A program made the position numbers and the translations under genes. A DNA stretch of 64,000 nt, from the NCBI GenBank assembly GCA_963707215.1, contig CAVPPB010000001.1:848780-912779 (forward strand), in the 5' to 3' direction. The first letter of the stretch is position 1. Each line of letters begins with the position of its first letter. The notes beneath the pieces were generated by a model. It was not told the DNA's origin and made no database searches. It worked only from the letters and a program-made list of their open reading frames with translations. Below are positions 1 to 64,000 of this stretch, piece by piece. Origin of the DNA: an uncultured Chloroflexia bacterium. GTDB lineage: Bacteria > Chloroflexota > Limnocylindria > Limnocylindrales > CSP1-4.

Positions 1-855
1 CGAGTGGAAGACCGGCGTCCCGGGATAGGCCAGCTGGAGCAGGACGATCGCGCTGATGACCTCCGCGTCGCCGACGACCAGCGAGCCCGCCGACGTGGCC
101 GGAGAGGTCGTCCCCATCGTCGGCATGGCCAGGAACCCGACGGGGATGCCGGCCTCGGCGAAGACGAGCGACGCCTCGATGCCGGCCTCGTCCTGGACGA
201 GCGGGGCGATGGAGCAGATCAGGTCGGAGAAGACGGGGCGCTCGCGCAGCGCCTCGCGGCTGCCGGCGATGACGGTCGCCATCTCGACGGCGCGACGGGC
301 CTGCGTCTCGCCCATGACCATGCCCTGGAAGTGCTTGACCGTGTTGTTGAAGGCCGCGTCGATCTCGTGGAGCTGGGAGGTCCGGCCGTGGTCCTGGGCG
401 CTCACCGTCGGCCACATGAAGCCGATCGACGGCAGGTAGTCGGCGATCCGGGCGATCTGGGCGACGTCGGCCTTGGTCGAGGGGCGTTCCTTGCGGGTGT
501 CCCAGTCGATCGTCGCCACGCCGCACCCATCGGTCGTGAAGTAGCTGACCCCGTCCTGCAGGTGGAGGTCGTAGGCCGGGTCGCGGGCCGCCATCGTGAA
601 GTAGCGCGGCGCCGAGGCAAGGGCCCGGCGGACCAGGTCCCTGGGGAGGCGGACGACCTGGGACTCGCGGTCCACCTGGGCGCCGTGGTCGGCCAGGATG
701 GCCAGGGCCTTCTCCGACGGGAAGCGGACGCCGACCCGCTCGAGCACCTCCAGGGTGGCGTCCTGGAGACGGTCGAGCTGCTCGTCGGCGAGGAAGCGCA
801 CCCGGTAGTCCGAGCGGATGGGCTGCAGCGGCGGCCGGGCGACGGCGACGGTCAT
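1..855 (-). CDS. mttB: Trimethylamine methyltransferase (MttB superfamily), 3' end runs off window
   Basis: Not in the ORF track. Manual minus-strand translation from ATG at 855 gives MTVAVARPPLQPIR...LDRLQDATLEVLERVGVRFPSEKAL...TTDGCG...NNTVKHFQ...ICSIAPLVQD...MPTMGTTSPATSAGSLV, typical of MttB. GGAAGGAG RBS upstream. Confidence 0.85.
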   Translation of the reverse strand, partial: MTVAVARPPLQPIRSDYRVRFLADEQLDRLQDATLEVLERVGVRFPSEKALAILADHGAQVDRESQVVRLPRDLVRRALASAPRYFTMAARDPAYDLHLQDGVSYFTTDGCGVATIDWDTRKERPSTKADVAQIARIADYLPSIGFMWPTVSAQDHGRTSQLHEIDAAFNNTVKHFQGMVMGETQARRAVEMATVIAGSREALRERPVFSDLICSIAPLVQDEAGIEASLVFAEAGIPVGFLAMPTMGTTSPATSAGSLVVGDAEVISAIVLLQLAYPGTPVFHS

Positions 856-898
856 GGTCGGCTCCTTCCGATGTGGGGGCTCGCTGGCGTGGTCCGGG

Positions 899-1717
899 TC
901 ATGGGCGCTCCGTCTCCGGGGCCGGCGCGCCGCGGGACCGGCGGCGGGCGCTGACCCGGAGGGAGACGAGGATCGCGATCGCGGTCGTCACGACGATGAT
1001 CGTCGAGATCGCGTTGATCTCCGGCGTCACCCCGAAACGGATCCGTGAGTAGATGTAGAGCGGTAGCGTGGACGACCCGACGCCGGCGTTGAACGAGGTG
1101 ATGATCAGGTCGTCGAACGAGAGGGCGAACGAGATGAGGGCCCCGGCGGCCACGGCCGGGGCGATGAGCGGCAGGGTCACGTGGAGGAACGCCTGCCGGG
1201 CCGACGCCCCCAGGTCGCGGGCAGCCTCCTCCATCCTGGGATCGAGTGACACGGCCCGGGCCCGAACGATGATCGCCACGTACGAGATCGAGAAGGCGAT
1301 GTGGGCGATGGCGATCTGGAGCATCGAGCCGTTCGCCGAGAACAGCAGGGCGAAGAACAGCAGCAGGCTGATGCCCATGACCACCTCGGGGGTCACCATC
1401 GGCAGCAGGATCAGGGTGTCCGACGCGGTGGCGGCCCGGCCCGACCGGAGGCGCGCGAGGCCCAGCCCGAGCAGGGTCCCGATGGCTGTCGTCACGACGA
1501 CCGAGATGAAGGCGACCTGGAGCGACACGCCCAGGGCCGCCAGCAGCGCATCGTTGCCGAACAGCTCCGGGTACCACTTCAGGGTGAAGCCGCGCCAGAT
1601 GAAGTTCCGCTTGCTGTCGTTGAAGCTGAAGATGATCAGGACGACGATCGGGGCGAACAGGAACGCGTAGACAGCCAGGCCGTAGAGCGTGAGCCAGCGG
1701 TTCCGCTCGCGGCGCAT
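899..1717 (-). CDS. potC: Polyamine-type ABC transporter permease (PotC/PotI-like)
   Basis: Multiple TM helices; EAA loop EEAARDLGAS; FALSFDD...TLPLYIYS..RFGVTPEINA. Confidence 0.9.
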   Translation of the reverse strand: MRRERNRWLTLYGLAVYAFLFAPIVVLIIFSFNDSKRNFIWRGFTLKWYPELFGNDALLAALGVSLQVAFISVVVTTAIGTLLGLGLARLRSGRAATASDTLILLPMVTPEVVMGISLLLFFALLFSANGSMLQIAIAHIAFSISYVAIIVRARAVSLDPRMEEAARDLGASARQAFLHVTLPLIAPAVAAGALISFALSFDDLIITSFNAGVGSSTLPLYIYSRIRFGVTPEINAISTIIVVTTAIAILVSLRVSARRRSRGAPAPETERP

Positions 1718-2562
1718 CAGCCGATGACCTCGCGGCGCAGGATCCGCAGACCGCCGACGGTCGCCAGGATCGTCATGACGATGAGCAGGAAGCCCAGGGC
1801 GGCGCCGAACGGCCAGTCACGGGCCTGCAGGAAGAGCGTCTGGACCACCTTGGCGATCGTCGTGGTCTGGGCACCGCCCAGCAGGTCGGGCGTCACGAAA
1901 TCGCCCATGGCCGGGATGAACGTCAGCAGGGCCGCCGCGATGACCCCGGGCATGGTCAGCGGCAGGGTCACGTGCAGGAAGGCCGCCCGGCCGCTCGCGT
2001 AGAGGTCCCGGGCGGCCTGGGCCAGGGCCGGGTCCAGGCGATCGATCGAGACGTACAGGGGCAGGATGGCGAACGGCAGGAAGCCGTAGGTCATCCCCAT
2101 GATCACCGCCAGGTCCGTGTTCAGGAGCTGGACGGGCTCGGTGAAGCCGATGGCCCCGAGGATGCCGTTCACCACGCCGTTGTCACGGAGCAGGATCATC
2201 CAGGCGTAGGTCCGGATCACCCAGCTGGTCCAGAACGGCAGCATCACCAGGACCAGCAGCAGGGCCTTGCGGCGACCGCCGTAGCGGCTGATCCAGTAGG
2301 CGACCGGATAGGCGATGGCGATCGAGAAGACGGTCGTCGCCACCGCGTACTTGAACGAGTTGGCGACCGTCGGCAGGAAGCCGGGCTCCAGGGCCCGGAC
2401 GTAGTTGTGGAAGCCGAGGGGCGAGAAGAGGACCCCGCCGTACTGGTCGCGGGTGCCCAGGCTGACGACGAAGATGATCGCCAGGGGCACGGCGAAGAAG
2501 ATCAGCAGCCAGCCGAGCCCGGGGACGAGCAGGATCGCCTCCCGGGCTCGCTCGCGCTTCAT
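1717..2562 (-). CDS. potB: Polyamine-type ABC transporter permease (PotB/PotH-like)
   Basis: LPFWTSWVIRTYAW, YGFLPFAILPLY, AARDLYAS, RDWPFGAA motifs. Confidence 0.9.
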   Translation of the reverse strand: MKRERAREAILLVPGLGWLLIFFAVPLAIIFVVSLGTRDQYGGVLFSPLGFHNYVRALEPGFLPTVANSFKYAVATTVFSIAIAYPVAYWISRYGGRRKALLLVLVMLPFWTSWVIRTYAWMILLRDNGVVNGILGAIGFTEPVQLLNTDLAVIMGMTYGFLPFAILPLYVSIDRLDPALAQAARDLYASGRAAFLHVTLPLTMPGVIAAALLTFIPAMGDFVTPDLLGGAQTTTIAKVVQTLFLQARDWPFGAALGFLLIVMTILATVGGLRILRREVIG

Positions 2563-2592
2563 CGCGATCGCCGCGCGCTCTTGGCCCCTCGC

Positions 2593-3804
2593 TCAGGCGC
2601 CGGCGCGAAGCTTCGTGTAGCGCTCGCTGTACTTCACCTCGTCCTCGCCGAGGTCGAGGATCTCCTGGAGCTTCTCGACGGCCGACTGGTCGGGGTTCAC
2701 CGTCGGATCCTCGAGGATGGCCGGGTCGATGAACTCCTTGGCGGCCTCGTTCGGCCCCATGTAGCCGATGTAGTTCGTGTTCGCCGCGGCCACCTCGGCG
2801 TCGAGCATGTAGTTGATGAACAGGTTGGCTGCGATGGGGTGCTGCGCGTTGGCCAGCAGGACCATGGTGTCCGAGCCGCGGACGCCACCCTCCTCGGGGA
2901 TGTAGTAGACGACGGTGTCGCGCTCGACCTGGACCTGGTAGACGTCGGCGCCCCAGGCGTGCATCACCCAGACGTCGCCGGTCGAGAGCACCCCGATGTC
3001 GTCCGTGGTGTAGGTCCGCAGCAGCGGCTTCTGCTCCTCGAGCAGCGCGAGGGCCTCGTCGAGCTCGCCATCGTCGGTGGTGTTGATGTCGTAGCCGAGG
3101 CGGATGAGCGCCGCCGCGAAGACCTCGCGGACGTCGTCCAGCATCGCCATCTTGCCGGCCCAGCGCTCGTCCCAGAGGGCCGCCCAGGAGGTCAGCTCCT
3201 CGTCGATCTGGGCCGTGTCGTAGGCGACCCCGGTGGTCCACCACATGTAGGGCATGGAGTGCTCGTTGCCCGGGTCGTAGCCCGGATCCGCCCACTCGGC
3301 GCCCAGGTTGACGGCGTTCGGGATGAGGCTCAGGTCGAGCGGCTGGATCAGGCCCTGCTCGAGGAAGCCCTTGATGTAGGTCGAGGTCGGGAAGGTCACG
3401 TCGTAGCCGCTGTTGCCGCTGCTGATCTTGGCGGTCATCGTCTCGGCGCTGTCGAAGAAGTCGTAGGTGACCTTGACGCCGTACTCGTCCTCGAACCCGG
3501 CGATCGTCTCCTCACCGATGTAGTCGGCCCAGTTGTAGACGAACAGCTCGGCCTCGGGCTCCGGCGCGGAGCTCGGCGCGGTCGAGGCGCCCGCGCTGGG
3601 AGCGGCCTGGCTGGGCTCCGGCGTCGCGCCCGACGAGCAGGCGGCGAGGGCCGGGCCGATGGCGACCGTGGCCCCGGCGGCCGCCATGCCGCGGAGCACC
3701 GTCCGTCGGCTCATCCGGCGGGGCCCCGGCAGCAGCAGTCGTCGCTCCGGGACGATCAGCTGGCGCTGCCCGTCCGGGTCCTGGCTCGTCCTGCGGGTGG
3801 TCAT
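2593..3804 (-). CDS. potD: Polyamine-type ABC substrate-binding lipoprotein (PotD/PotF-like), Tat signal
   Basis: SRRTVLRG twin-Arg, LAAC lipobox, VYNWADYI, SGYDVTFP, PYMWWTTG, IPEEG; start ATG at 3804 with GGAGG RBS. Confidence 0.88.
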   Translation of the reverse strand: MTTRRTSQDPDGQRQLIVPERRLLLPGPRRMSRRTVLRGMAAAGATVAIGPALAACSSGATPEPSQAAPSAGASTAPSSAPEPEAELFVYNWADYIGEETIAGFEDEYGVKVTYDFFDSAETMTAKISSGNSGYDVTFPTSTYIKGFLEQGLIQPLDLSLIPNAVNLGAEWADPGYDPGNEHSMPYMWWTTGVAYDTAQIDEELTSWAALWDERWAGKMAMLDDVREVFAAALIRLGYDINTTDDGELDEALALLEEQKPLLRTYTTDDIGVLSTGDVWVMHAWGADVYQVQVERDTVVYYIPEEGGVRGSDTMVLLANAQHPIAANLFINYMLDAEVAAANTNYIGYMGPNEAAKEFIDPAILEDPTVNPDQSAVEKLQEILDLGEDEVKYSERYTKLRAGA

Positions 3805-4979
3805 GGTCCTGCCTCCTCCCGGCCCCGCGACCGCGCCAGGACGAGCGCGTTCGCCGGGCTCCAGCCGATCCGGACCCGATCGCCGGCCGACCATCGCGGC
3901 GCCGATCGGGGGACGACCACGCTGAGTGCGAGGCCGCCCTCGGTCCGGATCTGGTGACTCACCGACGTCCCGAGGTACGCCGATTGCCCGATACGACCGA
4001 GCAGCGCTGGAGCGCCTGTCGCTCCCTCGCTCCCGGTCCCGTCATCGCCATCGAGCTCGACGGCCTCCGGCCGGATCGAGACATCGACGGCATCGCCGAC
4101 CCGGACGCCGGTCGAGGCGGCCAGGCAGCGCTCGCCGCTCGACAGCCGGACGAGGACCGTCTCGCCGTCGACCGCTTCGACCGCTCCTTCGAGCAGGTTC
4201 GTCGTGCCGATGAAGTCGGCGACGAACCGGGTGGCGGGCCGGTCGTAGAGCTCCTCCGGCGCGCCGAGCTGCTCGACCCGACCGCGGTCCATGACGGCGA
4301 TCCGGTCGGACAGCGCGAGGGCCTCCTCCTGGTCATGGGTCACGTAGATGAACGTGATCCCGACCTCGAGCTGGACCCGCTTGAGCTCGACCTGGAGCTG
4401 GCGACGCAGCTTGAGGTCGAGCGCCCCGAGGGGCTCGTCGAGGAGCAGGACGGTCGGCTCGTTGACCAGCGCTCGCGCAAGGGCGACCCGCTGCTGCTGG
4501 CCGCCGGAGAGCTGATCGGGGCGCCGCTTGTCGAAACCGGGCAACCGGACGAGTTCGAGTGCCCGGCCCACCCGTCGCTTCACCTCCGGGTCGGGGACGC
4601 TCCGCCGGCGTAGCCCGAACGCCACGTTGTCGAAGACGCAGAGGTGGGGGAAGAGGGCGTAATTCTGGAAGACCATGTTGACCGGGCGGCGCTCCGGCGG
4701 CTCGGTCGTGATATCCGAGCCCCGCAGCTCGATCCTGCCGCCCGTCGGCAGCTCGAACCCGCCGATCATCCGGAGGGTCGTCGTCTTGCCGCAGCCCGAG
4801 GGACCCAGGAGCGAGAAGAACTCGCCGGACCCGATCTCGAGCGAGATCCCGTCCACCGCGATGACGTCACCGAACCGCTTCGTCAGCTCGACGAGGCGGA
4901 CCTCCGATCCGGGCGGATCGCTGGCCGGGGTGAGGGCTCCCGCCTCGACCCCTGGGACGCCGGGTGCCGCGGACGACAT
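3801..4979 (-). CDS. potA: Polyamine-type ABC ATP-binding protein (PotA-like)
   Basis: Walker A GPSGCGKT, LSGGQQQR signature, LLLDEPLGALD, C-terminal TOBE-like region. Confidence 0.92.
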   Translation of the reverse strand: MSSAAPGVPGVEAGALTPASDPPGSEVRLVELTKRFGDVIAVDGISLEIGSGEFFSLLGPSGCGKTTTLRMIGGFELPTGGRIELRGSDITTEPPERRPVNMVFQNYALFPHLCVFDNVAFGLRRRSVPDPEVKRRVGRALELVRLPGFDKRRPDQLSGGQQQRVALARALVNEPTVLLLDEPLGALDLKLRRQLQVELKRVQLEVGITFIYVTHDQEEALALSDRIAVMDRGRVEQLGAPEELYDRPATRFVADFIGTTNLLEGAVEAVDGETVLVRLSSGERCLAASTGVRVGDAVDVSIRPEAVELDGDDGTGSEGATGAPALLGRIGQSAYLGTSVSHQIRTEGGLALSVVVPRSAPRWSAGDRVRIGWSPANALVLARSRGREEAGP

Positions 4980-5198
4980 CGCCACCACGCATCCTCGTCT
5001 CGGCCGCGGGATGCGGGGGCACCCCACACGCGTCGCTGACTCTATCGACGCCCCATCCTCCGGGAGTCACCTGTCCCATGCTCCGGGCAGGCTGGCGCTC
5101 GTCGCATCACGGTCCACGGGCACACCGACCGGCGCAAGAGCCGCTCGGACGGGGCCGGATGGCCCATCTTGCGGCGCCCGCCGAGGATCGCTGATCGG

Positions 5199-6038
5199 TC
5201 AGATCGGGCGCGGCGCGTTCCAGGGGATCCGGCCCACGACTGGATCCGCGAGCGCCGGCGGCTGCTGCCGGACCGGCACCGGCTGGATGGACACGAACCG
5301 GCCGTCCCAGGCCATCGGCAGCGGGTCGTACCTCCATGGCGTGAAGAAGCGCCGGAGCTGGTCGAGCGTCAGCTGCGTGTTCGGCCGCATGTCGTAGCCG
5401 TTGCGGCTCTGGAGGCCCCAGAGCGGCCCGACGACCCGGACGCTGGTCACCGTGAAGTCATCCGTCGTCGCCGGGTCGGCGGTGGCCGAGAACCCGGTCA
5501 GGATCCAGGCGTGGCCGCCGTCCGCCACGGTCAGGCCGACCGGGAGCCCGGTGCGCCGGATCCGCTCGACCGCAAGGCGGATCGCCCCGTCGAACGTCGC
5601 GCTGACCGTGAGCCGGTAGCGCTCGTCGACGAAGCGGCGGAGCCCGGCCTCCCAGCCCTGGGGATCCACCCCGGCCGAGACCGGCAGGTCGTACCGGTTG
5701 CGGCCGCGCATCCACTCGAAGTAGCGGGCCTGGCCGGCTCGTCCATGGTCGACCTCGTCGTGGACGATGTTGCGGATGATCTGGACGTCGGCGGCGGTGC
5801 ACCAGAGCCAGGTCTGCTGGGTGCTGAAGACGCCGTCACGGTAGAGGTCGACCGAGCCGGTCCAGGCCGATGGCCCGGCGGCGAGCGCCACCCGCGGAGC
5901 GACGGCGGGGGCCGCTCCGATGACGAGCAGCACTGCCACGAGGAGCGCGGCCAGGTGCCGGGGCCCTGACCGCGGGCCGCCGGCTCGGACCACCGACAGG
6001 CGTCGAGCCCCGAACGTCGTCGCCGGCTGGGTCCTCAT
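5199..6038 (-). CDS. Secreted hypothetical protein, possible papain-like (C39-like) fold
   Basis: Signal peptide; Q..W.WC and GHAWILTGF resemble a Cys-His papain-type dyad. Confidence 0.55.
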   Translation of the reverse strand: MRTQPATTFGARRLSVVRAGGPRSGPRHLAALLVAVLLVIGAAPAVAPRVALAAGPSAWTGSVDLYRDGVFSTQQTWLWCTAADVQIIRNIVHDEVDHGRAGQARYFEWMRGRNRYDLPVSAGVDPQGWEAGLRRFVDERYRLTVSATFDGAIRLAVERIRRTGLPVGLTVADGGHAWILTGFSATADPATTDDFTVTSVRVVGPLWGLQSRNGYDMRPNTQLTLDQLRRFFTPWRYDPLPMAWDGRFVSIQPVPVRQQPPALADPVVGRIPWNAPRPI

Positions 6039-6054
6039 CGCCGATCCTCGGTGC

Positions 6055-6769
6055 TCAGGTCCGGTGGAGCGGGATCCGGGCCCCGGTCACCGTGCCAGCC
6101 GCCGGCGAGCAGAGGTAGAGGACGGCTGCGGCGATCTCGTCGGGGGTCGTCCAGCCCGCGGTCCTGGCGCTGGGCTCGCGATCGCGGACCCCGTCGGCGT
6201 CGATCGCCCGGACCCGCAGGACGTTGACCGTCACGCCGGTCGCAGCCGTCTCCCTGGCCAGGGCTGCCGATCATCGCTTCCTCAGCCGCCTTCCCGACGG
6301 TGTACGCGGCCGTTCGGGCCGGTGTCTCCGTTACGACCGGCGATGAGACCGCCACGATCCGGCCGAACCCGGCCTCGACCATCACCGGGACAACGGTCCG
6401 GGCCACGTTGACGGTCGTCCAGAGGTGCTGGTCGAGCATCGACCGGAACGCGTCGTCGGGGGTCTCGCTGGCCGGGACCCCGCCCGTCCAGCCCCCGACG
6501 AGGTGGGCCAGCACGTCGATCCGGCCGAACCGCTCCAGTACGGCGCCGACCGCATCACGCGCCTGGGCCGCGTCTCGAAGGTCCGCCCCGACCGCCAGCC
6601 AGCCGTCGCGATCCAGACCGAGCTCGTGGGCCACCGCCTCGACCCGCTCCAGCGTCGAGCCGATGAGCGCGACCCTTGCTCCCGCAGCGGCCAGGGCGGC
6701 GACGACCGCTCGCCCGGCAGGCCCGGCGGCGCCGGTCACCAGCGCCACCCGCTCGGAGAGATCGACCAT
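6055..6769 (-). CDS. Short-chain dehydrogenase/reductase (one frameshift near 6262)
   Basis: VALVTGAAGPAG, GRIDVL, YTVGK (YxxxK); C-terminus GVTVNVL...TPDEIAAAVLYL...VTGARIP continues in another frame. Confidence 0.82.
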
Positions 6770-6854
6770 GGGTCCGCTATCGAGGCCGGCGTTCACTGGG
6801 CACCTCCTGCCTGCATCCCCCCCAGTATCCGCCGGAGGCCCACAGCCGTCACCG

Positions 6855-7280
6855 TCAGCCGCGGGTCGGGATCCGGTACAGGAAGACGAGCAGGATCGCG
6901 GCCGTCGCGGCTAGTCCCAACCGCAGCACGAGCTGGTCCACGAGGACGATGGACACCCCGAAGGTCAGGGCGACGAGGACGAGCGCCCGGCCCTTGACGC
7001 CTGGCGGCAGCGACCGCGAGCGACGCCACTCGGCGATGATGGGGCCGAGCGCCGGCTGCCCCAGGAGCCATCCGTACAGGCGGGTCGAGGCGCGGGCATA
7101 GCAGGCCGCGGCCAGCAGCAGGAACGGGGTCGTCGGCAGGATCGGCAGCACGACCCCGGCGAGACCGAACCCGAGGGCGACCGTGCCGACGACCGCGCAG
7201 ACCGCCCGGACCGGCAGCGACGCGGCCGGGGGATGGGCCAGCTCGGGCGGTACTTCCTCGGGCTCCGGGGATCCCGTCAT
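6855..7280 (-). CDS. YbaN/DUF454 family membrane protein
   Basis: GVVLPILPTTPFLLLAAACYARAS signature. Confidence 0.88.
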   Translation of the reverse strand: MTGSPEPEEVPPELAHPPAASLPVRAVCAVVGTVALGFGLAGVVLPILPTTPFLLLAAACYARASTRLYGWLLGQPALGPIIAEWRRSRSLPPGVKGRALVLVALTFGVSIVLVDQLVLRLGLAATAAILLVFLYRIPTRG

Positions 7281-7492
7281 GGACGTAGGATGCCCGCCCC
7301 GGGTCAGCTCGCGCCACCCGAGCCCGCCGCACGAGCCCGGATGCGTCCGCATCGCCCGTATCTACCCTCTCTGTATCCATCGGCACCTTCGCACCGGCGC
7401 CTCAGCGGTCGAACCTCTACGAACCCGATGCGTGTTCGACCGAGCCGGCGGGCGGCCGATCGGGCGGAGCTACGGTGGACGGAGAAGGATCG

Positions 7493-7954
7493 ATGGCGAC
7501 CATCCCCGCGACCGACCAGGGCGGCGGCGTCCCCCGCCGACGGTTCCTGCGCTTCCTGCTCGGCTTCTCCGTGGTCTCGACCCTGGCCATGATCGCGGCC
7601 CCGGTCGTGGGCTTCCTCCTGCCCCCCAAGACCACCGGCGGTGGGGGCGGCGGCAAGATCCTGGTCGGGACGATCGCCGACATCCCGCTGGGCCAGGGCA
7701 AGGTCGTGCCCGTGGGCAGCAGCCCCGCGATCATCATCAACACGGACCAGGGGGTGAAGGGCTTCTCGGCCATCTGCACCCACCTGGGCTGCATCGTCGC
7801 CTGGGACCAGGGCGCCGCCAACATCGTCTGCCCCTGCCATGACGGCCGCTTCAACGCCACGTCGGGGGCCGTCGTCTCGGGTCCTCCGCCGTCCGGCCTG
7901 CCCCCGGTCGAGGTGTCGGTCGAGGGCGAAGAGATCTACGTCGTGAGCGCTTGA
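7493..7954 (+). CDS. qcrA: Rieske 2Fe-2S subunit of a Rieske/cytochrome b complex
   Basis: Tat motif RRRFL plus TM helix; CTHLGC and CPCHDGRF boxes; GPPP. Confidence 0.93.
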   Translation: MATIPATDQGGGVPRRRFLRFLLGFSVVSTLAMIAAPVVGFLLPPKTTGGGGGGKILVGTIADIPLGQGKVVPVGSSPAIIINTDQGVKGFSAICTHLGCIVAWDQGAANIVCPCHDGRFNATSGAVVSGPPPSGLPPVEVSVEGEEIYVVSA

Positions 7955-7956
7955 CG

Positions 7957-9048
7957 ATGGCCGTCGACAGCCCGCCCGTCACGACCGGCAAGCCGACCAC
8001 CGCGGGGCGCGTCGACGCGTGGCTCGAGGAGCGCCTGCGCTGGCATCAGCTCATGGACGTCCTCCTCCACGTCCGGGTCCCGCTGCAGGCCAAGACCTTC
8101 TTCTTCGGCGGGATCACGCTCTTCCTGTTCGGCGTGCAGGTGGCGACCGGGACCCTGCTGGCGCTCTACTACAAGCCCACCCCGGAGGCGGCCTACGACA
8201 GCGTCGTCTTCATCACCAGTGACGTGGACTTCGGCTGGCTCATCCGCAGCGTCCACCACTGGGCCGCCAACCTGATGATCCTGTTCCTGGTCCTCCACAT
8301 GATCAGGATCTTCTTCCAGGCCGCCTACAAGTACCCGCGCGAGCTGACCTGGCTCGTCGGCATGGGTCTGCTGGCCGTGACCATGGGCTTCGGCTTCACC
8401 GGCTATCTGCTGCCGTGGGACCAGCGGGCCTACTGGGCGACGGTCGTCGGCACCGAGATCGCCGGAGGCATCCCGTTCATGGGTGACTTCCTGCTGGAGC
8501 TCCTCCGTGGCGGCGCCGACGTCTCCGAGGCGACCCTCAGCCGGTTCTTCGGCATCCACGTCCTGGTCCTGCCGCTGATGCTGGGAGCGATCGTCGCCAT
8601 CCACCTGGTCTTCGTCCACCAGCAGGGCCTGGCCAACCCCAAGGAAGCCGATCCGCGGCCACCGGCCGTGCCGACCGGCCCGACCAAGCCCTTCTTCCCT
8701 CACTACATCCTCGAGGAGGTCATCGCCTGGCTGTTCCTCCTGGCGATCCTCGTCGTGATGGCCTCGATCTGGCCGGCCGGCCTGGAGGAGGAGGCGAACC
8801 CCCTGGTGACCCCCGAGCACACCAAGCCGGAGTGGTACTTCCTGGGGGTCTACGAGCTCCTCAAGCACATCCCCTGGAAGGTCGTCGGGATCCTCACTCC
8901 CATCGTCTTCCTTGCGATCATCGGGCTGCTGCCCTTCCTCGACCGGAACCCGGCCGTCCAGGCCCGCAAGCGACCGGTCGCCATCGCCCTCGGGATCGTC
9001 ACGATCGCCGTCCTCATCGGCCTGACGATCTGGGGCTACCTGAGCTGA
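7957..9048 (+). CDS. qcrB: Cytochrome b (fused b6 + subunit IV type)
   Basis: GWLIRSVHHW..LH, GYLLPWDQ, RFFGIH...IH heme ligands, PEWY motif. Confidence 0.95.
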   Translation: MAVDSPPVTTGKPTTAGRVDAWLEERLRWHQLMDVLLHVRVPLQAKTFFFGGITLFLFGVQVATGTLLALYYKPTPEAAYDSVVFITSDVDFGWLIRSVHHWAANLMILFLVLHMIRIFFQAAYKYPRELTWLVGMGLLAVTMGFGFTGYLLPWDQRAYWATVVGTEIAGGIPFMGDFLLELLRGGADVSEATLSRFFGIHVLVLPLMLGAIVAIHLVFVHQQGLANPKEADPRPPAVPTGPTKPFFPHYILEEVIAWLFLLAILVVMASIWPAGLEEEANPLVTPEHTKPEWYFLGVYELLKHIPWKVVGILTPIVFLAIIGLLPFLDRNPAVQARKRPVAIALGIVTIAVLIGLTIWGYLS

Positions 9049-9061
9049 GGTCCTGAAGACG

Positions 9062-10534
9062 ATGCGGATCGGGTCGGACACGCAGCGCCGCCTCCGCCAT
9101 CTCCGCCTGGCCGTTCCCGCCGGCCCGATCATCCTGCTCGTCCTCGTCCTGGGCGGCGGTCCGGCGGCGGCCCAGGATCCGGAGCCCACGCCGACCCTCA
9201 TCCCGGGCCCGCCGGCACCGACGCCGATCGCCCACCCGGGTGACTCCGGCGATGACCAGTGCTACGCCTGCCACGTGGAGCTCGACGACCGGCAGCAGGC
9301 GATCTCCGAGGCGTGGGAGGCGAGCATCCACGGCGCCGGCGGCATCGGCTGTGCCGACTGCCACGGCGGCGATCCGAGGTCGGACAAGATCACCGTTGCC
9401 ATGTCCGAGGAGGCCGGCTTCATCGGCATCCCGTCACGCGACGTGACGGTGGGGGTCTGCGGCAGCTGCCACAGCGACCCGGAGCGGATGGGCCAGTACG
9501 GCCTCCCCACGGACCAGTACTCGAAGTACTGGACCAGCGTCCACGGCCAGCGCCTCCTCGAGGCGGACGACACCCGGGTCGCCATCTGCATCGACTGCCA
9601 CGGGTCCCACGCGGTCAAGAAGGCTTCCGACCCGACGGCCGACGTCTACCCGCTCAACGTCCCCCAGATGTGCTCGCGGTGCCACTCGGATCCGTCGCTC
9701 ATGGAGCCGTACGGCATCCCGACGGACCAGTACGACGTCTACGAGCAGAGCATCCACGGCCAGGCGCTCATCGGGAACCAGGACGTCCGGGCGCCCTCGT
9801 GCACGTCGTGCCATGGCTCGCACTCCGCCCAGCCGCCGCGCAGCTCCGAGGTCGTCGACGTCTGCGGGAAGTGCCACACCGCGACCCAGGACCTCTACCT
9901 CGAGAGCCGGCATGCCGAGCTGGAGACGGTCGCGCCCAAGTGCTGGACCTGCCACGGGACGCACGACGTGGCCAAGTCGAGCGAGGCGCTATTCCTCCAC
10001 CCCGCGGGCGAGATGCCCGACTACGACTGCACGACCTGCCACGAGCCACCCGACATGACCCTGAAGCTGAGCATCGAGCAGTTCGCGAACGAGGCCGATC
10101 GCCGCTGCGACACCTGCCACCACCCCGAATCGGTGATCTACCCGCAGGTCGTCGCCATCCATGACGCCCTGGGCGGCGCCAGCGGAGCCCAGGCCTCGGC
10201 CGAGGAGAAGATCGCCAAGGCCCGCGGCCTGGGCATGCTCGTCGGCGACGCCGAGGTGACCCTCACCGAGGCGAAGACCGCCTATATCCAGGGCCAGGCC
10301 GCGGTCCACACGACCAAGCTGACGACCGTCACCGCCCACACCGACGAGGCGGTCGCCAAGGCGGCCCGGGCCGAGGAGCTGGCCCAGGCGAAGCTCGACG
10401 AGAGCGACTTCCGCCGGCTGGCGATGATCGTCGTCATCGCCCTCATCCTGGTCAACGTCGTCATCCTCTACGTCGTCCTGCGCCGGATCGAGCACAGCCC
10501 GAACGAGGGCCCACCGCCCGAGCCGTCGCCATAG
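9062..10534 (+). CDS. Decaheme cytochrome c with C-terminal membrane anchor
   Basis: Signal peptide; 10 CxxCH (CYACH, CADCH, CGSCH, CIDCH, CSRCH, CTSCH, CGKCH, CWTCH, CTTCH, CDTCH); helical region then TM helix. Confidence 0.92.
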   Translation: MRIGSDTQRRLRHLRLAVPAGPIILLVLVLGGGPAAAQDPEPTPTLIPGPPAPTPIAHPGDSGDDQCYACHVELDDRQQAISEAWEASIHGAGGIGCADCHGGDPRSDKITVAMSEEAGFIGIPSRDVTVGVCGSCHSDPERMGQYGLPTDQYSKYWTSVHGQRLLEADDTRVAICIDCHGSHAVKKASDPTADVYPLNVPQMCSRCHSDPSLMEPYGIPTDQYDVYEQSIHGQALIGNQDVRAPSCTSCHGSHSAQPPRSSEVVDVCGKCHTATQDLYLESRHAELETVAPKCWTCHGTHDVAKSSEALFLHPAGEMPDYDCTTCHEPPDMTLKLSIEQFANEADRRCDTCHHPESVIYPQVVAIHDALGGASGAQASAEEKIAKARGLGMLVGDAEVTLTEAKTAYIQGQAAVHTTKLTTVTAHTDEAVAKAARAEELAQAKLDESDFRRLAMIVVIALILVNVVILYVVLRRIEHSPNEGPPPEPSP

Positions 10535-10732
10535 GCCCGGGGTCGGCCGCGGAGCGACCCTCGGGTCGCCACCGGGTCGGCCGGTCCGGACCGCAACGCA
10601 GGCGTCCCCGAAGGCGAGCGACGGTCCCGTCGCGGACCGGCGGATCGGCCTGTGCGTCGGGGCCGCACGGTCCCGCGGGGGGCGGGCCGGACGGCACTGT
10701 CCGACATATTCGCGGATACGCATGGTCGGGGC

Positions 10733-12538
10733 ATGCACCTGCCCCGCTGGGCCCGCGACCTGGAGCTCCTGAAGTGGATCGGCGTCATCCTGCCGATCGT
10801 CTTCATCTGGGTCTTCGAGCTCGTCCGCTTCTTCGTCGTCGAGGAGAGCGTCGGCGGCACCGAGACCCACGTCGTCTCGGCGCTCGTCATGGCCGGTGCC
10901 GTGGTCCTGTTCGGCATCGGGATGGCCGCCCTCATCGACCGGACCGAGCGCGAGCTCGTCCGCCAGAACCGCGACTTGACGGCCACCCGCGCGGTCAGCG
11001 AGGCCGTCCGGGGGAACCGCCCGCTGCCGGAGGCCCTCGCCGAGGCCCTGGAGGGGCTGGCCCGCGAGACCGGCGCCGTCGCCGGCGTCATCCGGGTGCC
11101 CGGGGACGACGGTCGCGAGCTCGTGACGCGGCAGCCCCGGACCGTTCCGGCGGGCCTGGACTGGGCCGGGGCGCTCCTCGACGAGCCGGCGTCGACCCGT
11201 GCCGACGGCCCGCGCTACAGCGAGCGACGCGAGTTGGACACGACCCTTCTCGACCTCCCGCTCGCCTCCCGGGGGCAGCGCCTGGGATCGCTGCGCCTTG
11301 TCTTCCATCCCGCCCAACGACCCGATCTCTCCGAGGAGGCGCTGTCCGACATCGCCGACGAGCTCGCCACCGCCATCCGGCTCCACCACCTGGTCGAGGA
11401 CCTCCGGCGGCGCGAGCGGGAGCGGGCCGCCCTCTACGAGGTCGCCCTCCAACTCACCGAGCGGAGCGAGACGCGCCCGGCGCTCGACTCGATCGCGGAG
11501 CATGCTCGTGGACTGCTGGTGGCGGATCGCGCGGTCGTCTGCCTGGCCGAGCCCGACGCGGCGACCCGGTCCCGGCACGCGGCCGAGCGCCTGGCGCTCG
11601 CCGACGACGGTTCCGTCTGCCTGCTGGCCCAGGCTGGCGACGAGCCCGGCCACCGCAACCCCCTGTGCCCCGTTCAGATGGAGCGCGCTGGGAGCCAGTG
11701 GATGGCCCGACCGCTCCGCAGCGCCGACGGTCACCTCGGGGAGCTCTGCGTGGTGCGGGAGCAGGGTCCGGCCTTCTCCGACGCCGATCGGTCGCTGCTG
11801 GCCGCCCTGGCCGACATGGCCGCCATCGCCGTCACCACGGCCCGCCTCAAGGAGGCCGAGCAGCAGTGGACGATCGTCGCCGAGCGCGACCGTATCGCCC
11901 GCGAGCTGCACGACAGCCTGGCCCAGGTCCTGGGCCACATCCACCTGCGGCTGCGCGACATCGAGACCCGGCTCGACGGCGCCGCCCCGATCATCGGGGC
12001 CGAGCTGGCCGACCTGGCCGGCGTCGCCGACGAGGCCTACCGGGACGTCCGCGAGGCGATCCTGGGGTTGCGCGAGACGATCTCGTCCGAGGGCGGATTG
12101 GAGGGAGCGCTCCGCGAGTACATCGCCAAGTACGCCCGCCAGACGGGCATCAAGGCGAGCCTGGTGTGCGACGAGACCGCCCGGGCGGCGCTGCCGCCGC
12201 GGGCCGAGGTCCAGCTGCTCCGCGTCGTCCAGGAGGCCCTGACGAACGTCCGCAAGCACGCCGGCGCGACCCGGGTCGTCGTCCGGATGCGCTGCCCCGG
12301 CGGGATGCCGATCGTCGAGGTCGAGGACGACGGTGCCGGGTTCGACCCTTCGCGGCTGGAGAAGTCCTTCAGCGGCGGGTTCGGCCTGACCTCGATGCGC
12401 GAGCGCGTCGAGCAGGTCGGCGGTACCCTCGAGCTGCATACTGCCCCCGGTGAGGGGACCCGGATCGTGGTCCGCCTCCAGCCAGAGGACCCTCGTGTCG
12501 CACCAGCCACCACGTCTCCGGATCCTGCTGGTCGATGA
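10733..12538 (+). CDS. Membrane GAF-domain sensor histidine kinase (NarX-like, HisKA_3)
   Basis: Two N-terminal TMs; GAF-like regions; ERDRIARELHDSLAQ H-box; QEALTNVRKHA; DDGAGFD; GFGLTSMRER. Confidence 0.92.
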   Translation: MHLPRWARDLELLKWIGVILPIVFIWVFELVRFFVVEESVGGTETHVVSALVMAGAVVLFGIGMAALIDRTERELVRQNRDLTATRAVSEAVRGNRPLPEALAEALEGLARETGAVAGVIRVPGDDGRELVTRQPRTVPAGLDWAGALLDEPASTRADGPRYSERRELDTTLLDLPLASRGQRLGSLRLVFHPAQRPDLSEEALSDIADELATAIRLHHLVEDLRRRERERAALYEVALQLTERSETRPALDSIAEHARGLLVADRAVVCLAEPDAATRSRHAAERLALADDGSVCLLAQAGDEPGHRNPLCPVQMERAGSQWMARPLRSADGHLGELCVVREQGPAFSDADRSLLAALADMAAIAVTTARLKEAEQQWTIVAERDRIARELHDSLAQVLGHIHLRLRDIETRLDGAAPIIGAELADLAGVADEAYRDVREAILGLRETISSEGGLEGALREYIAKYARQTGIKASLVCDETARAALPPRAEVQLLRVVQEALTNVRKHAGATRVVVRMRCPGGMPIVEVEDDGAGFDPSRLEKSFSGGFGLTSMRERVEQVGGTLELHTAPGEGTRIVVRLQPEDPRVAPATTSPDPAGR

Positions 12539-13202
12539 CCAGCCCCTCTTCCGCAAGGCCCTCGCGAGCCTGATCTCCGGCCAGTTCGACCTCAACGTCG
12601 TCGGCGAGGCCAGCGACGGGCGTGAGGCGCTGGAGCAGGTCCGCAACCTCCGACCCGACCTGGTAGTCATGGACGTCCAGATGCCCGGCGTAGACGGGAT
12701 CGGCGGGGTCAAGGCCATCCGGACGGCCGGGATCGACGTCCCCATCGTCATGCTCACCATCTCCGACGAGGACGACGACCTCTTCGAGGCCGTCCAGGCC
12801 GGCGCCAACGGCTACCTGCTCAAGAACATGCGGCCGGAGCAGATCTTCGAAGGCATCCGCGGCGCGGCCAAGGGCGAGGCCCCGGTCGCCGGCGCTGTCG
12901 CCGGCAAGCTCCTCGAGGCACTCCGCCACGGCGGGGTGGCGCCCAGCCGGGTCGCCACCGACGCCACGCCCGAGGAGATGTCGCTGACCCGTCGCGAGGC
13001 GGAGATCCTCCAGCTGATCGCGGCCGGCCTGTCCAACAAGGAGATCGCCGCTCGCCTGACGATCACCGAGGGCACGGTCAAGAACCACGTCCACCACGCC
13101 CTCGAGAAGCTCCACCTGACCAACCGGGTCCAGGCCGCGGCCTACGCGGTCCGCCACGGCTACGGTCGCGGGGACGGCACGGGATCCGAGCCGGCTGGCT
13201 GA
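12495..13202 (+). CDS. NarL/LuxR-family response regulator
   Basis: ILLVDDQPLFR, PDLVVMDVQMP, GYLLK; HTH LTRREAEILQLIAAGLSNKEIA...TVKNHV. Confidence 0.95.
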   Translation: MSHQPPRLRILLVDDQPLFRKALASLISGQFDLNVVGEASDGREALEQVRNLRPDLVVMDVQMPGVDGIGGVKAIRTAGIDVPIVMLTISDEDDDLFEAVQAGANGYLLKNMRPEQIFEGIRGAAKGEAPVAGAVAGKLLEALRHGGVAPSRVATDATPEEMSLTRREAEILQLIAAGLSNKEIAARLTITEGTVKNHVHHALEKLHLTNRVQAAAYAVRHGYGRGDGTGSEPAG

Positions 13203-13406
13203 CTCCTGGCGCTGCGTCAGCGAGCCGATGTGCGCCACGGGGTACATGCCGGTTCGCTTCACCCCGATGGTCACGGGATCGCCGTAGGCCGGACGATAGA
13301 GACGTGACCCAGGATTGTGCCGTCGGGCGGATGGTCGGCCTCGTGGACGGGCCCCTAGCATCCCGAGGGTGGGGCCCAAGGCGGGCCCGTGCACGGGGGC
13401 GCCGAA

Positions 13407-13853
13407 TTGGCGGCCGATCCGATCTCGGTCCTGCTGCTCTACGTCAACCCGCTTCTCGGCGAGGGGCTCGAGCGCCTGCTGACCGCCGAGCCGCGACTGT
13501 CGGTGACGGCACTCCACCTGGCCTGCTCCGCTCCTCTCGCGCCGATCGCCGATCAGGATGCCGACGTGGTCATCTTCGAGGAGGGTGGTCCGCTGGGCCT
13601 CGAGCAGCTCCTCGAGCGGACCCGTGCTCCGATCGTCATCGCGGTCAGCCTCCACACGGGCGACGTCTGGACGCTTCGGCGCGACGACCTGCGCAAGCGT
13701 TCCGGTGATGTCGTCGACGAGATCGTGGCGACCTGCCTGGGCCGCGCCGACGCCGCGGCCCGCGCCGTTCGGGGCGGGCGCCGACGACCGGTCGCGATCG
13801 AGGTGGCCGATGACCAGCGGACGCCGACCCCCCGAGCGTATCGCCCCGCCTGA
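13407..13853 (+). CDS. Hypothetical protein, degenerate receiver-like domain
   Basis: VLLLYVNPLLGEGLERLL...DVVIFE resembles a REC N-terminus; no HTH; start uncertain (13389 or 13407). Confidence 0.5.
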   Translation: MAADPISVLLLYVNPLLGEGLERLLTAEPRLSVTALHLACSAPLAPIADQDADVVIFEEGGPLGLEQLLERTRAPIVIAVSLHTGDVWTLRRDDLRKRSGDVVDEIVATCLGRADAAARAVRGGRRRPVAIEVADDQRTPTPRAYRPA

Positions 13854-13877
13854 GCCGCCTCGGTATCCTTAGGTCCG

Positions 13878-14360
13878 ATGAGCCTTCCTTCCGGCCACCG
13901 CATGCCCCGCCGCCGCGCGCTCCTCGTCATCGGATCGAGCGTCGCCGCCATCGGCGCCACTCCCCTCGCCCTGGCCGGCTGCGAGCCGCCGGTGCCGGTG
14001 GACACGACGTTCGAGCTCGACCCGGCAAGCCTGCCCGTGGGCGAACCGACGCTCATCGGCTTCGAGTTCGAGAAGCCCGACGGGTCGATCGGCCAGGGCT
14101 CGGCCTGGTTCCTGCGCAGCGACGACGACGCGCTCGTTGCCTACGACCCGCGCTGCACCCACCAGGCTTGCGAGTACGCCTGGGAGCCGGCCCAGGCGCA
14201 GTTCACCTGCGTCTGCCACGAGGCCGCCTTCTCCCTGGACGGCGAGGTCTTGTTCGGCCCGCCGCCACGGCCGCTGGCTCGGTTCCCGATGGTCGTCAGC
14301 GGGACGTCGGTGACCCTCACGGTCCCCTCGAACCTGCAGGCGCCCAAGACCGAAGGCTGA
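13878..14360 (+). CDS. Second Rieske 2Fe-2S protein (Tat lipoprotein-like)
   Basis: RRRALL, LAGC lipobox, CTHQAC / CVCHEAAF, GPPPRPL. Confidence 0.88.
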   Translation: MSLPSGHRMPRRRALLVIGSSVAAIGATPLALAGCEPPVPVDTTFELDPASLPVGEPTLIGFEFEKPDGSIGQGSAWFLRSDDDALVAYDPRCTHQACEYAWEPAQAQFTCVCHEAAFSLDGEVLFGPPPRPLARFPMVVSGTSVTLTVPSNLQAPKTEG

Positions 14361-14590
14361 GCGAGCGGTTGCTGGGAACCCGGTCGCTCGGCGGCTGCCC
14401 ACCGCGGGGTGCGACCGCCCAGGACCCTTGGCCCTGATCGGCTGATATACCCCCGGTGCGTGGACGCACCGCCGCCTGTGCCGAACATGTATCGCCCGGC
14501 GGATGGGTCCACGGGACGCTCCGCGCGACGATATCCACGGTCGACCGTCCCCGACGTGGCCGACCGTGTCCGCTAGTGGGGTGAAAACGA

Positions 14591-15586
14591 ATGTTCCGGG
14601 TCACGTCCCTGACCGCGATGTCGGACCGGCAGCTCGACCGCTGGATCAAGCGGATCGCGGCGCTGGCGCTGATCGCGCTCGTGGCGTTCGTGGCGTTCTA
14701 CGTCTTCGACCGCTACCGCGATCCCGGCCCGACGATGGTCGACCGCAACATCATCGCCCTCGAGGAAGTCGTCCGGGCCGACCCGGCCGACATCACCTCG
14801 CGGGGCCAGCTCGCCGACCTCTACACGGCCGCCGGCCGCTACGAGGATGCGATCGCCCAGTACGGGGCGATCCTCGAGACCGGCAAGGAGACCGAGCTGG
14901 CCCACTTCGGGCGGGCCAAGGCCTACCAGGCCAGCGGGCAGCTCGATGCCGCGGCCGCGGACTTCGAGGTGGTCGTGGGCATCGCCAAGGAAGGCGAGAT
15001 GGCCCACGTCGACCCGATCCTGAATGCCGCCTACTTCGGTCTCGGAGCGATCGCCCTCGAGCAGGGCCGCCCGGACGACGCGGTCACCCACCTCACGGCG
15101 GCGGTCAACATCAAGCGGGCTGACGCCGACTCGTGGAACCTCCTCGGGGCGGCCCTGGTCGACGTCGGCGAGCCCGCCAAGGCCATCGAGGCCCTCCAGA
15201 AGGCCGTCGCCTTCGTGCCGCTCGGGTGGGTCGAGCCATACGTGACGATGGCCGAGGCCTACACCGCGCTCGGCCAGCCGGCCCGGGCGGAGTGGGCCAA
15301 CGCGATGGCCGATCTCTCCGCCGGCAAGCCCGACGAGGCGAGGACCCGGCTCCTCGCCATCACCGAGGGCGAGACGGCCCTCGACGCCGCCATCGGCCTG
15401 GCGCTCATCGCCGAGACCGAGGGCGATGGGCCAGCGGCGGTGGAGTGGTACACGAAGGCGCTGGCGATCGATCCCGAGAACGCGGCCGCCCGGCTCGGTC
15501 TCGGCAGGGTCAGCGACCCAGCCGCCAGCGCGGCTCCACTGCCCGAGCTGCCCGAGCCCGGTGCCGTGGAAGGCGGCCAGGGCTGA
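14591..15586 (+). CDS. Membrane-anchored tetratricopeptide repeat protein
   Basis: N-terminal TM helix followed by Ala-rich TPR units (AYFGLGAIAL..., SWNLLGAAL..., ALAIDPENAAA). Confidence 0.85.
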   Translation: MFRVTSLTAMSDRQLDRWIKRIAALALIALVAFVAFYVFDRYRDPGPTMVDRNIIALEEVVRADPADITSRGQLADLYTAAGRYEDAIAQYGAILETGKETELAHFGRAKAYQASGQLDAAAADFEVVVGIAKEGEMAHVDPILNAAYFGLGAIALEQGRPDDAVTHLTAAVNIKRADADSWNLLGAALVDVGEPAKAIEALQKAVAFVPLGWVEPYVTMAEAYTALGQPARAEWANAMADLSAGKPDEARTRLLAITEGETALDAAIGLALIAETEGDGPAAVEWYTKALAIDPENAAARLGLGRVSDPAASAAPLPELPEPGAVEGGQG

Positions 15587-16653
15587 TGACGACCCCGCAG
15601 ATGACGGCCGACACCGTCCCGCCGGCGGCTGACACCGCCCCCGACGCCCCCACCCCGACCGAGCTCTCCCCGGAAGAGGAGCAGAAGCGGCGACGGCGCA
15701 AGGCCATCATCTTCTTCCTGCTCCTCGGCTTCCTGGGGATCCTCCTGCTCCTGCTGCTCTGGTACCTGCTGTTCCGGCAGCCGCTGCCGATCGTCCCGCC
15801 GATCCCGGAGGCTCAGCTGCCCGGCTATGCGACCAGCGTCTACGGGGCCTCCAGCCCCGCCGGTGTCGCGGTGACGCCGGCCGGCGACCGCATCTACGTC
15901 ACCGAGACCGGCGGCGACTACGGGATCAAGATCTTCGACGGCGGCGGCGTCCAGGTCGGGGCCATGGAGTTCCCGGCCGACACGGGTACCGGGCACGTCC
16001 CGGTGTACATCGCGATCGACCCGCTCTCCAGCGAGGTGTACGTCTCCGATCGGCCGACCGGCTCGATCCACATCTTCGACCGCGACGGGAAGTACCAGCG
16101 CCAGTTCAACCCCGGCGAGGAGATCCCCGGCTGGCAGCCGCTCGGCCTGGCGTTCGACCCGAACGGCAACCTCTATGTCACCGACCTGGGTGGCGCGACC
16201 CAGAAGGTCCTGGTCTTCGATCGCACCGGCACGGTCGTCCGGACCATCGGAGCCGACGCGGGCCTGGACTTCCCCAACGGGGTGGCCGTTGATGACGCAG
16301 GCCTGGTCTACGTCACCGACAGCAACAACGGCCGGCTGCTCATCTTCGGCCCCGATGGCTCGATCTCGGGCCAGATCGGCCGCGGCGCCGGCGCCGGCAA
16401 TCTCGGGCTTCCCCGCGGCCTGGCCATCGATGGCCAGGGTCGCGTCTTCGTCGTCGACACCAGCGGGAACGGCGTCTTGCTGTACCGGACGCTGGGCGAG
16501 GACGAGCGGCGACCCGAATACGTGGGGTTCTTCGGCGGTCACGGGCTCTCCGACGGCCAGTTCGCGTTCCCGATGGGCGCGGCCGTCGACGACCGGGGCC
16601 GCGTCTATGTGGCCGACACGGCCAACGGCCGTGTCCAAGTCTGGAGCTACTAG
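15586..16653 (+). CDS. Membrane-anchored NHL-repeat beta-propeller protein
   Basis: TGATG overlap with the TPR gene; TM helix; repeats PAGVAV..IYVTE, PLGLAFD..LYVTD, FPNGVAVD..VYVTDSNNGR, FPMGAAVD..VYVADTANGRVQV. Confidence 0.9.
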   Translation: MTTPQMTADTVPPAADTAPDAPTPTELSPEEEQKRRRRKAIIFFLLLGFLGILLLLLLWYLLFRQPLPIVPPIPEAQLPGYATSVYGASSPAGVAVTPAGDRIYVTETGGDYGIKIFDGGGVQVGAMEFPADTGTGHVPVYIAIDPLSSEVYVSDRPTGSIHIFDRDGKYQRQFNPGEEIPGWQPLGLAFDPNGNLYVTDLGGATQKVLVFDRTGTVVRTIGADAGLDFPNGVAVDDAGLVYVTDSNNGRLLIFGPDGSISGQIGRGAGAGNLGLPRGLAIDGQGRVFVVDTSGNGVLLYRTLGEDERRPEYVGFFGGHGLSDGQFAFPMGAAVDDRGRVYVADTANGRVQVWSY

Positions 16654-16733
16654 CTCATGTGTAGAGAGGGAGGTGCGACCCGTCCAACGTCGATCCGCCG
16701 GCTGGGCCGGCTACCCACACAGCACACGACAGA

Positions 16734-17101
16734 GAGAAAGGAGGTAAGGACAGTGAAACGCCTGGCGCTCCTGATGACAGGCGGCGCCATCTGGCTGTTC
16801 CTTGCCGCACTCCCTGCCCTCGCTGACGGCGGACCCCACGTCTCGACGATCAACAACGGGTCGCTGGGGATCAACGCCGACAGCTGTGCCGGGTGCCACC
16901 GTGCGCACACGGCACAGGGTCCATTCCTCATCAATGCCGCCGACGAGGAGGCCCTCTGCCTGACGTGCCACGGCGCGGCCGGCACGGGCTCGACCGTCGA
17001 CGTCATGACCGGCGTCCAGTACACCCTGGGCGGAGACGGCCTCCGCGGTGGTGCCATCCTTGGTGCTGCCCGCAACGGCGGCTTCGACCAGGCCCGGATC
17101 G
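16734..17101 (+). repeat. 368-bp direct repeat, copy 1 (RBS and 5' third of hexaheme gene 1)
   Basis: Matches 18059-18426 except two synonymous changes (CCT GCC vs CCC GCT), by eye. Confidence 0.93.
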
Positions 17102-18010
17102 ACAGCTCGAACGCGACCCGCTCGTCGTACCTGCGGAATGCGACCGCCGTGTCGCAGCACCCGAAGGTCAGCGTGCTGGGCGCGGGCGAGGACGTCACCT
17201 CCGCGCACCTCGAGCCTGCCCGACAACGGCCTGACGATGCCGGGCATCGCCTGGGGCAACGGTGACTTCACGGCTGCGGTGGATCCGGGGCCGGCCTTCG
17301 AACTGAGCTGCGCGTCCTGCCACAACCCGCATGGGAACGGGCAGTACCGCATCCTCAACCCGATCCCGAATGGGTCGGGCGCCACCACCGGCGTCGAAGT
17401 CGCCGACGCGGCCCTGCCGCCGGCTGGTGACACGCGCAACTACACGGTCATCCAGGAACTCGATCGCCGACGGCGGCTACGCTCTCTCGCGAGCGACGTC
17501 GTGGCCGGTGGCTTCGCCGCCACCGACGGCGACTACTTCCGTCGGAACGTGCCGTGGGCACCCGAGATCGTCGACCCGGTCAACTGCGACCCGACGATCT
17601 TCCCGCGGCCGGATTGCCCGGTCGATACGAACAATGATGCACCGAACGGTGACCCCGACTTCAACGTCGCGATCACCGCCTGGTGCAGCCAGTGCCATAC
17701 CCGGTACCTGGCCGATGGCAACACCCCGGTCGCAGGCAACCCCTACGAGACGGACTCCGGTGACGCCATCTTCACGTACCGCCACCCGACGCGCTCGAAC
17801 CGGACGTGCAACGTCTGCCACGTCTCGCACGGCTCGAACGCCACGATGGATGGCACGTTCAGCGTCAACGCGACCTACCCGGATGGGACGGTCTCAGCCA
17901 GCAGCCGGCTCCTGAAGGTCGACAACCGTGGCACCTGCCAGGCTTGTCACGATCCGACAGGGACCATCACGGCTGGCACGATCATCGGACCACCCGCGGG
18001 AGTGCCGTAG
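16753..18010 (+). CDS. Secreted hexaheme cytochrome c, OmcS-like, copy 1 (frameshift ~17215, compensating pair ~17455-17485)
   Basis: AGGAGG RBS, GTG start, Sec signal ending ALA; CAGCHRAH, CLTCH, CASCHNPHG..YRIL, WCSQCH, YRHP, CNVCHVSH, CQACH across ORFs 16657-17265 and 17048-18010. Confidence 0.85.
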
Positions 18011-18018
18011 AAGCTCAG

Positions 18019-18050
18019 TCACCGGAGGCCCCCTCGGGGGCTTCCGGTGA
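18019..18050 (+). terminator. Strong stem-loop between the two hexaheme genes (terminator or mRNA stabiliser)
   Basis: TCACCGGAGGCCCC-CTC-GGGGGCTTCCGGTGA inverted repeat 8 nt after the stop; no clear U-tract. Confidence 0.6.
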
Positions 18051-18058
18051 TCTCAGGC

Positions 18059-18426
18059 GAGAAAGGAGGTAAGGACAGTGAAACGCCTGGCGCTCCTGAT
18101 GACAGGCGGCGCCATCTGGCTGTTCCTTGCCGCACTCCCCGCTCTCGCTGACGGCGGACCCCACGTCTCGACGATCAACAACGGGTCGCTGGGGATCAAC
18201 GCCGACAGCTGTGCCGGGTGCCACCGTGCGCACACGGCACAGGGTCCATTCCTCATCAATGCCGCCGACGAGGAGGCCCTCTGCCTGACGTGCCACGGCG
18301 CGGCCGGCACGGGCTCGACCGTCGACGTCATGACCGGCGTCCAGTACACCCTGGGCGGAGACGGCCTCCGCGGTGGTGCCATCCTTGGTGCTGCCCGCAA
18401 CGGCGGCTTCGACCAGGCCCGGATCG
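18059..18426 (+). repeat. 368-bp direct repeat, copy 2 (RBS and 5' third of hexaheme gene 2)
   Basis: Near-identical to 16734-17101 (offset 1325). Confidence 0.93.
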
Positions 18427-19266
18427 GCTCGAGTGAGGTCTACCGGATCTCGACCGCGAGCGGCTCCCTTCGGACGAAGGTGCCGGTCCTGGCGACTCCG
18501 GCGGACGTCACGTCGTCCCACCTCGAGCTGCCCGACAACGGCCTGACCAATCCTGGGCAACGCCTGGGGCAACGGCCCGGACGGGTCGGGTGCCGGCCGA
18601 GCGTCGAGCTGAGCTGCGCGTCCTGCCACAACCCGCATGGGAACGGGCAGTACCGCATCCTCAACCCGATCCCGGACCCCGCCGCGACGGCCGCCGGGGC
18701 CTTCTACCCGGTCGCGGCGCCGGGCGCTCTGGTCACCGACGCCGCGCTGCCACCGGCACGGCGACACCCGCAACTACACGGTCATCCAGACCGTCGCGAG
18801 CGCGCCGACCTTGCTGGCAAGCGACGTGCCGAGCGTTCCCGGCTACACGCCGACGGCGGGAGACTACTTCCACCGTGGCGTGCCGTGGAACACGCGGACG
18901 AACAACGACGCTCCGAACGGGCTGACCAGCTTCAACAGCGAGATCACTGCGTGGTGCAGCGCCTGCCACACGCGGTACTACTCGGAGGACGACGGGACCA
19001 ACCCGACCCCGAACACCATCTTCAAGTACCAGCACAACACCCAGAGCAACCGGGCCTGCACGACCTGCCACGTGTCCCACGGCTCGAACGCCCAGATGGA
19101 CGGCACCTACTCGTCGACGTACACCTACCCGGATGGGCGGGTGTCGGCGAACAGCCGCCTCCTGAAGATCGACAACCGCGGCACCTGCCAGGCCTGCCAT
19201 GACCCGACAGGGACCTTCGGCCCCAGCAACAGCGTGGGCCCGGTCCCGGTGCCGCTCGTCCCGTAA
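18078..19266 (+). CDS. Secreted hexaheme cytochrome c, OmcS-like, copy 2 (indels ~18557, ~18590, ~18757)
   Basis: Same N-terminus as copy 1; CAGCH, CLTCH, CASCH, CSACH, CTTCH, CQACH across ORFs 18078-19202 and 18637-19266. Confidence 0.85.
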
Positions 19267-19385
19267 TCCGAACCCCACTCGGCCCACCCCGGACCGAGCA
19301 AGAGGATCGGCTCACCGATCGTGGTGGCCGTGGCCGAGACCGCGGCCACCACGACGAACCAGATGAAAGTCGAGCGTCCTGACGG

Positions 19386-22184
19386 ATGAAGCGCCCACCG
19401 GCGCACCGAACCGGCCCAGCTGCCGCCGCGATCCTCCTGGTCGCGTCGCTGCTGCTGTCCGTCACCCCGGTCGTGCCCCGGGTCGGCGCCATCGACCCGA
19501 CCCCGGTGCCGAGCGCGAGCGAGCCTGCTTCGCCGACGCCAGCACCCGCCCCGACCCCCACCGATCCGCCGTCCCCCGGCCCCTCCCCGACACCGTCGCC
19601 CACGCCGTCGCCCGACCCGAGCTCGAGCCCGGTTCCGACGCCGCCGTCGTCGCCGTCACCAGCCCCCACGTCGCCTCCGTCGGCGAGCCCCTCGCCGACG
19701 CCGAGCCCGGTTCCGAGCGACCCCCCGTCGCCGCAGCCGTCGCCGACGCCCAAGCCATCGCCGAGCCCGCTTCCACTCGATGCGGTCGTGCTCCAGTCGG
19801 CGGATGCCCCTGAGGTCGGGGCTCGCCGCGTGGACCCCGGCGCGCTCGTCGCCATCACCCTCACGATCCTCGCCACGGGTCCGGTCACCGACGCCGAGCT
19901 CGTCGAGCAGGTGCCCATCGGCTGGCTCGTCGTCGATGCGGCCGGCGGCACCTACGATCTGGCCGAGCGGTCGGTCCGCTGGTCCGTGTCGAGCCTGGTG
20001 GCCGGCAGTACCTGGGAGCGAAGGGTCGTCGTTCGAGCGCCATCGCTCGGAGCCGGCGACCCGGTGCTCGATGCTCGCTTCGAGGCGAAGCTCGTCGGGC
20101 GAAGTGATCGGGTCCTCGCCGCGCCGCTCGACCTGCTCGTCGCGCCGGAGCTCGTCATCGCCGAGACCACGTTCGCCACCATCGACGACCTGAGCCAGGT
20201 CCCGACCTACCTCACCCCCGGCGAGGCCCTTGACGCGGTCGCAGCCTTCGACCGGATCCGGCTCCGATTCCAGGTCCGCAACCCTGATTCCATCCCCGTC
20301 ACGATCGTCCCCGACCTCGAGTACCGGGCCGTAGGTGACGCTCGCTTCGTCGCCTTGCCGGCCGGCGACCCGGCGCGTGGGGTCCCCTTCTACCTGGCGA
20401 CCGAGTGGCGACCGGCTGGCAAGGGGAAGACCGGCACGGTCGTAGGTCCGCCCACGGAACCCATCCCGCCTGGCGACCTCAAGGCCGACGTCAAGGACGA
20501 CCCGTCCCAGCGACCTTCCCAGGGGCGCCGGTTCATGGGCACGGACCCGGAGGCCGAGGTCATCGTGCCGGCGAACAGCTACACGGAGATCGAGTTCACC
20601 CTTCGGGCTTCGATCGACGCCCCGTACGGGCGCTCGTTCGAGCTTCGGCTGGTCGATGACGGCCGACCGGTGGCGGCGGCCGTCATCGCCTCGCTCGCGA
20701 CCGGCCCGAGGCCGCCGCTCGTGCTGACGCCCGGTCAGCGCAACGGCCTGGATGTCGGGGCGCCGGTCGACGCCGGGGCCGCGCCGGCGTCGCTGTCGCC
20801 GACCGCTGCTCGGCAGAGCGGCGTCGACCACGCCCTGCTGCCGCCCGACCGCATCGTCGACGCACGGAGTGCGGTCGCGACCGGGCTGCCGCGCTACCGA
20901 CTCGCGATCGCCCAGCTCACCGAGCCCGATGCCGCGGGACCTCTCGCAGCCCCCTTCGATTCGCCCCACGTCCCGGATACGTCCCTGGTGACCGACACCT
21001 GCGCCCGATGCCACAGCGCACACACCGGACAGGGACCCATGCTGCTGCCCGACCCGAACCCCCAGAGCTCCCTCTGCCTGTCATGCCACGACGGGAGCGG
21101 CTCGGACATCGACGTGGCCGGGCGGTACGCCGACCAGGACGTGCCCGCGAACGACGAGGCCACTCGGTCCACCTACCGCCACGACGCGCTGGCGCCGTCG
21201 GTCCACACGCTGGCCGGCGACGACGAGTTCGGCGGGCTCCTCGAGCGCCACAGCGAGTGCGCCGACTGCCACAACCCGCACAACTCGGTGGCGACCGATG
21301 CGACGCAGACGACGACCGGCTGGACGGTGTCCGGCCGCCAGGCCGCCCTCTCCGGGGTCGCCGTGACCAACGGCCCGGCGGGGACCGCCCCCACATACGC
21401 CTTCCTGGACGGGAGCGCGAATGCCCAGCCGACCCGCGAATACGAGATCTGCCTCAAGTGCCACTCCGGCTACACCGTCCTGCCCTCGAACGTCGGCCAG
21501 CCGCCGTCCCGGTACGCCCTGGACAAAGGCCTCGAGCTCAACCCCGGCAACGCCTCCTACCACCCGGTCGAGGCCGCGGGCACCAACCAGACGGCAGCCA
21601 TGGCCAACGGGCTGGCCGGCACCTCGCCCTACAAGCTCTGGGACTTCACGACGGCAGGGACGGTCCGCTGCGTCAACTGCCACGCCGATCCGGCGGTCCT
21701 GGACCCGGACCAGCCGCCGACAGCCGGCAGCGCCCTGGCCCCGCACGTGAGCCAGAACCGGGGGCTCCTGCTCCAGCCATACCGCGACAGATCGCTCAAG
21801 CCCGTCGGCGAGCCGTATTCGGCCGCGGACTTCGCTCTCTGCTACGTCTGTCACTCGGAGGCGCCGTACCTGAACATCAGGACGGGGGCCACGGCGTTCG
21901 ACTTCCACGCCCTGCACGTTTCGGACCTGCCGGGGGGCAGCGGCGGGCTGGACATCGACACGCCCGGCGCCGGGCAGGGCTACGCGGTCTGCGCCGAGTG
22001 CCACTTCCGCCTCCATTCGACCGCCCAGGCCGTCAACGATGGCGACCGGGACAACAGCCGACTGGTGAACTTCGCCCCCAATGTCGTGCCGAACAACGGG
22101 GTGCTTGAGTGGCAGAAGGTCGGCGCGGGCGGGACCTGCACGCTGACCTGCCACGGCGAGCCTCACCGGAACGCCGACTACTAG
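19386..22184 (+). CDS. Large secreted octaheme cytochrome c with Pro/Ser/Thr linker and beta-rich domains
   Basis: Signal peptide; ~90-aa PSPTP-rich tract; beta-sandwich-like region; CARCH, CLSCH, CADCH, CLKCH, CVNCH, CYVCH, CAECH plus CTLTCH (Cx3CH). Confidence 0.85.
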
Positions 22185-22462
22185 ATGGAGCGGCCTGCCC
22201 GGCGCATCTGACCACCGCGAGCCCAGCAGGACGGTCCCACCCGCGCCATCAGGGGAATCGGTGCGAAGGCACGCCAGCGTGCACGGTCGCGGCTCGGGGC
22301 CGACGGAACCCCGTCGCCGTCACGCCTGATGACGCGCACCCCAAGCACTCACGTCGCCGCGGCGACCGCTCCCGAGCGTTGACCCAGGTCGGCGGACGAT
22401 GGTGGCGGAGCCCGGGGATCGGGAGCGTCGTCCTGGCCCCCGCCTTGTCGCCCGCTCCTGCG

Positions 22463-22482
22463 CATATATCCAGGGATACATG
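22463..22482. promoter_or_regulatory. Palindromic operator-like site upstream of the maturation operon
   Basis: CATATATCC-AG-GGATACATG (one mismatch), an AT-rich spot in GC-rich intergenic DNA. Confidence 0.45.
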
Positions 22483-22694
22483 GCCCGGGCCGTTCCTCCA
22501 TCCCCCGGCCGGCCGAATGGCCCCCGAAATGTGCCCGCTGACGGATAGGTCGGCGGCCTGGCCCTCCGGACAATCGCCTCAGGTGTCAATGGGCTCGCGA
22601 CGCGATCGCGAGCAGGAAGAGAGGGCGATCCGATGGAAGCCATGCGAAGCGGTGGTCGGACGCGCGCCGCGCGTCCCCGCCGGAGCGGTCGGTC

Positions 22695-23865
22695 ATGACC
22701 GCTCCGACCGCGCGATCCGACTCCCACCAGCAGGTCCTGCTGGCTCGTCTGGGTCTCGACGACCGGGCCACGCCCGAGGACGTCGAGGTCACCCATGACG
22801 AGCTCGTCGGCATTCCTGACGACCGCACCGCGGTCGCTCCGCGCCTGGGCCCGTGTCCAGGCCGAGGCGGCCGACGAGGCCTTCGCTCTTCTCACGGACC
22901 CGGACGCACCCGGGATCCCCGGAGCCCTCTCGGGATCCAAGGGACGTGCGACGGTCCAGCCCGACGGGCCGGCGACACCTCCGGCCCGTCGGGCACCCTC
23001 GCCCGCACCGGAAGCGGCCGCCGTGGCCGCCGCGGCTGTCGCGGCCGAGGGCGCCATCGACGACGGGGCGGAGGAGCTCGAGGCGGACGAGGACGTCAGC
23101 TTCGAGGAACTCCTCGCCGAGGTCACCCCGGGCACCCACCGGGAGAGCCTGGCCCCGAAGGGCTCGAAGCCCAAGGCGAAGGGGAAGGGAGCCGCCGAGG
23201 CGGCCCCGGTCGCCGCGGCCACCGTCGCGACGGGCCAGCCGGCCGGTGGCAGCTCCCGGGTCAAGCGCTTCGGCATCATCGGCGCCGTCGCCGTCGCGGC
23301 GGTCGTCGTGGTCGCCGGGGTCTACCAGCTCGGCGCGGCGTCGAACTCGCCCGGCAGCATCGCCTCTGCGAGCCAGCAGCCGCAGGCGAGCGCCGGCGTC
23401 GACCAGGCCCGGGTCTCCGACCTGATGGCCAAGGTCCAGGCCGACCCGACCGATAGCGCCTCGATGATGCAGCTGGGTGACGTCTTCTACGTCGCCGGCG
23501 ACTTCGGTGCGGCCGCCACCTGGTTCGGCAAGGCGCTGGCGGTCGACCCGACCGACAGCGACGCCCAGCTCGCCCTGGGGGCCGCCCTCTTCAACGCCGG
23601 CGATATGGAGGGTGCCGAGGCGGCCTGGATCGCCGTCGTCGAGCGCGAGCCCGACAACGTCGAGGCCCATTACGACCTCGGCTTCCTCTATCTGAACCAG
23701 GAGCCGCCGGACATGGACGGCGTCCAGCGCGAGTGGGGCAAGGTCGTCGAGCTGGCCCCCGACTCGGATGTCGCCCAGACGGTCAAGGCCCACCTCGACG
23801 CCTTCGAGAGCCCGGCGGCCAGCACGGCCCCGAGTGCCTCGCCTGAAGGATCCGTCGAGCCATGA
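22695..23865 (+). CDS. Membrane TPR protein (CcmH/CycH-like TPRs) with J-domain-like N-terminus; frameshift ~22812
   Basis: Joins ORF 22695 (LGLDDRATPEDV) to ORF 22795; TM helix then TPRs (QLGDVFY, ALGAALFNAGD, AHYDLGFLYL). Confidence 0.72.
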
Positions 23866-24590
23866 TCGAAGTCGGGATCCTGGTCGCGTTCCTCGGCGGG
23901 ATCCTCTCGTTCGCTTCGCCCTGCTGCCTGCCGCTCGTGCCCGCCTACGTGGGCTACATGGTCGGCACGGCCACGGAAGGACCCGGCGCCCGGCGCCGCA
24001 CGCTCCTCCACGGGCTAGCCTTCGTCCTCGGCTTCTCGGTCGTATTCGTGGCCTTCTGGGCCTCCATCGGGCTCGTCGGCTACGTGCTGGCCGATCAGGC
24101 CTGGATCCTGCGGCGGCTCGGCGGGGTCGTGCTCGTCGTCCTCGGCCTCCAGGTGGCCGGGGTCATCAACCTGCGGGCGCTCTGGCGCGACACTCGGCCG
24201 ATGCCGGCGATGGCCGCCGGCCCCGGCCTGGGGACGGCCACGACGTCGGCTCCCGGCTACGGGCGGTCGCTCGCCTTCGGCACCTTCTTCGCCGCCGGCT
24301 GGAGCCCGTGCATCGGGCCCATCCTCGGCGGGATCCTCGGCCTCGCGACGGTGACCGCCAGCGTCGCCCAGGGGACCGTCCTCCTGGTCGCCTACGCGGC
24401 CGGACTGGCGATCCCCTTCCTTGCCGTGGCCCTCGGTGCCGACTGGGTCGCCCACCGGCTCACCTGGGTCGGGCGTCACCACCGAGCCGTTTCCATCATC
24501 ACCGGCGCCTCGCTCGTCGCGATCGGCGTCCTGATGCTCACCGACACCCTGACCCGGCTGGCGGCCCTGACGTCGCCGCTGGGCATCTGA
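23862..24590 (+). CDS. ccdA: Cytochrome c biogenesis protein CcdA
   Basis: SFASPCCLPLVPAY and GWSPCIGPILG motifs; multiple TMs. Confidence 0.95.
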   Translation: MIEVGILVAFLGGILSFASPCCLPLVPAYVGYMVGTATEGPGARRRTLLHGLAFVLGFSVVFVAFWASIGLVGYVLADQAWILRRLGGVVLVVLGLQVAGVINLRALWRDTRPMPAMAAGPGLGTATTSAPGYGRSLAFGTFFAAGWSPCIGPILGGILGLATVTASVAQGTVLLVAYAAGLAIPFLAVALGADWVAHRLTWVGRHHRAVSIITGASLVAIGVLMLTDTLTRLAALTSPLGI

Positions 24591-24604
24591 CCGGAGGACA
24601 TGCG

Positions 24605-26137
24605 ATGACCCAGCAGGCACGGACCGGCCGCCTCCCGGGCGACGCGTCCCCGGCCCCGGCCGAGGTCGAGCGCGATTCCGGGTTCGGGATCGACGACCTC
24701 CTGGAGCGCGCCTGGCACCTCCTCACCTCGATGAAGTTCGGGGTGTTCATCATCCTGATCCTGGCCGGCCTCGGGCTCATCGGCTCGATGATCATCCAGG
24801 CCCCACCGGGGATCGCCGCCGACCCGGCCGCCAAGGCCGACTGGCTGGCCGAGATCGCCCCCAAGATCCTGCCCGGCATCGAGTTCCTGCAGTCGATCCC
24901 GATCGTGGGAGCGCTGGTCCCGACGGTCCGCTACGGCGACGTCTCGGGCACCTTCGACGCGCTCCAGATCTTCAGCATCTTCGACTCGATCTGGTTCCGG
25001 GCCCTGGGGGCGCTCCTGACGGCGAGCCTCATCGCCTGCTCGTCGCACCGGCTGCCGGGTCTCTGGAAGTCGGCCACCAAGCCGCACGTCGCCATCGGCG
25101 AGGCGTTCTTCACCCACGCCCCCCAGCATGAGTTCATCTCGGTCAAGGGGACGCCGGAGGAGATCCAGCAGCGGGTCACCTCGGTGATGAAGAAGCACCA
25201 CTACCGGGTCGTCACCGAGGACGACGGGGTGACCCACCTCTACGCCGACAAGTTCCGCTGGGGGCCCTTCGGGACGGTCATCGGCCACCTGAGCCTGGTC
25301 GTCATCCTGGCCGGCGCGATCGTCGGCTCGATGTTCGGTTTCCGGGACAACGGTTTCGTGGTGGCGGAGGGCTCGACGGTGCCGGTCGCCACGGATGACG
25401 GCATCTCGGTCGAGCTGATCCAGTTCCAGGACGCCTACTACACCGACACCGGCGCCCCGGCCGACTACGCCAGCGACGTCGTCGTCTACCAGGACGGTGC
25501 CGAGGTCGCCCGCCATACCGTCCGCGTCAACGAGCCGCTCCGCTACGGCGGCCTGTCGTTCTACCAGTCGTTCTACGGCCCGGCCGCGGCGATGAGCGTC
25601 GCCGACGCCGAGGGCACCGAGGTCTTCGCCGACGGCGTCCCGCTCGCCTGGAGCGATGGCGACTCCGGACGCCGCGTCGGCACCTTCGTCATCCCCGGCG
25701 CGAACCTGACCGTCTGGGTCATCGGGACCGCCGGGACCGGTGACACGGTCGTCGCCCCGGGCCAGATGCGCGTCGAGGTCTACAACGGCAGCGACGGCAG
25801 CCCGGTGGCCGGCGAGACGATCGACCAGGGTGACACGGTCGAGGTGGCCGGCTATGGCTTCACCTTCCAGCGGGAGATGCAGTTCACCGGCCTGTCGGTC
25901 GCCCGGGACCCGGGCACGCCGCTCATCTGGCTCGGTTCCGGTCTCATGATCGCTGGCTTCGTCCTGGTCCTGATGTTCCCCCACCGGCGGGTCTGGGGTC
26001 GCCTGGTCACCCGGCCGGGTGGCCGCGGGACCCTCTCCCTGGCCGGAGCAGGCCGACGCGACGTCGGCTCGAACACCGAGTTCACCGACCTGGTCACCGA
26101 GATCCGGGCGGCATCCACCACGCCGACGGGAGGCTGA
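24605..26137 (+). CDS. resB: Cytochrome c biogenesis protein ResB/CcsB (System II)
   Basis: LTSMKFG, GSMIIQ, FDSIWF, GHLSLVVILAG, VRVNEPLRYGG..FYQS, TGLSVARDPG..LIWLG, HRRVW. Confidence 0.92.
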   Translation: MTQQARTGRLPGDASPAPAEVERDSGFGIDDLLERAWHLLTSMKFGVFIILILAGLGLIGSMIIQAPPGIAADPAAKADWLAEIAPKILPGIEFLQSIPIVGALVPTVRYGDVSGTFDALQIFSIFDSIWFRALGALLTASLIACSSHRLPGLWKSATKPHVAIGEAFFTHAPQHEFISVKGTPEEIQQRVTSVMKKHHYRVVTEDDGVTHLYADKFRWGPFGTVIGHLSLVVILAGAIVGSMFGFRDNGFVVAEGSTVPVATDDGISVELIQFQDAYYTDTGAPADYASDVVVYQDGAEVARHTVRVNEPLRYGGLSFYQSFYGPAAAMSVADAEGTEVFADGVPLAWSDGDSGRRVGTFVIPGANLTVWVIGTAGTGDTVVAPGQMRVEVYNGSDGSPVAGETIDQGDTVEVAGYGFTFQREMQFTGLSVARDPGTPLIWLGSGLMIAGFVLVLMFPHRRVWGRLVTRPGGRGTLSLAGAGRRDVGSNTEFTDLVTEIRAASTTPTGG

Positions 26138-26147
26138 GGAGCGTTCC

Positions 26148-27032
26148 ATGTACAAGATGTCGGAATACGCGTTCATCGCCGCGATCCTGGCCACCGGCCT
26201 GGCGCTGCTTCTGTACCTCGCCTATGCCCTGTCCGGGCTGCGGGCGGCCAGGATGCAGACGGCCGGCACCGGCACGCGGACGGGAGTCCTGGCCTTCGCC
26301 GCGGGACCCCGGACCGCCGCCCTCGGGCGCTACGCCACGATCCTCGGCTGGCTGGGCTTCGCCTTCCTGACGGCCTGGCTCGTCTTCCGGACGTTCGCCA
26401 CCGGTCACGGCCCCTTCGCCAACATGTACGAGTTCAGCGTTTCGTTCGCCTGGGGCATCCTCGGCGCCTACTACTGGTTCGAGCACCGCTACCACCAGCG
26501 GATGCTGGGCCTCTTCGCCCTGCCGGTCGCCCTGGCCCTGATGCTCTACGCGATGACGATCCCGTCCGACGTGGAGCCGCTGGTCCCGGCCCTCCAGAAC
26601 AACCTGCTCCTGTCGGTCCACGTCGCGGTCGCGATCGTCGCCTACGGTTCGTTCACCATCGCCGCCGCGGCAGCCCTGCTCTACCTCATCCAGCCAGAGG
26701 GCGGCCGCTGGGGCCTGCCCAAGCCCGAAGTGCTCGACGAGATCGGCTACAAGGCCATCGTCGTGGGCTTCCCCTTCCTGACCGCGGTCATCGTCCTGGG
26801 CGCCATCTGGGCCGACGTGGCCTGGGGCCGCTACTGGAGCTGGGATCCCAAGGAGACGGCCTCGCTCGTCACCTGGCTCATCTACGGCGCCTACCTTCAC
26901 GCCCGAGTCGTCCGCAACTGGCGCGGCAAGAAGTCCGCCTACCTGCTCCTCCTGGGCTTCGGGGCGACCCTCTTCACCTACTTCGGCAACCTCTGGTTCG
27001 GCGGCCTCCACAGCTACTCGGGGCTGGGCTGA
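26148..27032 (+). CDS. ccsA: Cytochrome c synthase CcsA/ResC (System II)
   Basis: PFANMYE, LVPALQ..LLSVHV, WWD domain GAIWADVAWGRYWSWDPKET, YLH, GLHSY. Confidence 0.95.
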   Translation: MYKMSEYAFIAAILATGLALLLYLAYALSGLRAARMQTAGTGTRTGVLAFAAGPRTAALGRYATILGWLGFAFLTAWLVFRTFATGHGPFANMYEFSVSFAWGILGAYYWFEHRYHQRMLGLFALPVALALMLYAMTIPSDVEPLVPALQNNLLLSVHVAVAIVAYGSFTIAAAAALLYLIQPEGGRWGLPKPEVLDEIGYKAIVVGFPFLTAVIVLGAIWADVAWGRYWSWDPKETASLVTWLIYGAYLHARVVRNWRGKKSAYLLLLGFGATLFTYFGNLWFGGLHSYSGLG

Positions 27033-27065
27033 GCCCCGGCACTGCTGGTCGCCAGGAGACTTGAC

Positions 27066-27674
27066 ATGGATGCGATGCGGATCCAGGCCCCGGCCTCGCG
27101 GGGCGGGCGCTTCGGCAGCGAGCGGCTGCGGACGATCGCGGTGCTGCTCGTCGTCGGGATCGCCCTCGTCGGGGTCGCCGTCGTCGTCGAGCAGCCCGGC
27201 GGACGACGGCTTCACCGGCGTCGACCCTGCCGGATGGCGCCGCGGCTGCCGCGCCGGCCGTCGGCGCGCTGGCCCCGGACTTCCAGACGACGACGATCGA
27301 CGGCACGCCGGTCAGCCTGTCGCGACTACCAGGGCCAGCCAGTGTGGCTGACCTTCGGGGCGAGCTGGTGCCGCGGACTGCCGAGGTGAGGCACCGGACC
27401 TCCAGGCCACGTACGAGAAGTACGCGGCGCAGGGGCTCTGGTCCTGTCCGTCTCGATCCAGGAGGACGAGCAGGCGGTCCGCGACTACGCCGAGCGGGTC
27501 GGCCTGACCTTCACCCAGATCGCCGATCCAAGGACGGTCATCGCCGGCCGTTACCGGATCATCGGCGTCCCGACCCACTACTTCATCTCGCCCGACGGGA
27601 ACATCGAGGAGGTCCGCCTGGGCGGCCTGCCGCCGGCCGAGATGGAGAGCCTGGTCCAGACGATCGTCCAGTAG
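27066..27674 (+). CDS. resA: TlpA/ResA-like membrane thioredoxin (several frameshifts)
   Basis: TM, then APDFQTTTIDG..., GQPVWLTFGASWC..C, RYRIIGVPTHYFISPDG read across frames. Confidence 0.75.
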
Positions 27675-27683
27675 GGACGGAGC

Positions 27684-29558
27684 ATGACGATGAGCGGCGC
27701 GCCGCGCGAGCCCGGGCAGCCCGAGGAAGGGCAGCCGGTCGAGGCCGAGCCCTCGACGCCGGCGATCCAGCCCGGGCCCGAGGCCGTCCCGGAGACTGCG
27801 CCCGAAGCCGCGCCCGTCGGCGAGGCGGCTCCAGCCGAGGACGCCGCGGCGACGCCCGAGGTCGAGGCGACGGCCGGTGAGGCGAGTCCGACCGCCGGAA
27901 CCGACGGCGACCAGGCGGACGGCGACCAGGTCGTGGCCGCCGCAGCCGCCGACGATGCCGCTCCGGACGGAGCCGCCGCCCCGCCGCCATCGCGCCGGAG
28001 CCGGATCCGCCGGTTCTTCCGGCTGCCGCGGTCTCGCCGCGCGCTCGGGGCGCTGATCCTGATCGGCGGCGCTTTCGGGATCGTCGGCATGATCGGCGGC
28101 TACCAGGTCATCCACTGGACGGAGACCGCCGACTTCTGCGGCCGCTGCCACACGATGGGACCCGAGCTGGCGGCCCACGAAGCCGGTCCCCACCAGCAGG
28201 TGTCCTGCGGCGAGTGCCACGTCGAGCCGGGCGTCCAGGGCTGGATCGCTGCGAAGATGAACGGCACCCGCCAGCTGGTCGAGATCATCCTGGGGACCTT
28301 CCCCGAGCCCATCCCGCCTCCCGAGCACGACGCCCTGCCGCCCGCCGAGAGCACCTGCCAGCACTGCCACGAGGTCGCCCGTCTGAACCCGTCGGGGATG
28401 CTCGCCCGGGTCCAGTACACCGAGGACGAGCCGAACACCCGTCAGTTCGTCGGCCTGATGGTCCGGCCGGCCAGCAGCGACGTCTTCGACACCAGCCGGG
28501 GCGTCCACTGGCACGTCATCCAGGACGTCGAGTACTGGACCGACGATCCGTTCGCCCAGGACATCGACCTCGTGGAGGCGACCCAGACCGACGGCAGCAC
28601 CCGGACGTTCATCGCCCAGGACCGGATCATGGTCGCCGAGGACGCCGACCCCGACGTCGAGGCGCTCAAGGCCGACCTCGACCAGGTCCGGATGAGCTGC
28701 TACGACTGCCACAATCGCGTCGGCCATCCGATCCCGAACCCGCGCGAGGGCCTCGATGCCTCGTTGTCCGCGGGGCGGATCGATCAATCCCTCCCGTACA
28801 TCAAGCGCGAGGGGATGCGGATCCTCTGGTCGAGCTACCCGACGGTCGAGGCTGCCGACGCCGAGGCCGAGAAGCTCTCCAACTTCTACGCTCTCTACTA
28901 CCCCGAGGTCATGCGGACCAAGCCGTTCGCGGTCAATGCGGCGATCGACCAGATCCAGTTCCTCTATCGCCTGACAGCGACGCCCGAGATGAAGATCACC
29001 GCGCAGACCTACCCCGACTCGCTGGGTCACACTGACTACCCGGGTTGCTTCCGCTGCCACGACGGCGGCCACTTCCTGGTGGCCGACGGGGCGGTCACCC
29101 GGACGACCATCCCGTCGAGCTGCGACACCTGCCACACCTTCCCCCAGATCGGCGGGGCGGTGGCCAGCCTGCCCATCGGCATCCCGCCGGAGAGCCACGA
29201 CGACACCCAGTACGTCTTCAGCCACCGCGACTACGCGACGTCCGAGGACCCGGGCGGGACGTCCTGCGGCGAGTGCCACGCCCGCGACTACTGCGTCAAC
29301 TGCCACGAGACGGGCGCGGTGACCGTGGAGCACGACCAGATGCTCATCAGCCACGCCGAGTCGATCCGGCAGTCGCCGACCGGCAGCGAGGCCTGCGCCT
29401 ACTGCCACCAGCCGGCCTACTGCTCGCGCTGCCACACGGAGCCGGTGCTCCCCGGCAGCGCCCCCTGGACCGCTGCCGATCCGGGCGCGCTGCCCAAGGG
29501 CCCGCCGGGCCTCGAGTGGCCGCTCTTCGCCGTCCTGCCCGTCGCGACCTCGCCCTGA
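27684..29558 (+). CDS. NapC/NirT-type membrane multiheme cytochrome, ImcH-like, 10 hemes
   Basis: TM then FCGRCHTM, CGECH, CQHCH, DEPNT, GVHWH, MSCYDCHNRVGH, LPYIK, GH..PGCFRCH, CDTCH plus four more CxxCH (CGECH, CVNCH, CAYCH, CSRCH). Confidence 0.88.
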   Translation: MTMSGAPREPGQPEEGQPVEAEPSTPAIQPGPEAVPETAPEAAPVGEAAPAEDAAATPEVEATAGEASPTAGTDGDQADGDQVVAAAAADDAAPDGAAAPPPSRRSRIRRFFRLPRSRRALGALILIGGAFGIVGMIGGYQVIHWTETADFCGRCHTMGPELAAHEAGPHQQVSCGECHVEPGVQGWIAAKMNGTRQLVEIILGTFPEPIPPPEHDALPPAESTCQHCHEVARLNPSGMLARVQYTEDEPNTRQFVGLMVRPASSDVFDTSRGVHWHVIQDVEYWTDDPFAQDIDLVEATQTDGSTRTFIAQDRIMVAEDADPDVEALKADLDQVRMSCYDCHNRVGHPIPNPREGLDASLSAGRIDQSLPYIKREGMRILWSSYPTVEAADAEAEKLSNFYALYYPEVMRTKPFAVNAAIDQIQFLYRLTATPEMKITAQTYPDSLGHTDYPGCFRCHDGGHFLVADGAVTRTTIPSSCDTCHTFPQIGGAVASLPIGIPPESHDDTQYVFSHRDYATSEDPGGTSCGECHARDYCVNCHETGAVTVEHDQMLISHAESIRQSPTGSEACAYCHQPAYCSRCHTEPVLPGSAPWTAADPGALPKGPPGLEWPLFAVLPVATSP

Positions 29559-29583
29559 GCGAGGTCGAGGAAGGAGTCGTCCC

Positions 29584-30153
29584 ATGCGCGCCCCGTCTGC
29601 TCCCGGAACCGGTCGGCGACCTCTTGTCGTCGCCTGGTTGCCGATCTTCCTCGTCCTCGTCCTCGGCGGCGCCGTCGCCGGCTGCTCGGCGCAGCACGAC
29701 GGCAGTGGTCCGCCGGTCAGCGCCATGCCGAGCCACACGCCCGAGGCCCACGCCTCGATGGCCCCGGACGAGGCCGGAGATGTCCCGACCGCGGACGAGG
29801 TCGCCGCGGCCTGGGCGATGCGCCCCGACTTCGTCTCGGGGGCGGACCAGCAGACCCAGGCGGCCTACGCCTTCGCCGTGGCCCGGCCCGACGTCGTCCA
29901 GTGGCTGCCCTGCTACTGCGGCTGCGGGGCGATGGGCCACCTGAGCAACCTCGACTGCTTCGTCAAGCCCACCGAGGGCGCGCCGGTCGTCTTCGAGGAG
30001 CACGGCTCCTACTGCGGCGTCTGCGTGGAGACGGCCCTGATGGCCCAGGACATGCTCGCCAAGGGCGCCACCCTGATCCAGATGCGGGCCGCCGTCGACA
30101 TCGAGTTCGGCGACCTCGCCCCGGGTACTCCGACGGATCTGCCGCCCGGCTGA
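29584..30153 (+). CDS. PCYCGC-motif lipoprotein
   Basis: VAGC lipobox; LPCYCGC..GHLSNLDCF...HGSYCGVC. Confidence 0.88.
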   Translation: MRAPSAPGTGRRPLVVAWLPIFLVLVLGGAVAGCSAQHDGSGPPVSAMPSHTPEAHASMAPDEAGDVPTADEVAAAWAMRPDFVSGADQQTQAAYAFAVARPDVVQWLPCYCGCGAMGHLSNLDCFVKPTEGAPVVFEEHGSYCGVCVETALMAQDMLAKGATLIQMRAAVDIEFGDLAPGTPTDLPPG

Positions 30154-30277
30154 GCCCCGCCCGGGCGCGATCCCGGATCCGAGCCGTTGCACCGGGGTGC
30201 GACACTGCACGGACCGGCCGCCCCCCGACGGATCGCCCCTGGTCCGACGGGTCGGCCGCGCGACGGAGGGCCCACCC

Positions 30278-30598
30278 ATGCCCAAGTACCTCTTCAAGGC
30301 GGCATACACGAGCGCCGGCGCTGCCGGTCTGCTCAAGGACGGCGGCTCGGGCCGCAAGGAGGCGGTCGAGGCCCTGGTGGCCAGCGTCGGCGGGACCGTC
30401 GAGTCGATGTACTGGGCGCTCGGCGCGGACGACTTCTTCCTCGTCGCCGACGTGCCGGATGCCGCGGCCGCCGCCTCGGCCAGCCTCACCGTCGGGGCCA
30501 GTGGTGCGGCCCGGGTCGAGACCGTTCAGCTCCTCACGCCGGCCGACGTGGACGAGGCCGTCAAGCGGCGGGTGGAATACCGGGCCCCGGGCAGCTGA
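30278..30598 (+). CDS. GYD domain protein
   Basis: MPKYLFKAAYT..G..GLLKDGGSGR...SVGGTVESMYWALG.DD; GGAGG RBS. Confidence 0.85.
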   Translation: MPKYLFKAAYTSAGAAGLLKDGGSGRKEAVEALVASVGGTVESMYWALGADDFFLVADVPDAAAAASASLTVGASGAARVETVQLLTPADVDEAVKRRVEYRAPGS

Positions 30599-30725
30599 CC
30601 CCGGACCGAAGCGCGATCGGGCCGGCCGTACCAGCCGACGGCCGGCCTTCGCATGCCCCCCGCGCCCGGACCGGCCTCCCCGGGCGCGCGCCGGCCCGAC
30701 GCGATCCGGGCTACGCTTGGCCACG

Positions 30726-31691
30726 ATGATCGTCGACGTCCAGACCCTGTCGCGCCGCTTCGGCAAGCTGGAGGCGGTCAAGGACGTCTCGTTCGGCGTC
30801 GCCGAGGGCGAGGTCTTCGGGTTCCTGGGCCCCAATGGCGCCGGCAAGACGACGACGATCAACATGCTCTGCACGCTGCTCACCCCCACTTCGGGCGGGG
30901 CGACCGTCAATGGCTTCGACATCGTCCGCCAGCGAAGCGACGTCCGGCGCTCCATCGGCCTGGTCTTCCAGCAGCCGACCCTCGACGAGTACCTCACGGC
31001 TGAGCAGAACCTGCGCTTCCACGGCTACGCCTACGGCATGCCGAAGAACGTCCGCGAGCCTCGCATGCGCGAGCTCCTCGAGATGGTCGAACTCTGGGAC
31101 CGTCGCAAGAGCGACGTCCGGACCTACTCCGGCGGGATGAAGCGCCGCCTGGAGATCGCCCGCGGACTCCTCCACCACCCGCGGGTGCTGTTCCTCGACG
31201 AGCCGACCCTGGGCCTGGACCCGCAGACCCGCCGCCGGATCTGGCAGTACCTCCTGGACCTCCGCGAGCGCGAGGGACTGACGATCTTCATGACGACCCA
31301 CTACATGGACGAGGCCGAGTACTGCGACCGGATCGCGGTCATCGACCACGGCGGGATCGTGGGACTCGACACGCCGCGAGCCCTCAAGGACGCCGTCGGG
31401 GGCGACCTCATCAGCCTTCGGGCCGCCGACGAGGAGGCGGCCGTCGCCGAGATCCGGGCCCGCTACGGGATCGATCCCCAGGTGACCGACGGGACCATCC
31501 GCTTCCACGTCCCCGACGGCGAGACCTTCCTGCCCGAGCTGGTCCGCACGTTCGGCCAGCCGATGACCTCGGTCGGTCTCCAGCGACCGACCCTCGACGA
31601 CGTCTTCCTGACCCTGACCGGCCACGAGATCCGCGACGAGGAAGTGTCGGGCTACGACCAGATGCTCCGCCGCGGCCGGGGACCCCACTGA
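30726..31691 (+). CDS. ABC-2/DrrA-type exporter ATP-binding protein
   Basis: GPNGAGKTT, YSGGMKRRLEIARG, LFLDEPTLGLD, TTHYMDEA, PTLDDVFL. Confidence 0.93.
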   Translation: MIVDVQTLSRRFGKLEAVKDVSFGVAEGEVFGFLGPNGAGKTTTINMLCTLLTPTSGGATVNGFDIVRQRSDVRRSIGLVFQQPTLDEYLTAEQNLRFHGYAYGMPKNVREPRMRELLEMVELWDRRKSDVRTYSGGMKRRLEIARGLLHHPRVLFLDEPTLGLDPQTRRRIWQYLLDLREREGLTIFMTTHYMDEAEYCDRIAVIDHGGIVGLDTPRALKDAVGGDLISLRAADEEAAVAEIRARYGIDPQVTDGTIRFHVPDGETFLPELVRTFGQPMTSVGLQRPTLDDVFLTLTGHEIRDEEVSGYDQMLRRGRGPH

Positions 31692-32485
31692 TGGCCGAGG
31701 ACTGGCGCGGCGTCTGGGTCGTCGCCTACCGCGAGCTGCTGCGCTTCGTCCGCGACCGCTCCCGGCTCGTCTCGTCGTTCGCCTTCCCGCTGCTCTTCCT
31801 GGTCATCTTCGGGGCCGGCTTCTCGCAGACGATGGGCACGCTCGCGCCGGGCGTCGACTTCGTCCAGTTCATGTACCCGGGCATCATCGCGATGACCGTC
31901 CTGACGACCTCGCTCTTCGCCGGCATCAGCGTCGTCTGGGACCGCGAGTTCGGGTTCCTCAAGGAGGTCCTGGTCGCCCCGATGGGCCGGACGGGCATCA
32001 CCCTGGGCAAGGCCTTCGGGGCCGTGGTGGTCGCCGGCATCCAGGTCGGGATCATGCTCGTGCTGGCACCGATCGTGGGGGTGCCCCTGGACCTGGCGAC
32101 CATCGTCGCCCTCGTGCCGATCGTCACGATCCTCTCGCTCGGGCTCGCCGGCCTGGGGATCCTGGTCGCCTCGTTCATGCGGTCCCAGCAGGGCTTCCAG
32201 CTGCTCATCCAGATCATCATCTTCCCGTTGATCTTCCTGGCCGGGGTCTTCTTCCCGGTCAACGCGGTCCCCCTCTGGCTCGAGGTCATCTCCAAGCTCA
32301 ACCCGCTGACCTACGGCGTCGACGCCATCCGCCAGGTCCTGCTGGGCCCCGAGGCGGCCCAGGCCGGTCTCGGGGTGACCGTCTTCGGCCACACCATGAC
32401 CGTCGTCGAGGACGTCCTGGTCGTCGCCGCGCTCGGCTCGGTGCTCCTCGGCGCCGCGGTCTGGGCCTTCCGCCGCCAGGAGTAG
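31691..32485 (+). CDS. ABC-2 type exporter permease
   Basis: DREFGFLKEVLVAP, NPLTYGVDAIR; six TMs. Confidence 0.92.
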   Translation: MAEDWRGVWVVAYRELLRFVRDRSRLVSSFAFPLLFLVIFGAGFSQTMGTLAPGVDFVQFMYPGIIAMTVLTTSLFAGISVVWDREFGFLKEVLVAPMGRTGITLGKAFGAVVVAGIQVGIMLVLAPIVGVPLDLATIVALVPIVTILSLGLAGLGILVASFMRSQQGFQLLIQIIIFPLIFLAGVFFPVNAVPLWLEVISKLNPLTYGVDAIRQVLLGPEAAQAGLGVTVFGHTMTVVEDVLVVAALGSVLLGAAVWAFRRQE

Positions 32486-32573
32486 CCCCCGGCTGCAACG
32501 CTCGCGCCTCTCCGGCGTCCCCTCTCTGGCCGCACCTCGACGATGACGGCCGCCGAGCGTGAGGGAGCGAGCG

Positions 32574-35500
32574 ATGGAACGCGCAGGACCGCCCGCCGAC
32601 AGCGGGCTCGAAGCCAGGATCGAGGCACTCGAGACGCGCCTCGGACGCCTGGAGGCCGAGACCGACGCTGACGCGCCAGGCTCGCTGGCCGGCCGGATCC
32701 GGACGCTCGAGACGGCGATGCGGAGCCTCCCGCGACAGCCCCCCTCGGCCGTGCGCCCGATCCCCGCCTCGCGACGCGCGGACGCAGCCGGGACCGAGAC
32801 GCCCGAGCGGGCGGCTGCGACGCCGGCCGTCCCGATAGCGCGCCCGGTGGCTGCCGCTGCCGCGAAAGTCTCGAGACCACCGACCGCCGATCAGAGGCCG
32901 GCCGCGGCCGCCCAGCCGCCCGTCGCCGCCGCTCGGCCGCCGGTCGCTCCCCGACCGGACACGGCGCCGGCCTGGACGCCGGCGCCCGGGCCGTCCTTCG
33001 CCCTCCCGGCCGCGGTCCGGGACCGGCTGCCGGAGCTCGATTCCCGCGAGGCCCTGGGTCGGTTCATCCAGGAGAACACCGGCCGGGCGCTGGCCTGGGT
33101 CGGCGGCACGGCCGTCGTCGTGGCCGCCATCGTCTTCCTGGGCTGGGGCATCCAGACCGGGATGATCACCGAGCCCTGGCGGGTCCTCATCGGCCTGGTC
33201 GCTGGCAGCGCCGCCGTCGCTCTGGGGGCCTGGTTCCTGGAGCGCAGGAACGTCCTGCTGGGCCACGTCCTGACCCCCGTCGGCCTCGCCATCATCATGA
33301 TCGCCCTCGTCGCCGGGACCAGGCTCTACGAGCTCTTCCCGGTGCCGGTGGGGCTGGCGGTCGCCCTGTTCGCGGCCGCCCTGACGGCCCTGATCGCCGT
33401 CCGGGCCGACTCCCAGCTCGTGGCCGGCTTCGGCCTGGTCAGCGTCCTGGCGGCACCGCCGCTCCTTGGCGCGTCGCCGGACCTGGTGACCCTCGCCTTC
33501 GTCGGGACGGCCCTCGTGGGCACGACGGCCATCGCCCTCTGGAGGACCTGGTCGTGGCTGCCGCCGGTGGCCTTCGTCCTGGCCGCTCCGCAGGCGGCGA
33601 ACTGGCTCATGGGCGAGACCGACGTGGCCTTCGGCCTCGTCGGACTGGCCGCCTTCTGGACCCTCAATGCGGTCGCCGCCGGAGGCGAGGAGTTCCGCCG
33701 CCGCCGGCTCGACCTCAGCCCATCGTCGGCGACGCTCGTCCTGGCCGACGCGGCCTTCCTCGTCTGGGGCGGCTTCGTCCTGCTCGACGGCGATCTCGTG
33801 TCCTGGCGGGGATCGTTCCTCGTCGTCGCGGCCATCGCCAACCTCGCCCTCGGCGCCTGGTTCCTGCTCCGGGATGGCGACCAGAGCCTGTTCGGGCTCC
33901 TGGTCGCCGGGACCGGCGTCGCGGTCCTGACGCTGGCCGCCCCGGTCGGTCTTGGGGCTCCCGCGGTCCCGATCGCCTGGACGGCCGAGGCCGTCGCCCT
34001 CGCCTGGCTCGCCTCGCGACGCAGTCATGCCTACAGCGCCATCGTCGGAGCGATCCTCTATGGGCTGGCAGCTGCCTACCTCCTGGTGGTCGTCTTCCCG
34101 TTCGCCGCCGCCTGGGACGGCGTGGCCTTCCCCGGCGCCCCGCTGGCCCTCGTCGCCTTCGACGCCGGGCTGGTCCTGGGAGCAGCCCTCGTCCGCGACC
34201 GCTCGGCCTGGAGCGTGCTCGCGACGGTCGGCCTGCTGGTGACCGCCTGGTCGATCGGCGTCGCCGCCGAGAGCACCTGGGCCGTCGTCGGCCTGACCGT
34301 GCTGGTCGTCGCCGGCGCGGCGATCCGCCGGGCCCTGCCGCTGCTGCCGGAGCACCGGCTCGCCTGGACCTCCGGCGGCCGGATCGTCATCGCCCACGAG
34401 CAGGAGGCGGGGCTTCGAGACCTCGCTCGCTCGACCCTGCCGGCAGCCGTCCTCGCGGTCGGTGGGGCCGCCACGGTCCTCGTCGTCGGCGTCACCGCGA
34501 CCAGCGTGACCGGCGACCGTCCGTTCCTCGATGCCGCGGGAGGGGCCCTGGGCCTCTACCTCGTCGGCCTCGCGGCTGCCGGGGTCATCGAGCGGTCCTG
34601 GACGACCCGCCAGGCGCTCGCGGCGCTCGGGGTCCTCGTCCTCGGCTGGGCCTGTGCGTGGGAGCTCGACGGCATCGTCCTTGTCGCGGCCTGGACAGCC
34701 CTGGCCGTCGTGGCGACCGCCGCCTGGCGCGGCCTCCGCTACGGCGAGGCGCTCGAGGCGGCTGGGACGAGCGCGGCGACGACACGGCCGAGCGCCGGAC
34801 GCCCGTCGAGCATGGGTGGTCTCCCGGTGTCCGGCCTGGTCCTGCCCGGGGCGACCGCCATCGTCGGCTTCCTGGCCGTCGTCCACGTCATCACCAACGA
34901 GCTTCCGTACTGGGACTTCGGCCGGGCCTACCCGCCCGACGTGCCGTTCGCCGACACCGGGTCGCTGGCCGCCGCGATCCTGGCCGGCGGCGCGATCGCC
35001 ATCGGCCTGCTGGTCGGCGGCCCGACCGCCCGTCGAGCCGGCGTCCTGGCGGCCGGGATCGCCGCCGCCTACCTCGTCCCGTTCGAGGTCTTCGCCTGGG
35101 CGGTGGCCTCGATCTGGGCCGGCATGGCCGTCGCGGCGGTCGTCGCCTCGCGGATCGACCGGTCCGATCCGGGCGCCTTCCGGATCGCCTCGGGCGCCAT
35201 CCTGGTGGCCGCGGCGGCGGTCGCCGTCGGCATCGTGGCCCCACCCGTGCGGCTGTTGCTGCCGGAGGGCGGCCTGACCGTCGGCGCCGCGGTCGAGACG
35301 GCGGTGGCCCTGGGCTGGGTCGTCCTGGCGGGCGCCGTGGTCGCCTGGAACGAGCTAACCGAGCGCTGGGGCCGCGCCATCGAGGTGGCTGTCGCGGTCG
35401 GCTTCGTCTATGCCCTCTCCGTGATCACGGTCGACGTCTTCGCGACGCAGGTCGGCGGTGCGATCCCGACCGAGGATCTTCGGTCCCAGGCCCAGCTCGC

Positions 35501-35774
35501 GATGAGCGTGCTGTGGGTGGTCCTGGGCGCGATCAGCTTCATGCTCGGGCTCTGGCGCGGTCGCGACGACCTGCGGCTCGGCGGACTGGCGCTGTTGGCG
35601 CTCGCCGCGGTCAAGGTGTTCGTCTTCGACACGGCCTCGCTCGAGGGCATCTACCGGGCCGGCTCGTTCTTCTTCCTCGGCCTGGCGCTGCTGGGTCTGG
35701 CCTGGCTCTGGCAGCACTTCCGCCCCGGCGGCCCCATTCGAGGTCCGCACGCGCCGGGACGACCGGCCCACTGA
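32574..35774 (+). CDS. DUF2339-like large polytopic membrane protein
   Basis: N-terminal coiled coil and Pro-rich linker, many TMs, C-terminal LRLGGLALL..AAVKVFVFD..L.GIYRAGSF. Confidence 0.8.
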   Translation: MERAGPPADSGLEARIEALETRLGRLEAETDADAPGSLAGRIRTLETAMRSLPRQPPSAVRPIPASRRADAAGTETPERAAATPAVPIARPVAAAAAKVSRPPTADQRPAAAAQPPVAAARPPVAPRPDTAPAWTPAPGPSFALPAAVRDRLPELDSREALGRFIQENTGRALAWVGGTAVVVAAIVFLGWGIQTGMITEPWRVLIGLVAGSAAVALGAWFLERRNVLLGHVLTPVGLAIIMIALVAGTRLYELFPVPVGLAVALFAAALTALIAVRADSQLVAGFGLVSVLAAPPLLGASPDLVTLAFVGTALVGTTAIALWRTWSWLPPVAFVLAAPQAANWLMGETDVAFGLVGLAAFWTLNAVAAGGEEFRRRRLDLSPSSATLVLADAAFLVWGGFVLLDGDLVSWRGSFLVVAAIANLALGAWFLLRDGDQSLFGLLVAGTGVAVLTLAAPVGLGAPAVPIAWTAEAVALAWLASRRSHAYSAIVGAILYGLAAAYLLVVVFPFAAAWDGVAFPGAPLALVAFDAGLVLGAALVRDRSAWSVLATVGLLVTAWSIGVAAESTWAVVGLTVLVVAGAAIRRALPLLPEHRLAWTSGGRIVIAHEQEAGLRDLARSTLPAAVLAVGGAATVLVVGVTATSVTGDRPFLDAAGGALGLYLVGLAAAGVIERSWTTRQALAALGVLVLGWACAWELDGIVLVAAWTALAVVATAAWRGLRYGEALEAAGTSAATTRPSAGRPSSMGGLPVSGLVLPGATAIVGFLAVVHVITNELPYWDFGRAYPPDVPFADTGSLAAAILAGGAIAIGLLVGGPTARRAGVLAAGIAAAYLVPFEVFAWAVASIWAGMAVAAVVASRIDRSDPGAFRIASGAILVAAAAVAVGIVAPPVRLLLPEGGLTVGAAVETAVALGWVVLAGAVVAWNELTERWGRAIEVAVAVGFVYALSVITVDVFATQVGGAIPTEDLRSQAQLAMSVLWVVLGAISFMLGLWRGRDDLRLGGLALLALAAVKVFVFDTASLEGIYRAGSFFFLGLALLGLAWLWQHFRPGGPIRGPHAPGRPAH

Positions 35775-35957
35775 CGAACGGTCCTCCGGGGATCGTCCCG
35801 CCCCTCACCGGGGCGATCCCCGGGCAACCACCACCCGGCCCAGCCGGTCCCGCGACCGGGCGCCGGGCGCTCGACGTCTCGCTCGACGCCCCGCGCGACG
35901 TCCCGCTCCCCGGTCCCGTCGGCCCGCGACCCCCGGCGCTCGGCCATCCTGCCCGCC

Positions 35958-37660
35958 ATGGCCGCCGGCGCACCCTCGGCACCCCCCTTCCCCCGCCTGT
36001 TCGCGCCCCTCCGGATCGGCGGTGTGACGCTGCCGAACCGGATCGTCTCGACGGGTCACGACACCGTCATGGCGGCGGACGGCCTGGTGACCGACCGGCT
36101 CGTCGCCTACCAGGAGGCCCGGGCGGCCGGCGGGGTCGGGCTGATCGTCATCCAGGTGGCCGGGGTCCACCCGACGGCCGAGTACACCTCGCATGCCCTG
36201 ATGGCCCACGACGACGCCTGCATCCCGGGCTTCCGACGGCTGGCCCGGGCGATCCAGGGCCACGGGGTGCCCGTGTTCGGCCAGATCTTCCACGGGGGGC
36301 GCGAGGTCATGGACTCCGAGGACGGGTCGCTCGCGCTCGCCGTCGCCCCGTCGGCCGTGCCGAGCGAGCGCTTCCACGTCATCCCCATGGCGATGCCGAT
36401 CCCGCTGATCGAGGAGATCGTCGCCGGCTACGCCGCGGCCGCCGGCCGGCTCCAGGTCGCCGGCCTGGACGGGGTCGAGATCATCGCCAGCCACGGCTAC
36501 CTGCCGGCCCAGTTCCTCAACCCGCGGGTCAACCTGCGGACCGACCGCTACGGCGGCGACGACGAGGGCCGCCTGCGGTTCCTCCGCGAGACGATCGCCG
36601 CGGTGCGCGGGGTGGTCGGCGACGAGCTCGTCGTCGGCCTGCGGGTCTCGCTCGACGAGATCGGCCACGACGGCCTGACCGCCGAAGAGTTCCTGGCCGC
36701 CGTGACCGCCCTCGACCGCGATGGCGGACTGAGCTACGTCAGCGTCGCGGCCGGCTCCTCGGCGACCCTCGCCGGCTCGGTCCACATCGTCCCGCCGATG
36801 AGCGAGCCGAACGCCTACACGGCTCCGCTGGCGGCACGGGTCCGGGCGGCCGTGTCCGTCCCGGTGATCGTCGCCGGGCGGGTCAATCAGCCCCAGGAGG
36901 CCGAGGCGATCCTGGCGGCCGGCCAGGCCGATGCGGTGGCCATGACCCGGGCGCTCATCAGCGATCCGCTCCTGCCGCGGAAGGCCCTGGAGGGCCGGCT
37001 CGACGACATCCGCGCCTGCGTGGGCTGCGACCAGGCCTGCATCGGCCACTTCCACGCCGGCTACCCCATCTCCTGCATCCAGTACCCGGAGTCCGGCCGT
37101 GAGCTCGAGTACGGTCGTCGGGTGCCGGCACGACCGGCGCGGGACGTCGTCGTCGTCGGTGGCGGTCCGGGAGGGCTCAAGGCGGCGGCCGTGGCCGCCG
37201 AGCGCGGGCATCGGGTGACCCTCTTCGAGGCGGCCCGCCGGGTCGGCGGCCAGGTCCTCCTGGCCGAGAAGCTGCCCGGTCGAGCCGAGTTCGGCGGAGT
37301 GGCCATCAACCTGCTCGGCGAGGCGCGACGGGCCGGGGTCGCCATCGAGACGAGCGTGCGGGTGGATGCCGCGACGATCCACGGGCTTGCGCCCGACGCC
37401 GTCATCGTGGCGACCGGGGCCACGCCACGGAGGCCGCCGCTCGAACTGGTCGGCGAGCCGCTCGTCCTCGACGCCTGGGAGGTCCTGGGCGGGGCCGACG
37501 TCCCCGACGGCCGGGTCGTCGTCGCCGACTGGCGGTGCGACTGGGTCGGCCTGGGCATCGCCGAGCTGCTGGGCCGGCGGGGCCGCCGGGTCACGCTCGC
37601 CTCGACCGGCTACATGGCCGGTCAGCGGATCCAGCAGTACGTGCGTGACACGATGACGGC
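35958..37660 (+). CDS. NADH:flavin oxidoreductase (OYE/TMADH/DgcA-like), truncated at apparent junction
   Basis: TLPNRIVS, ARAAGGVGLI, DGVEIIASHGYL..QFL, RTDRYGG, CVGCDQAC..C Fe-S motif, VVVGGGPGG; homology stops after QQYVRDTM. Confidence 0.88.
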
Positions 37661-37829
37661 CGCGCCATCGGCGTGGTGTTGTTTCTGCGGCGGCACACGC
37701 GGTCGGATGACGAAGGCCCGGAAGTAGCCTGAACGCCAGGACGCCGGACGATCGCCGGCCTCCCGCAGCCAATCGGTGAGGGCGTTATGATTGCCCGCAG
37801 GCTCCCTCAGTTACGTTGGAGAATCGACC

Positions 37830-38936
37830 GTGAAGCTGGCGCTCGCCGTAACGTTGATCATTGCCGTTCTTCCGTCGGTGTGGCTGCCGTTGCCCGCCGC
37901 GCAGGAGACCGAGAACGTCGTCTTGTTGACCCTCGATGGGCTGCGCTGGCAGGAGGTTTTCGCCGGCGCGGATGAAGCTCTGCTGACCGAAGAGGCGGGC
38001 GGCGTCGATGACGTCGACGCGCTGCGCGAAGAATTCTGGCGGCCGGCTCCGGAGCAGCGCCGCAGCGTGCTGATGCCGTTTCTGTGGAACATCATCGTTC
38101 CCTCGGGGCAACTGTTCGGCAACGCCTGGCGCGGCAGCGAGGTGCGGGTTACCAATGGCCGCAACTTCTCCTATCCGGGGTATCAGGAAATCCTCGGAGG
38201 CTTTCCCGACGATCGCATCGACAGCAACGACAAGCGCCTCAATCCCAATCCCAACGTGCTCGAGTGGATCGCGGCGCAGCCCGGTTTCGAGGGTCGCGTC
38301 GCCGCGTTCGCTTCCTGGGACGTGTTCCCCTTCATCCTCAACGAGCCACGCGCCGGCATACCGGTCAACGCCGGCTGGGAGCCTATCGACGACCTGCCGA
38401 CGACCCCGCGACTCCAGCTACTCAACGACCTGATTCGTACCAGCCGACGAGACGGCGACGGCGTGCGCCACGACGAGCTCACCTTCTTCGCCGCACTCGA
38501 GTACCTCGAGCAGGCGCAACCACGGGTTCTCTACATCTCGTTCGATGGCACCGACACCGATGCCCACTCGCGGAGGTACGACCGCTACCTGCGCTCGGCC
38601 CGTCTCGGCGACGAATACCTCCGAATGCTCTGGGAGAAGCTGCAATCGATGGAGCAGTACGCCGGCAAGACGACCTTGATCCTCACCACCGACCACGGCC
38701 GCGGCGATCCCCCGGACGAGTGGCGCAGCCACGGCGAGGACGTCGTCGGTTCGGAGCTGATGTGGCTGGCCGCGATGGGGCCCGGCACCGCCGCACTCGG
38801 CGAGCGCGCCGATACGGCGGGGCTGACGCAGTCGCAGGTGGCGGCCACCGTCGCGGCGCTCCTCGGCCTCGACTACCGGGCCGCGGTTCCCGAGGCGGCG
38901 CCACCGATCGCTCAGGTCGTCGGGAACGGTCGCTGA
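37830..38936 (+). CDS. Secreted alkaline-phosphatase-superfamily protein
   Basis: Signal peptide; NVVLLTLDGLRWQE, SYPGY, TDTDAH, ILTTDHGRG. Confidence 0.85.
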   Translation: MKLALAVTLIIAVLPSVWLPLPAAQETENVVLLTLDGLRWQEVFAGADEALLTEEAGGVDDVDALREEFWRPAPEQRRSVLMPFLWNIIVPSGQLFGNAWRGSEVRVTNGRNFSYPGYQEILGGFPDDRIDSNDKRLNPNPNVLEWIAAQPGFEGRVAAFASWDVFPFILNEPRAGIPVNAGWEPIDDLPTTPRLQLLNDLIRTSRRDGDGVRHDELTFFAALEYLEQAQPRVLYISFDGTDTDAHSRRYDRYLRSARLGDEYLRMLWEKLQSMEQYAGKTTLILTTDHGRGDPPDEWRSHGEDVVGSELMWLAAMGPGTAALGERADTAGLTQSQVAATVAALLGLDYRAAVPEAAPPIAQVVGNGR

Positions 38937-39197
38937 GGGCACCTGATCGTGCGCGGCTGCGCCGCGCGGAGATCCACCCCGGCGACTCCGCGAGGAAGCT
39001 CTGGCCCGGCTCGACGCGTCTGCATTCTCGAGAAGAGTTTTGATCACTTTTACGTAGATATGCACAGTTTTATTGGTCTTTTACACAGGCTCCATCTGAA
39101 TCGAGCTGGAAACGGCGACGAAAGGGTGTTATCTACCTTCATAGCCCAGCCGGTTACGCAGCAAGAGAACCCAACTCGCTAGGTTAGGGAGGTCAAG

Positions 39198-39887
39198 GTG
39201 ACCCGGAGCATCCTCCTGACAGGTCTGCTCACGACTCTTTTGTGCGCTTCGGCGCAGGCTCAGTCCCCCACCACGCCGGTCGAGCCCCGGACGACGTTCT
39301 CCGCCGGCGCGTCCGCCGGCTACTACTCCGGCTTCGGCGTCGAGTTCAACGGTACGTTCGAGAACTTCGCCCGCGGCTTGCCGATGGCGGCACGCTTTGC
39401 CCTCGGCTACGCCGTCGTCGACCCGGGATCGGCGGCGGACGCTCGCCGCATCTTCATCAACGACGCAAGAAACGGCCAGCCCGAGAAGTCCGGTCGCATA
39501 CTCGACCTCCGCTTCGACGCCATGTTTCGCATGACCTCGGAATCCGCGACCCCGGCCTATTTCTACGCCGGGCCGCGATACTCGAGCTTCCGCGGCAACT
39601 TCCGCTTCGTCGGCGGCAACGAGGACTTCGACGTGACCTCCGGCCAGTGGGGGCTCGGCACCGGGCTCGAGGGTCACTTCGGCATGGGTCGCTCCGGCGC
39701 GCTCGTCATCGGCGGCGGCGTCGATTATTTCTTCGATGCCCCGTTGAAGGGACACGACACCGTGTACACGCCTTCCGGCGACGATACCAACGCGCGACGC
39801 AATTACACCTTCGAGGACGCCGACGCGGCCATCAAGCAGCCGCGTTGGGTGCCACGATTCATGGTGGGGTTCAACTACACGTTCTAG
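39198..39887 (+). CDS. Outer-membrane beta-barrel protein
   Basis: GGAGG RBS, signal peptide, alternating aromatic beta-strands, terminal GFNYTF. Confidence 0.7.
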   Translation: MTRSILLTGLLTTLLCASAQAQSPTTPVEPRTTFSAGASAGYYSGFGVEFNGTFENFARGLPMAARFALGYAVVDPGSAADARRIFINDARNGQPEKSGRILDLRFDAMFRMTSESATPAYFYAGPRYSSFRGNFRFVGGNEDFDVTSGQWGLGTGLEGHFGMGRSGALVIGGGVDYFFDAPLKGHDTVYTPSGDDTNARRNYTFEDADAAIKQPRWVPRFMVGFNYTF

Positions 39888-40198
39888 CTCTAGCCACGAC
39901 GCGCCGATGCCCTGTGGCGGGCGGCCGCAGTGAGCGTCGACGATCGCCTACCTGCTCCGCCGGCCGCTTCCGCCCGGCACGCAGTCGGCGGTCAACCGCT
40001 ACCTGGACTGCGGCATCTTTGCCCGCGGCTTCGCCCAGGGGTCAGCCGCTTCATTCGATGTATGCTTCTCGCGAGCGATACCACGAGGTCATGGAGCGCT
40101 CGCAGACGCCGAGGGTACGTGACCGGCCCTGATGAAACGGTGAACACCATGTGCGGGGCTGGTCGCGATGCCGACCGGGCTTCTGCAAAGGACCGACC

Positions 40199-42703
<2,505 letters not shown>

Positions 42704-42776
42704 AGCCCCACGCGGCCGCCGCGCGGCGCGTTGTCGCGAAACGTTGCTCGACACGGCATGAGCACGGGAGGTGGGT

Positions 42777-43864
42777 GTGAATCGACGTATTGGAGTTCTG
42801 ACCGGCGGCGGCGATTGCCCAGGACTCAACGCGGTCATTCGCGCGGTCGCCAAGGCGGCCAACCGGCACGGCTGGGAAACGGTGGGCATTCTCGGAGGCT
42901 ACGAGGGGCTGCTCGAGCCCCTGCGCTCCCGCACGCTCGACTACCGCGAGCTGGGCGGCCTGCTCACCCGCGGCGGCACGATCCTCGGCACCAGCAACCG
43001 CGGCCGCTTCGCCGCCAAGGTGGGGCACGGCGACACGCAACGGATCCCGACCGAGGTGCTCGACGACGCGAAGCGCGGATGCGAGGCGCTCGGACTGTCG
43101 GCCTTGATCGCGATTGGCGGCGACGGGTCACTGAGCATCGCGCAGCAGCTGTTCGAGCACGGCCTGCCCGATCGTCGGCGTGCCCAAGACCATCGACAAC
43201 GACCTGGCGGCGACCGTGATGACCTTCGGCTTCGACTCGGCCGTGGCCTGCGCGACCGACGCGCTGGACCGGCTGCACAGCACGGCCGAGAGCCACGAGC
43301 GCGTCATGGTCCTGGAGGTGATGGGGCGATACGCGGGGTGGATCGCCATCTACGCGGGCATCGCCGGCGGCGCCGACGTGATTCTCATCCCCGAGATTCC
43401 GTTTCGCTACGATGCCGGATCTGCGGCGAAGATCGCCGAGCGCGAACAGGCGGGCCGTCACTTCAGCATTGTGGTGGTGGCCGAGGGCGCCCGGCCGGAG
43501 GGCGGCGCGTTCGTGACCACCGGCGACCAGCCCGCGGACCGCGAGGCGCGCCTGGGTGGCATCGGCGCGCAGGTGGCGGCCGAGCTCGAGCGTCGCACGG
43601 GCAAGGAGACGCGCGCCGTGGTGCTCGGCCATCTGCAGCGCGGCGGCGGTCCCACCAACTTCGACCGCGCGCTCTGCTCGCTCTTCGGGACCACGGCGGT
43701 GGAGCTGGCGGCCGAGGGCCGGTTCGGCCGCATGGTGACCTACACCGGCGACGCAGATCAGCAGCGTGCCGCTGGCCGACGCGATCGGGCGGCTGCGGAC
43801 GGTTCCGCTCGACGGCGGGTTCGCGCGCGGTGCCCGAGCGCTCGGCATCTGCCTCGGCGAGTGA
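42777..43864 (+). CDS. pfkA: 6-phosphofructokinase (frameshifts ~43170, ~43755)
   Basis: LTGGGDCPGLNAVIR, GGTILGTS, IGGDGS, PKTIDND, EVMGRYAGW, LGHLQRGG. Confidence 0.93.
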
Positions 43865-44031
43865 CGCGCGGAATGGAGCCGATCGCATGGGTCTGCCGGC
43901 GAACAAGTGGACTGCCGCAGTCAGCTGCCGCCGCGTGCCCGTGGCCGACGCATGCCTGAGCGACCCTCGGCGGATACCTAATTGAACCGTGAGACGAGCG
44001 CGTCTCATACACTGGAGCGCAGGAGCACACG

Positions 44032-45056
44032 ATGCCAGTCGCCAATCATGAGATCTTCTGCCGGATGCTGGACCGTGCCCGCGAGCAACGGTTCGCCTAT
44101 CCGGCCATCAACGTCACGTCGCTGACAACCGCGAATGCCGTCTTGCGCGGTCTGGCGGAGAGCCGGAGCGACGGGATCATCCAGGTCTCGACCGGCGGGG
44201 GCGCCTTTGCGTCGGGCTCGTCCGTCAAGGACATGGCCCTCGGCGCAATCTCGATCGCCGAGCACGTCCATAGGGTCGCCGAGCGCTATCCCATCTACGT
44301 AGCGCTGGCGACCGACCACTGCCTCGCTGACAAGCTCGATCGGTTCGTCGTCCCGCTAGTGGAAGAAACCGAGAAGCGCCGGGCCACCGGGCGGCCGAAT
44401 CTCTTCAACCTGCACATGTTCGACGGCAGCAACCTCTCCCTGCAGGAGAACCTCGACATCGCGGTGCCGCTGCTCGAGCGGTTTCGCGAGAACGAGCTCG
44501 TTCTCGAAGTCGAGGCGGGCGTGGTGGGCGGCGAAGAGGATGGCGTTGTCGGCAACGCCCCCGACAAGCTGTACACGACTCCGGAGGACACCTTGGAGGT
44601 GGCGCGGCGTCTCAACGCCGTGACTGGGGGACGCTATCTGCTGGCGGCGACCTTCGGCAACGTGCACGGCGTCTACAAGCCGGGACGCGTGGCGCTGAAG
44701 CCCGAGGTGCTGCGGGACGTGTCAGAATGAGGTCGTGAAGGCGTACGGCGAGGCCGCACGCTTCTACTTCGTGTTTCATGGAGGCTCCGGCTCCGCCCTG
44801 CACGAGATCCACGCCGCTGTCGACTACGGGGTGGTGAAGATGAACGTCGACACCGACATGCAGTACACGTTCACCCGCGCCATCGCTGATCACATGTTCA
44901 GGTATTACGACGGTGTGCTTGCGGGTCGACGGCGAGGTCGGGAACAAGAAGTTCTACGATCCACGCTCGTACCTGGCGCTGGCCGAGGCGGCGATGGCCG
45001 CCCGCGTGGCGCAGGCGGCAAGCGACCTCCGGGCACTGGGGACCACGGCCTGCTAG
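44032..45056 (+). CDS. fbaA: Class II fructose-bisphosphate aldolase (frameshifts ~44722, ~44922)
   Basis: FAYPAINV, TDHC, HMFDGS, GGEEDG, TFGNVHGVYKPG, VFHGGSGS, KMNVDTD, NKKFYDPR. Confidence 0.93.
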
Positions 45057-45346
45057 CGGCCGGGACGCGCGGCCTCGCCCCGGTCGGAGACTTGCTTTCG
45101 CATCAGCCCCGCAGCGGGCAGCAGGACGATGAGCGCCGTGAGTGTGGTGACAATGACCATCACCGACACATTGGGGTCGGTAAAGTTCTGCGTGCTCACG
45201 ATCAACGCAGCCGGGAAACTCAGCCTGGCGTTTCGGAGCGGCGCCACGATTTGTGGCAGCCTCAGCCCCAGGCCGATCTCGGACATGCTCGAAACGAGGA
45301 AGACCAAAACGGATACCTGCGCAACGGCCGCGAGGAATTCAGTCAT
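45053..45346 (-). pseudogene. Internally deleted bile acid:sodium symporter-family gene
   Basis: N-terminus (VFLVSSM..GLGL...IVAPLRN) fused in frame to C-terminal AALIV..QNF.DP.V.VMV; only 97 aa. Confidence 0.6.
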
Positions 45347-45358
45347 AGAGACGCCGGG

Positions 45359-45721
45359 TCAACGCGCCTTGGCGATCACCAGCAAGAAGGCCGCCGCGTC
45401 GACGCCGCGCACGGAATGTCGAACTCCGGGGGCGAAGACGACGGAACAACCGGCCTCCACTTCGCGCTCGGCGTCGCCGCTGATGAACACGACCTTGCCC
45501 TCGATCACGGTGAGGGTTACCGAACCCGGCGCCTCGTGCTCGTCGAGCGACACCCCCTCGTTGATGACCGTCAGCAAGACGTTCATTTCGGGGGCCTTGG
45601 CGAGCGTCTGCGCGCTGCGCCCGTTGTTGGCGTATTCGGGGCTGGCCCGCAGGGCGGCGGCAACCGCTTTAAGGTCGAAGGTCTCCACCGCGGATCCACT
45701 GATATCGATCGGCATGCTCAT
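45359..45721 (-). CDS. Cupin domain protein
   Basis: GRSAQTLAK, LDEHEAPGSVTLTVIEG, PGVRHSV. Confidence 0.82.
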   Translation of the reverse strand: MSMPIDISGSAVETFDLKAVAAALRASPEYANNGRSAQTLAKAPEMNVLLTVINEGVSLDEHEAPGSVTLTVIEGKVVFISGDAEREVEAGCSVVFAPGVRHSVRGVDAAAFLLVIAKAR

Positions 45722-45803
45722 GTTCGCTCCCCTTTCATCTGTGGCTTCTCGAACTGTCGTGAGATCATAGCCGCGATGACGCTGACGTAACCCGGAGGAA
45801 GCG

Positions 45804-47417
45804 ATGAGAAGAACCCCCACCGCCGTGTCGCCCCGAGCCGCCCTGACCGCCTCGACACGCGCCCTGTCGAGGAAGGTCGTGTCTACGGGCCAAGCCGTAA
45901 GGCCATTTGTTGTGGCGGTCGCAGCGATCGCGGCGATCGCGGCAGCCGCGCCCGCCGCGGTGATCGGCCAGCAGGCAGACGGCAACGCGGCGGCCGCGGA
46001 TGCGCAGCACTTTCCCGGCGACGCGGTAACTCAGAGCAGTGTCACGATTGGTGGCGAGACCGTCGAGTACACGGCGCGCGCCGGCACCTTGCCGCTCGCA
46101 GACGAGGCCGGCAACACTTTGGCGAACGTCTTCTACATCTCCTACACGAAGAACGGCGTCACTGACCTCTCCGAGCGGCCGCTGCTGTTCTCGTTCAACG
46201 GCGGCCCGGGCTCGGCTTCGATGTGGATGCACATCGGCCTGGTCGGTCCGCGCCGTGTCCGGCTCGGCGATGGCGGCGGCGTGCATCGCGATCATTCGCC
46301 CGCCCGCCTGGCGCCGCCGGCCGAGATGATCGACAACGAATACTCCCTGCTGGACCTCGCCGACCTGGTGTTCATCGACCCGGTATCGACGGGCTACAGC
46401 CGCGCGCTACCCGGGGTCGACGCCGGCCGGTTCCACGGCTTCGCGGAGGACATCGCCGCGGTCGGTGAGTTCATTCGCCTGTATGTGTCACGCAACGAGC
46501 GTTGGGACTCGCCCAAGTTCATCATCGGCGAGAGCTATGGCACGCGCCGCGCCGCGGGTTTGTCGGCGGCGCTGCAGGGCGGCATGGGGATGGACCTGAA
46601 CGGCCTCATCCTCGTGTCGGCGGGCTCGATCGGCGAGCAGTTCGGCAACTTCGGCATCCTGGAGTACGCCATCAACCTCCCCCACGCCGCCGCCACGGCC
46701 TGGTACCACGGAAAGCTGCCGGCGGATCTGCAGTCGAGACCCCTGCGCGGGCTCCTCGACGAGGTCGAGGCGTTCGCCCTCGACGACTTCGCCCTGGCGC
46801 TGCTGCAAGGCAACAAGCTCACCGAACAAGAGCGCGCCGAGATTGTCGCCGAGGTAGCTCGTTACACCGGCCTGTCGGAGGAGTATGTCGACGCCGTCCA
46901 CTTCCGCATCAACCTCGATCGCTTCCGCAAGGAGCTGCTGCGCGACCAGGGCCTGACCGTCGGTCGACTGGACTCCCGCTTCACCGGCAACGACTACGAC
47001 TCGGGGGGAGAGACCTACGAGTACGACGCCTCGATGGCCGCCATCCGTGGACCCTTCACCCAGACCTTCAACAGCTACGTGCGCGATGAGCTCGGCTACC
47101 ACTCCGACCTCGACTACGCGGTCTCGGGCAACGTGCGGCCCTGGAACGATCCTCCTCCCGGCATGAACCTGCTCGAGACCCTACGCAGCTCGATGGCGCA
47201 GAACCCACATCTGTACGTGATGATCGCCGACGGTTACTACGACAAGCTCTACTTCTGGCCCGAGTTCACATTTTCGCAGTTCGATTTTTCCGGCCTGCGC
47301 GAGCGCGTCACCATCGAGACTTACGAATCCGGCCACATGATGTACATCAACGAGCAGTCGCTGGCGAAGATGAAAGCCGATATGGCGGCCTTCGTAGCCC
47401 GCGCGCTCGGCCACTGA
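45804..47417 (+). CDS. Peptidase S10 (serine carboxypeptidase)
   Basis: FNGGPGSAS, DLVFIDPVSTGYS, GESYG nucleophile, GRLDSRF, YESGHMMY. Confidence 0.92.
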   Translation: MRRTPTAVSPRAALTASTRALSRKVVSTGQAVRPFVVAVAAIAAIAAAAPAAVIGQQADGNAAAADAQHFPGDAVTQSSVTIGGETVEYTARAGTLPLADEAGNTLANVFYISYTKNGVTDLSERPLLFSFNGGPGSASMWMHIGLVGPRRVRLGDGGGVHRDHSPARLAPPAEMIDNEYSLLDLADLVFIDPVSTGYSRALPGVDAGRFHGFAEDIAAVGEFIRLYVSRNERWDSPKFIIGESYGTRRAAGLSAALQGGMGMDLNGLILVSAGSIGEQFGNFGILEYAINLPHAAATAWYHGKLPADLQSRPLRGLLDEVEAFALDDFALALLQGNKLTEQERAEIVAEVARYTGLSEEYVDAVHFRINLDRFRKELLRDQGLTVGRLDSRFTGNDYDSGGETYEYDASMAAIRGPFTQTFNSYVRDELGYHSDLDYAVSGNVRPWNDPPPGMNLLETLRSSMAQNPHLYVMIADGYYDKLYFWPEFTFSQFDFSGLRERVTIETYESGHMMYINEQSLAKMKADMAAFVARALGH

Positions 47418-47510
47418 ACCGGCAGAGCACGGAACGCGCCGACGCGCGCGACGCCGTGCAGGCGCCAAACCGCTACGGGGCCGAGTAAGCCCGAGGAGGG
47501 AGAACCACCA

Positions 47511-47897
47511 ATGATCACCAAGGTCGCATTCGTCGCCCAACCGACCAAGAACATGGACGAGATGAAGCAGTTCTACGGCCAGCACCTCGGTCTCGAGCTG
47601 AGCCATGACTACGGCGACATGTGGTGCGAGTTCGTCACGCCGGAGGGCAAGACCTTGGCGCTCGACCCGCACTCCGGACAGTTGCCCGACGGCAAGCCCT
47701 ACGTCGCCCTCGAGTCCGATGACATCGAGGCCGACATGGCGCGGCTCAAGGAAGCCGGCGTAAAAGTGGCGAAGGACGTGTGGACGAACGAACACGAGGG
47801 CCGCGAGATCTGCAAGATGGCGATCGTTGCCGACCCCAACGGCAACCCGGTGATGCTCCACCAGATGGCTGCCTGGCGGCAGGAGGGTGACGCCTGA
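47511..47897 (+). CDS. VOC/glyoxalase family protein
   Basis: FY..HLGL, DIEADMARLKEAGV, DPNGNPVMLHQ; GGAGG RBS. Confidence 0.88.
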   Translation: MITKVAFVAQPTKNMDEMKQFYGQHLGLELSHDYGDMWCEFVTPEGKTLALDPHSGQLPDGKPYVALESDDIEADMARLKEAGVKVAKDVWTNEHEGREICKMAIVADPNGNPVMLHQMAAWRQEGDA

Positions 47898-47953
47898 ACG
47901 CACACCGACGTGCTATGCGGGGCGCGACGATGCGGTCGTGGGCCGGCACGGCG

Positions 47954-49957
47954 ATGAGGGCGTCGGCGCGCGGGGTCATGCCCTTGTTGATCGCGGGCGT
48001 CGCTGTGGTCGTCTGTGCGTCTTCGATCGTCGCCCTCGCGGCGCCGCAGAACGCGGGCGCGGTCGAACGCGGCGTCATCAGCCTACAGCTCCTCGGGCGC
48101 AAGATCGGCGCCGAGCATTTCGAGCTGCGCCGGGACGGCGACAACCTGCTGCTGACGGACTCCTTCTCCTACGTCGACCGCGGAGGGGAGGTGGCGCTCG
48201 AGAGCACGCTCGAGATGGCGCCGGATTACACGCCGCGGCGCCTGCGCGCCGTCGGCCGCACGTATCGCTTTCTCCAAGTAGACGTCGAGGTCGAGATCGG
48301 AGACGGCGTTGCCACGGTGACGAACCTGGGCGAGACACGGAGCGTGCCGCTGGCGTCGCCGTTTTTCGCGGTGCCGGGCTACGCGCCGCTCGCGGCGCGA
48401 CCCCTTCTGATCGAGTATTGGGAGCGCCACGGCAGGCCGGCATTGGTGACCATCGTCCCGGGCGCACCGACCGGCAGCGTTTCAATCGAGGCACGCGGCT
48501 CCGACGTTATCGCGCTCGCGGGGACGACCCTGGAGCTGCGTCGCTACCTGGTACGCGGCGTCGCCTGGGGGCGCGAGGTCGTGTGGCTCGACGACAACGG
48601 GCACCTCGCGGCCATCTTCACGCGCGCCAACATCCTGCCACTCGATGGCATCCGCGCGGACCTCATGGATGCACGGCCGCAGCTCGAAGCGCTCGCCGTG
48701 GGCACGTACATGGACGAGCTCGCGCGCATGTCGTCGACCATCGAGCCGGTGACGAGCGGCGCCTTCGCGCTGGTCGGCGCCCGACTGATCGACGGCAGCG
48801 AGCGGGGAGCGCTCGAAGACGCCACTGTCGTCGTGCGCGACGGTCGCATCGTCGCAGCCGGCCCTCGCGCAAGCACTCCCCCGCCCGACGACGTCGAGAT
48901 CGTCGACGCCTCCGGAGCGACCATCGTGCCCGGCCTCTGGGACATGCACGCGCACGCCGCGCAGATCGAGTGGGCGCCGGCTTACCTCGCCGCGGGTGTT
49001 ACCACGGTGCGCGATATGGGCGGCGGTTTCGCCTTTCTCACCGCCTTTCGCGACACCCTGGCGAGCGGTCGCGGCCTCGGCCCGCGCCTGCTGCTGGCAG
49101 GCCTCGTCGACGGCGACAACGACAACGCCTTCGGTGAGGTAACGGCCGCCACCCCCGAGGAGGGTCGCGCCCTCGTCGATCGCTACCACGCCGCCGGCTT
49201 CGGGCAGATGAAGCTCTATACCTACCTGCAGCCCGACGTCGTGCGCGCCATCACCGCGCGCGCCCACGAGCTCGGCATGACGGTGACCGGACACGTTCCA
49301 CGCGCCCTGTCGCTCACGGAAGCTCTCGACGCCGGCATGGACCAGGTGGCGCATCTGCCGCTGCGCGGCGACCCGGCGTCACCCCAAGCGGAGCAGATCA
49401 TCGAAGCGCTGCTTCGCCACGGCGCCGCCGTCGACCCGACGGCATCCTGGGGCGAGCTGCTCGGCCGCTCTCAGGACACTCCGATCGCCGACTTCCAACC
49501 CGGCATCCTGGGCGCCCCTTGGCCCATCGCAGCGGCCTACGACAGCGTCCGCAACGAGGCCACTCCCGAGGCTGTCGGCGCGCGCCTGCGCGGCAGCCTG
49601 GCCGGCGTGCGCGCGCTGTACGACGCCGGCGTCCCCATCCTCGCCGGCACCGACTACGGCGTGCCGGCGCACAGCCTGCACCGCGAGCTCGAGCTCTACG
49701 TCATGGCCGGGCTGACGCCGCTCGAGGCCATCCGCGCGGCGACGGTGATCCCGGCGCAGGTCATGGGCTTGGCGGACGACTCCGGAACCATCGAAGTGGG
49801 CAAGCGGGCCGACATGCTGGTGCTCGAAGGCGACCCTCTCGCCGGCATCTCCGCCATCCGCAGCGGCCGCTGGGTCGTCGTCAACGGCGTCATGTACGCC
49901 TGCGAGCCCCTGTGGAAGATGGCGGATTTCGCGCCTGATCCCGCGCGCACCCACTGA
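47954..49957 (+). CDS. Secreted amidohydrolase family protein
   Basis: PGLWDMHAH, GVTTVRDMG, VTGH, AGTD, GTIEVGKRAD; start uncertain. Confidence 0.88.
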   Translation: MRASARGVMPLLIAGVAVVVCASSIVALAAPQNAGAVERGVISLQLLGRKIGAEHFELRRDGDNLLLTDSFSYVDRGGEVALESTLEMAPDYTPRRLRAVGRTYRFLQVDVEVEIGDGVATVTNLGETRSVPLASPFFAVPGYAPLAARPLLIEYWERHGRPALVTIVPGAPTGSVSIEARGSDVIALAGTTLELRRYLVRGVAWGREVVWLDDNGHLAAIFTRANILPLDGIRADLMDARPQLEALAVGTYMDELARMSSTIEPVTSGAFALVGARLIDGSERGALEDATVVVRDGRIVAAGPRASTPPPDDVEIVDASGATIVPGLWDMHAHAAQIEWAPAYLAAGVTTVRDMGGGFAFLTAFRDTLASGRGLGPRLLLAGLVDGDNDNAFGEVTAATPEEGRALVDRYHAAGFGQMKLYTYLQPDVVRAITARAHELGMTVTGHVPRALSLTEALDAGMDQVAHLPLRGDPASPQAEQIIEALLRHGAAVDPTASWGELLGRSQDTPIADFQPGILGAPWPIAAAYDSVRNEATPEAVGARLRGSLAGVRALYDAGVPILAGTDYGVPAHSLHRELELYVMAGLTPLEAIRAATVIPAQVMGLADDSGTIEVGKRADMLVLEGDPLAGISAIRSGRWVVVNGVMYACEPLWKMADFAPDPARTH

Positions 49958-49959
49958 TC

Positions 49960-50076
49960 CGCCGCGGGCGAGCGATCGCCCGCGCCCAGGAGCACGTGCG
50001 CCAGTACACGGGCGGCGAGGGCAGCCTGGTGGACGATCTTCTCGACGAGCGCCGCGCCGAAGCCGCTGGCGACTGA
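49960..50076 (+). pseudogene. C-terminal remnant of an AbrB/VapB-type antitoxin
   Basis: Reads ...AIARAQEHVRQYTGGEGSLVDDLLDERRAEAAGD*, like antitoxin C-termini; no ATG and no N-terminal domain; ends 3 nt before vapC. Confidence 0.55.
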
Positions 50077-50079
50077 CGC

Positions 50080-50454
50080 ATGGTTCTCGACGCATCGGCC
50101 CTTCTGGCCCTCGTCGGCGCCGAGCCCGGATGGGAGCGCGTCGCCGAAGTGCTGCCGCGCGCCGTGGTCAGCACGGTCAACCTGTCGGAGGTCGTCGCCA
50201 AGCTCGCCGATCGCGGCATCCCGGCGGCCGAGATCAGCGAGCTCCTCGCCGGACTCGGTCTCACATTGGTCGATTTCGACGCCGACTCCGCCTACCGCGC
50301 GGGCGAGCTGCGCCGCATCGAGGGTGGCCGCCGGCTCGCGCTCGGCGATCGCGCCTGCCTGGCGCTGGCAAGCAGTCAATCAGCGGTCGCTCTCACTGCC
50401 GATCGCGACTGGACACGCCTCGATGCCGGCGTCGAGGTCGAGCTGATTCGCTGA
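50080..50454 (+). CDS. vapC: VapC (PIN-domain) toxin
   Basis: VLDASALLA...EPG, STVNLSEV, LGDRACLALA, LTADRDW. Confidence 0.92.
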   Translation: MVLDASALLALVGAEPGWERVAEVLPRAVVSTVNLSEVVAKLADRGIPAAEISELLAGLGLTLVDFDADSAYRAGELRRIEGGRRLALGDRACLALASSQSAVALTADRDWTRLDAGVEVELIR

Positions 50455-50517
50455 AGACCGATGGCGGTCCGGGTGTCAGCGAGCTACGGTCAGCGGTCCG
50501 GGCGGTCAGGGAGCCAG

Positions 50518-50583
50518 GGTCCGGGCGCCACGGGGCGACGGTCCGAGCACCAGGGGGCGACGGCCCGGGCGCCAGGGGGCGAG
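50518..50583 (+). repeat. Three imperfect 22-bp G-rich tandem repeats
   Basis: GGTCCGGGCGCCACGGGGCGAC / GGTCCGAGCACCAGGGGGCGAC / GGCCCGGGCGCCAGGGGGCGAG. Confidence 0.7.
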
Positions 50584-50688
50584 ACCCCGTGGCCAGGGGG
50601 TACACTCACAGCCGCGTGAGCAAGCCGTCTGGCGCGCGCTCCGCGCCGACCGACGGTACCGGACTCCATCCCCAGGGAGCTGTGCAAC

Positions 50689-53600
50689 ATGAAGAAGATC
50701 GTCCTGCTGGTCTGTCTCCTCTCGGTCGGCGGTATCGGCGTCGCTGCAACCCCTGGGGGCGGGATCGAAACGGCTGCCGGGGCCCTGTTCGCGCCTCGGG
50801 CTGCCGCCACTCGCACCGTCGCGCAGGCGCCCACCAGCGACAATCCCCTCGCCCGCGATCTGCGCTGGCGCAACATCGGCCCGGCCAACATGACCGGGCG
50901 CATCGCTGCGGTCGAGGCACTGTCCACCGACCACCGCCACGTGCTGGTGGCGTCGGCGTCGGGTGGGGTCTTCAAGTCGACCAACGCCGGCATCACCTGG
51001 GAAGCGATCTTCGACAACTCGGGCGGCGCCGGCTCGATCGGCGCGGTGGCGATGTTCGAGCCCGATCCCGACATCATCTGGGTGGGCACTGGCGAGGCGG
51101 TCAACCGCAATTCCAGCGGCTGGGGCAACGGCGTGTTCAAAACCACCGACGGCGGACGCACCTGGCAGCACCTCGGCCTCGCCGACACGCACCACATCGC
51201 CGAGATCGCCCTGCATCCGACCGATCCCGACATCGCCTACGTCGCCTCGCCCGGCCACCTGTGGGGGTACTCCGGCGACCGTGGCCTGTTCAAGACCAGC
51301 GACGGCGGGGCTACCTGGACGAAGCTGGGCACCGACGCGCCTGTCGGAGAGGGCGGCCAGACAGGCGGGCTTCCCGACGACGGCCGCACCGGCGCTACCG
51401 AGATCATCATGGATCCCCGCGATCCCGACATTCTCTACGCCGGCATGTACCACCGCCTGCGCCAGCCGGCGACGATGTACTCGGGCGGCCCGAACGGCGG
51501 CATTTTCAAGAGCGCCGACGGCGGCGCCACCTGGCGCAAGCTCACCAACGGCCTGGCCGCCGGTGAGTCCGGCATGATCGACATCTCGATCCACCTGGCG
51601 AACCCCGACATCGTGGTGGCCGCCTACGAGGCCGACGAGAACATTCCCTACGACGCGTCGGTGCCCACCTGGGAGCAGACGCCGGGCACCGGCATCTACA
51701 TCTCGGAGGACGCCGGCGAGTCGTGGAGGTGGATCCTGCGCACCAACAACCGGCCCTTCTACCACGGCCAGGTGCACATCGACCCCAACGACCCCGACCG
51801 TATCTTCTCGGTGGGCCGCACCTTCCAGGTGACGCTCGACGGCGGTGAGACCTGGCGCAACAAGTGGTGGGGCGGCGGCGGCGACGACCACGACTTCTGG
51901 ATGGCCCCTTACGACTCGACGATCTTCTACACCGCTACCGACCAGGGCGTGTATCTCACCGTCGATGACGGCGCCAACGTGCTGTCGTTCGACAACATGG
52001 CGATCGGCCAGTACTACAAGGTCGGCGTCGACATGCGCGATCCTTACTGGGTGGTCGGCGGCCTGCAGGACAACGCGCTGTGGATGGGTCCGAGCAACTC
52101 GCGCGAGACCCGCGGCATCCTCAACATGCACAACACCTGGTTGGGCGAGGGCGACGGCTTCGCCTTTCTCGTCGACCCGACCGATTACCGGGTGATCTAT
52201 CTGGTGAACCACGTCGGCTTCGCCATGCGCCTCAACGTCGAGACGCGTGAATCGACGTTCATCACGCCGACGCCCGAGACGGTGGTGAACTTCGCCGACT
52301 TCTCCGATCCCGGCTACGAGGAGACCCAGATCGACTACACCATCGATCCGGGCGAGCACTGGTTCCGTTACGGCCGGCCGCTGCGGCCGCTGCTGCCGGC
52401 GCAGTTCCGCTTCAACTGGAACAGCCCGCTGACCATGTCGCCTTCCAACCCGCGCACGCTGTACTTCGGCGGCAACCACCTTTTCAAGTCGGTCGATCGC
52501 GGCGACAGCTGGCGCATCATCAGCCCCGACCTCACCACCAACGACCCCGAGCTACGCAATCCGTCCGGGCAGGGCGGTCTCACGGTGGAGGTCACCGGCG
52601 GTGAGAACCACTTCACGATCTTCACGGTGCGCGAGTCGCCGCTCGATCCTGCGCTGGTGTGGGTCGGCACCGATGACGGCAACGTGCAGATCACGCGCGA
52701 CGGCGGCGCCAGCTGGACCAATGTGCGCGACAACCTGCCGGGGGTTTCCGGCGAGGTCTGGGTCAACCGCGTCGAGCCGTCGCACCATGACGGCGCCACC
52801 GCCTACGTGGTGCTCGACAACCATCGCCTCGACGACATGGACCCGCACGTTTTCGTTACCAACGACTTCGGCGCCAGCTTCAGAGACATCACCGGCAACC
52901 TGCCCGACGGCATCGGCTCCTACGTGATCAACGAGGACCCGGTGAACGCGAACCTGCTGTTCGTCGGTACCGAGTTCGGCGTCTACGCCAGCGATCGACG
53001 GCGGCATCGACTGGTTCAAGCTGTCATCCGGCATGCCCGACGTCGCCGTGCGCGACCTGCTGATCCACCCGCGCGAGGCCGACCTCGTCGCCGGCACCCA
53101 CGGCCGCGCCATCTGGATCCTCGACGACATCACCCCGCTAAGGCAGATGACGCGCGAGGTGTCGAGCTCGGCGGTCCACTTGTTCGACAACAAGACCGCG
53201 ACCAAGTGGGTAAGCATCAACTTGGGTCGCAAGCAGACAAGCTTCCTGTTCCGCGGCGCCAACCCCCCCGCGGGTGCGGCGATCAACTTCTGGCTGCGCG
53301 AGGCGCCGCAAGGCGACGTCACCCTCGAGGTCTCGGAGCTCGTCGGCGATCGCGTCGCCGAGGTGCGTCTCGGCGGCGGCGGGGGCTTCCGCGGCGGCCG
53401 CGGCGGCCGCGGTAGTGCCGGCGGCGGCCGGGGCGGTGGTGTTGCGGGCGGCCGGGGTGGTACCGGCCCTGGGGGCCCGCAGGCCGGCATTACCCGCGCC
53501 TACTGGAACTTCCAGTTTGCTTCGACCGAAGACGAGCGCGCCGCCATGAACGAGCGCCTCGTCAACGCCGTCAATTTCCTCGACGACCGAGTCATCGAAG

Positions 53601-53863
53601 AAGACAAACGGCAGCAGCTCGGGCGCATGCGGGTGCTGCTCGGCGACGCCGACAACGACGGCGCCCTCAACCGCGTCCGCGACGAGCTGGCCGCCGGCTT
53701 CAACGGCTACGCCGACGGCAGGACGCTGTTCGGTCCGCAGATCGGTTCCACAACGGCGGCGGCGGGAACCTATCGCGTCACGCTCACCGTGGACGGCCAG
53801 GCCTACGAGGGCAGCATCACCGTACGCGAGGACCCGTTGGTGGCGGAGCACGGCGGCAGGTAA
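50689..53863 (+). CDS. BNR/Asp-box (VPS10/sortilin-like) glycosyl-hydrolase-type protein; frameshift ~52992
   Basis: Signal peptide; WRNIGPANMTGRI; many S/T-x-D-G-G-x-T/S-W Asp boxes; GGLQDN; AGTHGRAIWILDD in the second frame. Confidence 0.88.
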
Positions 53864-53983
53864 CTCGGTTTCCGTTCGAAGATGCCAACACCTGCTTATG
53901 GCAAGATGATGGACGGCAGCGTTCGCTTCCGGTCCGTGCTGGAGATCGCCTCGGAGTAGGCGCGCCCGGCCAACCAGGTTCCT

Positions 53984-55066
53984 GTGGTCCACTACCTGCT
54001 TGCCTTTATCCTGTTGCTGTCGCCGCAGAGCGGCGACGGCCCCTACGATCTCGCCTTCGACGAGGTCCGGGACGGCGTGTGGATGGTCTATCGACCGGAT
54101 CCCTATCGCTCGCCGGTGTTCGGCAACGTCACCATCATCATCACGCAGCAGGACGTCGTCGTGGTGGACGCGGGGTCTTCGCCGCGCGCCGCCCGCAAGA
54201 TCATCGACAAGATCCGCACGCTCACCGACCTGCCGGTCAGCACGCTGATCAACACCCACGGGCACGAAGATCACATACTCGGCAACCAGATCTTCGCCGA
54301 GGTCTACCCGGAGCTGCAGATCGTTTCGCGTCCCGGGACCCGTGAGTATCTCGACAGCGGCCCGGTGCGAATGCGCGTGCGCAGTTTCGCGCGCGAGATG
54401 GATTCTGCCCAGGAGGCGGGACGGAGGGAGATCGCGCGGGTTACGCGCCGTGGCCTCAACGGCGACGACCAGGTGGCCGAGAATCTCCGTCGCTACTACG
54501 AGCAGGACATCTACGCGGTTCGCAACGAGTATCGGGGCGTGCGCGTCACCCCGCCGCAACGCGTCTTCGAAGGGCGGATGGTGCTCGAACGCCCGGGCCG
54601 CACGATCGAGTTGCTCGACCTCGGCTTCGGTAAGTCAGGCTCGGACGTCGTCGTCTTGCTGCCGGAGGACCGGCTCGTGATTGCCGGCGACGTCGTCACC
54701 TACCCCATCCCCTACGGGTTTGCGCGGCTGCAAACCGAATGGTTGAAGTCGCTCGAGCGACTGCGGGAGCTCGACTACGACGACGTCATCCCGGGGCACG
54801 GTGGGCGGCTCGTAGACAAAGACTACGTCGGCAAGGTCATCGACCTGGTCGAGTTCGAGATCGATGCGGTGCGCGATACCGTGCGCTCGGGGCGCGACGC
54901 CGACAGCGCCGCCTGGGACATCACGTTCGCCGGCTGGGCCGAGCGGTTCGTCGGCAAGGATCCCCTCGGCCTGTACTACTTCAACGAGTGGTTCGTGAAA
55001 CCGGCGGTGGCGCGGGCCCACGCCGAGCTGTCGGAATCCCGAGCCATCGACGCGGGCCGCTGGTAA
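53984..55066 (+). CDS. MBL-fold metallo-hydrolase
   Basis: VVVDAG, INTHGHEDHILGN, IAGDVV, IPGHG. Confidence 0.88.
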   Translation: MVHYLLAFILLLSPQSGDGPYDLAFDEVRDGVWMVYRPDPYRSPVFGNVTIIITQQDVVVVDAGSSPRAARKIIDKIRTLTDLPVSTLINTHGHEDHILGNQIFAEVYPELQIVSRPGTREYLDSGPVRMRVRSFAREMDSAQEAGRREIARVTRRGLNGDDQVAENLRRYYEQDIYAVRNEYRGVRVTPPQRVFEGRMVLERPGRTIELLDLGFGKSGSDVVVLLPEDRLVIAGDVVTYPIPYGFARLQTEWLKSLERLRELDYDDVIPGHGGRLVDKDYVGKVIDLVEFEIDAVRDTVRSGRDADSAAWDITFAGWAERFVGKDPLGLYYFNEWFVKPAVARAHAELSESRAIDAGRW

Positions 55067-55117
55067 GCTCTCGCCAGTCTCTCCTACGGTATGTGGGTCG
55101 ACACGAGAGCGACGGCC

Positions 55118-56359
55118 ATGGACCTCGAAATTGCCCGCACTATCGGCGAGGCGCTCGCCATCGGCGTGCTCGTCGGCGCCGAGCGCTATCGTGGGCGCTC
55201 GCCCGGTGAACAGTCGCCCGCCGGCGTGCGCACCTTCGCCGCTATCGGACTGCTCGGTGGGGTTTGCGCCGCCGTCGACCACGTCGCCGTCGCCGTCATT
55301 ACCTTCGCCGCCATTGCCGTGCTGATCGCTATCGCTTACGGTCGCGAGTCCAGGGAGCACGTCGGGCTCACCACCGAGGTCGCGGCGCTGCTCACCTTCT
55401 GGCTCGGCTATCTGGCCCGCAGCTACGAGACTGCGGCAATCGGCACCGGCATCGTGCTGGCGATACTGCTGGCTTCGAAGCGTCCGATGCACGATTTCGT
55501 CAAGGGCAAGATCAGCGATATCGAGTTCTTCGATACGCTCAAGTTCCTCGCCGTGGTGTTCGTCATCTACCCGCTGCTGCCCGATCGGTGGATGGGGCCG
55601 TACGATTTCTTCAACCCTCGTCAGGCGTGGACATTCGTCGTCCTCTTTTCGGCCATCGGCTACGCCGGATATCTCCTCATCCGCATGTTCGGCGCCGGGC
55701 GCGGCCTGTTCGGATCCGCGCTCATGGGCGGTTTGGCATCGACACCGGCGGTCACGGTGGCGATGGCGCAGCACGCGCGTAAGAACCCCGAGCACTCGCG
55801 CTTGATCTCGGCCGCCGCGGTGCTCGGCAACACCATGCAGTTCCCACGATTGCTGCTGCTTCTGCTCGTCGTTGACGAGTCACTCGCGGCGCTGATCGCC
55901 CCGATGCTGTTGCTGATGTTCGGAGTCGGGACCGTCGGCGCCTGGATCGTCGGGACGGCGTGGCGGGATCAGCAGGGCGACTCCGGCTTCGAGATGCAGC
56001 TACGCAACCCGTTCTCGTTTCTTCCGGCGCTGCGCTTCGGTGCTTTTCTCGTTGCCTTTTCGTTGCTTTCGCGCCTGGCGCTCTCTTTCTGGGGCGAAAC
56101 CGGCGTACAGCTCGCCGCAGGATTGACCGGCTTGGTCAACGTCAGCGTCGTTGCCCTGTCGTTGCCACCGCTCGCGGCAAGCGCGTCGCTGACCCCCACA
56201 GGCGCCGCCGGCGTCCTGCTGCTCGCGATCGCCGCAAACGCTCTGACCAAGTGGTTACTGGCGCTGGCCAACGGAACCCGCAGCATGGCCTGGTGGCTCG
56301 CGGGCGGATTGGTGTCGATGGTCGCGGCCGGCGCCGCCTACCTGCTGGTGGTGACCTGA
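55118..56359 (+). CDS. MgtC/SapB-DUF4010 family membrane protein
   Basis: GVLVGAER, AGVRTF, GLTTEVA, YPLLPD..GP...NP, GGLAST.AVT. Confidence 0.88.
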   Translation: MDLEIARTIGEALAIGVLVGAERYRGRSPGEQSPAGVRTFAAIGLLGGVCAAVDHVAVAVITFAAIAVLIAIAYGRESREHVGLTTEVAALLTFWLGYLARSYETAAIGTGIVLAILLASKRPMHDFVKGKISDIEFFDTLKFLAVVFVIYPLLPDRWMGPYDFFNPRQAWTFVVLFSAIGYAGYLLIRMFGAGRGLFGSALMGGLASTPAVTVAMAQHARKNPEHSRLISAAAVLGNTMQFPRLLLLLLVVDESLAALIAPMLLLMFGVGTVGAWIVGTAWRDQQGDSGFEMQLRNPFSFLPALRFGAFLVAFSLLSRLALSFWGETGVQLAAGLTGLVNVSVVALSLPPLAASASLTPTGAAGVLLLAIAANALTKWLLALANGTRSMAWWLAGGLVSMVAAGAAYLLVVT

Positions 56360-56404
56360 GCCGAAGCGGAGCTCTTCTGAAACGAAGCGGCGCCCTGCCG
56401 CGCG

Positions 56405-56491
56405 CTAGGAGAGGTTGGCGATCACCCAAACGAGAGCGGCGATTGCCGTCGTGGCCATCATTACGACCTTTTGGCGTTCAATATCCGTCAT
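56405..56491 (-). CDS. Putative 28-aa membrane peptide
   Basis: MTDIERQKVVMMATTAIAALVWVIANLS*; GGAAGG RBS-like sequence upstream. Confidence 0.35.
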   Translation of the reverse strand: MTDIERQKVVMMATTAIAALVWVIANLS

Positions 56492-56658
56492 GGCGTCGGG
56501 TCCTTCCGGCCGGGCTGCCGGCCGATCCTGGCGGGAAGCGCGTATATCCTTACGACGCACGGGCGCCCCTTCAGGTTGCGTCGGCAGAGAAGAAAGAGAC
56601 AAATACCGTCCCGGGTCATCGACTTGATGATCCCGGCCGCATGGAGTTTGCTGTCGGT

Positions 56659-57936
56659 ATGAGAATCCGCCACGTTGCTCCGTTGATCGTCATCTCCGGC
56701 GCGGCTCTGCTCGCCGCGACGGCCACTGCACAGCAAACCACCACCGTGTTGCGCCCGGATCGTGTCTTCGACGGTGAAGCCCTGCACCCCGGCTGGGTCG
56801 TGGTGGTTTCCGGAGACCGTATAACCGCCGCTGGGCCGGAGGCCGATGTCGACGTCCCCAACGGCGCCGAGGAGATCGTCCTGCGGGGTCTGACGCTCTT
56901 GCCCGGTCTCATCGAGGGCCACTCCCACGTCCTTCTGCACCCCTACGACGAGACGCCGTGGAACGACCAGGTTCTGCACGAGTCTCTCGCTGAGCGCACG
57001 GCGCGCGCCGTCAATCACGTGCGCGACACGCTGATGGCGGGGGTCACGACGATCCGTGATCTCGGAACCGAGGGAGCAGGCTACGCCGACGTCGGCATCA
57101 AGGCAGCGATCGAGAAGGGGGTGATTCCCGGCCCGCGGATGATCGTCACCACGCGCGCCATCGTCGCCACCGGTAGCTACGGCCCCACGGGCGCGCCGGA
57201 GTTCACCTTTCCCAAGGGAGCGGAAGCCGCGGACGGTTACGACGACCTGGTGCGGGTGACGCGTGATCAGATCGGCCACGGCGCCGACTGGATCAAGGTT
57301 TATGCCGACTACCGTTGGGGGGCAGACGGCTCCGCTCAGCCCACGTTTACCGAGCAAGAGCTGCGAACCATCGTCGAGGTGGCGGCCAGCTCCGGCCGCT
57401 ACGTGGTCGCTCACGCGTCCACCACAGAGGGAATGCGCCGAGCCATCGAGGCGGGCGTACGGACGATCGATCACGGCGACGGCGGCACGCGGGAGATCTT
57501 CGAGCTGATGGCCGATCGCGGTGTTCCTCTGTGCCCGACCCTGGCCGCCGGTCACGCGACGACCCAGTACGGCGGCTGGCGTCCCGGGGTAGACCCGGAA
57601 CCGGTGCGCATCCGCAGAAAGCGCGAAAGCTTCGCCCTGGCGCTCGAGGTCGGCGTACCGATCTGCTTCGGCGGAGACGTCGGCGTCTACCCGCATGGAG
57701 ACAACGTCCGCGAGCTGGAGCTCATGGTCGAGTACGGCATGGAGGCCGGTGCGGCCGTACGCGCGGCGACCAGCCAAAACGCACGCTTCTTCGACATCGC
57801 CGACCGCGTCGGCGCCGTGCGCGCCGGGATGCTCGCCGACCTGATCGCCGTCGAAGGTGACCCGACAACCGACATCTCCTCCCTTCGCAGCGTCCGCCTC
57901 GTCATGAAAGGCGGCGAGATCTACAAGAGACCCTGA
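56659..57936 (+). CDS. Amidohydrolase (Xaa-Pro dipeptidase-like)
   Basis: Signal peptide; PGLIEGHSH, GVTTIRDLG, GADWIKVY, VAHA, IDHG, GGDVGV.PHG, ADLIAVEGDP. Confidence 0.9.
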   Translation: MRIRHVAPLIVISGAALLAATATAQQTTTVLRPDRVFDGEALHPGWVVVVSGDRITAAGPEADVDVPNGAEEIVLRGLTLLPGLIEGHSHVLLHPYDETPWNDQVLHESLAERTARAVNHVRDTLMAGVTTIRDLGTEGAGYADVGIKAAIEKGVIPGPRMIVTTRAIVATGSYGPTGAPEFTFPKGAEAADGYDDLVRVTRDQIGHGADWIKVYADYRWGADGSAQPTFTEQELRTIVEVAASSGRYVVAHASTTEGMRRAIEAGVRTIDHGDGGTREIFELMADRGVPLCPTLAAGHATTQYGGWRPGVDPEPVRIRRKRESFALALEVGVPICFGGDVGVYPHGDNVRELELMVEYGMEAGAAVRAATSQNARFFDIADRVGAVRAGMLADLIAVEGDPTTDISSLRSVRLVMKGGEIYKRP

Positions 57937-57939
57937 GCC

Positions 57940-58383
57940 ATGGCCGGGGAATGCGAGAGGTTGCAGGTACGCGGCATCATCGAGACGACTCTTGGCTGTC
58001 CCGACCTCGACGCCGCCGAAGCTTTCTACACCGACGTTCTCGGCTTCGACGTGTTCGCGAAGGACGAAGGCCGCCATCTCTTCTTCCGCTGCGGGGACGC
58101 TATGTTCTTGCTATTCAACCCACAACACACGTCCCTCAATGTCACTGAGGTGGCCGGCGCTCGCATGCCGTTGCACGGCACCACCGGCGCCGGGCACGTC
58201 GCTTTTCGCGCCCCTGAAGTGGAGCTCGACCAGTGGAAACGGCACCTGCTCGAGCACGGGGTAGAGATCGAGTCCGAGATCAACTGGCCGGAGGGCGGTC
58301 GTTCGATCTTCTTTCGCGATCCCGCCGGCAACTGCCTCGAGTTCACGACCCCCATCACCTGGGGACTCGTCGACGAGAACTGA
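57940..58383 (+). CDS. VOC/glyoxalase family protein
   Basis: DLDAAEAFY..VLG, HGTTGAGHVAF, GGRSIFFRDPAGNCLE. Confidence 0.9.
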   Translation: MAGECERLQVRGIIETTLGCPDLDAAEAFYTDVLGFDVFAKDEGRHLFFRCGDAMFLLFNPQHTSLNVTEVAGARMPLHGTTGAGHVAFRAPEVELDQWKRHLLEHGVEIESEINWPEGGRSIFFRDPAGNCLEFTTPITWGLVDEN

Positions 58384-58385
58384 AC

Positions 58386-59228
58386 GTGCAATTCGACGTC
58401 TACGCCGACCTCGACCACCTCTACATGATCAACTTCTCCGTCGACGCCTCGCGTCTCGCACGGCTCGTGCCGGCGCCTTTGCGCGTCCTGCAGAAGCGCG
58501 GGCGCGGCTTGCCGTCGATCGTGCTGCCGTGCATCAAGCGCCTGCGACCAGCGGTGACACGCTTTCCGGCGGTCGACTACGAGCTGTGCGGATTGCGCAT
58601 CCTGGTGGAGTACGACTCGGCCGTGACCGGCGTGACGAAGGGTGTTTACTTCGCCCGCCTGATCATCGACCCGGGCTGGCTGCGGCGCATCGCCAACGTG
58701 GTCACGGCGTTCGATTTCGAGCCCGGACAGATTGAGAAGCAAGTGTCCGGCGCCGACGTACTGGCGGCCCGCGGCACCGAGACGATGACGGGGAGTGGTC
58801 ACGCCTGCGAAGTAGAGGTCCGGCAGTACGGTGGAGATTTTCTGCGAGCGAGCGTGAGCGTCGATCCCAACGCCCCGCAGCGGCTGAGACCCGGATCTGT
58901 CTTCATCGACCTCGATGAGGCAGCGGCGACTTACAGCGACCTTTCCTATGGGTTTATCCCCGTCGCCGACGGCCGCGAGGTGAGGATCCTGCAAATCGGG
59001 GACCCCCATCCCGACTACGTCGCCTGGCCCCTTGTCCCCCTCAACGTGGAAGATGCGTGGGTCCACGCGCTGCATGAAGACAGCCGGTTCGCCGGCGCGG
59101 CGATTACCCTGGAACCCTCGTACTACGTCGGCTCGCTACCGCGTTACTGGCGCTGGCAGGCCAGCGAGCGCGTGCCGATGCGCGTCGCGAGGGTGGCCCG
59201 CGTGCCGGAGACGGAGTCCGTGACCTGA
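58386..59228 (+). CDS. DUF2071/acetoacetate-decarboxylase-like protein
   Basis: INFSVD..RLARLVP, LRILVEY, KGVYF; GTG start just after the VOC stop. Confidence 0.55.
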   Translation: MQFDVYADLDHLYMINFSVDASRLARLVPAPLRVLQKRGRGLPSIVLPCIKRLRPAVTRFPAVDYELCGLRILVEYDSAVTGVTKGVYFARLIIDPGWLRRIANVVTAFDFEPGQIEKQVSGADVLAARGTETMTGSGHACEVEVRQYGGDFLRASVSVDPNAPQRLRPGSVFIDLDEAAATYSDLSYGFIPVADGREVRILQIGDPHPDYVAWPLVPLNVEDAWVHALHEDSRFAGAAITLEPSYYVGSLPRYWRWQASERVPMRVARVARVPETESVT

Positions 59229-59320
59229 CCTCACGAGTCGATCCGAACGCCGTGCCGGGTTAGATTCTCGCCTTCGGGTGCTCCGACCTCGTGCGGCACC
59301 GCAACTCCTGAGCTGTAATC

Positions 59321-60391
59321 ATGGAACTCGGTCTCATTGGCTTGCCGAACTCCGGCAAGACCACCGTCTTCAACGCCATCACGCGAGCCGACGTCGCCGT
59401 CTCCGGCTACTCGAACCGCAAGGCAGAGCCCAACGTCGCCATCGTCGAGGTCGACGACCCACGCGTCGACCGTCTCGCCGAGATCTACGCGCCCAAGAAG
59501 ACCGTCTACGCCACGGTGACGTTCATCGATTTTGCCGGTGTGGCGCGCGACGAGTCTTCGGGCGGGGAGCTGTTCTCGGCCGAGACCATGGGGCGGGTCA
59601 AGAACGTCGACGCGCTCGCCTACGTGGTACGGAATTTCCCCGATCCGAGCCAAGGCGACCCCGACCCTCTGCGCGACGTCGAGAGTCTCGACGATGAGCT
59701 GCTGCTCGCCGACCTCATCGTCGCCGAGAAGCGCCTCGAACGCATTGCCGAAGCGGAACGCAAGGCCATCGCCACCCACGAGGTGAAGATGCAGGGCAAG
59801 GCTCTGCGTCGTGTACACGAGCAGCTCGAGGCGGGGGGCGCGATCCGCGACGTAGAGCTGACAAAGGACGAGGCCACCGCCATCAGGGGCTTTCAGTTCC
59901 TCACCCAGAAACCGGTGTTGGTGATCGTCAACTCGGCGGAGTCCTCCTTCGGCCAGAACCAACAAGTCGTCGACGAGATCGGCAAGAAGCACCGCGTCAT
60001 CGAGCTCGCCGGCTCCTTCGAGATGGAGCTCGCCCAGCTCGACGAAGAAGAGGCGCTGGCGTTCCGTGAAGACATGGGCATCGAGTCGTCGGCGCTCTCG
60101 CGGCTTACCCGGTTGGCGCACGAAGTAGTCGGCTACATCAGCTTCTTCACCGCCGGCCCGAAGGAAGTCCACGCCTGGAACGTTCGACTCGGCGACGACG
60201 CCGTCGCCGCCGCCGGCGCCATACACACGGACCTGGCCCGCGGCTTCATCCGCGCCGAGCGCTTCACCTACGACGAGATCGTCGAGCACCGCACCGAAAA
60301 AGCGCTCAAGGATCTCGGCCTGGTCCGCCTCGAGGGCAAGGACTACAAGGTGCAGGACGGCGACATCCTGGTGATCCGATTCTCGGTCTGA
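59321..60391 (+). CDS. ychF: Redox-regulated ribosome-binding ATPase YchF
   Basis: GLPNSGKTT, DFAG, LTQKP, FFTAGPKEVHAW, AGAIHTDLARGFIRAE, EGKDYKVQDGD. Confidence 0.95.
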   Translation: MELGLIGLPNSGKTTVFNAITRADVAVSGYSNRKAEPNVAIVEVDDPRVDRLAEIYAPKKTVYATVTFIDFAGVARDESSGGELFSAETMGRVKNVDALAYVVRNFPDPSQGDPDPLRDVESLDDELLLADLIVAEKRLERIAEAERKAIATHEVKMQGKALRRVHEQLEAGGAIRDVELTKDEATAIRGFQFLTQKPVLVIVNSAESSFGQNQQVVDEIGKKHRVIELAGSFEMELAQLDEEEALAFREDMGIESSALSRLTRLAHEVVGYISFFTAGPKEVHAWNVRLGDDAVAAAGAIHTDLARGFIRAERFTYDEIVEHRTEKALKDLGLVRLEGKDYKVQDGDILVIRFSV

Positions 60392-60411
60392 TGATCTGAA
60401 GATATGGAGGA

Positions 60412-62218
60412 GTGGTGCAGCCAGGTGCCGTTCTGGGGACTTACGAGATCGTCGGACTGCTCGGTAGGGGCGGTATGGGCAGTGTCTACCGCGCCCGCGA
60501 CACCAAGCTTGGCCGTGAGGTCGCGATCAAGGTGCTCCTTGGCGACCTCACTGGTGATCCCACGTTTCTCGCCCGTTTCGAGCGCGAGGCGAAGATACTG
60601 GCCTCGATCAACCATCCCAACATCGCCACCATCTTCGGCTTCGAAGACGCAGGCGGGGTGCCCTACCTCGTGCTGGAGTACCTCGAGGGGCAGACGCTCG
60701 ATCGCCGCCTGCGAGACGGGCCTCTCGCCGCCGATGAGGCCCTGCGCATGGGTATCCAGGTTGCGCGTGCGGTCGAGGCGGCGCACGAGAAAGATATCGT
60801 TCACCGCGACCTCAAGCCTTCGAATGTGATGTTGTGCCCCAGGGACGTCGTCAAGGTCCTCGACTTCGGCATCGCCAAGACCTTTCACGGCGGCGACCAC
60901 GAGGCGACGAGCCGGGGGACGCACGCCGCCGACCTCACCGAGACCGGCGCCCTGATCGGCACGGCGCCCTACATGAGCCCGGAGCAGATTCGTGCCCGCG
61001 CGGTGGACCGCCGCACCGACGTGTGGGCATTCGGCTGCCTCATGTTCGAAGCGTTGACCGGATCGGCGCCTTTCAGCCGCGAAACGGTGGCGGACACACT
61101 GGCCGCTATCCTCGAGCACGAGCCCAGGTGGGACACGCTACCCGCCGACGCCCCGCGCGGCGTCGAGCGTGTGCTGCGACGCTGCCTGCAGAAGGATGCA
61201 GACCGACGGGCCCGAGATCTTTGGGACCTTCGTCTGGAGCTCGAAGAGGCCCTCAGCGGCAGCAAACCGACCGGCGAGGTGCTGACGCAACCGGCTCCGG
61301 GCGCCGTCGCTTTGCCCGACGCGCCACCGGCCGCCGTCGAGGGTCGAGCTTCCGCGGAGGTCGGGCGCCACGAGGGCCTCACACGGGGCGAGCGGCGCCA
61401 GGTGACGTTGTTGACCTCTTCGATCGCCGGGTCCGGAACCCTGATCGAACATCTCGCCCCCAGCGACGCCGAGGCATTGCTGAACGATATTCAGGCCGCA
61501 GCCCGGCAAGTCGTCGAGAGCCATGGCGGCATCATCAATCGCACCGGAGCGGACGCCTTTTCGGCGCTGTTCGGTGTTCCCACCGCCAGCGAAGACGATG
61601 CACCACGCGCCGTCCGCGCCGCCCTCGAGTTACACCGGCGCGTCCGTGCACTCACCGAAGACGTCGCGCGGCGAGTGGGAGAAACTATCGGACTGCAAAC
61701 CGCGGTGCATTCGGGCACCGTCGTCGCGCACGCATCGCAGTCGGACGACGAACGCTACAGCATCACGGGTTCCCCGGTGCAGCTTGCCGACCGCCTTTGT
61801 GCCGAGGCGGCGCCCGACGAGATCCTGATCAGCGCCGAGTGTCACCGCGTCGCCGGGCCGTTCTTCGAGGTCGAGGAACAGGAGCCCATCGCTCTGCGCG
61901 GGAGCAAAGAGGCCCTGTCGTCGTACCGGGTGACCGGCGTTTCGAGCCGCCGTAGCCGCCTGGAGAGCGCCGCCCAGTTAGGCCTGACCGAATACACGGG
62001 CCGCGAGGCCGAGCTCGATACCCTGCGCGAATTGTTCAACGAAGCGGCGGCGGGGGCCGGCCGCCTGGTCACTGTCGAGGGCGAGGCGGGTGCCGGCAAG
62101 AGTCGTCTGCTGTACGAGTTCTGCCACGGCCCCGACGGCGGTCGCGCGCGCATGATTCAGGGGAGGTGCCGCGCCGACAGCGCCGGGGTCTCGTACCTTC
62201 CTTTCATCGAGGCCATTG
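60412..62218 (+). CDS. Ser/Thr kinase - class III cyclase-like - AAA ATPase fusion, truncated at apparent junction
   Basis: LGRGGMG, VAIK, HRDLKPSN, DFG, GTAPYMSPEQ; GERRQVT...ALFGVP..EDDA.RAV; GREAEL, GEAGAGKSRL. Confidence 0.9.
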
Positions 62219-62969
62219 GTGGTCCCCGAGTGCGCAGGGTCGACATCCCCGATCGTCGGGTGACTGCGGCGTCTCTTTCCGACGCCGTCGACGACGAGAC
62301 GCAAGCCGTGGTCGTCGTCTGGTCGACTATTGCAGCGGCTATCGAGCCGACCTCGACGAGTTGCGCGAACTCGCCGATGACGCCCTTCTGGTGGTCGACG
62401 CCATCCAAGGTCTCGGTGCCGTGGGCCAAGGCCTGGCGCCGGCCGATGTGATGGTTGGGGGCGGCGTCAAGTGGATGCGGGCGGGGTCGGGGCGGCGCGG
62501 CATGCTGCCGTGTCGCCCACGGGCGCTCGACCGTCTCGAGCCAACGCTCACCGGCTGGTTTGGGGTCGAGGACTTCCTCGACTTGGCCATCCCCGTTCCC
62601 CACGACCGCCGGAAGACGCCGAGCGAATGCGATCGGGGTCGCCGAGTATCTACGGCGCCGTGGCCTATGCGGCGGCGATCGATGCCATCGAGGTCGCCGG
62701 GATCACGGCGATCGAGGCTGTCGTCAAGACATTGGTTCTTGCCGTCGAGGAGACGGTGAGCCGGGTGGGGGCCGAAGTGCTCGCTCCGTGGCGCTCCGAG
62801 ACGGAACGGGCGGGTGTGCTTCCGAATGCCGGATGAGGATCCCACCGAGACGGCATCGCGTCTGGGGGAGGCCGGTCTCACGGTCTCCGAGCGGGAAGGC
62901 TGGGTCCGGCTCTCGCCCCACGCCACCACCGACCCTGCCGTGGTCGAGGTGCTCGAAGGCTTGCTCTAG
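62219..62969 (+). CDS. Aminotransferase class V (PLP), C-terminal fragment with frameshifts
   Basis: VDY.SGYRADL, LLVVDAIQGLG, GVKWMRAG, GWFG, WVRLSPH; lacks N-terminus. Confidence 0.78.
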
Positions 62970-63580
62970 CGGGGGGCCTTCGGTACTGCGGTGCCCTGAA
63001 TGAGGCCGCCACGGTCCGATTGCCACAACGTTGAGATTTCCCAGCCGGCGTCGGCGATGATCTGAGCCGTGTCTTGGTTGGGGCGGCAGCCGCCGGCCAC
63101 CTTCCCCCACAGGCCGGAGATCCGGTCCTCGAAGTGCGCCACCCGTTGCGAATGGGTAGCCCTGACATGCTCGAGGAAGTGCAGCTCGCCGTCGGGCGTC
63201 GCCACCCGCAAGGCTTCGACCAAGGCTCGGTCTGGATCGGGAATCGTGCACAGCGAGAGTCCGACGACGATGGTGGCGAACGTGTTGGCGGGAAACGGCA
63301 GATCGTGGGCATCGGCCGCGATGAGGTGGACATCGACGATGGCCTCGCGCGCCCGTTTGTCGGCGCGTCTGAGCATGGCGAGGTCGTGATCGACGGCGAC
63401 GACCGAGTCGGCGCGTTCGTAGTGGGGGAGATTGAGGCCGGTGCCGACCCCGAGTTCGAGCACAGCACCGGCGGCCCTTCGGCACAGGTGCTTGCGCTGG
63501 CGGCGAATGCCCATGCGGTCGCTGGGCATCATCACGATGTCGTACATCCGGGCGAAGAGCGGATGGTGCGGGCTACTCAT
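62966..63580 (-). CDS. Class I SAM-dependent methyltransferase
   Basis: VLELGVGTGLN, DAHDLPF, LCTIPDP, LHFLEH, AGGCRPN. Confidence 0.9.
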   Translation of the reverse strand: MSSPHHPLFARMYDIVMMPSDRMGIRRQRKHLCRRAAGAVLELGVGTGLNLPHYERADSVVAVDHDLAMLRRADKRAREAIVDVHLIAADAHDLPFPANTFATIVVGLSLCTIPDPDRALVEALRVATPDGELHFLEHVRATHSQRVAHFEDRISGLWGKVAGGCRPNQDTAQIIADAGWEISTLWQSDRGGLIQGTAVPKAPR

Positions 63581-63652
63581 GGCGGCACCAGCGTAGTTGG
63601 CGCCGGCGGGCGTCTCCGCAGAACCAGCCGGTCGGAGCGCTATCTTCGGCGC

Positions 63653-64000
63653 ATGACCGATGCCCCAAGCGACCGCGCCACCGTCCGCCGACTGCCCGAG
63701 CGTGCCGTGTACGACCGAGACGTCGTGAACGCAATCCTCGATGAGGCGCTCATTTGCCAGGTCAGCTTCATCGCCGACGGCGCTGCGGTGGTGATTCCGA
63801 CGATCCACGCCCGAGTTGGTGACGTCCTCTACTTCCACGGTTCACCGGCAAGCCGCATGCTGCGCGCCATGAAGCGAGGTCTCGAGGTGAGCGTCAATGC
63901 AACGATTGTCGACGGTCTGGTTGTTGCCCGAGCCGCCTTCCACAACTCGCTGAACTACCGGTCGGTCGTCCTCTTCGGTACGGCTCGTGTGGTCGACGAC
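63653..64000 (+). CDS. Pyridoxamine 5'-phosphate oxidase family (NimA-like), partial
   Basis: Manual translation: VRRLPERAVYD...ILDEALICQV..VIPT...LYFHGSPASRML...DGLVVARAAFHNSLNYRSVV. Confidence 0.9.
   Translation, partial: MTDAPSDRATVRRLPERAVYDRDVVNAILDEALICQVSFIADGAAVVIPTIHARVGDVLYFHGSPASRMLRAMKRGLEVSVNATIVDGLVVARAAFHNSLNYRSVVLFGTARVVDD

Follow-up and report, generated by a model that had tools for sequence, protein, structure and literature searches.

A conserved multihaem cytochrome cluster, probably connecting the quinol pool with the cell exterior, in an uncultured member of the Limnocylindria (Chloroflexota)

A cluster of 19 genes encoding five multihaem cytochromes was analysed in the genome of an uncultured bacterium and probably constitutes an accessory respiratory module by which the quinol pool of the membrane is connected with the exterior of a cell lacking an outer membrane. 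What is established is which genes the cluster contains, that it is conserved, that its parts occur together and that its host lacks outer-membrane biogenesis genes; from these findings we infer a mechanism. No published description of the cluster was found in the literature.

Gene content and organization

The window (the whole 64-kb stretch of DNA analysed) is a single stretch of contig C1; the 'contig 1-37660' named in an earlier note on this DNA is no contig. The co-oriented genes that the note had proposed at 7493–30153 are borne out by GC3 frame plots and ORF lists, with 19 genes, all on the plus strand. They are flanked on the 5′ side by divergent minus-strand genes (DUF454 and a short-chain dehydrogenase) and on the 3′ side by GYD and ABC transporter genes unrelated to the cluster.

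The first gene encodes a Rieske [2Fe–2S] subunit (7493–7954; PF00355, E = 7.2e-12) with an N-terminal membrane anchor that matches the PetC transmembrane anchor below cut-off; its ATG is at 7493, in a frame open from a GTG at 7475. It is followed by a cytochrome b of 365 residues (7951–9048), in which a b6-like N domain (PF00033, E = 3.8e-56) is fused to a subunit-IV-like C domain (PF00032, E = 1e-18), and by a decahaem cytochrome c (9062–10534) with a signal peptide, ten CxxCH motifs at 9260–10106, a C-terminal transmembrane helix and Pfam matches to the cytochrome c7/c3 and paired-CXXCH families. The decahaem is likely to be the c-type subunit of the Rieske/cytochrome b complex. The Ext cluster of Geobacter, a locus for extracellular electron transfer, similarly encodes a b6-like cytochrome b and a subunit-IV-like part (ExtP/ExtQ) next to multihaem cytochromes. 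The present cytochrome b scores below the cut-offs of the ExtP/ExtQ NCBIfam models (228.8 versus 290 bits and 29.1 versus 150), as it does for NCBIfam cytochrome b6, and differs in being a fusion of b6 and subunit IV whose partner is a C-terminally anchored decahaem.

Downstream lie a two-component system, consisting of a GAF-HisKA_3-HATPase sensor histidine kinase (10652–12538) and a response regulator with receiver and LuxR/GerE domains (12495–13202; start uncertain, ORF open from 12450), and a 154-residue conserved protein termed G6 (13389–13853) with no Pfam or NCBIfam match. A second, small Rieske protein (13878–14360; PF00355, E = 2.8e-9) carries a lipoprotein-type signal (…LAGC…). The following TPR protein (14591–15586) and NHL-repeat β-propeller (15586–16653; PF01436, E = 7.1e-34) each have an N-terminal transmembrane helix, and in TGATG the stop of the TPR gene and the start of the NHL gene overlap.

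Two hexahaem cytochromes of an OmcS-like family come next: hex1 (16753–18010; six CxxCH at 16885–17936), with a Sec signal peptide, and its tandem paralogue hex2 (18078–19266; six CxxCH at 18210–19186), the first 362 nt of which are ∼99% identical to hex1. In the adjacent octahaem cytochrome (932 residues; 19386–22184), a hydrophobic N-terminal segment (anchor or signal) is followed by a stalk of 100 residues (43% Pro, 23% Ser and 10% Thr), a middle domain and a C-terminal haem domain with seven CxxCH motifs and one CxxxxCH (21000–22137); at its start, this haem domain shows homology with the N-terminal part of the hexahaems (hhalign probability 97%).

A 610-bp gap (22185–22794), in which an ORF scan gave no convincing ORF and Rfam no match, separates the octahaem gene from the maturation genes. 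These encode a membrane-anchored, CcmH/NrfG-like TPR protein (22795–23865; partial match to PF23914, plus TPR families), the System II thiol-reductant transporter CcdA (DsbD_TM; 23862–24590; PF02683, E = 3.5e-15), ResB/CcsB (24605–26137; PF05140, E = 2.6e-70), ResC/CcsA (26148–27032; PF01578, E = 8.2e-45) and a ResA/TlpA-like thioredoxin (27066–27674; an AhpC-TSA thioredoxin fragment in Pfam). The set had been called dedicated, and it is indeed the second of its kind, as other ResB and CcsA copies are located elsewhere in the genome. The last two genes encode a decahaem cytochrome (27684–29558; ten CxxCH at 28137–29421) that has a single transmembrane helix and an N-terminal haem module of NapC/NirT/NrfH type (PF03264, E = 2.3e-11; NrfH 2j7a_C, E = 2.4e-8) and a PCYCGC-motif lipoprotein-like protein (29584–30153; PF13798, E = 3.5e-24). 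Pfam, haem-motif and sequence reading thus recover the stalked octahaem, TPR, NHL, System II and two-component genes of the earlier note.

On recount, the cluster contains 40 haem motifs (10 + 6 + 6 + 8 + 10), in agreement with the earlier figure. Elsewhere in the 64-kb window CxxCH is absent from every frame, just four Cx3-4CH strings being present, and outside the locus the 3.26-Mb assembly contains a single other ORF with at least two CxxCH motifs (seven motifs; C1:829928–830707), so the concentration of haem motifs is far beyond chance.

The 'ImcH-like' label previously given to the second decahaem is based solely on its N-terminal module. Proteins of the NapC/NirT type are known chiefly as quinol dehydrogenases (NrfH, CymA). 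That the cytochromes are instead catalytic, resembling octahaem or decahaem nitrite, hydroxylamine, sulfite or tetrathionate reductases, is hardly credible: nothing more than weak, partial matches to NrfA/NrfB/NrfH-type models speaks for it, and these fall far below the family cut-offs, the CxxCK motif is absent from the cluster cytochromes and the NrfH-like part is a quinol-dehydrogenase module and no catalytic subunit. No catalytic signature was found.

Host and cell envelope

Sequence comparisons assign the host, an uncultured, high-GC and apparently single-membraned bacterium, to the Limnocylindria (Chloroflexota); 76 of 77 related loci are labelled Chloroflexota, Chloroflexi, Chloroflexia, Limnocylindria/Limnocylindrales or Anaerolineaceae. 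Omp85/BamA was detected in none of 61 genomes of the family, this one included, nor in any of the 36 high-quality ones, and the positive control matched in seven diderms. LpxC gave no match in this genome; as the genome is 84.8% complete, absences from it alone are weak evidence. Within the cluster no Pfam-annotated gene encodes a β-barrel, and the host has no MtrB-type genes. The suspicion of a single-membrane Chloroflexota host lacking an MtrB/OmbB-type porin is thereby upheld, and the host is no relative of Geobacter.

Conservation among relatives

In a sample of 201 genomes from the class, a hexahaem profile matched 16: the present genome, 13 of 60 others in its own family and two of 66 in a second family. 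Nine of the 15 hexahaem-positive relatives were taken for synteny analysis by tblastn. The genes for the kinase, regulator, G6, TPR, NHL, hexahaem and octahaem-type proteins have homologues in the same order in all nine, which supplies the conserved synteny sought in the earlier note; the small Rieske protein has a homologue in seven, the hexahaem pair is tandem in five and the PCYCGC gene adjoins the cluster in two (G038 and G188). A TPR–CcdA–ResB–ResC–ResA–NapC-decahaem block lies directly downstream in eight of nine, and in G164 the decahaem is ∼35 kb further along the same contig. A genome of the same genus carries the cluster on one contig with 72–85% DNA identity. Hexahaem sequences of relatives were also seen in RNA data: two libraries, each from a different study, yielded contigs covering 16653–18010, with DNA carry-over possible.

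The NapC-type decahaem is present in 17 of the 201 genomes, including all 16 hexahaem-positive ones, and the bc-linked decahaem in 12, 11 of which are hexahaem-positive. Of the two quinol-oxidizing entries that had been proposed, the NapC-type decahaem is therefore constant, whereas the Rieske/cytochrome b/decahaem entry is facultative (11/16).

It is quite improbable that the cluster is an ordinary branch internal to the envelope, joining quinol to an enzyme in the membrane or wall zone or to a soluble acceptor with no electrons leaving the cell. A Rieske/cytochrome b pair plus a c-type subunit makes up a familiar type of respiratory complex and the accessory proteins are all membrane-anchored, as such a branch would have it, but Pfam shows no catalytic subunit encoded in or adjoining the cluster, the distribution is patchy (16/201), the secreted hexahaems have no anchor, the octahaem stands on its 100-residue stalk and the genome encodes almost all its multihaem cytochromes at this locus.

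Broken reading frames

The hexahaem pair had been correctly recognized as two genes, but it was overlooked that the frames of both, and of resA, are broken, leaving three genes untranslatable as assembled. In hex1 (one indel) a surplus C moves frame 0 to 1 near 17215. In hex2 (three indels) a +1 near 18547 and a −1 near 18593 cancel, and a +1 near 18758 is uncompensated. In resA (five small indels), alignment to the intact same-genus copy gives −2 after 27197, +1 at 27222, +1 at 27323, +1 at 27371 and −1 after 27438, with an in-frame stop codon at 27387–27389. Since all three genes are intact in the same-genus genome and in other relatives, consensus errors are likelier than decay, and we regard the breaks as probably arising from the assembly rather than from biology.

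Genuine decay, by which the conduit would be dead in this strain, is possible but the less favored explanation; it is a question separate from the function of the cluster in relatives and compatible with any other reading of the latter. It could account for at least nine frame-breaking indels falling in three functionally linked genes of an assembly in which rpoB and rpoC (∼8.2 kb) each occupy one open frame and the indels in well-aligned parts of other conserved coding regions are all multiples of three (7.7-kb same-genus alignment), and frequent gain and loss of OmcS-type genes is reported in PMC12977616. However, the broken genes retain a strong GC3 signal, identity to intact homologues is high on either side of each break and three indel pairs or sets restore the frame, the net shift in resA being zero. 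Decay would have to be very recent, because resA has five indels yet no other decay. Moreover, few-contig relatives are frame-broken in different cluster genes (NHL and ResB in G062, decahaem in G179 and octahaem in G164), many-contig assemblies of relatives have no comparable breaks and across 17215 the contigs of three relatives lack 1, 1 and 4 bases relative to the window, which is −1 modulo 3 in each case.

Relationship of the hexahaems to OmcS

Of 2733 candidates, 1380 match the hexahaem family at E ≤ 1e-3; intact members are ∼400–430 residues long. In an alignment of 108 members, 103 have six CxxCH motifs, the further histidines 29, 52, 152, 193, 343 and 358 show no variation in any sequence that covers them and all 97 sequences extending over the mature N-terminus read DGGPH there. 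A profile search of 177,635 PDB sequences returned OmcS as the top match (E = 0.0021), aligned colinearly at haem motifs 2, 3 and 4; a single-sequence phmmer search did not recover it. With the AF2 model (pLDDT 78, pTM 0.80), Foldseek placed OmcS (6ef8_A) first (E = 7.8e-3, TM 0.23, probability 0.30; other rows all above E 4). VIA-align superposed model residues 33–401 on chain residues 1–407 with an r.m.s.d. of 4.2 Å over 206 residues and a Z score of 7.7–7.8 (next match MtrA, 4.3); the tool's own guidance places a Z of 7.7 among values often obtained when a model has no true match. All three approaches rank OmcS best and all three matches are weak to moderate, so that 'OmcS-like' may be retained for what is probably a distant relationship.

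The Geobacter sulfurreducens protein (6EF8/6NEF) likewise has six CxxCH motifs in ∼400 residues and six further conserved histidines, although the similarity is marginal (E 0.002, Z 7.7). There, omcS and omcT form a tandem in a single operon (PMC12977616), in company with GSU2501 and the accessory osc genes (PMC12977616, PMC13194489), which parallels the present tandem paralogues, and OmcS too is patchy among relatives (PMC12977616). The same source states that sequence methods cannot separate wire-forming OmcS from non-wire paralogues, even in Geobacter. The terms 'cytochrome nanowire' and 'self-contained, complete' conduit in the earlier note are overstated. Unlike Geobacter OmcS, the hexahaems would need no secretion across an outer membrane, the host having none.

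Comparison with known systems and proposed function

The earlier note knew of no characterised nanowire system in the Chloroflexota or Actinomycetota, but the concept has precedents in monoderms: Thermincola CwcA was modelled on OmcS and proposed to polymerize through the wall (PMC7911101), and a Coriobacteriales genome is reported to contain an OmcS homologue (PMC7399161). The ImdcA–PdcA–CwcA–OcwA wall-crossing pathway of Thermincola potens and T. ferriacetica seems the closest known system, a likeness drawn from published descriptions of its proteins rather than from direct sequence homology. As there described (PMC7911101), it shares with the cluster a monoderm host, no porin, a membrane-bound decahaem proposed to oxidize quinol, an OmcS-related hexahaem (18% identity) proposed to stack through the wall and a multihaem protein at the surface. 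Thermincola belongs to the Bacillota, and its surface protein is the nonahaem OcwA (6qvm; just local matches here, E 0.16 and 0.021) instead of a stalked octahaem. Additional here, and encoded together in the one locus, are the Rieske/cytochrome b/decahaem complex, a two-component system, scaffolds of the TPR and NHL types, a System II set belonging to the cluster and the second Rieske protein.

A comparable conserved block is the uet cluster of 'Ca. Tenderia electrophaga' (10.1101/2022.05.06.490989), where multihaem cytochromes are accompanied by NHL-repeat proteins, an NrfG-like TPR protein and a second maturation set, of System II (CcsA/CcsB). It differs in its diderm host, its β-barrel UetC, trihaem c7-type cytochromes and cupredoxin and its proposed role in electron uptake, and as described it has no OmcS-like hexahaem, Rieske/cytochrome b or NapC-type entry.

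This precedent lends some weight to operation in reverse, with Fe(II), Mn(II) or reduced humics outside the cell, or a partner cell, supplying electrons that are passed inward to an oxidase and, through the Rieske/cytochrome b complex run backwards, to the quinone pool. The genome encodes a haem-copper oxidase, the two Rieske proteins are of a typically high-potential kind, one of them lipoprotein-type and outside the membrane, and one relative is labelled 'Mn-Chloroflexi', although this is only a label. We nevertheless consider the reverse direction unlikely, as the bc-type module is absent from five of 16 carriers and the constant entry belongs to a family of quinol dehydrogenases. RuBisCO was not found in this 85%-complete genome, leaving lithoautotrophy unsupported.

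In the outward direction that we favor, menaquinol would be oxidized at the membrane by the single-helix NapC/NirT/NrfH-type decahaem and, in about two thirds of carriers, also by the Rieske/cytochrome b complex with its C-terminally anchored decahaem. Because Rieske centres have high potentials and bis-His multihaems mostly low ones, the energetics of the bc-type entry are uncertain. The bis-His haem chains would hand electrons to the two secreted hexahaems, which may relay them through the wall, possibly as a polymer of the kind proposed for CwcA, and to the octahaem, kept off the membrane by its stalk. Fe(III), Mn(IV), humics or another cell might serve as the terminal partner. The membrane-anchored TPR and NHL proteins may act as scaffolds or assembly factors, the second System II set (TPR, CcdA, ResB, ResC and ResA) would attach the 40 haems and the GAF kinase and LuxR regulator would control expression. 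The patchy distribution suits an accessory trait and, given the haem-copper oxidase, the module could supply aerobic respiration, or be supplied by it, instead of serving mineral reduction.

Organization of the gene cluster

The cluster consists of 19 genes, all on the plus strand, that span positions 7493–30153 of the window. The window corresponds to positions 848780–912779 of contig C1 of its source genome (G000), a 3.26 Mb assembly in five contigs with a G+C content of 72%, a completeness of 84.8% and a contamination of 0.9%. Plain lists of open reading frames (ORFs) are useless at this G+C content (127 ORFs of 80 residues or more in the window), so genes were called from third-position G+C and frame plots and then checked by translation and Pfam. 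The first three genes encode a Rieske protein and a cytochrome b (7493–9048) and a decahaem cytochrome with a C-terminal helix (9062–10534, the bc-linked decahaem). They are followed by a GAF histidine kinase, a LuxR-type regulator, a conserved 154-residue protein assigned to no family (G6, 13389–13853), a small lipoprotein-type Rieske protein, a TPR protein and an NHL propeller, both membrane-anchored, two hexahaem cytochromes in tandem (hex1, 16753–18010; hex2, 18078–19266) and an octahaem cytochrome of 932 residues with a 100-residue Pro/Ser/Thr stalk (19386–22184). Beyond a 610 bp gap lie genes for a CcmH-like TPR protein, CcdA, ResB, ResC and a ResA-like thioredoxin (resA, 27066–27674), a NapC/NirT-type decahaem (27684–29558) and a protein with a PCYCGC motif (29584–30153).

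A recount gave exactly the 40 haem motifs (10 + 6 + 6 + 8 + 10) claimed in an earlier note on this DNA. No CxxCH motif occurs in the window outside the cluster, and the flanking genes are unrelated to it. The whole assembly holds one further ORF with two or more haem motifs, located on the minus strand of the same contig (C1) at 829928–830707, ∼18 kb upstream of the window; it has 260 residues and seven CxxCH motifs. The octahaem gene is represented in the database by a 784-residue form (P0121) that lacks the N-terminal anchor and the Pro/Ser/Thr stalk; the 932-residue form is supported by a relative (G185) that aligns from residue 4. The gap at 22185–22794 holds no ORF, with a weak coding signal and stops in all frames, and Rfam gave no match there or anywhere else in the window. 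It may serve as a promoter or in regulation, or be the remnant of a gene.

Frame breaks in hex1, hex2 and resA

The ∼19 genes of the earlier note are present, but it had overlooked that hex1, hex2 and resA are not open reading frames here. Near 17215 hex1 has an additional C that neither hex2 nor any intact homologue has, and its frame changes there. In hex2, a +1 near 18547 is compensated by a −1 near 18593, but a further +1 near 18758 is not, and the haem motifs of the window copies are split across the breaks as 2 + 4 and 3 + 3. Compared with the intact gene of G217, a genome of the same genus with 86% DNA identity, resA shows shifts of −2, +1, +1, +1 and −1 at 27197–27438, which sum to zero, and a stop at 27387 within the shifted stretch; the intact resA of the same-genus genome carries a WCADC site. 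The single-base insertions at 27222, 27323, 27371 and ∼17215 are all an extra C relative to the intact copies, and all four lie inside or beside CG-centred palindromic hexamers (GTCGAC, TCGCGA, CCGCGG and CTCGAG), a coincidence that could be due to chance in DNA of 72% G+C or to a motif-linked base-calling error.

In the 7.7 kb alignment with G217, wherever the other conserved genes align well, every indel in them is a multiple of three. Gaps of other lengths otherwise occur only in the spacer without an ORF (near 22453), over the opening codons of the TPR gene, in the NapC-type decahaem's low-complexity N-terminal tail, with a sum of 15 there, and around the stop codon of the latter gene with the following intergenic gap. 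G217 has one intact hexahaem gene with six motifs, and intact 419-residue homologues with 86% and 83% identity are present in the protein database. Three relatives' contigs that cross 17215 have 1, 1 and 4 bases fewer than the window; none of the relatives' contigs listed from public runs covers the hex2 indel sites, and the best public run contained a 0.15 share of the words sampled, the organism itself not being found in these runs. Split tblastn matches (loci L019–L022 and L017) reveal breaks in other cluster genes of few-contig relatives, namely NHL and ResB in G062, a decahaem in G179 and the octahaem in G164, so frame breaks seem to be general in such assemblies of this lineage. The intact homologues, the shorter contigs across 17215 and the similar breaks in relatives favour a local consensus error, which we consider the likely cause; the restriction to triplet indels elsewhere speaks for a real, very recent inactivation of the three genes, which is rather unlikely. 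A uniformly error-ridden assembly was rejected, as rpoB and rpoC are each a single open frame and each of the other cluster genes yields one full-length match. Programmed frameshifting was also rejected, since the sites differ between the paralogues and relatives, the same genus included, have intact one-frame genes.

The initial 362 nt of hex1 and hex2 (16753–17114 and 18078–18439), which encode the signal peptide and haems 1–2, differ at only two positions, and the remainder is ∼70% identical. This pattern suggests that the tandem paralogues have recently undergone gene conversion, and the near-identity could have confused read polishing. For annotation, few-contig metagenome genomes may conceal exactly these genes through frame breaks.

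Host and envelope

Among 77 hexahaem-family loci in contigs representing one genome per species, 76 are labelled Chloroflexota, Chloroflexi, Chloroflexia, Limnocylindria/Limnocylindrales or Anaerolineaceae. The remaining locus (L094, labelled Candidatus Deferrimicrobiaceae) matches over the first 243 residues with 57% identity at a contig end and could represent mis-binning or transfer. A search for Omp85/BamA (PF01103) in 61 family genomes, G000 among them and 36 of high quality, found none, with a control that was positive in seven diderms. LpxC was not found in G000, nor was MtrB/PioB (PF11854), for which the control was uninformative. On these negatives a monoderm host is well supported at the family level, and the labels agree with Chloroflexota, one of the two phyla (with Actinomycetota) that had been suspected from gene content. 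G000 contains a haem-copper oxidase and no RuBisCO was found in it (84.8% complete), which suggests an aerobic or facultative heterotroph. Limnocylindria (Ellin6529/RIF-CHLX) occur widely in soils, aquifers and sediments and, to our knowledge, have no cultured electroactive member.

Conservation and co-occurrence

The hexahaem profile matched 16 of 201 genomes sampled across the class: G000, 13 of 60 other genomes of its own family and two of 66 in a second family, with no matches in the remaining families sampled. Gene order was compared in nine of the 15 hexahaem-positive relatives. The order kinase, regulator, G6, TPR, NHL, hexahaem(s) and octahaem is kept in all nine, providing the conserved synteny on which the earlier note had made its interpretation depend. 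The small Rieske gene lies between G6 and TPR in seven, and TPR–CcdA–ResB–ResC–ResA–NapC-type decahaem follows directly downstream in eight; in the ninth, the NapC-type decahaem is located ∼35 kb further along the same contig. The Rieske/cytochrome b/decahaem triad adjoins the core, on the upstream or downstream side, in five relatives. The PCYCGC-motif protein, a CYCXC-like Cys-rich lipoprotein that follows the NapC-type decahaem, is similarly placed in two of the nine and may be an accessory that handles metals or redox chemistry.

The NapC-type decahaem is present in 17 of the 201 genomes, including all 16 hexahaem carriers, and the bc-linked decahaem in 12, of which 11 are carriers. With these frequencies among carriers (16/16 and 11/16), the NapC-type decahaem would be the membrane entry that all carriers have and the bc-type complex a second entry that only some of them add.

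Putative quinol-side modules and maturation

The gene set of the proposed Rieske/cytochrome b/decahaem entry was borne out by adjacent Rieske (PF00355) and cytochrome b N- and C-terminal domains (PF00033 and PF00032) next to a membrane-anchored c-type subunit. A decahaem with a C-terminal helix is unusual as the c subunit of Rieske/cytochrome b complexes; the Ext locus of Geobacter contains Rieske/b6-type subunits. The decahaem at 27684–29558 has the N-terminal transmembrane helix followed by the haem module of the NapC/NirT/NrfH family. It scores 44.2 bits against PF03264 (cut-off 24.1), and residues 123–253 match NrfH (2j7a_C) with an E value of 2.4 × 10−8. Every NCBIfam equivalog model falls below its cut-off, which makes it a member of the NapC/NirT/NrfH family and not NrfH, NapC or TorC proper. 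Its Atlas neighbours are Chloroflexota NapC/NirT-type clusters, and no ImcH model surfaced for it in Pfam, NCBIfam or PDB searches.

All four System II components for cytochrome c maturation are encoded: CcdA (PF02683), ResB/CcsB (PF05140), ResC/CcsA (PF01578) and a ResA-like protein of the AhpC-TSA family. Another ResB and another CcsA elsewhere in the genome make this a second set, in agreement with the dedicated maturation set described previously. Likewise, no β-barrel gene of the kind that defines porin–cytochrome conduits (MtrCAB, Pcc) was found in the cluster, as had been claimed for an MtrB/OmbB-type barrel.

Hexahaem and octahaem cytochromes

The hexahaem family comprises 1380 matches at E ≤ 10−3 among 2733 candidates. 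Its members have the OmcS-type build of six CxxCH motifs in ∼400 residues with a Sec signal (intact homologues, 400–430 residues; six motifs in 103 of 108 aligned members). Exactly six non-motif histidines are invariant wherever covered in the 108-row alignment, a pattern that fits bis-His ligation of the haems. The segment DGGPH after the predicted signal cleavage site is identical in all 97 rows that reach it; as regards a head-to-tail polymer in which its His ligates a haem of the next subunit, this is only suggestive.

Searched against all PDB sequences, the family profile placed OmcS at the top (E = 0.0021, 20.6 bits, haem motifs 2–4 colinear); single-sequence phmmer against the PDB returned no OmcS match, and the C-terminal part of the hexahaem had no cytochrome relative. 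The intact homologue P0003 was modelled with AF2 without haems, at a pLDDT of 78 and a pTM of 0.80. With this model Foldseek ranked OmcS first (E = 7.8 × 10−3 but a TM score of 0.23; all other rows above E = 4). An independent all-against-representatives alignment also placed OmcS first, with a Z score of 7.7–7.8, a range (7–8) that according to the tool is common for models without a true match, and an r.m.s.d. of 4.2 Å over 206 of 407 residues spanning both proteins from end to end; MtrA came next (Z = 4.3). Three methods, each weak alone, thus agree on one six-haem protein of 407 residues, and we read the hexahaems as probable distant relatives of the OmcS family. The OmcS-like character attributed to them earlier stands to this extent, and does not extend to membership of the wire-forming clade. 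Even within Geobacter, sequence does not distinguish OmcS from paralogues whose behaviour is unknown (PMC12977616). A two-copy complex prediction for the mature hexahaem scored 0.41 against a mark of 0.42 (controls 0.00) and was not used either way.

The haem domain of the octahaem opens with the PHV-plus-two-haem module common to the hexahaems (51 columns, 51% identity, hhalign probability 97%), and the His of this module is conserved to 90% or more across 77 homologues, some of which carry Actinomycetota labels. The AF2 model of the haem domain from the 77-row alignment has a mean pLDDT of 52, too poor for searching, and no fold was assigned. Its profile gave only local matches to paired CXXCH motifs in the PDB (OmcE 7tfs, E = 0.00098; MtrA, E = 0.021), and a single-sequence search with the whole protein gave chiefly low-complexity stalk matches.

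Functional implications

The best-supported reading, which we hold to be somewhat probable, is that electrons pass between menaquinol and the cell surface through a conduit that has no porin. Outward reduction has the edge as the direction of flow because NapC/NirT proteins are classically dehydrogenases of quinol, no marker of carbon fixation turned up and carriers can do without the bc module. The same points count against electron uptake from outside, a reading that we judge unlikely, although the oxidase and both Rieske proteins speak for it. An electron chain internal to the envelope fits the data poorly and is improbable; catalytic enzymes, likewise a poor fit, are very improbable.

For the surface-directed conduit there is precedent for each separate idea. 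CwcA is an OmcS-like hexahaem in a monoderm (PMC7911101), a Coriobacteriales OmcS homologue has 28% identity (PMC7399161), the Tenderia uet cluster places NHL, TPR and CcsAB genes beside extracellular electron transfer cytochromes (10.1101/2022.05.06.490989) and omcS/omcT occur in tandem with companion genes (PMC12977616, PMC13194489). The Thermincola ImdcA–PdcA–CwcA–OcwA chain (PMC7911101) has a similar build, to which the Limnocylindria cluster adds extra parts. Our literature search found no paper on the cluster or on OmcS-like proteins in Limnocylindria, and supplementary files may list such genes: nothing on such cytochromes was found in PMC10954620, the sole mention in PMC13212565 is of a terminal oxidase, cytochrome d (bd-type), and 10.1101/2021.08.23.457424 tallies proteins that have at least 20 haem motifs, most of them in Anaerolineae.

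Filament formation by the hexahaems is put forward strictly as a hypothesis, and a doubtful one. The hexahaems would polymerize as an OmcS-type haem wire across the monoderm wall, with DGGPH supplying the inter-subunit haem ligand and the stalked octahaem, whose haem domain opens with the hexahaem-type module, as seed or cap; this arrangement, too, is unlikely. If true, a bacterial lineage that ranks among the commonest in soils and aquifers would possess a cytochrome nanowire equipped with its own membrane-tethered adaptor.

The module is conserved, self-regulated and compact, ∼19 genes with their own haem-attachment set, and is suited to heterologous expression and cryo-EM. OmcS-type chemistry would extend beyond the diderm Desulfobacterota, and a quinol pool linked to secreted OmcS-like cytochromes would give the monoderm Limnocylindria access to minerals, humics or partner cells.

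Follow-up and report, generated by a model that had tools for sequence, protein, structure and literature searches.

Tandem hexaheme cytochrome genes of a Limnocylindria bacterium encode remote relatives of the nanowire cytochrome OmcS, with a candidate inter-subunit histidine

The window analyzed here, a 64,000-nucleotide stretch from a Limnocylindria (Chloroflexota) genome that is 84.8% complete in 5 contigs, carries two tandem paralogous genes on its forward strand. Gene A (16753..18010) runs from a GTG start at 16753 to a TAG stop at 18008-18010, and gene B (18078..19266) from a GTG start at 18078 to a TAA stop at 19264-19266. Both products carry an identical N-terminal signal peptide, which ends at ALA/DGGPH, and their translations show neither a cysteine lipobox nor a C-terminal anchor. 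Read in the frames dictated by homologues, each gene contains six CxxCH motifs, distributed 2+1+3 over its pieces. Outside these motifs there are seven histidines per copy. Six of them, the conserved distal histidines, are common to A and B (GGPH, HRAH, TS(A/S)H, HNPH, Y(R/Q)H, and HVSH), and one is private (VSQH in A, DYFH in B). A preliminary description of this DNA had listed the Sec signal, the six CxxCH motifs without lipobox or anchor, and the six shared non-motif histidines, and the translations confirmed all of these for both genes. Compared to P0002, an intact homologue of 419 aa, A is 88.7% identical over 407 aligned residues and B is 74.1% identical over 374. Judging from sequence, the best explanation is that A and B encode Sec-exported, bis-His hexaheme c-type cytochromes.

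The 5' ends of the two genes are nearly the same. The block 16734..17105 of the forward strand, which comprises the ribosome binding site, the signal peptide, the heme-1 and heme-2 motifs, H29, and H52 of gene A, is matched by 18059-18430 in gene B. Over about 370 nt, starting 19 nt before the start codon, there are only 2 mismatches (alignment columns 3-372), and the direct repeat D1 covers 300 nt of these blocks at 99%. As a result, residues 1-116 of the two proteins are identical. This near-identity points to a recent gene conversion.

The two genes lie in a row that is conserved in the Limnocylindria, in the order Rieske, TPR, NHL propeller, one or two hexahemes, and octaheme, all encoded here on the forward strand. 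The row is opened by a Rieske [2Fe-2S] protein (13878..14360; PF00355, E 2.8e-9) with an RRR motif and a lipobox-like signal-peptide end, LALAGC, whose gene is found upstream in 44 of the 58 related loci with enough flank. It is followed by a membrane-anchored TPR protein (14591..15586; TPR_2, E 2.3e-23, and other TPR families), made of one N-terminal hydrophobic helix and then repeats (60 of 62 loci with enough flank), and by a membrane-anchored NHL-repeat beta-propeller (15544..16653; PF01436, E 7.6e-34, 5 stretches), directly upstream of the hexaheme in 65 of 67 such loci. Downstream of B lies the gene of a 932-aa multiheme cytochrome (19386..22184), a relative of which is present downstream in all 65 related loci with enough flank. 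Its 7 CxxCH motifs and 1 CxxxCH motif are confined to the last 400 residues. Ahead of them come a hydrophobic N-terminus (anchor or signal), a linker rich in Pro, Thr, and Ser (75% P+T+S, residues 35-135), and a heme-free middle. Further on, we found a TPR protein resembling the TPR domain of the cytochrome c biogenesis protein CcmH/CycH (22795..23865; PF13414, E 3.5e-13; PF23914 at E 4e-8, below that family's cut-off) and a ResB/CcsB-like System II cytochrome c maturation protein (23768..26137; PF05140, E 1.5e-69, residues 322-765). No porin-like or channel gene was found among the conserved neighbors scanned. Two adjacent intact hexaheme copies occur in 23 of 76 loci, or in 21 after setting aside L068 and L069, where the first copy is a seven-heme protein.

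The family to which A and B belong is large. With a threshold of E<=1e-3, one search returned 1,363 of 2,908 candidate proteins and another 1,720 representatives, of which 401 also satisfied E<=1e-30; intact homologues measure 380-460 aa. In 95 full-length relatives, the six CxxCH motifs and H29, H52, H152, H193, H343, and H358 are each at least 90% conserved. Look-alike clusters were also seen in Actinomycetota and Bacillota in an Atlas search. A search of NCBIfam gave only sub-threshold decaheme matches, the cut-off of TIGR03508 (MtrA/DmsE decaheme) not being reached. The literature searched (on Limnocylindria and Chloroflexota cytochromes, OmcS, and nanowires) gave no description of this hexaheme family in Limnocylindria. 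Shen et al. 2025 reportedly claim a widespread machinery, going by the title. Limnocylindria are a widespread lineage of soil, sediment, and freshwater and are usually taken to be single-membrane bacteria. The best explanation of these data is that A and B are members of a large Limnocylindria family that is remotely related to the Geobacter nanowire cytochrome OmcS.

This kinship came to light with a profile of 95 rows, whose top match in the PDB was OmcS (6ef8_A/6nef; E 1.2e-4, 24.5 bits). With single sequences or a 56-row profile, OmcS appeared in the PDB at E 2.6 or was unlisted, and only generic paired-CxxCH matches were obtained. The 95-row profile matched 7tfs_A, which we take to be OmcE, only at E 0.0075 and over one paired-CxxCH stretch. 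In the HMMER alignment, CAGCHRAH pairs with OmcS 9-16, CLTCH pairs with CLNCH (the motif ending within OmcS 8-56), and the stretch from heme 3 to heme 4 pairs with OmcS 134-249. The motif resemblance to OmcS, noted in the preliminary description, thus holds for hemes 1-4. The histidine of "RAH" (H52) is aligned to OmcS residue 16 ("CHRah" versus "CHTMH" 12-16), in a domain 1 that scores only 6.4 bits; we take residue 16 to be the inter-subunit histidine ligand of OmcS.

The structural comparison pointed in the same direction. The AF2 monomer model reached a pLDDT of 84.4 and a pTM of 0.85, with a low-confidence N-terminal arm (pLDDT 46-55, residues 31-60). An earlier model built from 56 rows was poor (pLDDT 58.3) and was superseded; its Foldseek result (OmcS first, E 0.87) therefore carries little weight. 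Foldseek ranked OmcS first with both models, at E values that never reached 0.001 and TM scores of only 0.22-0.24. The structural alignment to OmcS comprises 206 residues, about half of the chain, at 4.2 Å and 24% identity, and spans the chains from end to end. The predicted fold did not turn out to be unlike that of OmcS: OmcS is first in Foldseek and the best solved match by profile.

Several features of OmcS (GSU2504 of G. sulfurreducens; 6EF8/6NEF) appear to be shared by A and B: a predicted secreted protein of about 400 residues, six CxxCH motifs in the same order, putative all-His ligation, and a histidine three residues after the first CxxCH, which is residue 16 in OmcS. Of the 12 axial histidines of OmcS, 11 are provided by the own subunit and 1, on heme 5, by the neighbor (PMC6584659). 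The genetic layout is also similar: in both cases there is a tandem paralogue, and an NHL-repeat gene lies next door. Indeed, omcS and omcT lie in one operon, and GSU2505, which adjoins omcS, is an NHL-repeat protein (PMC9070056). There are also differences. The kinship is visible only with the 95-row profile, and the spacing of hemes 4, 5, and 6 is much shorter in A and B, where the motifs start at 310, 351, and 394, than in OmcS, where they end near 243, 334, and 404. Furthermore, the A/B model has extra long beta-hairpins (88-147), in a region without OmcS counterpart in the HMMER alignment. The host belongs to the Chloroflexota, and its filaments are putative. Outside Geobacter, an OmcS homologue with six CxxCH motifs and 28% identity has been described in the genome of an actinobacterium (Coriobacteriales) from a bioanode (PMC7399161). 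It comes from a Gram-positive-type lineage and from another phylum than A and B, and it is likened to them by its published description.

We then considered whether such subunits could link to each other. The two-copy model gave ipSAE values of 0.61, 0.60, and 0.56 (median, 0.60), compared to 0.00 for the best of 3 controls. In the calibration of this score, 20 of 30 proteins whose structures are one-chain pairs reach the ipSAE mark, compared to 1 of 23 whose structures are single chains; our run departs from that calibration by its own alignment, the hemes riding along, and the inclusion of only 4 of the 12 hemes. The runs agree in at least 98% of the contacts, and the partner pLDDT is at least 88. 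The contacts are asymmetric: residues 118-137 and 317-411 of copy 1 face residues 31-59 and 191-196 of copy 2. The lowest-error pairs join H52 and T53 of copy 2 to 317, 338-343, and 373-375 of copy 1, and A51 of copy 2 touches C354, in the heme-5 motif, and C394 of copy 1. H52 is thereby put at the heme-5 motif of the neighbor, and heme 5 is also the one that receives the foreign ligand in OmcS. Additionally, conservation across the family is higher at the interface (0.65 and 0.75) than at the remaining positions (0.55). The preliminary description had assigned the "RAH" histidine to a heme of the neighboring subunit, and in the two-copy model H52 does sit in a pocket of the other copy, lined by residues 317, 339-343, and 373-375.

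This asymmetric interface, with H52 by the heme-5 motif of the neighbor, argues for polymerization at the level of modeling. The two-copy score may, on the other hand, reflect the predictor's memory of the solved OmcS filament. The earlier proposal that A and B are polymerizing subunits is partly supported, at the level of a head-to-tail interface in models that may remember OmcS. Taking the evidence together, we give roughly even chances to A and B being functional OmcS-related hexahemes that may link via H52 into a filament or a short chain.

It is quite possible, if short of an even chance, that A and B are OmcS-family hexahemes that do not polymerize and act as soluble or wall-associated carriers or as terminal reductases. 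They would then connect the anchored octaheme with an external partner, as presumed for OmcT, OmcJ, and GSU2501 in Geobacter. According to the account in PMC12977616, Geobacter has four paralogues of the OmcS type that sequence methods are unable to separate, and a wire is known for OmcS alone. Membership in the family therefore does not predict a wire. The other three hexahemes, OmcT (GSU2503), OmcJ (GSU0701), and OscC (GSU2501), are tandem or nearby duplicates like A and B, and none is described as known to polymerize (PMC12977616, PMC13194489). Moreover, the six distal histidines would be needed equally by a monomeric bis-His hexaheme, the match to the OmcS fold covers only 206 residues, and the N-terminal arm, with its pLDDT of 46-55, is simply low-confidence in the monomer model. 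What speaks against such carriers, and for subunits that link, is the reproducible asymmetric interface centered on the conserved H52 (0.60 versus 0.00 in the controls), together with the alignment of H52 with OmcS residue 16 and the higher conservation of the interface.

The likeness to OmcS could also have been invented independently, out of a shared need to wrap a linear stack of six hemes, which we consider decidedly unlikely. In its favor, OmcE and the archaeal extracellular cytochrome nanowires share a heme arrangement with unrelated folds (PMC13712944, PMC9473688). In OmcE and in the "insulated" archaeal nanowires PcECN and AvECN, a histidine of the neighboring subunit likewise ligates a heme in the polymer (PMC9473688), although, unlike A and B, these proteins are tetrahemes of unrelated fold. 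The low sequence identity, and the large part of the HMM score that falls on heme motifs, would also suit convergence. However, the match is collinear over hemes 1-4 and includes residues that are not ligands ("LL" before heme 2, HNPHG/HDPHG, and the W before heme 4), the structural alignment runs through both chains from end to end at 24% identity, and the NHL propeller neighbor and tandem-paralogue layout are as in Geobacter.

The reading frames of the two genes are broken in the assembly, as the preliminary description had indicated. In gene A, an extra base stands at 17215/17216 and about 10 codons are out of frame at 17459-17488; gene B shows a +1 near 18558, a -1 near 18596, and a +1 at 18757. 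Together, this amounts to about seven indels in 2.5 kb. Three housekeeping genes of the window, for phosphofructokinase (PFK), class II aldolase, and glycogen phosphorylase, are likewise split: the match to PF00343 is divided between ORFs 41041-41688 and 41147-42700, that to PF00365 between 42771-43982 and 43180-43956, and that to PF01116 between 44032-44727 and 44735-45787. An Rfam scan of the window returned no RNA family, so rRNA does not account for the frame switching at 40-44 kb. We also compared public sequencing runs, each of which contains at most 0.20 of the words sampled. In a contig about 99% identical to the window (run X1, record 5; one other letter in 151), the extra base at 18757 is missing, and three further X1 pieces match the window with zero differing letters. 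The bases at 17211, 17458, 17478, and 17485 are absent from contigs of relatives in X2 and X4. The near-identical contig covers only one of the about seven indel sites; no such contig reaches 18558 or 18596, the interval 18527-18613 being without cover in X1. Because housekeeping genes are split alike and the near-identical contig lacks the base at 18757, the breaks in A and B are most likely assembly errors. They look like such errors and not like decay. That both genes are decaying is highly improbable. In favor of decay, the indels are dense, whereas about 4.8 kb of neighboring sequence, the TPR, NHL, and 932-aa genes, has open frames. Against it, in addition to the split genes and matching contigs above, substitutions have spared all 12 heme motifs and all 12 conserved histidines, and A remains 88.7% identical to an intact homologue. 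A and B are thus, going by their sequence, most likely two functional tandem genes broken only by consensus errors of the long-read type.

With functional genes that link via H52, we would propose the following mechanism. Cleavage at ALA/DGG would release a mature protein of about 395 residues, which would bind six hemes. Five of them would receive both axial histidines from their own chain, as suggested by the alignment at OmcS residue 16 and by the two-copy model, and H52 ("CHRAH") would reach into the next subunit and complete the coordination of heme 5. Repetition of this contact between N-terminal arm and C-terminal pocket could build a filament or, at the least, stack the hemes in a short chain, placed outside the cytoplasmic membrane. 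Given the conserved synteny, the membrane-anchored TPR and NHL-propeller proteins may serve as folding or assembly helpers, and the linker-bearing octaheme is the likely cell-proximal partner that would feed or drain the chain. The adjacent System II genes would load the hemes. In Geobacter, the osc machinery that accompanies omcS is reported to comprise the secretion components OscEFG, the folding factor OscH, and OscD (PMC13194489, a secondary source).

A bolder reading, which we regard as unlikely, is that Limnocylindria build OmcS-type filaments without outer-membrane machinery and that the gene-converted tandem paralogues copolymerize. The anchored TPR protein and NHL propeller alone would be needed, and the filament would be rooted on the linker-borne octaheme. 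Repeated conversion would keep the docking arms identical, giving mixed filaments with differing surfaces. The sole hints for such hetero-filaments are the gene-converted, identical N-terminal arm and an excess of A/B identity at the modeled docking site (72% versus 65% elsewhere) that is too weak to use.

To our knowledge, only a few organisms have yielded solved structures of cytochrome nanowires, most of them Desulfuromonadia and two of them archaea. Polymerizing multiheme cytochromes are described as hard to predict from sequence (PMC12977616). The hexaheme family described here adds a very widespread nanowire candidate from another phylum; its operon is simple and conserved, and H52 provides a specific residue to test. 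If its members do not polymerize, they would make a useful negative control for the prediction of nanowires from OmcS likeness. If they do, they would show the assembly of OmcS-type wires without an outer membrane and would suggest that abundant uncultured Chloroflexota of soils and sediments transfer electrons over long distances.

The two genes, A (16753-18010) and B (18078-19266), lie head-to-tail on the forward strand (16753-19266) of a window with a G+C content of about 70%, the final 64 kb of its 912,779-nt contig. Each has a GTG start codon preceded by the same AGGAGG site, and the encoded signal peptide is also the same, ending in ALA immediately before DGGPH. In frames guided by homologues, each protein harbors six CxxCH motifs and seven other histidines, of which six (GGPH, HRAH, TSxH, HNPH, YxH, and HVSH) are common to both and one is private to each. 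The motifs and shared histidines listed in the preliminary description were thus correct in full.

That description had also pointed to the same motif order in OmcS, the Geobacter nanowire cytochrome. Searching the PDB by phmmer with fragments of A and B returned OmcS at an E value of 2.6 or not at all, OmcS was not among the PDB matches of a 56-row profile, and the matches in Pfam and NCBIfam were confined to the generic paired-CXXCH domain and to decaheme families scoring below threshold. When 50%-cluster representatives were added to bring the alignment to 95 rows, the best PDB match was OmcS (6ef8_A/6nef; E value of 1.2e-4), and the alignment was collinear over hemes 1 to 4, bearing out the proposed order for these hemes. 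The segment from 'leCtsCHnpHG' to 'itawCaqCHt' aligned to OmcS 134-249 ('LHCSSCHDPHG' to 'MSEWCANCHT'), and 'sCAgCHRah...lll...lCltCH' aligned to OmcS 8-56 ('ECEGCHTMH...MLL...CLNCH'), a stretch of only 6.4 bits; the histidine of the RAH motif thus pairs with OmcS residue 16. An AlphaFold2 model built with the earlier alignment was poor (pLDDT of 58.3), and the one built with the 95-row alignment reached a pLDDT of 84.4 and a pTM of 0.85, the N-terminal arm (residues 31-60) being its only low-confidence part. Since 6EF8 was released on 2019-04-10, presumably after the training cut-off of the weights used, the likeness in fold should not be memorized. The hexaheme family is truly, though distantly, related to OmcS, with which it shares the heme-binding core, roughly half of its chain.

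Of the 12 axial histidines in an OmcS subunit, 11 are supplied by that subunit and the remaining one, a ligand of heme 5, by its neighbor (PMC6584659); ligation by a neighboring subunit is also described in general terms in PMC9473688 and PMC12307469. We predicted a complex of two copies of the mature intact homologue P0002 (residues 25-419, own family alignment A3) with four hemes. The scores were 0.61, 0.60, and 0.56 (median, 0.60), none of three controls scored above 0.00, and a pass may be the predictor's memory of a solved relative. Of proteins solved as one-chain pairs, 20 of 30 attained the predictor's mark, as did 1 of 23 single-chain structures; these counts are only roughly valid here, as our own alignment and a small molecule were included. 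Contacts agreed between runs by at least 98%, with a partner pLDDT of at least 88. The two copies contribute different surfaces to the modeled, asymmetric interface, copy 1 its C-terminal side (118-123, 137, 317, 330-343, 354, 366-375, and 388-411) and copy 2 its N-terminal arm (31-59 and 191-196). Interface positions are somewhat better conserved in the family (0.65 and 0.75) than the rest (0.55). The best-defined pairs join H52, the RAH histidine, and T53 of copy 2 to residues 317, 338-343, and 373-375 of copy 1, and A51 of copy 2 contacts C354, in the heme-5 motif, and C394. The histidine is therefore modeled beside the heme-5 motif of the neighbor, and this geometry is the one expected if H52 completes the neighbor's heme 5. 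A head-to-tail contact of this kind could repeat indefinitely.

Alternatively, the hexahemes could be monomers. [quoted passage not shown] The proposal that A and B are polymerizing subunits is thus partly supported, by the modeling of a specific, OmcS-like contact, but neither membership in the OmcS family nor the histidine count predicts a wire. We consider head-to-tail polymerization of any length an evenly balanced prospect on the basis of the model.

A and B are identical over their first 116 residues and 65 to 75% identical thereafter, and the identical DNA begins 19 nt ahead of the start codon, which points to gene conversion of the 5' part. Two intact adjacent copies were found in 23 of 76 related loci, 21 of which were compared after setting aside L068 and L069, where the first copy is a seven-heme protein. 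Over the N-terminal 100 residues, the nearest relative was the in-genome paralogue for 8 of 42 copies (L005, L014, L030, and L038), and over the C-terminal 190 residues it was so for none of the 42. Because of these N-terminal pairs, which are 100% identical in L014, conversion of the arm-encoding part would appear to recur across genomes. This fits co-polymerization of the two copies, but recombination in the most conserved segment would explain the identical arms equally well; the identity of A and B at the modeled docking site (72%, versus 65% elsewhere) favors neither reading. In L014-L016, L018, L029, L030, L033, L044, L047-L049, L053, and L059, the first copy is 70 to 200 residues longer (mature, 467-612 aa), with an insertion between the parts matching P0002 1-210 and 213-419 and all six CxxCH retained.

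Neither A nor B is readable in a single frame. The breaks were located by comparing the DNA of A and B and by using the intact homologues P0002 and P0003 (419 aa; 86% and 83% identical in the homologue search). A has one extra base at 17215/17216 and about ten out-of-frame codons at 17459-17488 ('ELDRRRRLRS' in place of 'ESIADGGTLLAS'); B has +1 near 18558 and -1 near 18596 ('QRLGQRPGRVGCRPS' in place of '..AWGNG...') and +1 at 18757. Three lines of evidence indicate that these are most likely assembly errors. First, at 40151-45787, glycogen phosphorylase (41041-41688 and 41147-42700), phosphofructokinase (42771-43982 and 43180-43956), and class II fructose-bisphosphate aldolase (44032-44727 and 44735-45787) are each divided among overlapping or abutting open reading frames (ORFs) in different frames, and no rRNA or other RNA family accounting for this was found in the region. 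Indel errors are therefore frequent in this assembly (3.26 Mb, 5 contigs) and probably also lower its completeness estimate of 84.8%. Second, substitutions remove none of the 12 heme motifs and none of the 12 conserved histidines, at identities to P0002 of 88.7% (A) and 74.1% (B). Third, public contigs disagree with the assembly. In sequencing run X1, three pieces (17796-17952, 18042-18254, and 18345-18495) do not differ from the window, and a fourth (18666-18817) has one other letter and lacks the extra base at 18757, the only indel site spanned by a near-identical contig, 18558 and 18596 being spanned by none; more distant contigs of runs X2 and X4 (90 to 97% alike) lack the bases at 17211, 17458, 17478, and 17485. 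The neighboring TPR, NHL, and 932-aa cytochrome genes are unbroken, so errors are unevenly spread; this would suit true frameshifts in A and B, but given the split housekeeping genes, the preserved residues, and the public contigs, we regard pseudogenes as very improbable.

The C-terminal 264 residues of A matched 1,363 of 2,908 candidates (E value of ≤1e-3), mostly of 380 to 460 aa and labeled at the source 'predicted CXXCH cytochrome family protein'; a profile built from 56 full-length sequences of the family matched 1,720 representatives at ≤1e-3 and 401 at ≤1e-30. A relative is encoded in 198 of 380 pattern-matching stretches from species-representative genomes, and the 76 loci kept are titled almost all Chloroflexota, Chloroflexia, or Limnocylindrales MAGs, the neighborhood most like the window's being that of a Limnocylindrales MAG (L077). 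The genome that carries the window thus probably belongs to the same class. Among loci with enough flank, an NHL propeller lies directly upstream of the hexaheme (65/67), a TPR protein ahead of it (60/62), a Rieske protein farther upstream (44/58), and a relative of the 932-aa cytochrome downstream (65/65). The row opens with the Rieske protein (13878-14360), whose RRR motif and signal peptide ending in LALAGC suggest an outward-facing, Tat-exported lipoprotein. The 932-aa protein has a hydrophobic N terminus, a linker of 75% Pro/Thr/Ser, encoded by degenerate direct repeats (D2; 19555-19774, 4 x 52 nt, 65-75%), and seven CxxCH and one CxxxCH near the C terminus. In the window, the row goes on with a CcmH-like TPR protein and ResB; the ResB-like ORF (23768-26137, 789 aa) has its domain only from residue 322, and a further frame error or a wrongly placed start may account for its long N-terminal extension, which runs into the TPR ORF before it. 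Ahead of the row, a 490-aa cytochrome with ten CxxCH (c7/c3-type Pfam), followed by a GAF-HisKA_3 histidine kinase (9062-12538), may serve the same system close to the membrane or in a regulatory role. At a second locus of this genome (G000, contig C2, 165454-168228, reverse strand), open frames of 675 and 481 aa give two paired-CXXCH matches. The TPR-NHL-hexaheme row also occurs in L071 (5921-8606), titled a Candidatus Deferrimicrobiaceae MAG, 56 to 64% identical to the Chloroflexota versions; the bin holding this contig belongs to another phylum, which could reflect a binning error or gene transfer. No porin-like component was seen among the conserved neighbors scanned; Chloroflexota such as Ardenticatena are described as presumably monoderm (PMC5808234).

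The closest known system is that of Geobacter, where OmcS has OmcT as a tandem paralogue and the NHL-repeat gene GSU2505 adjoins; a larger osc operon in Geobacter and an actinobacterial OmcS homologue with six CxxCH motifs are reported in PMC13194489 and PMC7399161, respectively. In the literature searched, we found no published description of the hexaheme family in Limnocylindria. Overall, A and B are real genes, broken only in the assembly, that encode remote relatives of OmcS in a conserved electron transfer operon, and a possible OmcS-like head-to-tail assembly of their products has specific support from modeling.
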